From positions 1 to 36,577 of the forward strand of contig JACMPN010000336.1 of assembly GCA_014377495.1 (NCBI GenBank): 36,577 nt of DNA, in the 5' to 3' direction. This document shows positions 1 through 36,577 of the stretch, in pieces. Made by a program: the position numbers and the translations under genes. Under the pieces are notes generated by a model. That model had not been told where the DNA came from and did no database searches. It saw only the letters and a list, made by a program, of their open reading frames with translations. How positions within the stretch are numbered: the stretch's first letter is position 1; each line of letters starts with the position of its first letter. Origin of the DNA: Candidatus Sericytochromatia bacterium (GTDB taxonomy: Bacteria > Cyanobacteriota > Sericytochromatia > JACMPN01).

Positions 1-1
1 G

Positions 2-250
2 GCCAGTTGGGAAAACCCGGACGGCACCAAGGTCACGGTCGAGATCCAGGAAACAGTGACAGTGCCGGCCGGCAGCTACGTCGCCTACCGGCTGCGGCAA
101 CGGAAGGGCGAGACCACCATCGTGGACTGGTTCTACCCGGCCATCGGTCTGATCAAAGAACAGAGCGATCAGGCCGTCGTCGAACTGATGAGTCTGCGCA
201 CTGAACCGATCACGACGGCGACTCCGGCCCCCACAGGCAGCCCCAAATGA
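2..250 (+). CDS. 3' end of a hypothetical protein that starts before the window
   Basis: Frame is open from base 2 (ASWENPDGTKVTVEIQETVTVPAGSYVAYRL...WFYPAIGLIKE) to TGA at 248-250. The TVTVPAG...W.xPxxGLIK pattern resembles a beta-rich periplasmic/lipoprotein domain. Confidence 0.7.
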   Translation, partial: ASWENPDGTKVTVEIQETVTVPAGSYVAYRLRQRKGETTIVDWFYPAIGLIKEQSDQAVVELMSLRTEPITTATPAPTGSPK

Positions 251-283
251 GCAACGTTCGTCCCTGACCATCGTCTGACCAGA

Positions 284-1219
284 TCAGGGTTCCACTGGCA
301 CATCGCGCCAGACCAGCCACCGCTGCCAACCAGACGGGGCCGCCCGCAGCAGCGCCAATCGCTCGGAGCCCTGAGCCAGTGCCAGCGACAGGCCCACCGA
401 CGCACGCCAGTCACCCAGACGACTGATGGCAAAGCGCGCCCATGGGGCGACGGCCCATGGCATCACCGGCACTTCCGCCAACCCTGCCTGCTGCCAGTGC
501 GTGCGCCAAGCCCAGGCCAACGCCGACAGGGAGCCGGCCAAATGGGTGCCAGTGCTCCGACGCACAGCCCCCGCTGCCGCATCAGGGGGTGCCCAGCGCA
601 ACCAGCCCGCCAGATCGAGCCATCCCAACTCATGGTCGAAGGCATGGCGAAAGACCTGATGATGGGCCAGATAGAGCAACGTATCGGCCGGATCGAGGTG
701 GAGCACACGCACGGAGCCAAGGTCCAGGGGTCGGGCCCGTGGCCAAAAGGCGGACCAAGGCGGGAGCACCTGATTCAGCCAAGGGCCACCGGATCCGGCG
801 TAATGCAACTGGACGATCTGGCGCCCCCGCAGCCACTCCGTCTGACCGCGCGGCGCCACAAACCCAGCCTCTGCCAAGTGGGCCTGCCACTCCGGCAAGT
901 CCCCCGGTTGGATGACGATATCGAGGTCCCGGGCCGGGCGGATCAGGGAGTCGCCCCAAAGCGTCGCCCCCCAGGCCACCCCTTTGACGACCAGAAATGG
1001 CAGCGCCCAGCCCGTGACCAGTTGCAACGTGCCCAAATGCCCCAGGGCTTCGACGCATACCTGGCGGTGCCAGACGGACGAGGGCCCGCCCCCTTCGGGG
1101 AACAGGCCGGCAATGGGCTGTGCCCCCATCCCGTAAGTTTCGACGATCGCCGGCCAGTCGAGCGCACTGCGGTCGTCCCAATGGTCCAGCAGGGTTTTAA
1201 GGAGTGGATCCGGGATCAT
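284..1219 (-). CDS. Nucleotidyltransferase family protein (NTP_transf_5-like)
   Basis: Motifs LVVKG, RPARDLDIVI, LLYLAHH and LGWLDL. Start overlaps the 3' end of nadK. Confidence 0.75.
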   Translation of the reverse strand: MIPDPLLKTLLDHWDDRSALDWPAIVETYGMGAQPIAGLFPEGGGPSSVWHRQVCVEALGHLGTLQLVTGWALPFLVVKGVAWGATLWGDSLIRPARDLDIVIQPGDLPEWQAHLAEAGFVAPRGQTEWLRGRQIVQLHYAGSGGPWLNQVLPPWSAFWPRARPLDLGSVRVLHLDPADTLLYLAHHQVFRHAFDHELGWLDLAGWLRWAPPDAAAGAVRRSTGTHLAGSLSALAWAWRTHWQQAGLAEVPVMPWAVAPWARFAISRLGDWRASVGLSLALAQGSERLALLRAAPSGWQRWLVWRDVPVEP

Positions 1220-2108
1220 GGGCCGTTACATCACCGGTCGGATAGGCGGAGTATCCCCATTGCAACTTGTCGCGCAGGATCCGGTAGAAGTCGTGCCCGC
1301 TGCGGCGCAGGAAGCGCGCCTTGTACGGACTGGCGGCAATCGTGATCCGATCCCCGGAAAGCAAGGGCAAACCCAGTTGCCCGTCCGCTGTCAAGGCGAT
1401 GCCAGACTCGTGCCGTGGGCGGACCAGGATCGTCACCCGATGCTCCGATGACACGACGAGCGGCCTGGCACTGAGGCTATGCGGGCAGATCGGGGTGACG
1501 AGGATCGCCGAAACGTCCGGGGCGACAATCGGACCGCCGGCACTCAGCGAATAAGCGGTCGACCCCGTTGGCGTCCCGACGATCAACCCGTCGGCGGCCA
1601 GGGTGGTGACCTCGTAGTCTTCGACGAACAGGGTCAGGTCGATCAAACGGGCAAAGCTGCCTTTGGCAACGACGAAGTCGTTCAACACTGTGAAGTGACC
1701 GACGACTTCTCCACCCCGGTCAACGTGGGCTTCGAGCATCAACCGTTCTTCGATCCGGCACTCGCCCCGGATCGCCGCCAGGATCGCCTCTTCCCAATCG
1801 GTGCGCCCGGCCTCTGACATAAAGCCGAGGGTGCCCATGTTCACCCCGAGCAGTGGCGTCTGATGCGGCACCATGCAGCGGGCGGCATAGAGGATGGTAC
1901 CGTCTCCCCCGAACACCACGTAAAAATCGGCCGGCGGGGCGGATGGCAGATCCTCATTGGTGAGCACCGGGAACTGCTGGATGCCTGAGAACTCATTGAA
2001 CCGGATCACTTCACAGCCCTGAGCCATGAGGAACTGCCTGCAGTCGGCAGCAGCCTCCGTGGCGCCGGGGCGGGTGGCGTTGTAGATGATCCCGACGACA
2101 CTGCTCAT
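1197..2108 (-). CDS. nadK: NAD(+) kinase
   Basis: Signature motifs GGDGT, GVNMGTLGF, LND and DGLIVGTPTGSTAYSLSAGGP. Confidence 0.96.
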   Translation of the reverse strand: MSSVVGIIYNATRPGATEAAADCRQFLMAQGCEVIRFNEFSGIQQFPVLTNEDLPSAPPADFYVVFGGDGTILYAARCMVPHQTPLLGVNMGTLGFMSEAGRTDWEEAILAAIRGECRIEERLMLEAHVDRGGEVVGHFTVLNDFVVAKGSFARLIDLTLFVEDYEVTTLAADGLIVGTPTGSTAYSLSAGGPIVAPDVSAILVTPICPHSLSARPLVVSSEHRVTILVRPRHESGIALTADGQLGLPLLSGDRITIAASPYKARFLRRSGHDFYRILRDKLQWGYSAYPTGDVTAHDPGSTP

Positions 2109-2338
2109 TGCCCGTCCTCAACTTCGGGAGCCCGGACGGGGGCATGACCCGGGAAATGGCCATGGATCGCCTGCCGGTAGCGCATGATGCGCTCGACGAC
2201 CTCGTCAGGACCCTCACGCACGATGTATTTGCGGTCGTCAAGCAAGATGACGCGGGTGTCCGGCGTGGCTTCGACCGACAAGATCAGTTCGGCATTGAGG
2301 ACAAAGCTTTTGCCGTCCAGGTTGGTTAATTGGATCAT
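2105..2338 (-). CDS. flbD: FlbD/SwrD family flagellar protein
   Basis: MIQLTNLDGKSFVLNAELILSVEATPDTRVILLDDRKYIVRE...EVVERIMRYR matches the FlbD pattern. Start reassigned to ATG 2338; ATGA overlap with nadK. Confidence 0.88.
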   Translation of the reverse strand: MIQLTNLDGKSFVLNAELILSVEATPDTRVILLDDRKYIVREGPDEVVERIMRYRQAIHGHFPGHAPVRAPEVEDGQ

Positions 2339-2410
2339 GGGTCCCGCAGGCCTCTCACAACATCTGAGGCGATAGACGCTCCTACCGCCGACCAAGGCCG
2401 CCTGAGCGGT

Positions 2411-2419
2411 ATCGTAGCA
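2411..2419 (-). promoter_or_regulatory. Possible extended -10 promoter for flbD-nadK
   Basis: TGcTACGAT on the minus strand about 70 nt upstream of flbD; no strong -35. Confidence 0.35.
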
Positions 2420-2458
2420 CTCCCGGGAACCGCCCGAACTCCCATCATGAGGCGTTCG

Positions 2459-3427
2459 TTACGCCCCCCCAAAGTAGCCTACTGTCCGCAGCTTCAGTTC
2501 ATCAAGACTTGACCCATGGATCGTCAGGCGGCGATAGACACCGGTTCCTGGCTGCGCCAGTCCCTCTCCCACCAACAGCACCCGGGAGATCCCCTGCGCC
2601 TGCAGGTACTGGATCTGCTCGGGGCGGTGACTGCCATTGGGAAAGGCATACGTGCGCATCGGCAACTGCAGGGTTTCGGCAAAATACCGCTGACAAGCGG
2701 CCACGTCCGCCTCGAAAAATCCCATGTCCTCGAAGCCCATGGACTCGTGATCGAAGGAATGGGCCCCGATTTCGTGGGTCATGGCCAACTGGCGCACCTC
2801 CGTTGCGGACAGCATCGGGGTGAATGGCACGTCGCCAAAGCGGGCCATCGCTTCAGAAACGATCGCCCACAACGATGCCCGCTCGCTGCGCTGGCGATTT
2901 TTGAGAAACCGGCTCAACGCCAGGCCAAATCGCATTTTGCTGTCGGCGTCGGCGGTAGGCGCAGGCATGTCGAAGCCCGGAAGCCGCATCTCGGCGAGAA
3001 GCGTCGGCGGCGCAACTTGGAGGAAATCGTACATCGCCACGTTCCAGGGAGGTCGCCCCGACTCGACGCACGCCGGGATGACATTCTGATTGGCTGGCAG
3101 GCCATGCTTGGCTAAAAGGGGCACAGCGTAATCCAGAAAGTCCCGATAACCGTCGTCAAACGAGAGGATGAGAGAAGGACGGTCCGTCGTCATCGCCATC
3201 GCACTCAGGGTGGTCACATGGAAATGGCGGCCGATATAGGCCAACAGTTGGTCGAATAAATCGGGATCCAAGGGACTCCAAAACGGATTGGCCACCGGGT
3301 GCACCCGGTGAAGACTCAGGATCGGGACGAGACGCCGGGCGTGCAGGCGCCATCGGCGAGCCGTATCGACTTGTGCCAAACAGGCCAGCGAACACACCAG
3401 TCGTCGGAGCATCGCCGGTATCCCCAT
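2459..3427 (-). CDS. Polysaccharide deacetylase (CE4/NodB-like)
   Basis: Motifs LSFDDGY, EIGAHSFDH and YAFPNG. Confidence 0.88.
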   Translation of the reverse strand: MGIPAMLRRLVCSLACLAQVDTARRWRLHARRLVPILSLHRVHPVANPFWSPLDPDLFDQLLAYIGRHFHVTTLSAMAMTTDRPSLILSFDDGYRDFLDYAVPLLAKHGLPANQNVIPACVESGRPPWNVAMYDFLQVAPPTLLAEMRLPGFDMPAPTADADSKMRFGLALSRFLKNRQRSERASLWAIVSEAMARFGDVPFTPMLSATEVRQLAMTHEIGAHSFDHESMGFEDMGFFEADVAACQRYFAETLQLPMRTYAFPNGSHRPEQIQYLQAQGISRVLLVGEGLAQPGTGVYRRLTIHGSSLDELKLRTVGYFGGA

Positions 3428-3521
3428 GCCCTGCCTCCTATTTGATCACTTGCGACTGGCGGCGTTCGGCTTGTGGCCAGGCCGCCCCGTTCCTACAATG
3501 ACCATGATACAGACCATGCGG

Positions 3522-4505
3522 TTACGGAACGGTCCTGGGACTTGGTGCCACGGCGATCGGCGCCAAATCCCGGCACAGCCAACGTCGGGCCCAACCGACG
3601 TACATGGCCAGATCCGTGACCAGGAGGACCGCCCCCGCACCCAACCGGTCCCCCCGGTGACGTTCACGCAGGTCTGCTTCGAGCCGATGGCGCTGCAAGC
3701 GCCGTTCGGTTCGCAGGAGCCAGCCTGCCACCACCATCGGCATGCTCACCCAAACGGGCAAGAGCAAGAGCACCATTGCGCCGAGCAACCAGTAGCGCAG
3801 GGTGGGCCAGTGCCAGTCCCGTTCCCTGCCGGCCCGGGCACTGTGTTCGGCCAACATGACTTGCCGACGCCATAGGGATCCCCAGGATTGGGGGCCGATC
3901 CATGTGATGACCGCATCCGGCGCCTCGACGACCGACATCGTCACCAGTTTCAGCATGAAAATCCGGTCTTCGGCCGCCCGCGTCGCCGGGAATCCGCCAA
4001 TCGTCTCCCAGGCCGCCTTGCGCACGATTGAACAGGCGATGAAATGGTTCCGCATTAACCCGCCCGGGACCGCCCGTGCCGGGGGCAGGACGGCCAAGGT
4101 AAACCAGCGGGCAACAAGAGACTTGATTTCCGACACATAGTAACCGTATGCAACGGCATGCTCCGTCCCGGCAACAGCTTCCCATAGAGCGGCCAGCCAG
4201 CCGGCGTGCGGATGCGTCCCACCGTCGATGTAGACGACCCACGGCGTTTCAGCGGCGGCACTGCCCAGATTGCGCCCTTCGCCCGGATACGCCTTGTCGA
4301 CTTCGATCACCCTGAGCTCGGCATACGCCTCCTGCATGGTGCGAAGGGCTTGGCGAGTCCCGTCAGTCGACCCGGCATCGACGACGACCACGGCAGCGGG
4401 CCGCTGTGAAAACACCTCGGTCAGCAGCGGGCCAATACTACTGATCTCGTTCCGGACCGGGATGACCACGGTAACGGGAAACCTGCCGTTCTCTGGCTCA
4501 GTCAT
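3522..4505 (-). CDS. Glycosyltransferase family 2 with C-terminal membrane segment
   Basis: Motifs VVIPVRNE, VVDAGSTDGT, GRNLG and AAED; hydrophobic C-terminus. Confidence 0.9.
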   Translation of the reverse strand: MTEPENGRFPVTVVIPVRNEISSIGPLLTEVFSQRPAAVVVVDAGSTDGTRQALRTMQEAYAELRVIEVDKAYPGEGRNLGSAAAETPWVVYIDGGTHPHAGWLAALWEAVAGTEHAVAYGYYVSEIKSLVARWFTLAVLPPARAVPGGLMRNHFIACSIVRKAAWETIGGFPATRAAEDRIFMLKLVTMSVVEAPDAVITWIGPQSWGSLWRRQVMLAEHSARAGRERDWHWPTLRYWLLGAMVLLLLPVWVSMPMVVAGWLLRTERRLQRHRLEADLRERHRGDRLGAGAVLLVTDLAMYVGWARRWLCRDLAPIAVAPSPRTVP

Positions 4506-4711
4506 TGCCGGTCATGCAGCCGCAATCCCCCGTGGTGTGTCGTTGATCATCGCCAATTGTCCCACAAACATACGCCACAGGGCCTAGCCACCCGGGGCAG
4601 TTTTACCGGCATCGCCGGTCACCGACAGGGTGCGGCTGGTCTCAGGATCAATTCCCGTGATATTGTCGGCAACGGCATCGCCCTTTGGTCCGACCATGAC
4701 AAGGCCCCCCA

Positions 4712-5851
4712 ATGCAAATCGTTCCGCTCTCCCCCGACATGGCTCCTGCGCTGCAACAGTTCCTGGCGCGCCACTATCCCGATTGTCCCGCCAAAGCCGA
4801 TCCTGCGTACCGGACTTGGAAGTTCAGCGCACACCCGGCAGGCTCGGCGCTGTCTGACTACCTTCTGGCGATCGACGAAGGCGTCATCGTCGGCCAACTC
4901 GCCCTGATCAAAGATTACGTCTGGACAGCGGGCAGCGTCACCCCCTGCTATTGGCTCGCCGACCTGATCGTGGCCGAAAGCCATCGGACGACGGCGGCAC
5001 TCTTTCAGCTGTTGCGGACGGCCATGGCGAATCACCCCTTGCTGATGCTGAACGGGGCAACGGAGAAATTGGCACCGCTTTTCCATCGCTTTGGCTGGAA
5101 GCCACTCACCGTGATGACCGATTTCTATCAGATCCTGCGCCCGAGCGGGGCGCTCCGGTTCGGGCGCGGTGTCGGTCGCATGGGTCGCCTGAGACACTTC
5201 ATGCCACTGGTCGCCATTGCTGACGGCATCCTACCCCTCGCCTGGTCCCTGGTTACCCAGGCCCAAACCGCATTCGGACGTTACGATGTTCGCCCGTTGG
5301 ATCCTCTGGACCGGGAGATCGGCACGCTGTTTGCAGCGATTGTCCCGAAACTGGGCGCCACGAGCGCCCGGGACGCATCCATCTATCAGTGGAAGACCCA
5401 TCAGCGGCCTATCGGCACCGACATCACGCTCGGCGCTTACGATGCAGTCTCGGGAATCCTGCGGGGCTGTCTGGTCGCCAAAATCATGGACCGGGTTGGG
5501 GTCGCCCGGTGGATCGAGATCAGCGATTTGCTCGTGGACCCGGATGATCATGGGTGCCTCATCGCCCTGCTAACGTCCGTGAGGCGGATGGCCCTGGACA
5601 CCCGTGCCGACTTCCTTCGGGCCAGGCTCGGCTGGCCGGCCCTTGCCGGGACGCTGGCCCGCCAAGGCTGGCTGGCCCGACCAAGCACGTTTTCGAATCA
5701 GGTACTTGCCTACAGCCGGGACAACGACCATTTACAAGCCCTGACCGAGTTGCCGTGGACCCTGACGGCCATGATCGGAGACACGGTCGACACGGGCCGC
5801 GACGAATGGCGAGTGGACCAGACCACTCGGCTGGCGCCAATATCCGGCTAG
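4712..5851 (+). CDS. GNAT-fold acyltransferase-like protein, probably two GNAT domains
   Basis: Y..WKF..HP, IVGQLA, CYWLADLIV...HR, LFHRFGW, then a second YQWK...RP unit; pattern seen in GNAT-like proteins of polysaccharide loci. Confidence 0.6.
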   Translation: MQIVPLSPDMAPALQQFLARHYPDCPAKADPAYRTWKFSAHPAGSALSDYLLAIDEGVIVGQLALIKDYVWTAGSVTPCYWLADLIVAESHRTTAALFQLLRTAMANHPLLMLNGATEKLAPLFHRFGWKPLTVMTDFYQILRPSGALRFGRGVGRMGRLRHFMPLVAIADGILPLAWSLVTQAQTAFGRYDVRPLDPLDREIGTLFAAIVPKLGATSARDASIYQWKTHQRPIGTDITLGAYDAVSGILRGCLVAKIMDRVGVARWIEISDLLVDPDDHGCLIALLTSVRRMALDTRADFLRARLGWPALAGTLARQGWLARPSTFSNQVLAYSRDNDHLQALTELPWTLTAMIGDTVDTGRDEWRVDQTTRLAPISG

Positions 5852-5945
5852 GCCTCTGCAGAAGGAACCGAGCGTATGGTGAGGGAAGAAGGGCCGCATG
5901 CGACCGTTGGCCATGGCGCGCCCCCGCTAATCGGAAAAGCATGCG

Positions 5946-7469
5946 TCACGTTTCTTGGCCAACTGTCGCTGCCTGCACGGTCACGATGCCCGGCGGATTT
6001 GCCTGGTGCAGACACATGAGGATTTCAGCTGCCACATGACTGGGGGAGACGGCTCCATGTCGGCCCATTGGTGTGTTCGTCAAATCGGTCAACAGTTTGA
6101 CTGGTCTGGCGATGACAAAGGCCGTGTTGGCGTACTGCTTGGCCGCCGTATGGACGAGCCCTTCGATGGCCATTTTCGCGGCCACATAATGCGGCCACTC
6201 TGCCGGTGGGTCGTTGATCGCGGACGATGAAACGAAGACACAGGTACCGGCACGTTGTTCCAGGAGCGGCAAGCAAACGCTCATTGGCATTAGGGCGAGG
6301 GCGAGACTTTCGTGGACATAATGGGCGATGCGTTCGGCCGCCGTCGCCTCGATCCGCAGCGATGGGATGGCCGGCGCCGCATTGCAGATGAGGTAGTCCA
6401 ATCGCCCGCTTTCCCGGCTGATCCGCTCAGCCAGGGCCTGGTTATGGTCCAAGCGTGCCATGTCACCGGCCACGAGATGGATCCGTTGTCGGGCCTCCGG
6501 CACGGCGTCACGCATGGCTGCGGCGACCGCGCCGCTCATGTGATACGTCACATACACGGTGCCCCCGCTAAGGGCAAACAGTTGGGAAAACGCCGCCCCC
6601 AGCCCCCGACTGCCCCCCACGATCAACGCCACCTGCCCGGTAAAATCGATGCCTGGGTCCACAAGCGCACGCAGGTCATCCTGATGTGCCGGCCGCAAAA
6701 CCGGTCTGACGATGGCGGCACTGCGGATGGAAGCGACAGTGTGTCCGCCCACCTGAACGTCCGACACCAAGCGCAACAGGCGAAACCGGGGATCAAACCG
6801 TTCAATGCGGGTCTCATACGCCAGGGAAGGGCCACCGTCCGTCAGTGGACTGAATTCAATCCGACAGGAATGAAACAGCGCTTGTCGACCCGGGAGTCGC
6901 ATGCCAATCAGGAAGCTGCTCAATAGCAGTACGGCCAGACGATTGCCCCAAAAGCATGGCTTGACCAGCGAAAAACGTGTGGCCAGTTGCGCCAGTGTGC
7001 CGGCTTCAGGCGCATAGGTACCTGAATCGGTCAGGCCCGCAACGAATGTGCCAGGATCAGGGTCGTGCGGCCGTTCGGGTGCGGGCCACGATTCCCAGGC
7101 CACAACCTCGCTAGGGAGTACACCCGGCTGAAAAGTCACGGTGACTTCCATCATCAGGCGACTGCCGTCCAGTATCCGGCCTTTGATGCTTGCGGGATCA
7201 GCCTCCGAAACAAGGACCTGATAGGTGGGCCCGACTAGCATCGGCGCGATGAAATCACAACTGACCCCGGTGAGACATCGACCCGGGGCCGGCTTCATGT
7301 ATCCCAAACATGCCAGGACTCCGAGCATACCGAAAACAACCGGTTCCCCTGCCGAGGACTGTCGGGCATAGCTTGCAGAAACATGGAGGGGGTTATGATC
7401 GTGCGCCGCCTGGGCAAACAGGGCCACGTCAGCTTCGGTGAAGCATACAGAGAGTTCGGGGGCGGCCAT
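5946..7469 (-). CDS. MaoC/hotdog dehydratase - SDR ketoreductase fusion
   Basis: N-terminal FAQAAHDHNPLH...VVFGML (MaoC); central probable second hotdog (GMRLPG..ALF); C-terminal SDR with GGSRGLG, CNAA, SS and YVAAK. Start reassigned to ATG 7469. Confidence 0.85.
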   Translation of the reverse strand: MAAPELSVCFTEADVALFAQAAHDHNPLHVSASYARQSSAGEPVVFGMLGVLACLGYMKPAPGRCLTGVSCDFIAPMLVGPTYQVLVSEADPASIKGRILDGSRLMMEVTVTFQPGVLPSEVVAWESWPAPERPHDPDPGTFVAGLTDSGTYAPEAGTLAQLATRFSLVKPCFWGNRLAVLLLSSFLIGMRLPGRQALFHSCRIEFSPLTDGGPSLAYETRIERFDPRFRLLRLVSDVQVGGHTVASIRSAAIVRPVLRPAHQDDLRALVDPGIDFTGQVALIVGGSRGLGAAFSQLFALSGGTVYVTYHMSGAVAAAMRDAVPEARQRIHLVAGDMARLDHNQALAERISRESGRLDYLICNAAPAIPSLRIEATAAERIAHYVHESLALALMPMSVCLPLLEQRAGTCVFVSSSAINDPPAEWPHYVAAKMAIEGLVHTAAKQYANTAFVIARPVKLLTDLTNTPMGRHGAVSPSHVAAEILMCLHQANPPGIVTVQAATVGQET

Positions 7470-7834
7470 GGGGAAGCGCACTCCGTATTCACATGCGGAC
7501 GAGACAGGACGGATGCAGTTGGGACTGCCTTGACGACAGGCACCTGAGGAAAAAACGATCGTCAGAATGAGCCTGCAGGCTGGTAGGAGACCAGTCGCCT
7601 CCGAGTATACGGCAAGACACTCAGCACTGTTCCAGATGATGATGCAGGATGCTGGGTTGGACGCCATTCCTTGATTGGGCATGACTGACCCGATTCACGC
7701 CGGCGCGCCTACTGTGGGCCGAATCCCGGGACGCCATCTTGATGGGATTGCATAGCCTGGGTCATCATGTGTGGCATAGTCTGTCCACCTGCATGTGTCG
7801 CTCAAGATGCAATACCCATCAAGGCTTTTACCCG

Positions 7835-9613
7835 ATGCCCCATCTTTCCCCCGACGCCGTTCACCACATACTGGCAGGCACTGCCGACGGCAAATTCGCC
7901 AGTATCGTGCAGGCGGTCGCCAAACTGGACCAGTTGGATCACGCCTGGAAAGCGGAGGGCTCTGTCTATGTCTTGCGCAATGTCACCGTCGAAGGTTTGG
8001 CCCCTTTCATCAAACTCCCCGCATATCGGCAGAATTTGCGCCTGAACGTCACTTTTTCGGACTATGACACGTATCAGCAGGACTTGCTCGATCCCGCATC
8101 GAGATTTCATGAGTCGCGTCATGACCTGGTCGTCTTAGCCCTGTGGCTCGACACCTTGGCGATGGCATTTGATGGGCGGGACGCCCTGCAGGCCGAGGCT
8201 GTTTTTGATCACGTCCAGAACGTGGTGGCCCAGATCAAGCAGCACACGGATGCGCCCATCGCCATCAACACCTTTCTGCCGCCTTTCCACCACCAGGACG
8301 AGTGGTGTCCCTTGCCAGGCTTGGCTGCCTTAAACCAGCGCTTGCGGGACGCGGCCACCAGTGATGGCCAATTGCTGCTCGTCGACTTTGACCGCCTGCT
8401 TGGGACCATTGGGATGAAACAGGGACTTGATCGCCGCTACTGGTTTCGGTTCAAAGCCCCGGCGGGCCCGGCATTCTTGCAGGCGTGGGGCCGGAAGTTG
8501 GCCCAGGCCGTGGCCAGCCTGAAGGGTCTGAGTCGCAAGGTCTTGATTCTCGATTGTGACAACACCCTGTGGGGAGGCGTCATCGGTGAAGACGGACTGG
8601 CGGGCATCCAACTGAGTCCGCACGACTACCCCGGCAATGTTTACCATGCGTTTCAGCGTCAGGTCCTGGCACTCCAGCAGCAAGGCATTCTTTTGGCGCT
8701 GTGCAGCAAGAACAACGAAGACGACGTGTTTGCGGTGATGCGGGATCATCCGGACTGTATCATCCGACATGAGCATCTCGCCGGCTGGCGGATCAATTGG
8801 CAGGATAAGGCCGCTAATCTGATAGCCCTGGCTGAGGAGTTGCGGCTTGGTCTCGACAGTTTCGTTTTCATCGATGACAGCCCGACGGAATGTGACCGGA
8901 TCCGGCAGTCATTGCCGGAAGTAGCGGTTCTTCAGGTACCCTCAGCCATCCACGAGTTGCCATCCCTATTGCAGGAGTTTCAGGGCTTCATGACGCTGAC
9001 GCTGAGTGCCGAAGATCAAGTCCGCACCGAGCTTTATCAGCTCGAGAGGCAACGACGGCAGGTCTCTGCGCCGCATGGCGACTTGGCGGATTTTGTCGCT
9101 TCGTTGGCACTCAAGGCATCCATCGGGGAAGCCCGTATCGAGGAACTGGCCCGGGTTGCCCAGTTGACTCAGAAGACCAACCAATTCAATCTCACCACCC
9201 GCCGCTACAGCGAATCTGAAATTGGCCATCTGGCAGCTGATCCGGAAAGCCTCGTCCTGATTATGAAAGTGGCTGACACTTACGGTGAGTATGGTCTCAC
9301 CGGTGTCGCCATCGCCCGCCGTGAGAGCTCTGGGATCCACGTCGATACGTTTTTATTGAGTTGTCGCATCTTGGGTCGACAATTGGAAACGGTATTTCTG
9401 CGGGAGGTCCTGGCCCTTGCCGCAGGGCGCTGGGGGCCGCAGCCGGTGCGAGCCGAATTCATCCGCACGGCAAAAAACGACCAAGTCGCCACCTTCTTCG
9501 ACAACCATGCCTTTGTCCGCGACGGTGGGGACACACAACACCAGCATTATGTATTGCCGGAGCTGCCGATTCAGCCGCCGATCCCCTATATCACCGTTGT
9601 CAGGAGAGCTTGA
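7835..9613 (+). CDS. FkbH-like HAD-IIIC glyceryl transferase/phosphatase
   Basis: Motifs LILDCDNTLWGG, CSKNN, INWQDK, FVFIDDSPTEC, QLTQKTNQFNLT and FLLSCRILGR. Start reassigned to ATG 7835. Confidence 0.93.
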   Translation: MPHLSPDAVHHILAGTADGKFASIVQAVAKLDQLDHAWKAEGSVYVLRNVTVEGLAPFIKLPAYRQNLRLNVTFSDYDTYQQDLLDPASRFHESRHDLVVLALWLDTLAMAFDGRDALQAEAVFDHVQNVVAQIKQHTDAPIAINTFLPPFHHQDEWCPLPGLAALNQRLRDAATSDGQLLLVDFDRLLGTIGMKQGLDRRYWFRFKAPAGPAFLQAWGRKLAQAVASLKGLSRKVLILDCDNTLWGGVIGEDGLAGIQLSPHDYPGNVYHAFQRQVLALQQQGILLALCSKNNEDDVFAVMRDHPDCIIRHEHLAGWRINWQDKAANLIALAEELRLGLDSFVFIDDSPTECDRIRQSLPEVAVLQVPSAIHELPSLLQEFQGFMTLTLSAEDQVRTELYQLERQRRQVSAPHGDLADFVASLALKASIGEARIEELARVAQLTQKTNQFNLTTRRYSESEIGHLAADPESLVLIMKVADTYGEYGLTGVAIARRESSGIHVDTFLLSCRILGRQLETVFLREVLALAAGRWGPQPVRAEFIRTAKNDQVATFFDNHAFVRDGGDTQHQHYVLPELPIQPPIPYITVVRRA

Positions 9614-9615
9614 GC

Positions 9616-9843
9616 ATGGAACAGCGCATCAAACAGGTAATGGCCGCCATCTTGGACGTTGACGCAGCGGTCATTGGCAACGATTCATCGCCGAAAACAA
9701 TCGGCAGTTGGGACTCACTGCGGCACATGAACCTGATTCTGGGCTTGGAAGACGAATTCGGTGTGCAGTTCGGCGATGATCAGTTTGCCGAACTAACCTC
9801 GTATCACCGCATCCTCATGGCACTGACCAACCTCGTATCCTGA
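9616..9843 (+). CDS. Acyl carrier protein
   Basis: 75 aa with WDSLRHMNLILGLEDEFGVQF (phosphopantetheine Ser motif); starts 2 nt after the FkbH stop with GGAG upstream. Confidence 0.92.
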   Translation: MEQRIKQVMAAILDVDAAVIGNDSSPKTIGSWDSLRHMNLILGLEDEFGVQFGDDQFAELTSYHRILMALTNLVS

Positions 9844-9916
9844 GTTGCCAGCGGCGTCACCGGAATCACCTCGGCACCGCTGGCAGGTTTACCCGATGAC
9901 AGACTTTCGGATTCCG

Positions 9917-10654
9917 TCATTCGCCGTCATCTGGTCGGATCGCCTCGATGAGCCAGTAGGCGGGTTTGCTCATGGGCATGATCCGCCGATGGACGGCCAA
10001 CTCCAACCATGTGCCCAACGTGCCCAGCCGTCGCAACTGGGGCCAGCAGACGATGGGATACACATCCAGGACGTTAAAGCCCGCCGCCGAGACATCCTGA
10101 CGCAACTCATCTGCCGTCCAACGCCGATAGTAAAGTGCCCCCCCGATCAGACCTTCCTGCGGGACGTTCGCAGCAAAGACCCAGCTCGGATAGGCGTAAA
10201 CCTCGATGAACAATCGGCCGCCCGGCTTGAGGATCCGCCGGAACTCATTCAGGGCCGTGACGCGTCCTTCCGGGCTGACGTGTTGGTAGGCTTGCAAACT
10301 GATGACTTTGTCCACACTGGCGGTTTCCAGGCGCAGCGGCTGCGACATGTCCGCCACCAAAGGGGTCACCCGATCCCCCCAAACCGCCTGACGGCATTTC
10401 TCCCGCACGATATCGACACTGACCGACGAAAAGTCCCCTGCGTATAAGTGACTGACGAGCGGCGCAATCACGGAAACCAAACGTCCGGTACCACAGCCGA
10501 TATCGGCAACCGAGTCCTGTGGTTGCAATGCGAACCGCCCGAGCAGTTCACGCATTTCCACATCGGCCCACCAGCCACGGCTGGCATACCAAGCGTCAAA
10601 GTCAGCTGCCGCAGAGTCCCGCAAGGCAATCTGTGAACGGTCAATTTCAGGCAT
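9917..10654 (-). CDS. Class I SAM-dependent methyltransferase (paralogue B)
   Basis: Motifs DIGCGTG, GDFS, ADM and RILKPGGRL. Confidence 0.9.
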   Translation of the reverse strand: MPEIDRSQIALRDSAAADFDAWYASRGWWADVEMRELLGRFALQPQDSVADIGCGTGRLVSVIAPLVSHLYAGDFSSVSVDIVREKCRQAVWGDRVTPLVADMSQPLRLETASVDKVISLQAYQHVSPEGRVTALNEFRRILKPGGRLFIEVYAYPSWVFAANVPQEGLIGGALYYRRWTADELRQDVSAAGFNVLDVYPIVCWPQLRRLGTLGTWLELAVHRRIMPMSKPAYWLIEAIRPDDGE

Positions 10655-10745
10655 CGGAAACCCTTCTAATCGTATCGCTGCCGAACATCACAGGCGCTAG
10701 TTCGACGTTCAACCGCATGTCCCTGTCACAGCGACGGTGGCCAAT

Positions 10746-11489
10746 TCACACGGATTTCGCCTCGACAAGCCAATAAGCCGAGCGCCACACGGGCAGATAG
10801 CCGAGATGTGCGGCCATCTCAACCTGCTTCCCCAGAGAGCCGGCACGCCGCAACTGTGGCCAACACACCATCGGAGCCAAGCGTTCCACACTTAGTCCTG
10901 CCTCAGCCAACTCCTGCCGTATTTCGTCTGCCTGCCATTGGCGGAAGTAGAGGGTATCACTCAAAACCCCCTCTGCCGGAGTCCCGGATGAAAACACCCA
11001 ACTGGGATACGCGTAAACGACCAAGGTCAGTCGGCCCTGTGGCCTCAGGACACGCCGAAACTCGGCCAAGGCCACTTGCCGGCCGGCCGGGTCCACGTGC
11101 TGAAACGCTTGCAGGCTGATGATCCGATCCACCGACGCATCGGACAGACCGCATGGCTGAGCCATATCGGCTGCAAATGCCTCAACCTTGCTGCCCCATG
11201 GGGCAGCAAGGCACTTGGCTTTCAACACTTCGATGCTGGCTGGCGAGTAGTCCGTGGCGATCACTTTGGCGACCTGCGGCGCAAGGAAAGGGATCAGTCG
11301 TCCCGTCCCACAGCCGGCATCCCAGACGACCTCGTCCCGGCGCAGGGACAGGCCGTGCATCAATTCCGCAATCTCCACTTCAGCCCACCAGCCACGTTGG
11401 GCAATCCACGCATCATAGGTCGTGGCATTGGCCTCACGCTCCCGCAGTTGTCGTGCCGCCAGTTCCGCCGCACCAATTTCCTCCGTCAT
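10746..11489 (-). CDS. Class I SAM-dependent methyltransferase (paralogue A)
   Basis: Motifs DAGCGTG, TDYS, ADM and RVLRPQGRL. Start reassigned to ATG 11489 (GAGGAG SD; ATGA overlap with the upstream gene). Confidence 0.9.
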   Translation of the reverse strand: MTEEIGAAELAARQLREREANATTYDAWIAQRGWWAEVEIAELMHGLSLRRDEVVWDAGCGTGRLIPFLAPQVAKVIATDYSPASIEVLKAKCLAAPWGSKVEAFAADMAQPCGLSDASVDRIISLQAFQHVDPAGRQVALAEFRRVLRPQGRLTLVVYAYPSWVFSSGTPAEGVLSDTLYFRQWQADEIRQELAEAGLSVERLAPMVCWPQLRRAGSLGKQVEMAAHLGYLPVWRSAYWLVEAKSV

Positions 11490-12502
11490 TGCGACTCCTC
11501 TTGACCCATCGCTTGCTCCCTTCCCCGTAATTGACGCCTGACCCAAGTCCAGGTGCCGAGTGCCAGAGGTTGCACGACTCGTTCTCGCTCGGTCAGGAAG
11601 CGGACTTCGCGACCACCCCACCCCCGCTTGAAGAAGGCGATCCCATCCTCCGCATCCGGCAATCCACCCAGGTCAAATACGCTGCAACCAAGCGCCTTGG
11701 CATGACGCATCACGGACCAGAAGACGTCGTACAACGCTGGCCCTTCGAACTGGGGGTCCGTGGCCCCGTACAGGTAGTGGACTGTGCGCGCCCCCCGCGC
11801 AAACACCCCGCCACCGACGACGCGATCTCCCTGCCGGGTCAGGGCCAGCCAGGCGAGGCCCGAGCCCAGCAGCGCCTTACACCAATCCGTCTGCGGTTGA
11901 CCGTAGCCTTTTTGAGACGCCGCCGTACCGTGCATGACCAGATAGGAGGCCAGATCGTCTGCCGTCCCAAATTCCGTACTCAGACCGGCGTTTCCCGCCT
12001 TCTTGATCATCCGGCGGGTCAATGTCCGAAACCCAGCCAGCATGTCGGCTTCAGACCCACTCACATCGCACCGGATCGTTTGCTGATGCAGTTCGGCCGG
12101 GGCCGGAGCAAACCCCAGATCAGCCAACCCGGAAGCAGCGGTGAGTGCGGGCAGTGGTAAATGAGGATCGACCCGCAGACTCATCGGTTGCAAACCCGGC
12201 GGAAAAAGTGCGAGCAACTGGTGCAAACCAGCGACCAAGCTTGTCTCGTCGACTGCCCACGGTCCCCGGGTCACCGCCAAGCGGGGCGGCCAGGGCCATG
12301 ACTTTCTGACCTGAACAGCGGCACCGAAGACCAACTCCCGATCCTGCCAACCCGTGACAAACCGGAGTTCCTGACCATGGCAGTGAGCCCGATCGATTGC
12401 CAACTGGCGATGCTGAAACGGATGGAGATCCATCCGTTTCCAGGCTTCGTCCCAGGCTGCAGCCTCCAGGCCAGTCAGCGTGTCATGCCAGACGAGTTTC
12501 AT
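11486..12502 (-). CDS. FemAB/FemX-like GNAT transferase
   Basis: HPFQ, RGP, LRVDP, TRRMIKKA, VHYLYGAT, FDLGG and GIAFFKRGWGG match the FemABX-like pattern. Confidence 0.8.
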   Translation of the reverse strand: MKLVWHDTLTGLEAAAWDEAWKRMDLHPFQHRQLAIDRAHCHGQELRFVTGWQDRELVFGAAVQVRKSWPWPPRLAVTRGPWAVDETSLVAGLHQLLALFPPGLQPMSLRVDPHLPLPALTAASGLADLGFAPAPAELHQQTIRCDVSGSEADMLAGFRTLTRRMIKKAGNAGLSTEFGTADDLASYLVMHGTAASQKGYGQPQTDWCKALLGSGLAWLALTRQGDRVVGGGVFARGARTVHYLYGATDPQFEGPALYDVFWSVMRHAKALGCSVFDLGGLPDAEDGIAFFKRGWGGREVRFLTERERVVQPLALGTWTWVRRQLRGREQAMGQEESQ

Positions 12503-13425
12503 GCGTGAACCGACACCTGCCCCAGCACATCGGTGAGCACCGCCGTCGGCGTCGCCCCACCCCGGGCCTTCACCCGGTGGCGCAATCCGGCCACGAAGAC
12601 GGCCTGGATATCGTCCGGCAGCACATGCTCCCGCCCGGCAATCAGCGCCCAGGCCTGGGCCAACTGCAGCACACTGACGGTTGCCCGAGGGCTGGCACCG
12701 AGCACCAGGCGATCATCCTGTCGTGTCGCCTGCATCAGCCGCACGAGGTACCCACGCAGTTCGACACTGGCATGGACCCGATGGGCAACAGCCTGCAGTT
12801 CGGCCAACTCGGCGACCGTCATCACCGGCGTCAGTTCCTGCGGCCCTGCATGCCCCACGTGACGGGCCAACATCTCCGTCTCGTCGGCGACCGACGGATA
12901 ACCCAGGCTGAGACTGACGGCGAACCGGTCAACCTGCGACTCGGGCAGCGGAAAGGTCCCCTGGGTTTCCACCGGATTTTGCGTGGCGATGACGAAAAAG
13001 GGATGGGGCAGCGGCCGGGTCACCCCTTCGATGGTCACCTGCCGCTCTTCCATGGCCTCCAGCAACGCCGACTGGGTACGGGGCGTGGCCCGATTGACTT
13101 CATCGGCGAGCAGGCAATGGCAAAACACGGGGCCCGGCTGAAAGGTGAACACGCTCTGGCGCTGGTCGTAGATCGACGCGCCCGTGACGTCACTGGGCAA
13201 CAGGTCCGGGGTGAACTGCACCCGACGGAAGTCCGCAGACAGGGAACGGGCCAGGGCCTTGGCGAGTATCGTCTTGCCGACGCCGGGGACGTCCTCCAAC
13301 AGAACGTGACCGCCGGCGATCAGGGCGGCGATGACCAGCGTGGCCGCCGTCTCTTTGCCGACGACGACCTTGGAGATGTTATGCAACAGGGCGAGAGCCT
13401 GAGGATGCTGGGCAGTGGCGCTCAC
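12499..13425 (-). CDS. moxR: MoxR family AAA+ ATPase
   Basis: Motifs GHVLLEDVPGVGKT, RVQFTPDLLPSD, LADEVNRATPRTQSALLEAMEE and ATQNPVE. GTG start at 13425 with GGGAG upstream. Confidence 0.93.
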   Translation of the reverse strand: MSATAQHPQALALLHNISKVVVGKETAATLVIAALIAGGHVLLEDVPGVGKTILAKALARSLSADFRRVQFTPDLLPSDVTGASIYDQRQSVFTFQPGPVFCHCLLADEVNRATPRTQSALLEAMEERQVTIEGVTRPLPHPFFVIATQNPVETQGTFPLPESQVDRFAVSLSLGYPSVADETEMLARHVGHAGPQELTPVMTVAELAELQAVAHRVHASVELRGYLVRLMQATRQDDRLVLGASPRATVSVLQLAQAWALIAGREHVLPDDIQAVFVAGLRHRVKARGGATPTAVLTDVLGQVSVHA

Positions 13426-13565
13426 AAAGAACTCCCGATCCACGAACAAGGCGGCGACAGGCTCCCATGGTACCATGAGGCCCGGCCAGCGCCGGAAAAG
13501 CGGCCGTCACACCACTGACCACGCCGCAATGGCCGACCGGCCGAGCCGATGGGAAACCGACAACC

Positions 13566-14867
13566 GTGATCCGCCGCCTGTTCTCCCTCCTCGACCCCTT
13601 CCTGCTGCTGCTGTTGGTGGCCCGCGAAGTTTGGCGCAGTCGCCGGCACGGCACAGCACCGGCCACGCTGGCCGGACACATCATCCTGTCGATCGTGAAG
13701 TTCGTCCCGGATGGCACGGCCCTGACCGCCGATCAACTCGACGTGCAGACCCTGAAAGGGGTGTTCCAGCGCGTGCTTTCACTGTCACTGAGTGATTCAC
13801 GCCAAACAATCCAGCGCTCGGAACCTGCCCCCGGCATCCATTACATGGACGTGCCCCTGCACCCGGCAAACGGACTGGCCCGACGGGGCCTCCGCCGGTC
13901 GGCAGCACTGGCCGGCCTCAGCCAGGTGCGGCAGGAACTGGAGACGGCCATCGCCGCCGGTCGGTACGGGACGGTCACGGCACACGATCCCCACCTGCTC
14001 GGCCTCCTGGGTGTCGCCATCGCCTGCCGCACGGGCGTGCCGCTGATCCTGCACCTGAACAGCAACTTCGACAACAAGTTCGCCCAGACCGGCAAAGTCA
14101 GCTTTCCCTGGGCCCACTGGCGCTGGATGGAGCGCCGCATCGAGCACTTCGTCATGGCCCGGGCCTCCGTCATCGTGGCCGACCGGCACTACTACCGGAC
14201 CAGTGGCTTCGTGCCCGCCCGATACCATCACAAGTACCGCACCGTCGGCGTCTTCCCGCCGCTCGTCGTCAATGCCGAGCGCGGCCCGAGCCGGGTTGAA
14301 CTGCTCAAGCGCTGGTCGCTACCCGATCGCCCCGTCCTCGTTTACGTGGGCCGCCTGCATCCACACAAATTGGCCGAGGATCTGATCCCCTTCGCCCTGC
14401 AACTGGCCAAGTCCGGTTCTGACTGGACTTTCGTATTGGCCGGCGACGGGCCGCTGCGGGGGGCAATGGAGGCAGCCGCCATGCCATTGGGCGATCGGAT
14501 CCGCTTCCTGGGCAACCAGACTCCCGACGCGGTGGCCGACCTGTTCCGTCTGGCGCACTTCGTCGTCGCCACCCATGGCGGGGTCACCTTGGTCGAGGCC
14601 GCCACGGCGGCAAAGGCGACACTGGCCTATGACTATGACTGGATGCCCGAGTTCATCACCGACGGGACAAACGGGGCCCTCGTGACTGTTCGCGACGTGA
14701 CGGCCCTGGCAGCGGTGGCGGCAGGCTGGCTGGCCCAGCCGGAGATACCCGCCCGCCTGGGTCGTGCCGCTCGCGAGACCGTACAGCGGCATTATCAGCG
14801 AGGCAGTGCCTTGCGCCATGAAGGCGATGTCTACCGGGCCCTGCAGCCCAGTCCCCCGAGCCCATAG
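13566..14867 (+). CDS. Glycosyltransferase family 4 (GT-B)
   Basis: Motifs VYVGRLHPHK, LAGDGPLR, FLG, LVEAA and EFITDGTNG. Confidence 0.85.
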   Translation: MIRRLFSLLDPFLLLLLVAREVWRSRRHGTAPATLAGHIILSIVKFVPDGTALTADQLDVQTLKGVFQRVLSLSLSDSRQTIQRSEPAPGIHYMDVPLHPANGLARRGLRRSAALAGLSQVRQELETAIAAGRYGTVTAHDPHLLGLLGVAIACRTGVPLILHLNSNFDNKFAQTGKVSFPWAHWRWMERRIEHFVMARASVIVADRHYYRTSGFVPARYHHKYRTVGVFPPLVVNAERGPSRVELLKRWSLPDRPVLVYVGRLHPHKLAEDLIPFALQLAKSGSDWTFVLAGDGPLRGAMEAAAMPLGDRIRFLGNQTPDAVADLFRLAHFVVATHGGVTLVEAATAAKATLAYDYDWMPEFITDGTNGALVTVRDVTALAAVAAGWLAQPEIPARLGRAARETVQRHYQRGSALRHEGDVYRALQPSPPSP

Positions 14868-14946
14868 CCCGAACCCCGATGCATTGCCGGGGGCGTTCCT
14901 GGGTATAACGAGAAAAGCGGTGTGAAAAACGGAGGGACGTGCGGGC

Positions 14947-15834
14947 ATGGCCCAGGAAAATCCAGACGCACACGGCGACGAGGCCTGGGTCCAGGACTCG
15001 GCAGCGTCAGCGCCTGCCCGGGCGCCTGCGGGACGCATCACCTCGACGGCGTCGGTAGACGATGCCGCACCGCGGAGCCGGACGGATGCCGGCCGGATGT
15101 TGCGTCGCCCTGCGCCTGTCCCGCTGAGCAAAGAAGAGCGGGAAGCGCTGCTGGTTGCCCGCACCGAAGAAGTCTCCCAAATGCTCAAAGGGGTCAGCGC
15201 CCAGTTGAGCGACATCCAAAATGAAGCGGCCCGCAGCGTCAGCCGCATCGCAGACTCCGCGCATCTGATGGCGGCGACGGCCGGCCAACGTTTCCTGGCG
15301 GTTCTGGCCTATCCCTTTTTGATGTTGCTCAAGCTGATCCTGTTTCCCCTGTCGGTCGTCCAACGCATCCTCGGGCGCTTTGCCCCGACCCGGCACTATG
15401 ACGACGGCGAAACCGTCCACGACTGGGACGAGGAAACCGCCGAAAAGTCCGAGCCGGAACAACTCGCCACGTTCAATGACATGCTGGAACTGAACGTGAT
15501 CTTCATGGACAACCAGCGCGTACCCCTGTATTCCCAGGCCCAGACCCGCGGCACCGGGCGCCTCGGCCGGCTGGAAGAGCAGTTCATCGTCGACAATGCC
15601 ATGCAGGCCATCCGCGAGTGCTCCGAATTCACCGCCGATCTGCCGACGCCCGCCACGGGCCAGTACGCCAACGAACCGATCCGGAACATCATGGATGGCG
15701 TACAACCCCGTGATGTCGGCCGCTTTCTGGCCTTCGTCAAAGCCTTCCCGGGCAAATACATCGGCAAGACCTGGAAGGTCTCGGAGACCTTCGCCACCTG
15801 GCTGCTGAACAATGCGCCGGGTTCCCAGGGCTAG
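14947..15834 (+). CDS. Hypothetical membrane-anchored protein
   Basis: GGAGG SD and GC3-rich codons. Disordered N-terminus, coiled-coil-like segment, hydrophobic FLAVLAYPFLMLLKLILFPLSVV, globular C-terminal domain. Confidence 0.8.
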   Translation: MAQENPDAHGDEAWVQDSAASAPARAPAGRITSTASVDDAAPRSRTDAGRMLRRPAPVPLSKEEREALLVARTEEVSQMLKGVSAQLSDIQNEAARSVSRIADSAHLMAATAGQRFLAVLAYPFLMLLKLILFPLSVVQRILGRFAPTRHYDDGETVHDWDEETAEKSEPEQLATFNDMLELNVIFMDNQRVPLYSQAQTRGTGRLGRLEEQFIVDNAMQAIRECSEFTADLPTPATGQYANEPIRNIMDGVQPRDVGRFLAFVKAFPGKYIGKTWKVSETFATWLLNNAPGSQG

Positions 15835-15843
15835 GACACGTCG

Positions 15844-15865
15844 AGACGGTCCGTGACCGTCTTTT
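15844..15865 (+). terminator. Intrinsic terminator
   Basis: AGACGGTC-cgt-GACCGTCT followed by a T run, 9 nt after the stop. Confidence 0.65.
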
Positions 15866-15868
15866 GAT

Positions 15869-15897
15869 TTGTCAAAGCCAGGCCAGCCCGCTACAGT
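15869..15897 (+). promoter_or_regulatory. Sigma70-type promoter
   Basis: TTGTCA-N17-TACAGT. Confidence 0.6.
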
Positions 15898-15953
15898 GAA
15901 GATGCCCAGGCACGCGCAGAGCGCCGCCGGCCAACCGATCCAGGTACCGATCG

Positions 15954-16100
15954 ATGAAATCCCTTGTGATTGCCTTGTTTGTGGCGGTCGGCATTTTTTC
16001 CTGCCTGACCCGTCCCACCCTGAAAAACCTGCTCACCATCCGGCGGCGTCCGACGCCACCGGTGCGTGCGTTGGCCACGGCCCGGCGGCGGCGCTCATGA
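15954..16100 (+). CDS. Small 48-aa single-TM protein (not in the ORF track)
   Basis: MKSLVIALFVAVGIFSCLTRPTLKNLLTIRRRPTPPVRALATARRRRS*; its stop overlaps the next start (ATGA at 16097-16100). Confidence 0.6.
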   Translation: MKSLVIALFVAVGIFSCLTRPTLKNLLTIRRRPTPPVRALATARRRRS

Positions 16101-17284
16101 CCCGGCCCTTGCGGCGCACGGTCCTGGCGTTGACCCTCTTGCTCGCCGGCTGCAGTGCCTTCGTCCCCCAGGGCGGTATCTCCGACGTGCGTGGTCGGGT
16201 GATGTCCCTGTCGCCTCCCAAGCCACTTGCGGGCATCCGCATCGTGGCGAAACAGGCCACGGCCGATACCTATACCGACAAGAACGGCGAGTTCCTCCTC
16301 AAGGATCTGCCGACCAACTGGCAGGACATCCGCGTGGACGTCGAGGGCTACCACCCGTTGGTCCGCCGCCTCAAGGTGGAACCGTACGGGACGAAGTACG
16401 TCGACTTCAGCCTCCAGGCCGCCGGCACGCCGTTGCCGAAACCGGAACTGCTGTTCGAGCGGAACGGTGAAATCTGGAACACGGACCGCCTCGGCATGCG
16501 GCAGACGCAACTGACCGGTGCCGACACCTGGCAGTGGCGGCAGCCGGTCTGGGCCCCGGATCACCGGCGCTGGGCCGTCCTCGGTATCAACCTGTCGCCG
16601 CGTGCGGCCGAACCGCCCGGCGTCTGGCTGAGTGACGGCGATGCCGGTCCTGTCCGCGTCGCCGCCCTGCCGGCCACCCCGTTGGGCCTGAGCTGGCGCG
16701 GCGGCCCGTTCCTCGTCTGCCTGGATGGCCCGGGGATGAATCAGGGGATGGGCCGCGGGACGATGCTGGCCATGGTCGAGCGCGGCAAGAACGTCCGTTT
16801 CCTGTCTCCCGGCAACGGCGAGGGGTTTCCCAACCTCTCCCCGGACGGCAAGCGCATCGCCTACACGGTCTATTCCGGCAACGTCGCCGATTACCTGGGC
16901 ACCAGCCGGCGCCCCCAGGGCCGGACGCAGATCGTCGTGGCGAACCACGGCGGGGCCAATGCCCGCGAGCTCACCGCCGAGGGCGACAACCTCGATCCCG
17001 CCTGGTCCCCGGACGGGCGCCAGATCGCCTTCATCTCCAACCGCGAGGGCGGGGCCGAGTTGTGGCTGATGGACGCCGACGGCACCAATCAGCGCCAAGT
17101 GACCTGGACACGCGCCAAACGGGCCAACAACCCCTGCTGGTCCCCGGACGGGAAGTCCATCGCCCTTAACACAAGCTTTAAGGAAACCTTTCCTTCCCCT
17201 CGGGCGAAATCCCTCTGGCAGGTGGCGCTGGCGACGGGCAATTTGGCCATGATATCCAATGACGCGGTGACGGCGTCGTGGTGA
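16097..17284 (+). CDS. Lipoprotein with carboxypeptidase-regulatory-like domain and TolB/PD40 beta-propeller repeats
   Basis: Lipobox LLLAGC; TDKNGEFLLKDLP; repeats PVWAPD, PNLSPDGKRIAY, PAWSPDGRQIAF and PCWSPDGKSIA. Confidence 0.85.
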   Translation: MTRPLRRTVLALTLLLAGCSAFVPQGGISDVRGRVMSLSPPKPLAGIRIVAKQATADTYTDKNGEFLLKDLPTNWQDIRVDVEGYHPLVRRLKVEPYGTKYVDFSLQAAGTPLPKPELLFERNGEIWNTDRLGMRQTQLTGADTWQWRQPVWAPDHRRWAVLGINLSPRAAEPPGVWLSDGDAGPVRVAALPATPLGLSWRGGPFLVCLDGPGMNQGMGRGTMLAMVERGKNVRFLSPGNGEGFPNLSPDGKRIAYTVYSGNVADYLGTSRRPQGRTQIVVANHGGANARELTAEGDNLDPAWSPDGRQIAFISNREGGAELWLMDADGTNQRQVTWTRAKRANNPCWSPDGKSIALNTSFKETFPSPRAKSLWQVALATGNLAMISNDAVTASW

Positions 17285-17332
17285 TGCGCGGGGCCTGATT
17301 TGTAAATGCCGTTTTAAATGTGTGTTGCGCAC

Positions 17333-17359
17333 GCAAGTTTGCGGGACGGTTTCCGATAA
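17333..17359 (+). promoter_or_regulatory. Sigma28 (FliA)-type promoter
   Basis: GCAAGTTT-N11-TCCGATAA versus consensus TAAAGTTT-N11-GCCGATAA (6/8 and 7/8 matches, exact spacing). Confidence 0.65.
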
Positions 17360-17425
17360 GACCGTGGGAGAGGTTAAGGTGGTTAACCACCGCTTCACCA
17401 AATAACCCGCCGTTGGGAGGACATC

Positions 17426-17749
17426 ATGAGCGTCAATTTCAATTCTTCATTTACCCCTGATATCAATACCGGCCGTGCCGCAGCCCCTGCTGCCGCCGCC
17501 GGAGCCGCCGCCGCCGCCAAGACCGCCACCACGGTCGGTGCAGCCGCCGCCAAGCCCCTGGACACCATCAGCTTTTCGGCTGCCAGCATGCAAGCAGCCT
17601 TCAGTGTCGAAACCCCCAAGAAGACCGAGACGGCCTCCGCCGACGAGGTCATTGCGACGGTGAGCAACAAGTTCGACCCCAAAGAGGTCTTCACGAACAT
17701 GGCAGCGAAGCTCGTGTCGGATTTCCGCACGGCCCCGGTCATCGTCTAA
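17426..17749 (+). CDS. Ala-rich 107-aa protein, possible divergent FlgM-like protein
   Basis: GGGAGG SD and strongly biased codons. Low-complexity N-terminus, DTISFS, and C-terminal FDPKEVFTNMAAKLV. Confidence 0.7.
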   Translation: MSVNFNSSFTPDINTGRAAAPAAAAGAAAAAKTATTVGAAAAKPLDTISFSAASMQAAFSVETPKKTETASADEVIATVSNKFDPKEVFTNMAAKLVSDFRTAPVIV

Positions 17750-17769
17750 AACAGGACGGTAAGGACGAC

Positions 17770-18147
17770 ATGACGACAATGAGCGCCTCTGAGATTGTGA
17801 TCGATCTCGATCAGCCGGACGACGTGCTGATCGGTCAGATTGCAGACATCTTGGCCAACGTGGAGCAATCGGTTAAAGCAGGTCGCGATGCGCAGCTGTC
17901 CTTCCGGTTACAGCGGTCGGGTGTAGACGAACGGCAGTTCACGCACACGTTGTCCGCCGATGCGTACCAACAGGCCGAACAGGACGTGGTCTTTCCCCTG
18001 GTGGTGAACGAAATCCTCCTGAAGGAGTTTCCGGCCAAGGTCGCCCAGAACGAGCAATTGCGACAGCATGTCATTGCCGAACTGAGGCAGGATCCATACT
18101 GGTCGAGCCAAGTCGTCGAACTCGTCAAAGCAATGAAGGCCCGATAA
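17770..18147 (+). CDS. Hypothetical helical protein
   Basis: TAAGGA SD; 125 aa; follows the previous gene by 20 nt. Confidence 0.75.
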   Translation: MTTMSASEIVIDLDQPDDVLIGQIADILANVEQSVKAGRDAQLSFRLQRSGVDERQFTHTLSADAYQQAEQDVVFPLVVNEILLKEFPAKVAQNEQLRQHVIAELRQDPYWSSQVVELVKAMKAR

Positions 18148-18166
18148 GCGGGCGTACGCAAATGAG

Positions 18167-18191
18167 ACCCGTCCAGGTATGGACGGGTTTT
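18167..18191 (+). terminator. Intrinsic terminator-like hairpin
   Basis: ACCCGTCCA-ggta-TGGACGGGT followed by TTT. Confidence 0.6.
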
Positions 18192-18238
18192 GGCGTGAGT
18201 AGGGACGGGGCGCCGTAAGGCCCTGGGGAGGCAGCACC

Positions 18239-18607
18239 ATGGAAATCCGCCAAGTCAATGTCTCTGACTCTGCCATGATGAAGCAGGAAGTCGCCAAGGA
18301 AACGAAGAAGGACGGCGGCAAGTCGGAAACGAACGCCAAGTCGACACCGACGACCGAACAGAACCTCTTCAACCGGCCCTACGGCGCAGACGGCACGACC
18401 CTGTCCAAGGGCGAGGCTTACAACCCGCTCTCGACCATTTTGCCCGAGAGCAAGATGGAAGAAGCCCGCCGCCGCCTCAAGGACGAAGACGACACCAAAA
18501 AGCGTAAGAAGAAAAAAGACGAGAAGAAGAAGCAGGGCAACAACTTCTGGTCGTGGCTGATGGGTGACAACGCCAGTACCGCCGGCGACCGTGACCCTGA
18601 CGAGTAG
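18239..18607 (+). CDS. Hypothetical charged, Lys-rich protein
   Basis: GGGGAGG SD and biased codons; contains KKRKKKKDEKKK and FWSWLMG. Confidence 0.8.
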   Translation: MEIRQVNVSDSAMMKQEVAKETKKDGGKSETNAKSTPTTEQNLFNRPYGADGTTLSKGEAYNPLSTILPESKMEEARRRLKDEDDTKKRKKKKDEKKKQGNNFWSWLMGDNASTAGDRDPDE

Positions 18608-18739
18608 CGGCGCTATTCAGGCCCACCTGCTTTGACGGCCCGATCCTCACGTCCCGACGGACGCGACGGACCGGGCCTTTGTCATTGATTCGCCTCCACG
18701 TTGTTTCGGACCGCGCATCTGGACCTGCCTAGCACCGCT
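18606..18739. repeat. Stop-codon-anchored rod palindrome, copy 1
   Basis: Outer stem AGCGGCGCTA/TAGCACCGCT; core GGCCCACCTGCTTTG (from 18620) and CGCATCTGGACC (18714-18725); 37-nt inner hairpin 32/37 identical to copy 2. Confidence 0.85.
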
Positions 18740-18999
18740 TGGACGCCGCCGGTCTCGACGGACCGACGGCGTACTCGGCTGACACACCGTCAACACTTGG
18801 ACAACACAGGTTGAATTTGCGTTAGAACCCTTGATGCGACGGCCTTGCGGTACCCGTGTCGCAAGGCAACCGCCACTGACACGGTTTACACTAAAGAGAT
18901 CACGTCGTCCCAGGCGTGTTCCCGCCCGTCAGCCGTCAGCGTCACCGCATGGCATGCCGCTGGCACCGCCCCCCGCATTCGCAGCCCTATGGAGCCACG

Positions 19000-19365
19000 A
19001 TGTCCACCCAATCAACCCCGCCGAGCGAGATCACCAATCCCGTCACAGCCCTCATCCTGTCCGCCGTCACCTGCAACCTGTACGAACTGTTCGTCTGGTG
19101 GCCCAACCGGCTGAAAACGATCAACGCGCTGTTGGGGCGTGACGAATTCAAGTACGGCACCATCCTGATGCTGTCGATCCTCACCTGCGGCCTGATGTAC
19201 ATCTACTACGACTACAAGACCGCAGAAGCGATCCTTGAGATCCGCCGCAAGAAGGGCTTGGCGGGTTCCGAGTCCCTGCCACTGATGACCGTCATCATGG
19301 ATTGCATGGCTCTGACCTTCATCACCAGCTACATGCACCAGGAAGAGATCAACAAGCTGGTATGA
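19000..19365 (+). CDS. DUF4234-like membrane protein
   Basis: Two similar hydrophobic motifs (ALILSAVTCNLY and LMLSILTCGLMY) and C-terminal HQEEINKL; GGAG SD before ATG 19000. Confidence 0.75.
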   Translation: MSTQSTPPSEITNPVTALILSAVTCNLYELFVWWPNRLKTINALLGRDEFKYGTILMLSILTCGLMYIYYDYKTAEAILEIRRKKGLAGSESLPLMTVIMDCMALTFITSYMHQEEINKLV

Positions 19366-19769
19366 GCCCCGGCTTCGCCAGATCCCGTTGGCTGCTGCCC
19401 GGCCTCCTGGTCGTTGCCGGCAGCACCCGTCTGGCGTTTCAACTCGCCCTCCACGCCGACTGGGCGGCACTCGACCATGGCCCTATCCTTTGCCTTTTCC
19501 GGGCCCTGACAGGCATTCCCTGTCCCGGATGCGGCATGACCAGGGCCATGATTGCGTTTGCGATGGGGGATTGGCATCGGGCAGCCGACTACAACCTGCT
19601 GGCCCTGCCCCTCTTCCTGACTGTGATCGCCCACAGCCTCATCCAATGGCTGCCCGCACCCATCCAGGCCCGATGGCAGACCCTGCTCACATCCCGCCGC
19701 CTGACGGGCACAGCCCTGGCCGTCATCACGGCGACCTGGCTCTGGACGCTCGGCCATCCGACGTTCTAA
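19362..19769 (+). CDS. DUF2752 family membrane protein
   Basis: CLFRALTGIPCPGCGMTRA...YNLL signature; ATGA overlap with the upstream gene. Confidence 0.88.
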   Translation: MSPGFARSRWLLPGLLVVAGSTRLAFQLALHADWAALDHGPILCLFRALTGIPCPGCGMTRAMIAFAMGDWHRAADYNLLALPLFLTVIAHSLIQWLPAPIQARWQTLLTSRRLTGTALAVITATWLWTLGHPTF

Positions 19770-19796
19770 ACGGGATCGCAAAGCAATCCCGCACTC

Positions 19797-19899
19797 AGGG
19801 ACGTCAGAGTGGTCCAGATGCGAAGAGACCCCGGCCCGTAGCGTCCGTCTGGACGTAAGGGTCGGGGTCTCAAAGCAGGTGGGCCGCTATGGCGTCCCT
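19797..19899. repeat. Stop-codon-anchored rod palindrome, copy 2
   Basis: Outer stem AGGGACGTCA/TGGCGTCCCT; core GGTCCAGATGCG (19811-19822) and CAAAGCAGGTGGGCC (19871-19885); abuts the sigma factor stop codon. Confidence 0.85.
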
Positions 19900-20901
19900 T
19901 TAGTCGTCGTGGAGATACTCGTCAAGGCGTTTCCGCATGCCGTGATGACGGAGCTTGCGCAACGCCTTGGCTTCAATCTGGCGGATCCGCTCCCGGGTGA
20001 CACCCATCTTGGTGCCGATCTCGGCCAAGCTGCGCGGGCGGTCGTCATAGAGACCGTAGCGCATGGTCAGGATCTCCTGCTCCCGGGTGGTGAGCACGGA
20101 CAGCACTTCGGCGATGTCCTCGGAAAGCATCTTGTGGGCGACCGTCCGGGTCGGGTGACCCGAGTACTCGTCCTCGATCAGATCGACCAGGCTGCGATCG
20201 TCGTCTGGACCGACCGGCGTGGCCAGCGAGACGGTGCGCTTGACGATCCGCTTCAGCTGGCGGATCTTCGCCACAGGCAGTTCGGCGGCGACGGCCAACT
20301 CTTCGTCGGTCGGATACCGGCCGAGATCAAAGGTCAACTGGCGGCGGATCTTCTTGAGACGCTGGATCGCTTCGGTGGCATGGACCGGCAACCGGATGTT
20401 CCGGCCTTTGTCAGCAATGGCCCGGGTGATCGCCTGGCGGATCCACCACGTCGCATACGTGCTGAAGCGGTAGCCCTTGGTGTAGTCGTACTTCTCAACA
20501 GCCCGGATCAGACCGGTGTTGCCTTCTTGGATCAGGTCGAGCAGCGGCAGGCCGAGGTCGCAATAGCGCTTGGCGATCGACACGACCAGCCGCAGGTTGG
20601 CGGTGATCAAGTGGTTCTTCGCCCGCTGGTCGCTCTGGGCGACCCGCTTGGCCAGTTCGATCTCGTCTTCGGCCGTCAGCAGCGGTGTCTTACCGATCGA
20701 GTTCAGATAGACCTGGATTGAGCTGATCTCGTCTTCGCGGGCGGGACGCAGGTTCTCCTCGTCGACGCTGAGCGTCTCGGACTCCATCTCGTCTTCTTCT
20801 TCAGCTGCCGGGGCCGCCGCAGGCGCCTCGGGCGTTTCTTCGACCACTTCTTCGACTTGGGTATCCATCACAGTAAGATCAAGTTTTTCAGACATCATCA
20901 T
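19900..20901 (-). CDS. RNA polymerase sigma70 factor, RpoD/RpoS-like (group 1 or 2)
   Basis: Region 1.2 [11 protein letters not shown]; region 2 [21 protein letters not shown] and [16 protein letters not shown]; region 4.2 [16 protein letters not shown]. Confidence 0.95.
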
Positions 20902-21107
20902 CGGTTCTTAAACCCCTCCCCATATGGCGGTTGCCTGGATCAGGTCCTTGCGCACCGAAAACTAAACTGCCGGTCTGCCGTAGCAGGGAACTTTCAGCAG
21001 TCCGTCGGTGACGGGTGGTTCCTTGTACCGGCTTTCGTGCCGGTATTTAATCCGTTCTTAACGAACTTCGGTCACCTTTAACAGAGCAACTCCGTTCGCA
21101 ACTCTCA

Positions 21108-21136
21108 ATGGTAGCGGTTACGCAGCCGGAAGTCAA
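21108..21136 (-). promoter_or_regulatory. Sigma70-type promoter of the sigma factor gene
   Basis: Minus strand TTGACT-N17-TACCAT, implying a leader of about 200 nt. Confidence 0.7.
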
Positions 21137-21363
21137 GCTGAGCACGCTGCCTTGCCGTTATATAGCCACACTGCACCATGACCCTATCGCTTAACATTCC
21201 GATAAAAAATTCCCCTCTTTTTTCCTAACCTGATTATGCCGAGATTAAGGCGGGGCGGCCAAACGATGACGATCAGGCGGCTCTGGCGCTCACCCTTGGG
21301 ACGGGCTGGCCAAACAAAGGGGGCACAATCGGCCCAAACGGGGCCTAATTTGGAGATTGTCGG

Positions 21364-21392
21364 TTGACGCTCAGTAGGGCGTTTGCTATAAA
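21364..21392 (+). promoter_or_regulatory. Sigma70-type promoter of the tRNA-tuf operon
   Basis: TTGACG-N17-TATAAA with TG extension, 12 nt before the first tRNA. Confidence 0.85.
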
Positions 21393-21404
21393 TCCACCGG
21401 GTTG

Positions 21405-21480
21405 GCCGACGTAGCTCAATTGGCAGAGCAGCAGTTTTGTAAACTGCCGGTTGCGGGTTCGAGTCCCATCGTCGGCTCCA
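21405..21480 (+). tRNA. tRNA-Thr(TGT)
   Basis: Acceptor GCCGACG/CGTCGGC; anticodon arm GCAGT-TTTGTAA-ACTGC; TTCGA loop; encoded CCA. Confidence 0.95.
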
Positions 21481-21496
21481 AGCCCAACAGACTCTT

Positions 21497-21579
21497 GGGG
21501 AGATGGCCGAGTGGTTAATGGCAGCAGACTGTAAATCTGCCCTCTCACGAGTACGAAGGTTCGAATCCTTCTCTCCCCA
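21497..21579 (+). tRNA. tRNA-Tyr(GTA)
   Basis: Acceptor GGGGAGA/TCTCCCC; anticodon arm GCAGA-CTGTAAA-TCTGC; long variable arm; CCA not encoded. Confidence 0.95.
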
Positions 21580-21592
21580 AACCGGTAAACAT

Positions 21593-21665
21593 GCCCAGAT
21601 AGCTCAGTTGGTAGAGCACGTCCTTGGTAAGGACGAGGTCACGGGTTCGAGTCCCGTTCTGGGCT
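21593..21665 (+). tRNA. tRNA-Thr(GGT)
   Basis: Acceptor GCCCAGA/TCTGGGC; anticodon arm CGTCC-TTGGTAA-GGACG; CCA not encoded. Confidence 0.95.
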
Positions 21666-21791
21666 TTTCCCTATGCTCCGGATTTCCGGAGTAACCGGAT
21701 CGGCCTGCGGCCCAGCCGCGTGGTTTCGAGACAGAGTCGGTTTTTCTCGGGATATGACTATTGCGTTGTGTTGTAAGGACGAATAGGCACC

Positions 21792-23009
21792 ATGGCGAGA
21801 CAGAAATTTGAGCGCAACAAGACCCACGTCAACGTGGGCACCATCGGCCACGTTGACCACGGCAAGACGACTTTGACCGCAGCCATCACCATGACGCTCG
21901 CCGCCATGGGTCAAGCGACGATCCGCAAATACGACGAGATCGATGCCGCTCCGGAAGAAAAAGCCCGTGGCATCACGATCAACACGGCTCACGTCGAATA
22001 CGAGACGGTCAAACGGCATTATGCCCACGTCGACTGCCCCGGACACGCTGACTACGTGAAGAACATGATCACCGGTGCCGCCCAGATGGACGGCGCCATC
22101 CTGGTTTGCTCGGCCGCTGACGGCCCCATGCCTCAGACCCGGGAGCACATCCTGCTCGCCCGTCAGGTCGGCGTGCCGAACCTGGTTGTCTTCCTGAACA
22201 AGGCCGACATGGTCGACGACGCCGAATTGTTGGAACTCGTTGAGATGGAAGTCCGCGACCTCCTCAACTCCTACAAGTTTGAAGGCGACGTCATCCCCTT
22301 CATCTCCGGCTCGGCCCTCAAGGCCTGCGAACAGATGACGGCGAACCCCAAGACCCTGCGTGGCGAGAATGAATGGACTGACAAGATCTGGGCCCTGATG
22401 GATGCTGTCGACAGCTACATCCCCGATCCCGTCCGTGACATCGACAAGCCGTTCCTGATGGCCGTCGAAGATGTCTTCTCCATCACGGGTCGTGGCACGG
22501 TGGCCACTGGCCGGATCGAGCGTGGCAAAGTCCGCATCCAGGACGAAATCGAAATCATCGGTCTGCGCGACACCATCAAGGCGATCGTCACCGGCGTCGA
22601 GATGTTCCGCAAACTGCTCGACGAGGGCATGGCCGGCGACAACGTGGGCGTCCTGCTCCGTGGCGTCGACAAGACGATGATCGAGCGTGGACAGGTTCTG
22701 GCCAAGGCCGGTTCCATCAAGCCGCACACCAAGTTCACCTCCGAGGTTTACGTGCTCAGCAAGGAAGAGGGCGGTCGTCATACCCCGTTCTTCGCCGGCT
22801 ATCGCCCGCAGTTCTATGTGCGGACCACCGATGTGACCGGCAGCATCACGTTGCCCGAAGGCGTCGAGATGGTTATGCCCGGTGACAACATCCAGATGGT
22901 CATCGAACTGATCCATCCGGTGGCCATCGAGGAAGGCATGCGTTTTGCCATCCGTGAGGGTGGACGTACTGTCGGTGCCGGCGTCGTCGCCACCATCATC
23001 AAGGAATAA
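21792..23009 (+). CDS. tuf: Elongation factor Tu
   Basis: Motifs [27 protein letters not shown] and [13 protein letters not shown]. Confidence 0.99.
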
Positions 23010-23021
23010 GCAACGGATCTG

Positions 23022-23047
23022 AGGGGCGGCGAAAGCCGCCCCTTTTT
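23022..23047 (+). terminator. Intrinsic terminator after tuf
   Basis: AGGGGCGGC-GAAA-GCCGCCCCT followed by TTTT. Confidence 0.85.
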
Positions 23048-23082
23048 CAGTCTGTGGCTTTTCTCAGCAAAGGCGGACTTCC

Positions 23083-23442
23083 ATGTTGATGCCCGGCTAC
23101 GGTCCTCTGGTGATCATGCTCATCTTTGCGGTGCTCGTGCCCGTCTCCGCCCTGGTGATCAGCCGCATCCTCCAACCCCGGCATGCCACCCCCGTCAAAT
23201 ACACCACCTACGAGTGCGGCGTCGAACCGGTCGGCGGCGCCTGGGTGCAATACACCGTCCGCTACTACCTCTTCGCCCTGGTCTTTCTGATCTTCGACAT
23301 CGAGACGGTGTTCCTCTATCCCTGGGCCGTGGCCTTCCGCCAACTGGGCAGCTTCGCCGTCCTCGAGATGTTCCTGTTCCTGACGATTCTCATCCTCGGA
23401 CTCATTTACGCGTGGCGCAAAGGAGATCTCGAGTGGGTATGA
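23083..23442 (+). CDS. nuoA: NADH-quinone oxidoreductase subunit A (NdhC)
   Basis: Motifs YECGVEP, FLIFDIETVFLYPWAV and YAWRKGDLEW. Confidence 0.96.
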   Translation: MLMPGYGPLVIMLIFAVLVPVSALVISRILQPRHATPVKYTTYECGVEPVGGAWVQYTVRYYLFALVFLIFDIETVFLYPWAVAFRQLGSFAVLEMFLFLTILILGLIYAWRKGDLEWV

Positions 23443-23559
23443 AGGCGGCTGTTCCAAGTTCTTTGCCGACCTGATGAGACGGTTCCGGCATTTTGACGCT
23501 CGTTCAGCAGTAGAGTGGAGTGGGATCACCGGTTTTCACACCTGCGGTTAGGGGGAACG

Positions 23560-24096
23560 ATGGCCACCAGCATGAATGCCCTGGATCGACTCAACGAGGC
23601 GGACCGCGACGAACTCGATCGCAGCCTGCTGATCACTACCATCGATGAGGCCTACAACTGGGCCAAGGCCTCCTCCATCTGGCCCCTGACCTTTGCCACC
23701 GCCTGCTGTGGCATCGAGATGATCTCCGTGACCACCCCACGGTACGACCTTGCCCGTTTCGGCTCTGAGGTCTTCCGGGCCACGCCCCGTCAGGCCGACC
23801 TGATGATCACCGCCGGGACAATCACCAAGAAGATGGCCCCGGCCATGGTCACCCTCTTCGAACAGATGCCCGAGCCCAAATACGTCATTGCCATGGGCAA
23901 CTGCGTCATCCAGGGCGGTATCTTCAAGAACTGCTATTCCGTCCTCGACGGCGTCGACCAGGTTCTGCCCGTCGATATCTACCTGCCCGGATGTCCGCCC
24001 CGCCCTGAGGCGCTGATGGATGCGCTGATCAAGCTCAAGGCCAAGATCCGTCGCGAAGAATCCATCCTCACCCGTTCCGAGAGACTCCGCCGATGA
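23560..24096 (+). CDS. nuoB: NADH-quinone oxidoreductase subunit B (NdhK)
   Basis: Motifs ACCGIEM, PRQADLM and PGCPPRPE. Start reassigned to ATG 23560. Confidence 0.96.
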   Translation: MATSMNALDRLNEADRDELDRSLLITTIDEAYNWAKASSIWPLTFATACCGIEMISVTTPRYDLARFGSEVFRATPRQADLMITAGTITKKMAPAMVTLFEQMPEPKYVIAMGNCVIQGGIFKNCYSVLDGVDQVLPVDIYLPGCPPRPEALMDALIKLKAKIRREESILTRSERLRR

Positions 24097-24605
24097 GCAC
24101 CATCGCCAAGAAAATCATGCCGGTCGCCAATACCGAGGCGCTGGTGGCCAAATTTCCGGAGACCACCGTCGTCGCCCCCGATGCCAACACCATCGTCACG
24201 GTGGAGATCCACGCTGATCGCTTGCCGGCCGTCGTCCAGTACCTGCGGGACGATGAGGGCTACGGCTACATGCCGAACATCGCCTCGGTCGACTACCTCG
24301 AAACCCAGCAACTGGGCATGATCTACCACCTCTATCGGCTTAGCGACGGCAGCCGCCTCGCCATCCGCGTCAAGGTGCCCCGGGATGCCCCCGTCGTGCC
24401 CTCCATCGCCCACCTGTTCGCTGCGGCGAACTGGAACGAACGGGAAGCCTTTGACCTGATGGGCATCGTCTTTAGCGGCCATCCCAACCTCAAACGGCTG
24501 CTCATGCCCGACGACTGGATCGGCCATCCCCTGCGCAAAGACTACGTGCAGGAACAGTACGAGCTGCCCTGCGCCTTCTTTGACAAAAAGACCACCTGGG
24601 TCTAA
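24093..24605 (+). CDS. nuoC: NADH-quinone oxidoreductase subunit C (NdhJ)
   Basis: ANWNEREAFDLMGIVFSGHPNLKRLLMPDDWIGHPLRKDY. Confidence 0.96.
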   Translation: MSTIAKKIMPVANTEALVAKFPETTVVAPDANTIVTVEIHADRLPAVVQYLRDDEGYGYMPNIASVDYLETQQLGMIYHLYRLSDGSRLAIRVKVPRDAPVVPSIAHLFAAANWNEREAFDLMGIVFSGHPNLKRLLMPDDWIGHPLRKDYVQEQYELPCAFFDKKTTWV

Positions 24606-24661
24606 GCCGGACCGACCATCGCTCCCCACCAAAGCCGGTGGATCTAGCAGGAAAAACGCCC

Positions 24662-25768
24662 ATGATCGAGTTCAAAACCGAAGAGATGACCATCAACATG
24701 GGGCCCAACCACCCCAGTACCCACGGGGTGTTGCGGCTCATCCTCAAACTGGACGGCGAAATCGTCAAGGACTGCGAGCCGGTCATCGGCTACCTGCACC
24801 GCTCCATCGAACGCTCCGGGCAGGACCTCACCTACTACCAGTTCATCCCCGTCCTCGATCGCTTCGACTACCTGAGCAATATTTTCTCCGAGTACGTCTA
24901 CGTCCTCGCTGTCGAAAAGGTCGCCGGCATCGAGTGCCCCGTCCGGGCCGACTTCATCCGGGTCCTGACCATGGAGATCAACCGGATCACGTCGCACCTG
25001 TTCTGGCTCGGCACGTTCGTCCTCGATCTCGGGGCGACCAGCATCATCATGTACACGATGCGGGAACGGGAACTGCTCTTCGATCTCCTGGAAGAGCTGA
25101 CCGGCCAGCGGATGATGTACAACTACATCCGCATCGGCGGCGTCAACCACGACCTGCCCCCGGGCTGGACCGACCGCCTGCGGGACTTTCTGAAAAACTT
25201 CCGCAACCGCATCGATGAATACGAATCCATCGTCACCGACAACCCGATCTTCCGGGCCCGGGTGGAGAACATCGGTGTCCTCAAGCTGGACCGGCTCATG
25301 TCCTATGGCGTCACCGGCCCCACCCTGCGAGCCTCTGGCATGGCCTACGACCTCCGGCGGGATGAACCCTACTCCGTCTACGACCAGCTGGACTTTGACA
25401 TCCCGACCGGCAAAAACGGGGACAGCCTCGACCGCTACCGGGTCCGCCTGCAGGAAATGCGTGAGTCGGCAAAAATCCTCGAACAGGCCCTGGCCATGAT
25501 CCCCGAGGGGCACGTCAAAGCCCGCAAGATCCCCGCCCTGTACAAGGCTCCGCCCGGTGAAGCCTACGTGCAAATCGAGGCGCCACGGGGCAACATGGGC
25601 TGTTACTATATCTCCGATGGCAGCACACGGCCGGCCCGGGTCAAGCTGCGGGGCGCCAGCTTCCACAATCTGGCCATCCTGCCTGAAGCGATCAAAGGGT
25701 CACCCATCTCCGACATCATGGCCATATTCGGCAGCATGGATGTCATCATCCCCGAAGTCGACCGTTAG
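24662..25768 (+). CDS. nuoD: NADH-quinone oxidoreductase subunit D (NdhH)
   Basis: NMGPNHPSTHGVLRL, GYLHR, EAPRG and C-terminal EVDR; no NiFe CxxC motifs. Confidence 0.96.
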   Translation: MIEFKTEEMTINMGPNHPSTHGVLRLILKLDGEIVKDCEPVIGYLHRSIERSGQDLTYYQFIPVLDRFDYLSNIFSEYVYVLAVEKVAGIECPVRADFIRVLTMEINRITSHLFWLGTFVLDLGATSIIMYTMRERELLFDLLEELTGQRMMYNYIRIGGVNHDLPPGWTDRLRDFLKNFRNRIDEYESIVTDNPIFRARVENIGVLKLDRLMSYGVTGPTLRASGMAYDLRRDEPYSVYDQLDFDIPTGKNGDSLDRYRVRLQEMRESAKILEQALAMIPEGHVKARKIPALYKAPPGEAYVQIEAPRGNMGCYYISDGSTRPARVKLRGASFHNLAILPEAIKGSPISDIMAIFGSMDVIIPEVDR

Positions 25769-25851
25769 AAAGGGTTGAGCACCGTCATGACGCCCCTCAC
25801 CACCTTTTTAAACCGGTTGCACATCGTTCACGCCACGATGCGGGTCGCCGC

Positions 25852-26898
25852 GTGCTGACCGGCGGCGAGTTCATGCAATTCCTCAGCGTCCTCGGTGGCG
25901 CCTTGGCCCTGACGGGCTTCATTTTGACGGTCGTCATCGTGCTCATCTGGCTGGAGCGCCGGCTGATCGGCCTCTTTCAGATCCGGCTCGGGCCGAACCG
26001 GGTCGGTCCCGGCGGCATCCTCCAACCTGTCGCCGATGCGATCAAAGTCCTGCTCAAGGAAGACATCATCCCCGCCCAGGCCGACAAGGTCCTCTTCAAC
26101 ATCGCCCCTGTGCTGATGTTCATCCCGGGTCTCGTCATCTGGGGGACCATCCCGTTCGCCAAAGGGTGGGTCGTCGCCGATATCCGGGTGGGCCTCTTTT
26201 TCGCCATCGCCTGCGGCGCCCTGACGAGCCTGGCCATCCTTATGGCCGGATGGGCCTCCAACAACAAGTACGCCCTCATCGGCGGCCTGCGCTCCACCGC
26301 CCAGGCGATCAGCTATGAGCTGCCGCTGATTTTGAGCACCCTCGGCGTCGTCATGTTCGCCGGAACGTTCAACCTGACGGAGATCGTCGAAAAACAACAC
26401 GTCTGGTACATTTTCCTGCAGCCGCTGGCCTTCATCATCTTCTTCATCTGCCAGCTGGCCGAAGTCAATCGCACGCCCTTTGACATCCCGGAAGCCGAAT
26501 CGGAACTCGTCGCCGGCTACAGCACCGAATACTCCGGCTTCAAATTCGCCCTGTTCTTCCTGGCCGAGTACGTGAACACCTTCACCATCGGGGCCCTCTG
26601 CGCCATCCTCTTCCTCGGCGGCTGGAAGTTCCCCTTCGCCGAGTCGCTGGGTTTGGCTCAGTACCTGAACGAAACCCAGTGGCTGGGACCGATTCCGCTG
26701 CCGCTGCCAGTCTTCTGGTTCCTCGGCAAGGTGTTCGCTGTCTTTGCCCTCATCGTCTGGATCCGGGCCACCGTGCCCCGCCTGCGGGCCGATCAGCTGA
26801 TGGCCTTCGCCTGGAAGTTCCTCGTGCCGCTGGCCCTCCTCAACGTGTTTCTCACCGGGCTGCTGGTGCCCCTCTTCGTCCGCTGGAATTGGATTTAA
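25852..26898 (+). CDS. nuoH: NADH-quinone oxidoreductase subunit H (NdhA)
   Basis: Motifs RLGPNRVGP, ADAIKVLLKE, RTPFDIPEAESELVAGY and PRLRADQLM. Start could also be ATG 25873. Confidence 0.96.
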   Translation: MLTGGEFMQFLSVLGGALALTGFILTVVIVLIWLERRLIGLFQIRLGPNRVGPGGILQPVADAIKVLLKEDIIPAQADKVLFNIAPVLMFIPGLVIWGTIPFAKGWVVADIRVGLFFAIACGALTSLAILMAGWASNNKYALIGGLRSTAQAISYELPLILSTLGVVMFAGTFNLTEIVEKQHVWYIFLQPLAFIIFFICQLAEVNRTPFDIPEAESELVAGYSTEYSGFKFALFFLAEYVNTFTIGALCAILFLGGWKFPFAESLGLAQYLNETQWLGPIPLPLPVFWFLGKVFAVFALIVWIRATVPRLRADQLMAFAWKFLVPLALLNVFLTGLLVPLFVRWNWI

Positions 26899-26911
26899 GG
26901 AAGGCCCGGCC

Positions 26912-27826
26912 ATGCCCAACGTCCTCGTCCAAACCGTGCAAGGCACCAGAGCCATCCTCAAGGGGATGGGTGTGGTGTTCCAGAACCTGTTCCGGCAACC
27001 GTTCACCATCGAGTATCCCGAGGTGCGCCGCCCGGCACCACCCCGCACCCGCAACCGCCTGGCTTTCCTCTTCGACGACGAGAGCGAAAAAATGCGGTGC
27101 ATCGGTTGCACCAGCTGTGTCGTCGTCTGCCCGCGGGAAATCATCCACCTCAAGGTGGAAACGGTCGACAAGAAAAAAGTCGTCGTTCAATTCGACGTCG
27201 ATCTCGGCGACTGCATCGGCTGCGGCAACTGTGTCGAGATCTGCCCCGTCGACGCCCTCGAGCTGTTACCTGACTTCGAGCTGGCCGCCGAGCGTAAGGA
27301 AGACCTCCTCTACGACATGCACAAGATGGGCAAGTTCGTCCAAAAGGGCTATCTCCCCGCTCAGTTCTATCCCGCCAAGTCTGAACCGCCCAAGCCGATC
27401 AGCAAGAACGCGGCGCCCAAGCCGATCGCGCCGCCGGCCGACGGGACCGCCGTCGTTACGGCCGTCGATCCTGCTACGCTATCGCCTGAAGATCAGAAGG
27501 CCGCAGCCTGGATCAGGACCGAAGAACTTAAAGCCGCACGCGAAGCCGCCAAAGCCACAGCCGAGGCGGGTGGCGCCACAACGGAACCGGCCGTCGGTAC
27601 TGCCGAACCCATCGAACTGACGCCTGAGGAAATCAAAGAAGCCGGTCGCCGCAAGGCAGCCGAGCTGAAAGCGGCTCGCGAAGCAATCAAGGCGGAGGCG
27701 GTTGAGGCGGAGGCCGCCAAGGCCGCAGGTCCCACTGCGGGAACTTCCGAGGCCCCTGCACCGTACAAGACAGATGCCGCAGCGCCGCCATCCGACATCC
27801 ATCCTGATCCCAGCCCGGGAGGCTAG
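26912..27826 (+). CDS. nuoI: NADH-quinone oxidoreductase subunit I (NdhI) with long C-terminal extension
   Basis: Two 4Fe-4S motifs, CIGCTSCVVVCP and CIGCGNCVEICP, then a tail of about 150 aa rich in Ala/Glu/Pro/Lys. Confidence 0.93.
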   Translation: MPNVLVQTVQGTRAILKGMGVVFQNLFRQPFTIEYPEVRRPAPPRTRNRLAFLFDDESEKMRCIGCTSCVVVCPREIIHLKVETVDKKKVVVQFDVDLGDCIGCGNCVEICPVDALELLPDFELAAERKEDLLYDMHKMGKFVQKGYLPAQFYPAKSEPPKPISKNAAPKPIAPPADGTAVVTAVDPATLSPEDQKAAAWIRTEELKAAREAAKATAEAGGATTEPAVGTAEPIELTPEEIKEAGRRKAAELKAAREAIKAEAVEAEAAKAAGPTAGTSEAPAPYKTDAAAPPSDIHPDPSPGG

Positions 27827-27837
27827 ACCCAGCAACC

Positions 27838-28365
27838 ATGGAAACCGCCGCTGCCCATACGACGACCTATGCAGTCCTGCTGCAAAACCTCGCCTTTTAC
27901 ACCCTGGCCTCCTTCAGCGTCCTCAGCGCCGCCGGCATGTTGCTCGTACGCAACCTGATCCACAGCGCCTACCTGCTGGTCCTGACATTTCTGTCGGTCG
28001 CCGGCACGTTCTTTTTATTGAATGCCGAATTCCTCGGGGTCGCCCAGATCCTCATCTACGCCTCCGCTGTGGCGATCATGATGATCTTCGGCCTGATGTT
28101 GACCAACAAGCCGGCCGCCCCGATGCCGAACCATGGCATCCTGTTCCGCTACATTGCCATGGCCATCGGCATCGGGATCTTCTCCTACGCCTGCCGCCTG
28201 GCCCTCATCGCCCCCTGGGTGACGAGCACGCCTGTCCTTGTCGATACGCCCGTCGTCATCGGCAGAGCCTTTTTCAATGAGTTCCTGCTGCCTTTCGAGG
28301 TCGCCGCCGTTCTACTCCTGATGGCGCTCGTCGGGGCGCTGTCCGTGGCGCGTAAGGAGGCCTAA
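27838..28365 (+). CDS. nuoJ: NADH-quinone oxidoreductase subunit J (NdhG)
   Basis: Motifs NLIHSA, LNAEFLGVAQILIY and LPFEVAAVLLL. Confidence 0.93.
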   Translation: METAAAHTTTYAVLLQNLAFYTLASFSVLSAAGMLLVRNLIHSAYLLVLTFLSVAGTFFLLNAEFLGVAQILIYASAVAIMMIFGLMLTNKPAAPMPNHGILFRYIAMAIGIGIFSYACRLALIAPWVTSTPVLVDTPVVIGRAFFNEFLLPFEVAAVLLLMALVGALSVARKEA

Positions 28366-28680
28366 ATGATTGCCGTCGGCCTTAACCATTTCTTGTTCCT
28401 GGGCACTGCGCTTTTTTGCCTGGGCCTCTGGGGCGTGATCACCAGTCGCCATGCGATCCGGGTCCTGATGAGTATTGAGCTGATGCTCAACGCCGTGAAC
28501 ATCAACCTCGTCGCCTTCAACAACTACGTCACGCCGGCCAGGGGGCGCGGACAGGTCTTTGCGCTGTTCGTCATGGCTGTGGCCGCCGCCGAAGCGGGGG
28601 TCGCCCTGGCGATCATCCTCAACCTGTACACGAACTTCCGCGACGTCGACATGAACCAAATCAACCTGATGAAGTGGTAG
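28366..28680 (+). CDS. nuoK: NADH-quinone oxidoreductase subunit K (NdhE)
   Basis: Motifs LMSIELMLNAVNINLVAF and AAAEAGVALA. Confidence 0.95.
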   Translation: MIAVGLNHFLFLGTALFCLGLWGVITSRHAIRVLMSIELMLNAVNINLVAFNNYVTPARGRGQVFALFVMAVAAAEAGVALAIILNLYTNFRDVDMNQINLMKW

Positions 28681-28690
28681 GGATCCGTCC

Positions 28691-30586
28691 ATGAGTTTCG
28701 CCTTGACCCAGGTGTGGTGGGTGGCCCTGCTGCCCGGCCTGGCCGCCGTCATCATCGCCCTGTTCACCCGCCAGCAGCGACAGATCTCCGCCGCCCTGGC
28801 CCTCGCCAGCACCGGCTTGTCTTTCCTGATGTCCCTCGCCATCATGAGCGCCGCCTTCACCGGTGGCCAGAGTGCCCTGTCGACGACGTTCGGGGCCTAC
28901 CGCTGGACGACCGTCGGCAGCCAGTCCCTCTACGTCGCCTGGGGCTTGACCCCCCTGTCCGCCCTGATGCTGGTCGTCGTCACCCTGGTCAGTGGCCTCG
29001 TGCAGGTCTACTCCCTCGCCTATATGAAGGACGAAGCACCCCGGGCCTTCAGCCGCTACTATGGCGCTTTGGCCCTGTTCACCTTTTCGATGCTGGCCCT
29101 AGTCATCGCCGACAACCTGCTGATGATCTTCGCCGGCTGGGAACTCGTCGGTGTCAGCTCGTTCCTGCTCATCGGGTTCTGGTTCAAAAAGCCGGCAGCG
29201 GCCAAAGCCGCCAACAAAGCCTTCCTGGTCAACCGTATCGGCGATCTGGGCATGCTCGTCGGCATCCTGCTGCTCTACAGCTACACCCATGAGCTGGGCT
29301 TCGGGGCCAATGTCCAGGCCATCGCCAAAGGCGTCATCCCGGCCACGACGCTGGGCGTGATCATGTTTCTGCTCTTCTGGGGCCCGATCGGCAAATCCGC
29401 CCAGGTGCCCCTGCACGTCTGGCTGCCGGACGCCATGGAAGGCCCCACCCCCGTTTCCGCCCTGATCCATGCCGCGACCATGGTCGCCGCCGGCGTCTAC
29501 TTTGTCGGGCGGCTCTTCGAAATGTTCGTCCTCGCCCCGGCCATGGTCCTGAACATCGTCGCCGGTGTCGGGGCCCTGACGGCCGTCCTGGCCGCCGCCA
29601 TCGCCCTGGTGCAGACCGACATCAAGAAGGTGCTGGCCTACTCGACCGTCAGCCAGCTCGGCTTCATGATGCTGGCCCTCGGCATGGGCCCGGTTGGCTA
29701 CAAGGCCGGTCTGTTCCACCTGTTCACCCACGCCTTTTTCAAAGCGCTGCTCTTCCTCGGGGCCGGCTCGGTCATTCATGCCGTGCACACCCAGGACATC
29801 CGCGAGATGGGCGGGCTGAAAGCCGCCATGCCGCTGACCCGGATCACCTTTTTGATTGGCACGCTGAGCATCACGGGCCTGCCGTTCCTCACGGCCGGGT
29901 TCTGGAGCAAAGAGGCGATCTTCCACGCCACGTGGGCTCACAACCCCGGCATCTTCGCCCTTGCCGTCGTCGCCGCCACGATGACCGCCTTTTACATGTT
30001 CCGCCTGTACTTCCTCACCTTCGAGGGCAGCTACCGTGGCCACGCCCACCCGCATGAGTCCCCGACGCTGATGACGGCACCGCTGCTCATCCTCGCCGTG
30101 CCCTCGATCGCCGCCGGCTGGCTCGACACGGGGATGTTCGGCCATGCCATCGACCGGTTCCTGGCCTATGGCGGCGTCGGCGCCGAGCAGGTCCATGCCA
30201 CGGCCGGCATGGACTGGCCGCTGGTCGCCCTGAGTGCGGCGATCTTCGCTGTCGGTACGGGTCTGGCCTACGCCATCTATATCCGCAAGACCGTCGATGC
30301 CGCCGGCTGGGCCAAGGACTGGCCCGGCCTGCACGACATGCTGAGCCACAAGTTTTACATCGACGAGGCCTATGCCACGTTCGTTGATCGGGTGGTCTTG
30401 GGCTGGGCCTCGGTGGCGGCAATGCTGGACCGCTACGTCGTCGACGGCCTCGTCAACGGTATCGCCATGGGCACCGTCGCCGGCGGCGAGGGCCTGAAAC
30501 TGCTGCAGACGGGCCGGGTACAGACCTACGCCCTCATCGCGACGACGAGCCTCTTCGTCATCGTGTGGATTTTGACCCGGATCTAA
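28691..30586 (+). CDS. nuoL: NADH-quinone oxidoreductase subunit L (NdhF)
   Basis: Motifs WELVGVSSFLLIGFW, GKSAQVPLHVWLPDAMEGPTPVSALIHAATMV and FHLFTHAFFKALLFL. Confidence 0.96.
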   Translation: MSFALTQVWWVALLPGLAAVIIALFTRQQRQISAALALASTGLSFLMSLAIMSAAFTGGQSALSTTFGAYRWTTVGSQSLYVAWGLTPLSALMLVVVTLVSGLVQVYSLAYMKDEAPRAFSRYYGALALFTFSMLALVIADNLLMIFAGWELVGVSSFLLIGFWFKKPAAAKAANKAFLVNRIGDLGMLVGILLLYSYTHELGFGANVQAIAKGVIPATTLGVIMFLLFWGPIGKSAQVPLHVWLPDAMEGPTPVSALIHAATMVAAGVYFVGRLFEMFVLAPAMVLNIVAGVGALTAVLAAAIALVQTDIKKVLAYSTVSQLGFMMLALGMGPVGYKAGLFHLFTHAFFKALLFLGAGSVIHAVHTQDIREMGGLKAAMPLTRITFLIGTLSITGLPFLTAGFWSKEAIFHATWAHNPGIFALAVVAATMTAFYMFRLYFLTFEGSYRGHAHPHESPTLMTAPLLILAVPSIAAGWLDTGMFGHAIDRFLAYGGVGAEQVHATAGMDWPLVALSAAIFAVGTGLAYAIYIRKTVDAAGWAKDWPGLHDMLSHKFYIDEAYATFVDRVVLGWASVAAMLDRYVVDGLVNGIAMGTVAGGEGLKLLQTGRVQTYALIATTSLFVIVWILTRI

Positions 30587-30597
30587 AGGCGAAAACG

Positions 30598-32103
30598 ATG
30601 AACCCCTACGAGCAAAACCACTTCCTCCTGGCCGCAATCCTGCTGCTCCCCATGCTGGGAGCGCTGGTCATTGCCCTGGCCCCCAACCCCCTGGGCGGTC
30701 GGGTACCCCAGGCGATCGCCGCCGCCTTTGCCGGCTTGGAGATGATCCTGGTCGGCGTCATGGCCGCCAACTTCGTCCCCTCGGCCTCCCGGGCGAACAC
30801 CTTCGAGTTTATGGACAAGCTGTCCTGGATCCCGCAGTTCAACATCCAGTACCAGGTCGCCGTCGATGGCCTCAGCCTGCCGATGGTCGTGCTGACCGCC
30901 TTGCTGATGTTTGTCGCGGTGCTGGCCAGTGGCACGATCACCAAGAATCCAAAGCTGTACTTTGTGCTGCTGATGGTCCTGGAAAGCGCCGTCATCGGCG
31001 TCTTCACCTCGCTGGACCTGTTCCTCTTCTTCGTCATGTGGGAGCTGGAACTGATCCCGATGTACTTTTTGATCGGGATGTTCGGCGGCAAGAACCGTGA
31101 ATACGCCGCCATGAAGTTCATCCTCTACACCGGGCTGGCCTCGGCCCTGATGCTGATCGTCTTCCTGTCGATCTACTTCCTCAACCCGGCCCACACCTTC
31201 GACTTCCTGGCCCTGCAGGGGACCAAGGTGTTCAGCCAGTACGCCGGCTGGGTCCAGGTCCTGGCCTTTGCGGCCCTACTCGTCTGCTTTGCCGTCAAAC
31301 TGCCCATGGTGCCCTTCCATACCTGGTTGCCCGACGCCCACGTCGAAGCACCGACAGCCGTGTCCGTCCTGCTCGCCGGCGTGCTGCTGAAGATGGGCGC
31401 CTACGGGATGATCCGCTTCAACCTCGGCCTCTTCGGGTTGGAAGCCGCCAAACCCTTACTGACGACTTTGGCCGTCCTGGCCGTGATCAACATCGTCTAT
31501 GGGGCGTTTCTTGCCTTGGCCCAGACGGACATCAAGCGGGTCATCGCCTACTCTTCGATCAGTCATATGGGCTTTGTCCTGCTCGGCATTGCGGCGATGA
31601 ACCAGATCGGACTTAACGGGGCAGTGCTGATGATGTTCAGCCATGGCCTGATCACCGCCATGCTCTTCCTGTTTGTGGGGGTGATCTACGATCGCACCCA
31701 TACCCGGGAGATCAAGGAACTGGGGGGTCTGGCGGCAATCATGCCTACGGCCGGTGCCATCTTCGTCTTTACGGCGATGGCCAATGTCGGGGTGCCGGGC
31801 CTTTCCGGCTTTGCCGGTGAGTTTCTCGTCTTCCTGGGGGCCTTCCAGAGCTTCCAGGCCCTGACCATCGTCGCCGCCACGAGCCTGGTGCTGACCGCCG
31901 CCTACACCCTCTGGTTGACGCAGCGGGTCTGGTTCCAGGCCCTGCCCGACCGCTGGGCAAAACTGACTGATCTGAATGGGGTCGAAGCCTTCAACCTGCT
32001 GGTCCTGGCGGCCGGGGTGTTGGTTTTGGGCATTTACCCCGCCCTACTGACCGATGTCATCAATCCAGCCACCACCAAGCTGGTTGCGTTGCTGGGAGTG
32101 TAA
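30598..32103 (+). CDS. nuoM: NADH-quinone oxidoreductase subunit M (NdhD)
   Basis: Motifs VDGLS, WELELIPMY and PFHTWLPDAHVEAP. Start reassigned to ATG 30598. Confidence 0.96.
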   Translation: MNPYEQNHFLLAAILLLPMLGALVIALAPNPLGGRVPQAIAAAFAGLEMILVGVMAANFVPSASRANTFEFMDKLSWIPQFNIQYQVAVDGLSLPMVVLTALLMFVAVLASGTITKNPKLYFVLLMVLESAVIGVFTSLDLFLFFVMWELELIPMYFLIGMFGGKNREYAAMKFILYTGLASALMLIVFLSIYFLNPAHTFDFLALQGTKVFSQYAGWVQVLAFAALLVCFAVKLPMVPFHTWLPDAHVEAPTAVSVLLAGVLLKMGAYGMIRFNLGLFGLEAAKPLLTTLAVLAVINIVYGAFLALAQTDIKRVIAYSSISHMGFVLLGIAAMNQIGLNGAVLMMFSHGLITAMLFLFVGVIYDRTHTREIKELGGLAAIMPTAGAIFVFTAMANVGVPGLSGFAGEFLVFLGAFQSFQALTIVAATSLVLTAAYTLWLTQRVWFQALPDRWAKLTDLNGVEAFNLLVLAAGVLVLGIYPALLTDVINPATTKLVALLGV

Positions 32104-32105
32104 CT

Positions 32106-33668
32106 ATGGCCGTCGCCTCCAAAGAATCCAAAACCATCCTCACCCCGCAGGGGAGCTCCCTCGTCCCCATCGGGGGCGCCGTACTGCTGATCCTGCTCTG
32201 TGCCTACCTGGCTGTGGCCTGGGCGCCCATCGTGGCGGCCGAGATCACGGTGGCCGCCACGGCGATCGCCATCCTCGTCGCCGACTGGTTCGTGCCCAAA
32301 GAAAAGCAGAGTCAACTCGGCCTGCTCGGTATCTTCGGCCTCATGGCCGCCATCGGGATGATGATCGGCGTGCGGACGTCCGGCTACGAAGCGCCCGCGG
32401 CCTTTGGCGGCATGTTCATCACCAGTGGCTTTTCGACGCTGTTCAGGCTGATGATCCTGGGCACCGGCGCCCTGTCGCTGACCCTGAGCCTGGATTACGT
32501 CGGCCGGCGGATCACCCAGTACGGCGAGTATTACGTCCTGATCGTCCTCGCCATCCTGGGCGGCATGCTGCTCGCCGCCGCCAACGAGATGGTGACCTTC
32601 TACCTGGCCCTGGAACTGGTCTCGATCCCCAGCTATATCCTGGTCAGCCTGCGCAAGTCGGAGGCCCGTTCCAGCGAAGCCGGCCTGAAGTACCTGATCT
32701 TCGGCGCCCTCAGTTCGGCTTTCCTGCTGTACGGCTTTTCCTGGGTGTTCGGGATGACCGGCACGACGGACTTTTCGGCTGCGGCCGTGTCCATCAGCAA
32801 CACCGGGGTCAACCCGCCATTGGTCTTTGCGATGGCCCTATGCATCGCCGGTGTCCTCTATAAGGTGTCAGCCGCCCCTTTCCACATGTGGACGCCGGAC
32901 GTGTATGAAGGCGCCCCCATGCCGGTGACGGCCTTTTTGGCCATGACCTCCAAGCTCATCGGTGTGGCCGCCTTGCTCAAGCTCCTCGTCGTGCCGTTCA
33001 GTTCGGGCCAGTTGGAGACCCGCTGGGTCCTGATGATCGCCGTCCTGTCTGCGGTGACGATGACCCTGGGCAATCTGGTGGCCCTGGCCCAGCGCAACAT
33101 CAAACGATTGTTTGCCTATTCGAGCATTGCCCATGGCGGATATCTGCTGAGCGGCATGGTGGCGGCCTATCGTCCGGACACGCTGAATGCCAGCCTCGGC
33201 TCGGTGACGTTCTACCTGATCACATACGCCCTGATGAATCTGGGCGCCTTTGCCGTGATGCTCTATGTCGGTCGCGAGCAGGACTCTGCCGAGCTGAGCG
33301 CCTATGCGGGCCTGGCGAAACGGGCGCCCTGGACGGCGGCGATCTTCAGCCTCTGCCTGATGTCGCTGGCGGGCCTGCCGCCCTTGGCGGGTTTCATGGG
33401 CAAGTTCTATCTGTTCGGCGCTGCCGTGCAGGCCGGTTTCACCTGGCTGGCACTCGTCGGCGTCTTGAACTCCGTGGTCTCGCTGTATTACTACGTGGCG
33501 ATCATCAAACTGATGTACTTCCGGGAACCGGCCGACACCAAGCCCTATGCCCCGCCGTCGCCGGGCATCGCCCTGGCCATGGTCCTCAGTGCCATCAGCG
33601 TGGTCGCCCTGTTCGTCGCCCCATCCCCCCTCTTGTCGGTGATCTCCAACTTCGTCTCCAACATGTAA
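32106..33668 (+). CDS. nuoN: NADH-quinone oxidoreductase subunit N (NdhB)
   Basis: Motifs EAGLKY, PFHMWTPDVYEGAP, KRLFAYSSIAHGGY and SLAGLPP. Confidence 0.96.
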   Translation: MAVASKESKTILTPQGSSLVPIGGAVLLILLCAYLAVAWAPIVAAEITVAATAIAILVADWFVPKEKQSQLGLLGIFGLMAAIGMMIGVRTSGYEAPAAFGGMFITSGFSTLFRLMILGTGALSLTLSLDYVGRRITQYGEYYVLIVLAILGGMLLAAANEMVTFYLALELVSIPSYILVSLRKSEARSSEAGLKYLIFGALSSAFLLYGFSWVFGMTGTTDFSAAAVSISNTGVNPPLVFAMALCIAGVLYKVSAAPFHMWTPDVYEGAPMPVTAFLAMTSKLIGVAALLKLLVVPFSSGQLETRWVLMIAVLSAVTMTLGNLVALAQRNIKRLFAYSSIAHGGYLLSGMVAAYRPDTLNASLGSVTFYLITYALMNLGAFAVMLYVGREQDSAELSAYAGLAKRAPWTAAIFSLCLMSLAGLPPLAGFMGKFYLFGAAVQAGFTWLALVGVLNSVVSLYYYVAIIKLMYFREPADTKPYAPPSPGIALAMVLSAISVVALFVAPSPLLSVISNFVSNM

Positions 33669-33769
33669 GCGTCACGGCGGTGGATGGGTGGGGCAACGGT
33701 GTTTATTTCAGGCATGAAATCGCCAAGAATCGGGTATAAGACGGGTATCACGACAGAGGATGGCCCGCC

Positions 33770-35326
33770 ATGATTACCAACGACATCAAAGCTGCGCAGA
33801 CCGCCGGTCAGGTTGTGGGCCGTCCGCTGACACTGAGCGACAGTGACAAGCTGCGTGCCCTTGACCGGAAGGTGCTGGGTGCAAACGGCGTCACCAAAGA
33901 CGGCAACCTCACCAAAGAGGATGCTGCGGCGCTGATCCAGAAACTCATTGGATCACCCTTCGCCACCACGCCGCAGCAGACGGAAAAACTCGAAGGTTTG
34001 ATCAAGCAGTCTGGGATCTCCCAGACCACCGCCAACTTCCTCCGCCGGACCGCCAATCCCGATGATCAACCCAGCGATTCCTTACAATTGGCGGTGACTG
34101 CCGTCAACTTGGACGTGACCACCCCAAGCGACCAGGCCACCCTCGCCAGGTTTGATGTCCAGGGGGACCAAACCGTTTCCGCTGGCGACGTCAGCAAGAC
34201 CATCAGGAGCGAGTTGGGCATCGACAACACCAAGCCGCTCACCAAGGAACAGACGACTTCGATCAACAAGTGGGTGACGTCCCTCGGCCTCAGCCACCAA
34301 GCCACGGGCGTGATCCGGGATCTGGCTTTGGGCCGTGCCGGTGGTACCGCCGACGCCATCCGTCTGGCAGCCACACCGAGCGGCTTGAGCTTTCCGGTGA
34401 AAGGTTTGGCAGGGCTCGGCGAGAAGGGCAGCAAGATCTTTGCCGCCGTCGATGCCAACAAGGACGGCCAGATCCGGCGAAATGAACTCCTGACCGACCT
34501 CAAGGCAACCGTCGGTCTCGACCTGTCCGGCGTTGAAATCAACTCTTGGGACGACATCCCGAAAGACCAGCACCTGCAAGTCTTTCAGTACTTGGCCCGC
34601 AAGGGGCTGGGCAACGACAGCGCCGTCAAGGATGTCCTGATCGATATCATTTCAAACAAGCCCGGCAGTGAGGGCCTGGCGCTTGCTCCTGAGGGCCAGA
34701 TGCGTGGCATTACCGTCACCAGCGAGACCGAGTCGGCCGCTACCGTGGACGGCTTGAGAGCGCTTGATGAAAACAACAGCGGCAACGTCTCCGACTTGGA
34801 CATGCTGGCCATCGTGAAGAAAGCCACGGGCTGGGACGGTGCCAACATGCGGGCCGGCCAGCGGGAGATCGTCCGGGACTGGCTCGACCAGCTCCAGATC
34901 CCCTGGCAGCTCAAAAACGCCGTGATGGATTTGCTCAATGGCGGCACCGCCATGATGGACGTTATCGGTGTCGGCAAGTCACCCGAGAAGTCCCCCAAGA
35001 CCGAGGCGCTTATCGACGACCTGACCGCCAAGTCCAAGGAGTGCCAGGCGACATTGACTGACAACGAGCCGTCCCGCTTCTCTGAGATGAACAGCATGTC
35101 CAGGAGTGGACCCACCATGAAGCTCGATGGCCAGACGTACGGGGCGGGGATGTCAGGGGTCTACAGCGTGGGCCCGAATGAAACCAAGGAAGCACTGGAC
35201 TTGCCGACCCTCAAGAAGTTTGCCGAGGCATTCAAGGCCGATCCGTTCGCGTTCGAGAAGAACGACCGTGACTCGCTCCAGAAAATGTTGCCCAAAGCCA
35301 TCCAGGAGCTCGAAATCAAGCAGTAG
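33770..35326 (+). CDS. Hypothetical 518-aa protein with four EF-hand-like repeats
   Basis: GAGGA SD; loops DANKDGQIRRNE, DENNSGNVSDLD, DVQGDQTVSAGD and degenerate GVTKDGNLTKED, spaced about 85-120 aa apart. Confidence 0.8.
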   Translation: MITNDIKAAQTAGQVVGRPLTLSDSDKLRALDRKVLGANGVTKDGNLTKEDAAALIQKLIGSPFATTPQQTEKLEGLIKQSGISQTTANFLRRTANPDDQPSDSLQLAVTAVNLDVTTPSDQATLARFDVQGDQTVSAGDVSKTIRSELGIDNTKPLTKEQTTSINKWVTSLGLSHQATGVIRDLALGRAGGTADAIRLAATPSGLSFPVKGLAGLGEKGSKIFAAVDANKDGQIRRNELLTDLKATVGLDLSGVEINSWDDIPKDQHLQVFQYLARKGLGNDSAVKDVLIDIISNKPGSEGLALAPEGQMRGITVTSETESAATVDGLRALDENNSGNVSDLDMLAIVKKATGWDGANMRAGQREIVRDWLDQLQIPWQLKNAVMDLLNGGTAMMDVIGVGKSPEKSPKTEALIDDLTAKSKECQATLTDNEPSRFSEMNSMSRSGPTMKLDGQTYGAGMSGVYSVGPNETKEALDLPTLKKFAEAFKADPFAFEKNDRDSLQKMLPKAIQELEIKQ

Positions 35327-35368
35327 ATCGATCCGGCAGGTGATTGCCGGATCTCACGCCTCAGCATG

Positions 35369-35405
35369 AAACAGCCCCCGAATCACAATGATTCGGGGGC
35401 TGTTT
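35369..35405 (+). terminator. Intrinsic terminator, possibly bidirectional
   Basis: Perfect 17-bp stem AAACAGCCCCCGAATCA-caa-TGATTCGGGGGCTGTTT between convergent genes. Confidence 0.85.
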
Positions 35406-35423
35406 GTTGTGCACAGTGGAACG

Positions 35424-35534
35424 GATTGACGGGTCGTGGGGTCCCAGATGCGTAGTGGGCAGGGGCCGACTGGTACCGGAAGGTACCCGAGGCCCCTGCC
35501 CACATAGCAGGTGGGGCCTCACGGCCCGCCAATC
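35424..35534. repeat. Stop-codon-anchored rod palindrome, copy 3
   Basis: Outer stem GATTGACGGGTCGTG/CACGGCCCGCCAATC; core GGTCCCAGATGCG (from 35440) and CATAGCAGGTGGGGCC (to 35518); perfect 13-bp inner stem; apical GGTACC-GGAA-GGTACC. Touches the nfuA stop. Confidence 0.85.
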
Positions 35535-36085
35535 TAGCCGGCGATGACGGTGAGGCGTGGATCCACGTCCGTCTGCAGGAGGTGTCCGATCCCGCGCATG
35601 GTCCCGGCGGCGGCCCTGGGGCACCTGCCGCAAGCGCCCTGGTAGCGGATCTTCAGGGTGAAGCCGTCGAGACCGATGACTTCGAGGCCGCCACCGTCAC
35701 CGGCCAGCGCCGGGCGGATGCGGTTGTTGAGGATGTCCTGGATCTTGTCATACAGGACATCGCCCGTGGGGCCGCCCTCAGGTGAGGCCGAAGCCGTCGT
35801 CGTGGCATCGGCCGTCACGTTGTCGGCTTCGGCTTCGATGACAGGCTTGATCTCGGGGATGACAGCATCCCAGACGAGTTGGGAGTCCTTGGTGACGGTG
35901 ACGAACTCGGGGGTGTAGAACACCGACTGCACGAAGCCCAGGGCAAACAGGGCTTTAGCCAGCGGATCCTGCTCGGCCTTGGCCGCATCATCGAACTGCC
36001 GGACGCCACTGATCGGCAGTGCTTCCATCAAAACGAACTTCAGGGCATCGGGGTTCGGCGTCATTTCCGTATGGCGGATTTTCAT
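35534..36085 (-). CDS. nfuA: Nfu/NifU-type Fe-S cluster carrier (Nfu_N plus NifU C domain)
   Basis: TPNPDALKF, PLAKALF, FVTVTK; IRPALAGDGG and YQGACGRCP (CxxC); GGAGG SD. Confidence 0.9.
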   Translation of the reverse strand: MKIRHTEMTPNPDALKFVLMEALPISGVRQFDDAAKAEQDPLAKALFALGFVQSVFYTPEFVTVTKDSQLVWDAVIPEIKPVIEAEADNVTADATTTASASPEGGPTGDVLYDKIQDILNNRIRPALAGDGGGLEVIGLDGFTLKIRYQGACGRCPRAAAGTMRGIGHLLQTDVDPRLTVIAG

Positions 36086-36480
36086 CGTCAACCGTCCTCC
36101 GCAGGCAACATGGGCCTGCTTGTCTTTGTCACTATCGTCGGGCTTCCGACAGGACGTGGGTTGCGCCCACCGATCGGAAACTTGAGCAAACTGGTTATAT
36201 TATCTCACAGTCAGGCGCGGGCGAACCGACCGCAGCACTGAATGTCAGCTGAGGGGCCAGACCTGCCCCCAAGATCCCTGCCGCGGCTTCAGGTGGAAGC
36301 TCATGGAATCCCAGGCCGGGAGATGTGGCCGGTGCCCAGGTCGGTGAGGTGGTCCAGCCGTTAGGATGAGCCGGACGACCTGGGTCGAGCACCGGGAGAC
36401 CTGCACTGCGTTCCGGTAAGGCTGAAGCTACCTTAGGAGGGCTCGACGCAGCGGATAGGCCGCCCTCGCCGACCGTGTCG

Positions 36481-36576
36481 TCAGATGGCCCAGAGGGCGA
36501 GGCGTAACGTCAGCGGTGCCAGTGAGGAGGGCATGGCGACCACCAGGGTAGAAGGGCTGCGGCTCGTCACCTCAAG
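36481..36576 (-). CDS. Possible 3' end of a gene entering from the right edge
   Basis: Open GC3-rich frame LEVTSRSPSTLVVAMPSSLAPLTLRLALWAI*. An alternative is a plus-strand gene starting at ATG 36533 after GAGGAGG; the window edge prevents a decision. Confidence 0.3.
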   Translation of the reverse strand, partial: LEVTSRSPSTLVVAMPSSLAPLTLRLALWAI

Positions 36577-36577
36577 A

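Follow-up and report, generated by a model that had tools for sequence, protein, structure and literature searches.

Dispersed rod-shaped palindromic repeats, frequently anchored on stop codons, in a Sericytochromatia genome

What kind of element begins at the stop codons of unrelated genes and folds into a long rod, and which of its strands is the one that matters? The question is raised by a contig of 36,577 nucleotides (the window, that is, the whole stretch of DNA analysed here) from an uncultured bacterium of the class Sericytochromatia. The first-pass annotation had described three palindromic elements in it (w1, w2 and w3), each at or overlapping the stop of a different gene, and their coordinates and stops were re-found. 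The window also holds a fourth copy, w4 (Table 1), which that annotation had missed, as it had the family of more than 100 copies, their common apical module and the better-folding complementary strand.

Table 1. Copies of the repeat in the window, with their parts and predicted folds (kcal/mol, sense strand and complementary strand).
Copy	Position	Strand	Relation to gene end	5' box	Apical hairpin	3' box	Fold, sense	Fold, complementary
w1	18606..18739	+	rod begins inside stop TAG 18605-18607 of Lys-rich ORF 18239-18607	18620-18634	18650-18663	18714-18725	-60.1	-82.7
w2	19797..19899	-	starts right after stop TAA 19900-19902 of sigma-70 gene 19900-20901(-)	19871-19885	~19842-19856	19811-19822	-59.5	-80.0
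w3	35424..35534	-	stem from G of stop TAG 35534-35536 of Nfu gene 35534-36091(-)	35503-35518	35472-35488	35440-35452	-79.9	-91.1
w4	36339..36474	-	stem begins 6 nt past TGA 36481-36483				-63.7	-64.9

In w1, w2 and w3 we located both boxes that had been reported, the 5' box GGCCC(C)ACCTGCT(T/A)TG starting 12, 14 and 15 nt after the respective stop, and the 3' box CGCATCTGG(G)ACC. The 5' box has three matches in the window against 0.26 expected, a number reached in 0 of 100 shuffles, and as rods the three copies have z values of -4.8 to -12.2 relative to shuffles, none of 200 being equal on either strand. Pfam identified the gene of w2 as a sigma-70 factor with four Sigma70 domains and that of w3 as Nfu_N plus NifU, and gave no match for the Lys-rich ORF upstream of w1. 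The three are divergent members of the family, and the copies differ in detail. The rod of w2 pairs with the final bases of the sigma-70 stop and has a short outer stem; w1 has an additional insert of about 36 nt in its 3' half (18678-18713); and w4 has the apex CCTAAGG of the family with a bigger insert in the apical part, behind a TGA that ends a frame open to the window end (31 amino acids within the window). On recount, w1 and w2 match at 32 of 37 positions of their inner hairpins, which contain the T-A to C-G double change noted before, while the inner stem of w3, which had been called different, proved to be a variant of the conserved apical module of the family.

The family was defined by a covariance model (CM R1), and membership was tested with a model made without the window copies, which still recovered w2 (33.1 bits, E 3.3e-5), w3 (26.5 bits, E 7.6e-4) and w4 (28.7 bits, E 2.7e-4). 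Copy w1 gave a weak match (14.3 bits, E 0.25) and was assigned to the family because it shares the boxes and matches w2 with 85.7% identity over 56 nt. Further copies were found in number. Over the genome, nhmmer gave 119 matches, and the CM gave 122 at E<=0.001 among the 150 of 4725 candidates that were scored; 11 of these are opposite-strand duplicates, so there are at least about 111 loci. The elements are therefore dispersed, as the first-pass annotation had proposed, with more than 100 copies genome-wide in place of three. They follow unrelated genes on more than 90 different contigs, and several copies are located at contig ends. The host genes have no functional theme: 12 of 20 examined had Pfam matches, all unrelated, and the genes ahead of single dispersed copies include those for sigma-70, Nfu, IleRS, thioredoxin and ProC. 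The repeat family is lineage-restricted. It was not found in the 60 related genomes searched, and its exact core pattern had 0 matches across the genome contig collection and was found on 14 metagenome contigs from relatives.

No known RNA family had been recognised in the elements, and Rfam 15 agrees. At gathering threshold the window contains three tRNAs only; the interval 18500-20000 gave nothing close to threshold at E<=10, and twenty family copies at E<=1 matched miRNA-precursor models only, far below gathering scores. The earlier description as an undescribed dispersed structured element is supported.

The elements are rod-shaped imperfect palindromes of about 127 nt, the length from foot to foot being 125, 127 or 129 nt in 42 of 54 copies. 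The apex is a hairpin of 5-6 bp with a 4-5-nt loop, a near-invariant module flanked by the unpaired and invariant sequences CTAAG and CTGTCG(T/C)C, and these unpaired bases remain invariant across sub-families and in relatives with 70-87% flank identity. Below the apex are nested stems with conserved internal loops between them, one of which comprises the GGCCCACCTGC and GCATCTGGACC boxes of the first-pass annotation. The outer stem of 12-20 bp had been said to pair in spite of unrelated sequence, and across the family its sequence is indeed specific to each copy and compensated: 88.8% of cells are paired versus 63.6% in shuffles, and double changes occur at 29 of 33 pairs, which none of 500 shuffles equalled. 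Minimum free energies of family copies range from -75 to -108 kcal/mol.

Genome-wide, and also in relatives, the elements keep a strongly non-random orientation and distance to stop codons, as the window copies had led one to suppose. In 52 of 88 copies (about 60%) a same-strand ORF of 100 codons or more has its stop at -70 to -51 from the apex; at -65 to -61 there are 33 such stops on the same strand versus 2 on the opposite strand, which has no stop peak at the element foot. As their upstream neighbour, 72 of 88 copies have the end of a gene on the same strand, and 9 of 12 elements on contigs from relatives are anchored to stops likewise. Among the 75 copies with a downstream neighbour, 42 lie inside co-directional pairs and 33 face a convergent gene, the genome baseline being 2369 versus 1444. 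Back-to-back pairs of elements occur, including between convergent genes, with each member anchored to its own gene. Judged from sequence comparison, the stops of the sigma factor and Nfu genes are ancestral; the sigma factor ends in HDD-stop, identical in relatives, and the Nfu protein has 185 amino acids at w3 and 183-186 in orthologous ORFs.

Like intrinsic (rho-independent) terminators, the elements are GC-rich hairpins just 3' of a gene, but they differ from these in having no T-run after the stem and an opposite wobble bias. The region from +1 to +15 of the 3' foot is not T-rich in 54 copies, nor is there a U-tract on the complementary strand. By eye, canonical terminators are present 3' of several copies. 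On the minus strand, w3 is followed by a GTTCCACTGTGCAC tail and then by a canonical hairpin-plus-T terminator at about 35370-35411; a consensus terminator scan of 18000-20600 found none at w1 or w2. Because separate terminators follow several copies, the element is not itself the terminator, and since it lies upstream of the ordinary terminator of the gene where this was seen, its co-transcription as 3' UTR is expected.

A rod between stop codon and ordinary terminator could act as RNA on the sense strand, blocking 3'-to-5' exonucleases, leaving no ribosome-free gap or meeting the terminating ribosome. E. coli REPs no more than about 15 nt from a stop codon reportedly interact with the terminating ribosome. 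Such a role, which we consider possible but rather unlikely, would agree with an orientation that follows the gene even in back-to-back pairs, with the 42 copies inside co-directional pairs and with a foot placed exactly at the stop codon, a translation signal. On the other hand, a terminating ribosome, given its footprint, would open roughly the outermost 12 bp of the stem, so that a stem at the stop would be unneeded for protection, and the stem is without a trailing U-tract.

The two strands do not fold equally well. For 80 of 86 copies the fold predicted for the strand complementary to the mRNA is the more stable one (-82.0 versus -68.6 kcal/mol); with DNA parameters this holds for 76 of 86, and in relatives for 11 of 12 elements. 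On the sense strand the outer arms contain 83 A.C-type mismatches versus 26 G.U, and the hypervariable part 35 versus 11 (p 5e-4); conserved positions of the family are likewise C.A mismatches on the sense strand and G.U pairs on the other. Counted over the 54-copy alignment, G.U pairs on the complementary strand outnumber A.C by 225 to 45 (5:1). As a control, 133 terminator-like hairpins of the same genome showed the opposite bias, with 75 G.U versus 36 A.C. For the elements, selection on a sense RNA would predict the opposite bias, which is also the one that real terminators have; the asymmetry and the terminator control together weaken the case for a sense-strand RNA motif. Of the two possibilities left by the first-pass annotation, a regulatory RNA motif at the 3' end or a single-stranded DNA hairpin recognised by a protein, the latter is thus favoured. 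The wobble asymmetry could also come from strand-biased repair instead of selection.

A better-folding complementary strand would also be expected if the hairpin insulated genes from antisense RNA, stopping or destroying transcripts that come from downstream just before these run antisense into the ORF. The coincidence of the hairpin end with the ORF boundary and the back-to-back elements between convergent genes are in line with this. Convergent neighbours are not clearly enriched, and the advantage of the complementary strand is independent of context (38 of 42 copies with a co-directional and 30 of 32 with a convergent downstream gene), which makes it less likely that the molecule that folds is an antisense transcript. 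Moreover, no conserved downstream sequence is suited as a promoter, nor did a scan of the window find one; at w3 the convergent gene and the element are separated by a bidirectional terminator, and the complementary-strand hairpin has no U-tract 3' of it. We regard insulation as very unlikely.

The orthologous loci, a comparison that the first-pass annotation had proposed, were filled in some cases and empty in others, and one orthologous site carries different sub-types; turnover of this kind is typical of mobile DNA. In pairs with near-identical cores, identity falls from about 100% at the apex to about 35% at the feet, which are the least conserved part (30-45% identity where cores are at least 88% identical). 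Two recent duplicates, C331 and C480, differ by a compensatory A-T to G-C change. An apex-to-feet gradient is what conversion tracts centred on the core would give, and this gradient, the compensatory change, the exchange of core sub-types at one site and host genes of no common function could all be produced by a selfish or neutral palindrome maintained by template switching, gene conversion and a putative strand-biased mismatch repair, with no structure-specific function. That explanation is unlikely in our judgement, as it leaves unexplained the stop anchoring, the fixed orientation, the fixed length of 125-129 nt and the invariance of the unpaired apical bases across sub-families and relatives.

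We tentatively prefer, at somewhat less than an even chance, to read the elements as REP/ERIC-class repeats, selfish or domesticated, in which selection would act on the hairpin that the strand complementary to the mRNA forms as single-stranded DNA. A putative protein would read this bottom-strand hairpin by means of the invariant unpaired apical bases, by analogy with integron integrases, which read attC bottom strands, and RAYTs, which read REP hairpins. It may install, convert or maintain copies at gene ends, and the weaker sense RNA hairpin in the mRNA would be a tolerated or secondarily useful by-product.

Like REP, BIME and REPIN sequences, the elements are dispersed high-copy palindromes, lineage-specific and located between co-directional or convergent genes. 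REPs measure 20-40 bp, in contrast to the fixed length of about 127 nt here, where the conserved module caps a long stem specific to each copy and about 60% of copies are anchored on stop codons in one orientation. By its length the whole element is not a REP unit. The passages of PMC3733652 that deal with REPs describe them as lineage-specific, dispersed high-copy palindromes mostly 3' of coding regions, recognised by conserved unpaired tags beside a short stem-loop, some of them inside longer palindromes, and as including CGTC-type REPs with 8-9-bp stems and no known transposase. By this written description, the apical module, with its 5-6-bp stem, 4-5-nt loop and then unpaired TGTCGTC, resembles the CGTC REPs. 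A RAYT-mobilised REP was rejected: PF01797 (Y1 transposase) had 0 matches in the host genome (G000), which is 95% complete, and the control was positive in 6 of 14 genomes. A TnpB gene was not found in the genome either, and a Y2 profile search, run with no working control, gave no match.

ERIC/IRU, Correia/nemis, RUP, BOX and RPE repeats, imperfectly palindromic and about 100-170 bp long (ERIC about 127 bp), occupy intergenic regions that are transcribed. They form long RNA hairpins and can alter upstream mRNA stability in an orientation-dependent manner. The likeness of our elements to ERIC and MITE-like repeats, compared by description only, is in size and palindromic form. MITEs are marked by conserved inverted repeats at their termini and by duplication of the target site (TA for ERIC and Correia), whereas here the termini are least conserved. 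Flank and foot logos of 54 copies contained no target-site duplication, conserved terminal inverted repeat or other conserved terminal motif, and membership in the MITEs was rejected.

Integron attC sites start at the stop of an ORF, conserve structure over stem sequence, have unpaired conserved bases and fold best as the complementary strand. The present elements share all of this, and as imperfect palindromes they fall within the attC length range. The core sites R''/R' of attC (RYYYAAC ... GTTRRRY) lie at its ends. In contrast, neither the window copies nor the 54-copy logos have these AAC/GTT boxes at the feet, in agreement with the first-pass annotation; the module is apical and not basal, and copies are single and dispersed behind housekeeping genes and not in cassette arrays. 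IntI was not found, the best match to the integron integrase profile TIGR02249 reaching 52.3 bits versus a cut-off of 265, and so neither of the two kinds of gene that the first-pass annotation had suggested searching for, RAYT/Y1 and integron integrase, was detected. That the elements are attC sites of gene cassettes is essentially refuted. There is a slim chance that attC-like bottom-strand hairpins are installed at the stops of chromosomal genes by a mechanism that senses ORF ends, possibly at the RNA level with reverse transcription; the sole reverse transcriptase of the genome belongs to a group II intron, 400 nt from two copies.

Several observations count against the bottom-strand DNA hairpin as the selected molecule. 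The candidate protein was not found in a 95% complete genome. The element is conserved apically, while in attC and MITEs the ends are the conserved part, and it has no target-site duplication or terminal motif. A DNA-level process leaves the placement at native stops without explanation, and the gene-linked orientation, including that of back-to-back pairs, fits a transcription- or translation-linked role equally. At co-directional genes the complementary strand is the leading-strand template and, by the geometry of replication, is little exposed as single strand. Finally, the sense RNA is predicted to be still a very stable rod (mean -69 kcal/mol), which also speaks for the sense-strand RNA.

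The placement and the functional molecule of dispersed palindromic repeats are rarely clear. In this family about 60% of the more than 100 copies are linked to native stop codons with nucleotide precision, and a strand-specific wobble signature, with terminators as the internal control, points from the mRNA to the complementary strand. Such repeats break assemblies, and in this lineage they will mislead predictors of terminators and sRNAs. If the RNA reading is true, they would be a natural system for hairpins abutting the terminating ribosome, and if attC-like hairpins are installed by sensing ORF ends, a living model for the making of ORF-plus-hairpin units like integron cassettes. If the bottom-strand DNA hairpin is what is read, structure-specific recognition of single-stranded DNA, as in attC, REP-RAYT and IS200/IS605, would gain a new type of element, one with no known enzyme, in a barely studied sister class of Cyanobacteria.

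The three rod-like palindromes described in the first-pass annotation (w1, w2 and w3) were all present, and the description was correct in every detail. Each rod starts on a gene's stop codon or immediately behind it: a Lys-rich ORF, a sigma-70 factor and an Nfu/NifU protein, respectively (Pfam identities). The conserved 5' box follows the stop at 12, 14 and 15 nt, and the 3' box was found in every copy together with an outer stem that is complementary though unrelated in sequence between copies. A recount of the inner hairpins of w1 and w2 gave 32/37 identity and one double change from T-A to C-G. The window has the 5' box 3 times, with 0.26 expected, and the folds of w1 to w3 beat dinucleotide shuffles by far (z -4.8 to -12.2). 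The coordinates are listed in the table.

Family copies and other features (C, contigs of the window's own genome; L038, metagenome contig of a relative; L127, C193:4500-11500)
Feature	Location	Strand	Remarks
Family copy w1	window 18606-18739	+	stop TAG 18605-18607
Family copy w2	window 19797-19899	-	stop TAA 19900-19902
Family copy w3	window 35424-35534	-	stop TAG 35534-35536
Family copy w4	window 36339-36474	-	absent from first-pass annotation; 28.7 bits with covariance model
Nested repeat	window 18678-18713
Nested repeat	L038 about 3700-3745
Nested repeat	C65 about 5400-5450
Terminator	window about 35370-35411		bidirectional-looking, canonical
tRNA genes	window 21405-21665	+	cluster of three (Rfam, 64-74 bits)
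Copies at contig ends	C268:4-138; C443:1-134; C90:1-131; C152; C437
Integrase gene	C340:3618-4148		family element after it
Tyrosine-recombinase genes	C272:2712-5175	-	three in row
Group II intron	L127 1575-3452	-	genome's only reverse transcriptase (RT) found; TIGR04416; Rfam D1-D4, domain V-VI
Family element	L127 3592-3723	+
Family element	L127 3793-3926	-

The observation was confirmed and much enlarged by searching the genome to which the window belongs (5.32 Mb, 686 contigs, 95% complete, 8% contamination). An exact regular expression for the two boxes matched only the three window copies in the whole genome, and a looser fuzzy one was dropped since most of its 1315 matches were spurious. 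Both boxes were also seen in elements elsewhere with a different, highly conserved apex, in which CCTAAG precedes and CTGTCG(T/C)C follows a 4-5-bp hairpin. The apical hairpins of w1 (..CACGTCC-CGAC-GGACGCGACGG), w2 (..TACGTCC-AGAC-GGACGCTACGG) and w3 (..CGGGTACC-TTCC-GGTACCAGTCGG) are variants of this family apex. With 40 copies as query, nhmmer gave 119 matches at E<0.01. A covariance model built from 20 copies, none from the window, gave 122 matches at E<=0.001, or at least about 111 loci after removal of 11 opposite-strand duplicates; this count is a lower bound, as 150 of the 4725 candidates were scored. A number of copies sit at the ends of contigs; the repeat probably breaks the assembly, and the real number of copies is therefore likely to exceed the count.

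The same model scored w2 at 33.1 bits and w3 at 26.5 bits. w1 was only a weak match (14.3 bits, E 0.25), and it is placed in the family because of its 85.7% identity to w2 over 56 nt and the shared boxes. The fourth copy, w4, starts 6 nt past a TGA that ends a frame still open at the window end, and a larger insert lies in its apex. w2 was also found, with 2 differences, on a contig from a second study, and contigs aligned to the window showed no joints across w1 or w2. Some elements carry a smaller second repeat nested within them, with a motif of the ..CCGAAAC.. / ..CCCGGTGGTC.. type in either orientation; the orthologous elements of L038 and C65 carry the same nested insert, and a piece related to it in the w4 apex had only 2 further BLAST matches in the genome.

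The rods are of nearly fixed length. Feet (the outer stem ends) were located by apex-anchored offsets and arm alignment, and among the 54 copies in which they were well defined, 42 measured 125, 127 or 129 nt from foot to foot and 48 fell within 125-129 nt. Over 69 copy pairs whose cores were at least 88% identical, identity was about 100% at the apex, 50-85% (with conserved islands) farther down, and at the background level of 30-45% in the outermost 12 bp. Standard pairs nevertheless filled 88.8% of arm cells versus 63.6% in shuffles, 29 of 33 pairs had changes on both sides (a value reached by 0 of 500 shuffles), and slid controls gave 36-49% pairing. The unpaired apical bases were invariant in a 20-copy alignment. 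A GGT(T/G)CC(G/A)CTGTG tail was found in only a subset of copies, and the regions past the rod had no general homology (of the non-self matches, 12 downstream and 5 upstream, most were to neighbouring copies or to paralogues). Two paralogous gene ends, on C331 and C480, have one copy each; one outer-stem difference between the two is compensatory (A-T to G-C), and two other changes are uncompensated. Template switching in palindromes is known as quasipalindrome correction. As a rival explanation, template switching and conversion between copies may maintain a palindrome that is neutral or selfish; this fits the conservation gradient and some of the compensatory changes, but it accounts for neither the fixed length nor the anchoring to stop codons.

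The anchoring was measured by counting stop offsets from the apical loop of 88 copies, using same-strand ORFs of at least 100 codons. At -65..-61, 33 same-strand stops (first base) were found compared with 2 on the other strand and a flat background of 0-7 per 5-nt bin, and 52/88 copies had a stop at -70..-51. By crude gene calls (4524 genes), a same-strand gene end was the upstream neighbour in 72/88; of these ends, 52 fall between -24 and +3 nt from the nominal foot, and 37 between -5 and +3. Pairing most often starts at the stop's second base (A in 31/54, with T before it in 20/54), while the last paired base is T in 31/54 and the next base G in 26/54. The sigma factor ends in HDD-stop, as it does in four relatives, and the Nfu protein has 185 aa here and 183-186 aa in orthologous ORFs, so in these two checked cases the stop is ancestral. 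Host genes are unrelated to each other and include SpoIIE phosphatase, peptidase C25, ProC, IleRS, thioredoxin, FliL and an SLH protein; a Pfam match was obtained for 12 of the 20 examined. Their C-terminal residues did not depart from the genome baseline. Stop usage at anchored copies (TAA 20, TAG 17, TGA 15) was only marginally different from the 27%, 29% and 44% of the genome by crude calls (chi-square about 5.6, 2 df, rough hand calculation). The downstream neighbour was co-directional in 42 and convergent in 33, with a genome baseline of 2369 to 1444.

No T-run follows the rod in the positions past the 3' foot of 54 copies, and by eye a separate canonical terminator comes after several copies; the rod thus lies within the 3' UTR and is not itself a terminator. 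Downstream of w3, between a convergent EF-hand/dockerin-like gene and the Nfu gene, the window has such a terminator, a perfect GC-rich hairpin between an A-run and a T-run. The main rival reading is a hairpin in the 3' UTR of the sense RNA coupled to translation termination or mRNA decay. Position and orientation would follow from it naturally, but it leaves unexplained the wobble bias described below, and we regard it as rather doubtful.

Unexpectedly, it is the strand complementary to the mRNA of the anchoring gene that folds better. With RNA parameters its mean energy was -82.0 kcal/mol versus -68.6 for the sense strand, and it was better in 80/86 copies (Wilcoxon p 6e-14); with DNA parameters the values were -40.3 and -34.7 (76/86). 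For w1, w2 and w3 the complementary strand gave -82.7, -80.0 and -91.1 versus -60.1, -59.5 and -79.9. The difference is due to wobble pairs. The outer arms of the sense strand have 83 A.C/C.A mismatches, which are G.U on the other strand, versus 26 G.U/U.G, and in the hypervariable part alone the numbers are 35 and 11 (p 5e-4). For instance, the boxes GGCCCA/TGGACC have a sense C.A mismatch that is a G.U pair on the complementary strand. A 54-copy alignment folded on the complementary strand into 45 consensus pairs with 225 G.U and 45 A.C cells (-88.8 kcal/mol) versus 33 pairs on the sense strand (-51.5 kcal/mol). As a control, 133 ordinary terminator-like hairpins that follow genes of this genome and have a T-rich tail and 1-2 non-Watson-Crick positions had the opposite bias, 75 G.U versus 36 A.C; the asymmetry is thus not explained by a mutation bias across the genome. 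The wobble signature indicates that the complementary strand is maintained in a pairable form, whether by selection or by a strand-specific process. An antisense transcript as the general folded molecule would use this strand, but it is unlikely: no conserved promoter-like flank was seen, convergent genes were not in clear excess, and the asymmetry was equal in operon-like contexts (co-directional 38/42, convergent 30/32).

The family is lineage-restricted. No Rfam family matched the elements in scans of the window, of its positions 18500-20000 and of family copies, and the covariance model had no match in a set of 60 other genomes, of which 46 share the class and 14 the phylum, none being from the same family or order. 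The sigma factor has its best relatives in Candidatus Sericytochromatia MAGs, with 74-87% aa identity for orthologous copies, and the model found nothing at 18 loci of related MAGs (15 orthologues and 3 paralogues of the sigma gene). An exact 19-base core pattern had 0 records in genome_contigs and 0 in viral_contigs, and was present in 14 metagenome contigs with flanking genes 69-87% identical to those of the window's genome. These carry about 16 elements. Of 12 elements inspected, 9 have a long same-strand ORF that stops at model positions +3..+7, with none on the other strand, and the complementary strand folds better in 11/12. Comparing relatives' contigs with our genome, one site is filled in L042 and empty in C474, where an ordinary terminator is found, and a second is filled in L041 and empty in C401. 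Others are filled in both (L034/C203, L033/C52 and L035/C494), the two elements of L035/C494 having cores of different sub-types and unrelated outer stems. Filled and empty sites and sub-type swaps indicate the kind of turnover that mobile or converting DNA would show.

A known parallel is the effect on translation of E. coli REPs that lie within about 15 nt of a stop codon. Like REPs, the family has a gene-distal location, lineage specificity and a short tagged stem-loop, which here differs in being placed at the apex of a longer palindrome. A Rfam family, a MITE, an attC site and a terminator were each rejected, as their defining features were tested and not found. Published work (PMC3733652) describes REPs set within longer palindromes and CGTC-tagged REPs without transposase; the apical module of the family resembles the latter as described there, apart from their 8-9-bp stems, and may be related to them. 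No description of such a family was found in the one library searched, judged from titles and abstract openings. It is well supported that the elements form a new, lineage-restricted family of REP/ERIC-class repeats, which are dispersed rod-like palindromes anchored on stop codons.

A retron or DGR was also rejected; the sole RVT_1 match belongs to the RT/maturase of a group II intron (TIGR04416, 401 bits). The intron's GTGCG 5' end comes directly after the hairpin-plus-T terminator of a tRNA gene (L127 3504-3577), and two back-to-back family elements lie 140-470 nt upstream of the intron, a closeness that may be chance. The three tyrosine-recombinase genes have a recombinase-in-trio arrangement. 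The HIP1 palindrome is a cyanobacterial hallmark; in this non-photosynthetic sister class, the HIP1-like GGCGATCGCC is in excess (246 versus 19.6 expected from base composition), and GCGATCGC occurs 421 times versus 188 expected.

The first-pass annotation had proposed a possibly undescribed dispersed structured element, either an RNA motif or an ssDNA hairpin. This is supported, and the ssDNA branch is favoured over the RNA branch, given the wobble signature and the unlikelihood of a general antisense transcript. The working form may, as a tentative reading short of probable, be a bottom-strand ssDNA hairpin. A putative protein would read the folded bottom strand via the unpaired bases that are invariant at the apex, by analogy with REP-RAYT and with attC sites, whose recombination uses the bottom strand. 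Against this reading, the genome was found to have no Y1, TnpB or IntI gene (nor any Y2 match, in a search without a working control), the conserved part is apical and not terminal, and the reading lacks a DNA-level mechanism for finding native stop codons. The precision of the stop-codon anchoring, together with the reversed strand signature, is what makes the family interesting.

Follow-up and report, generated by a model that had tools for sequence, protein, structure and literature searches.

A repeated hairpin anchored to stop codons and folding better on the antisense strand in a Candidatus Sericytochromatia genome

A near-perfect hairpin lies between a DUF2752 gene and a sigma-70 family gene on a contig of a Candidatus Sericytochromatia bacterium (JACMPN010000336.1; all 36,577 nt of the contig were analysed and are called the window below). 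The question that it raises is which of its two strands matters, and in what form. The initial annotation placed a hairpin here, and an inverted repeat search finds it, 19797-19840 pairing with 19856-19899. The core of this hairpin, CCAGATGCG ... AGCAGGTGGG, is common to two further hairpins in the window, which were located through it. The three are called rods, numbered 1 to 3 by position (Table 1), and the strand of each that folds better is called the favoured strand.

Table 1. Positions of the rods and adjoining features in the window
Feature	Position	Strand	Remarks
Copy 1	about 18606..18739	- (favoured)	rod hairpin
Insertion nested in the 5' arm of copy 1	18681..18713	-	33 nt, at an internal loop; sequences read directly
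Copy 2	19797..19899	+	103-nt near-perfect rod hairpin of the short subfamily; R1 score 109.8 bits
Copy 3	35424..35534	+	111-nt rod with GGAA tetraloop
5' tail motif	35409..35423	+	non-palindromic, GTGCACAGTGGAAC-like, directly 5' of copy 3
122-aa gene	18239..18607	+	no Pfam match; coding score 35.7; TAG adjoins copy 1
DUF2752 gene	19302..19769	+	convergent on copy 2, stops 28 nt short of it
Sigma-70 family gene	19900..20901	-	stop adjoins copy 2
NifU/Nfu gene	35534..36091	-	TAG adjoins copy 3

Each rod stands in a precise relation to a stop codon. Copy 2 has its 3' end at 19899, and the next bases, TTA at 19900-19902, are the complement of the TAA of the sigma-70 gene. The palindrome of copy 1 starts at the A of the TAG (18605-18607) that ends the + strand gene at 18239-18607, and the last base of copy 3 is the C of CTA at 35534-35536, the complement of the TAG of the NifU/Nfu gene. 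All three window copies therefore obey the same rule. A composite transposon consisting of copies 1 and 2 around the DUF4234 and DUF2752 genes was considered and rejected, because copies 1 and 2 each adjoin the stop of an outer gene. The 33-nt insert of copy 1 has a homologue elsewhere in the genome, in the opposite arm of another rod (C311:6516-6653).

It had been proposed that the rods fold preferentially on the strand antisense to the adjacent gene. When both strands were folded with RNA and DNA parameters, the favoured strand was better in all three window copies. With RNA parameters the favoured and opposite strands reach -80.0 and -59.5 kcal/mol for copy 2, -91.1 and -79.9 kcal/mol for copy 3, and -75.6 (- strand) and -54.4 kcal/mol for copy 1 (folded over 18609-18738); the corresponding values with DNA parameters are -39.4/-28.5, -45.7/-41.3 and -34.9/-24.2. 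No shuffle matched a window copy on either strand with RNA parameters. With DNA parameters, 12 of 200 shuffles folded at least as well as the opposite strand of copy 1, and by that measure this strand therefore barely beats chance.

In the minimum-energy folds the favoured strands of the three copies contain 5, 5 and 3 G-U pairs, 13 in all, and the opposite strands contain 0, 0 and 1. The opposite strands have A-C 1x1 mismatches, 4, 4 and 3 of them for a total of 11, in agreement with the 12 or so A-C mismatches and single G-U pair first reported for the mRNA-sense strand. The purine-rich core loops described at the same time are also seen in the folds: internal loops GA/GG, UGC/GCA and GAA/AAA in copy 2, and GUA/AUA together with the GGAA tetraloop in copy 3. 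The sigma-70 mRNA would carry the A-C-mismatched version of the copy 2 rod. The phrase "antisense to the adjacent gene" holds for the gene whose stop adjoins the rod; for copy 2 it is ambiguous, the DUF2752 gene being sense to the favoured strand.

The rods are not confined to the window. The source genome (5.32 Mb in 686 contigs, 64% G+C, 95% completeness) gave 47 matches at E <= 1 to a covariance model built from the three copies, some of these being the two strands of one place. A sequence-only HMM (107-nt model) was seeded from the covariance-model matches and orients copies without reference to structure; it matched 124 places, each on one strand only, with 97 at full length. In Rfam 15 no family matches the rods (at gathering score the whole window gives three tRNAs only, and nothing between 18500 and 20000 has an E-value <1), and the rods are an uncatalogued repeat family of at least 124 copies. 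The bias seen in the window is kept in this larger set: the HMM strand folds better in 96 of the 97 full-length copies with RNA parameters (mean -69.7 vs -54.6 kcal/mol) and in 94 with DNA parameters.

The palindrome has a median length of 127 nt (interquartile range 126-129), copies 2 and 3 belonging to a shorter subfamily. The hairpin extends about 10 nt past the 107-nt model on each side (mode 10; of 97 copies, 61 extend by 9-11 nt and 82 by 6 nt or more), and in the flank listing and a 62-copy alignment its ends read (A)AGRGG ... CCYCT(T). In some copies the palindrome is immediately preceded, on its 5' side, by a non-palindromic tail, TGTGCACAGYGGMAC; a loose pattern for this tail matches 8 times genome-wide at 6-29 nt 5' of rods, always in the orientation of the rod and including 35409-35423. 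Decayed copies occur (for example in contig C65). Seventeen of the 124 places are within 150 nt of a contig end, and rods appear to break assemblies.

The 62-copy alignment, which was used for all structure statistics, argues that pairing is what has been kept. RNAalifold predicts 44 pairs, and 42 of these have two-sided compensatory changes. Standard pairs fill 92.4% of 2714 cells, compared with 64.1 +/- 0.6% in shuffles, none of 500 shuffles reaching the observed value; when the partners are slid by 1-3 columns, only 38-49% (at most 48.7%) are paired. The cells comprise 2213 Watson-Crick pairs, 296 G-U, 49 A-C and 156 others. G-U exceeds A-C in every one of the 62 copies, and in the hypervariable outer helix by 107 to 37. 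Several G-U positions are found family-wide, and a tandem U-G/G-U (columns 29-30 with 107-108) is present in about half of the copies.

Sequence is conserved very unevenly along the rod. Among 54 ungapped copies there are 89 pairs of copies with at least 85% identity in the central ~63 nt. Such core-similar pairs (cores 85-99%) agree at only about 30-50% of positions over the outer ~30 nt of either arm, yet within each copy these arms still pair with each other. Short hypervariable, covarying blocks alternate with conserved ones (e.g., GTCC/GGGC, CGTC/GGCG, CCCT/AGGG). The family can be read as an old population of element lineages in which a few blocks and the pairing are constrained, while the rest of the helix drifts.

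The relation to stop codons also extends to the family. Gene calls came from a self-trained codon-usage caller, which is rough and misses some genes (e.g., 19302-19769). Of the 90 copies with a called gene 3' of the favoured strand, 83 face the stop of that gene, which is encoded on the other strand. Between tandem genes the rod is antisense in 40 cases and sense in 2; convergent genes enclose a further 34 copies and divergent genes 4. A test that does without the caller used ORFs that span 60 codons or more and score positive for coding, around 81 copies with a clear outer stem. In 54 of the 81, an opposite-strand ORF ends between -20 and +30 nt from the 3' edge of the rod; for 30 of these 54 the offset is -2 to +1, so that the stop codon contains or touches the edge, and most of the others have the stop inside the palindrome. 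A same-strand gene end is near the 5' edge in 4 copies only and is never flush with it.

The flush stops are TAA (15), TAG (10) and TGA (5), where genome-wide usage among 3727 genes is 29%, 29% and 42%, respectively. The genes next to rods include those for sigma-70, NifU/Nfu, a succinate dehydrogenase membrane subunit, an aminotransferase, HisRS, NDK, an aromatic amino acid lyase, thioredoxin and a DksA-like protein. The genes enclosed by outward-facing pairs of rods are ordinary housekeeping genes as well.

Coming straight after an ORF stop, with a bottom strand that folds better and a structure more conserved than the sequence, the rods invite comparison with integron attC sites, an analogy already drawn in the initial annotation. 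A literal version would have the folded bottom strands recombined by a tyrosine recombinase, with the upstream genes as cassettes. Like the rods, attC sites follow the ORF stop, have variable sequence and are recognized by structure, and the strand complementary to the ORF is the one that folds better in both. What is specific to integrons is missing. The attC boxes RYYYAAC ... GTTRRRY (R/L, or R''/R') are absent from the hairpin base in the flank listing and the 62-copy alignment, the rods ending instead in AGRGG...CCYCT; their stems of 50-60 bp have symmetric loops rather than extrahelical bases. The best match to the integron integrase model TIGR02249 in the 95%-complete genome scores 52.3 bits against a cut-off of 265. 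There are no cassette arrays or cassette genes, single copies being scattered over at least 100 contigs after housekeeping genes such as those for sigma-70, NifU, HisRS, thioredoxin and HutH. A role as recombining cassette sites is exceedingly improbable, and the rod is not an attC site; the part of the analogy that stands is bottom-strand folding directly after a stop.

Does the bias belong to the element or to the transcription around it? Counts of G-U on the model and opposite strands are 207 vs 37 in copies between convergent genes, 211 vs 57 in tandem antisense copies, and 43 vs 10 in the 7 copies whose 3' gene is on the same strand. The strand bias belongs to the element, not to local transcription, and follows the element's orientation in every gene context. 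It had been argued that ordinary terminators or mRNA-stabilising hairpins would not give an antisense bias, and the bias is indeed real and tied to the gene whose stop adjoins the rod. Taken together, a real bias that is oriented with the element and tied to the stop-adjoining gene argues for selection on a single-stranded form of the antisense strand. To this extent the proposal that the functional molecule is either an antisense RNA or bottom-strand ssDNA is borne out.

Selection on folding would be superfluous if strand-asymmetric deamination, linked to transcription or replication, had simply turned G-C pairs into G-T pairs. The orientation of the rods is tied to the direction of transcription of the adjoining gene, as this explanation would have it. 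However, transcription-associated C-to-T changes hit the non-template (sense) strand, and deamination there would put the G-U pairs in the mRNA, opposite to what is observed. In the 7 copies whose gene arrangement differs, the bias stays with the element, and several of the G-U positions are features of the whole family. Rod orientation is unrelated to contig GC skew (27 vs 28), a weak proxy in which only 40% of genes are on the G-rich strand, coding strands being C-rich in this genome. A purely mutational origin of the bias is very improbable.

Host-level selection acting on the mRNA could also set the orientation. A terminating ribosome must melt a hairpin that is flush with the stop, and perhaps only those insertions survive that put the weaker strand in the mRNA. 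The rod does start within the stretch covered by the terminating ribosome, and its mRNA version is weaker by about 15 kcal/mol on average. Liang and Deutscher reportedly found in 2015 that REP hairpins within ~15 nt of E. coli stops stall ribosomes and lower expression. However, even in the mRNA the rod forms a hairpin of about -55 kcal/mol, and such a filter would need great sharpness to yield 40 vs 2. It would also leave unexplained the original asymmetry of the element, the bias of copies away from stop codons and the exact placement at the stop. A filter of this kind is quite improbable as the source of the pattern.

Comparison with a second organism bears on how the rods are distributed. 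A scan of metagenome contigs with the apical motif found 23 loci, 20 of them from one assembly, and the genes flanking these are 70-89% identical to those of the source genome, arguing that the assembly represents a related organism. Its rods share the properties described above: all 18 that can be delimited fold better on the model strand, and at 10 of them an opposite-strand ORF runs up to the 3' edge and stops there, with an offset of -1 to 0 in five cases. Twenty loci of the relative have alignable flanks; 17 are empty in the source genome, 2 have a family match and 1 falls at contig ends. One of the two shared loci (C408:1082-1185) has a different subfamily at the same gene end in the two organisms, and the other (C65:5483-5534) is a truncated copy. 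Because rods occupy other loci in the relative, with 17 of 20 empty here, the element moves, and its turnover is fast relative to the divergence of the two organisms.

Within the source sample, the window copies show no empty alleles: over 17000-36577, in the DNA runs of one study, contigs bridge all three copies and there is no rod-skipping joint. Beyond the two organisms the family is scarcely seen. Model R1 gave one weak match (E 4.6e-4) in 40 relatives, and model R2, with no more than 72 candidates per genome scored, gave none in 46 genomes of the class. The apical-motif pattern, searched in 185,579 species genomes, has only three single matches, in unrelated organisms and apparently by chance, and the family was not found in plasmid and phage collections.

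These results bear directly on the possibility that RNA made from the favoured strand is functional. Antisense transcripts could arise by read-through from a convergent gene or when the next promoter fires divergently. Folded as the rod, they would be stopped or processed at the gene boundary, and genes would be insulated from antisense transcription; the element would then have spread because it is useful, or at least tolerated, at gene ends. Much about the rods looks like RNA. Tolerance is specific to G-U, the conserved purine-rich internal loops are typical of structured RNA, the tandem U-G/G-U of about half of the copies is in keeping with this, and the rod sits exactly at the gene boundary. 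Read-through would yield favoured-strand RNA at the 34 copies between convergent genes, and the DUF2752 gene, which has no evident terminator before its end 28 nt upstream of copy 2, is the only evident source of such RNA there. Di Nocera et al. 2013 (PMC3733652) read the G-T pairing of REP stems as pointing to an RNA-level function.

Other observations fit this explanation poorly. At the 40 copies between co-directional genes no known transcript covers the favoured strand, and copy 3 stands behind a hairpin and T-run (35369-35411) that should stop a convergent transcript. Promoter-like sites near the window copies were absent from a consensus scan, and all three of these observations also speak against each site having an antisense gene of its own. 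The scan called no terminator-like site at any of the three window copies, and the rods are not followed by a U-tract. Vacancy of 17 of 20 sites in a close relative is a poor fit to a signal that gene ends need. For a mobile family with 124 places and high turnover, the odds shift toward a transposition intermediate and away from some 100 separate antisense RNA genes. A functional antisense RNA is unlikely, though less so than the mutational and ribosomal explanations.

The boundaries of the rods might record how they move. Flank listings (read by eye) and boundary logos contain no direct target duplication and no TA, TTA or CTAG target. In two comparisons of filled and empty sites, native sequence of the gene end reaches into the gene-side outer arm, and its inverted complement stands in the far arm. 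In one (L104/C474), TTCGAG-TGA-GGC is common to both and the far arm is GCCTCACTC; in the other (L107/C118), TAG-CGGTGC is native at the empty site and the far arm is GCACCG. These two pairs suggest that the outermost ~10 bp could be an inverted copy of the target, made for example by fold-back synthesis. Sequence after the stop of rod-bearing genes is G/T-rich and C-poor, unlike that of 3148 rod-free genes, and the gene-side outer arm has a loose family consensus, AGRGG-KKGGT. The element may bring this arm with it, or may prefer targets that look like it.

No mobilising enzyme was identified in the 95%-complete genome, which may nevertheless encode one. Models for Y1/RAYT (PF01797), IS110 (PF01548) and TnpB (PF07282) have no match there. 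The single DUF559 gene is on a contig (C417) without a rod, and of five DDE_Tnp_1 (IS4/IS5-type) genes four are on rod-free contigs and the fifth, on C624, is about 9 kb from the nearest rod. Reverse transcriptase was rejected as the mover, since the sole RVT_1 gene has a GIIM domain and lies inside a group II intron; a retron msr-msd was rejected on the same ground. The intron is inserted after a tRNA gene and near two rods, of which one directly adjoins a stop and the other precedes the tRNA gene.

The reading preferred here, tentatively and as one that could well be right although it falls a little short of probable, is that the rod is a non-autonomous mobile hairpin, selected to fold as a single antisense DNA strand and set in fixed orientation on stop codons. 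Each rod would be a copy of a lineage-specific element, one strand of which would serve in propagation as a single-stranded molecule, most likely DNA. Whatever moves it would recognize a few conserved blocks and the internal loops within the long hairpin, and only lineages that still pair on that strand would keep copying, so that the stems would be free to covary, with G-T or G-U pairs tolerated on that strand and A-C mismatches purged. Insertion would be one-sided and orientation-specific, with the 3' end of the folding strand placed onto the complement of the stop codon; the folding strand would thus be continuous with the antisense strand of the gene. The mRNA would carry the weaker, A-C-mismatched copy in its 3' UTR as a passenger.

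Two parts of the preferred reading, that the single strand is DNA and that the strand bias reflects selection for mobilisation, are what we infer from the evidence as a whole. Tandem U-G/G-U wobbles are favourable in RNA and unfavourable in DNA, and their presence in about half of the copies leans toward RNA. As regards the target, a short T-R-R DNA motif alone leaves unexplained why an in-frame stop would be chosen over other triplets in the spacers. The even split of rod orientations by GC skew, poor proxy as this is, gives no support to a mechanism tied to the replication strand.

Known repeat families resemble the rod in different respects. Di Nocera et al. 2013 (PMC3733652) describe REPs as lying mostly after genes, with G-T pairs common in their stems and GTAG termini that often supply TAG stops. 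REP/REPIN elements, whose partner is the RAYT (Y1 HUH) transposase (Bertels and Rainey 2011, PMC3116915), are likewise high-copy, extragenic, non-autonomous hairpins; their termini can supply or overlap stop codons (PMC3733652), and a single-stranded intermediate is proposed for them as for the rod. However, no RAYT gene was found in the 95%-complete genome, and the rod is one continuous hairpin, not a doublet of inverted 20-40-nt REP units tagged GTAG/CGTC (only 7 of 82 palindromes have GTAG among their first 8 nt). That REP account is the nearest published description; as far as its available text goes, it does not report hairpins of ~127 nt that are continuous, a fixed antisense orientation, or anchoring of one end to the stop codon. 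Descriptions of stop-codon-anchored hairpin repeats that fold on the antisense strand were not found within the full-text library and terms searched.

Other comparisons lead to similar mixtures of likeness and difference. IS200/IS605 elements such as IS608 and ISDra2 make no target duplication, recognize hairpins, have one active strand, and insert in a strand- and orientation-specific manner beside a short motif at one end only. However, no TnpA (Y1) or TnpB gene was found here, the whole rod is one hairpin rather than two subterminal ones, the motif is 3' of the folding strand, and there is no lagging-strand signal. Bacterial MITEs that are palindromic over their whole length, which PMC3733652 lists as background, include ERIC/IRU, Neisseria Correia/NEMIS, RUP and YPAL. 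Like the rods they are ~100-160 nt, fold end to end, are intergenic and co-transcribed with their neighbours, and exist in many copies. In these MITEs the terminal inverted repeats are conserved and the target (TA, for example) is directly duplicated, whereas the outer stems of rods are hypervariable, no direct duplication is seen, and one end is anchored to a stop codon. Features of intrinsic terminators are absent: the stems measure 50-60 bp, and beyond the palindrome neither strand is T-rich. By analogy, the rod would seem to work most like the hairpin elements mobilised as single strands, yet it lacks what defines each family.

It is possible, if doubtful, that the rods exemplify an undescribed prokaryotic class: a hairpin of ~105-135 nt that homes directly behind stop codons in fixed orientation and whose antisense single strand is read or mobilised, by machinery outside the known transposase families and possibly by a host function. 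Such a class would be marked by anchoring to stop codons, by insertion without direct duplication of the target, and by stems that covary around a small number of conserved blocks; if the class is real, these traits would indicate either a novel insertion mechanism or a novel antisense-strand signal at gene boundaries.

If the preferred reading is true, a considerable fraction of this organism's gene ends bear a stop-linked mobile hairpin whose active form is opposite to the mRNA, a combination that none of REP/REPIN, MITE, attC or terminator biology predicts. The rods would then offer a testable case in which selection on a single-stranded nucleic acid can be read from the genome, as an asymmetry of G-U over A-C together with covariation. 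They raise the questions of what recognizes the context of a stop codon on DNA and what moves an element that has no matching transposase. For the host, the rods add strong 3' UTR structure to housekeeping mRNAs, including those for sigma-70, NifU, thioredoxin, HisRS and HutH, and this structure may influence translation termination, mRNA decay and antisense transcription.

The rod repeat probably breaks the assembly, because a contig end lies within 150 nt in 17 of the 124 places in the genome where the family occurs, and 124 would therefore be a lower bound on copy number. The other features discussed here are collected in the table.

Features in and around the rod loci
Feature	Location	Position or context
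~33-nt module, GGTCCGAAACAACGTGGAGGCGAATCAA-like	window 18681-18713	inserted at internal loop of copy 1
Three tRNA genes	window 21405-21665	followed by tuf
tuf (EF-Tu)	window 21792-23009	after the three tRNA genes
Dockerin/EF-hand repeat gene	window 33770-35326	
GC-rich hairpin, then TTTGTTG	window 35369-35411	between dockerin/EF-hand repeat gene and copy 3
Non-palindromic conserved motif TGTGCACAGYGGMAC	window 35409-35423	directly 5' of rod
Group II intron	G000:C193:5092-8712 (L124)	directly after tRNA gene and small hairpin

The module within copy 1 resembles a second mobile unit, smaller than the rods and using them as its target. A homologous insert is found in a further rod copy (C311:6516-6653 of the window's own assembly, G000), at the mirror position on the opposite arm.

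The motif upstream of copy 3 precedes only some rods, eight genome-wide, and is in the rod's orientation every time. The neighboring hairpin with its TTTGTTG tract reads like a two-way intrinsic terminator; a consensus terminator scan made no call at this hairpin.

The group II intron on contig C193 has matches to the Rfam D1-D4 models and contains a 518-aa ORF with RVT_1 and GIIM domains; just upstream of this intron are two rods.

Elsewhere in the window, 21405-23009 looks like the usual tRNA-tuf arrangement. Across G000, only 40% of the called genes are encoded on the G-rich strand of the contig that holds them, and because coding strands are C-rich, GC skew is unusable as a replication marker in this genome.

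Rod sites can also be compared with those on metagenome contigs of a related organism. At one such locus in this organism (L088, positions ~466-500), the interval separating the rod from the stop codon contains a tandem duplication of 17 nt, CCTCAGCCCCGCTYCG, which shifts the rod off its flush position. At another (L090), the gene end is the same one that carries a rod at G000:C408:1080-1186. Because the rods at this gene end belong to different subfamilies in the two organisms, the comparison suggests that it is a preferred site at which independent insertions have occurred.
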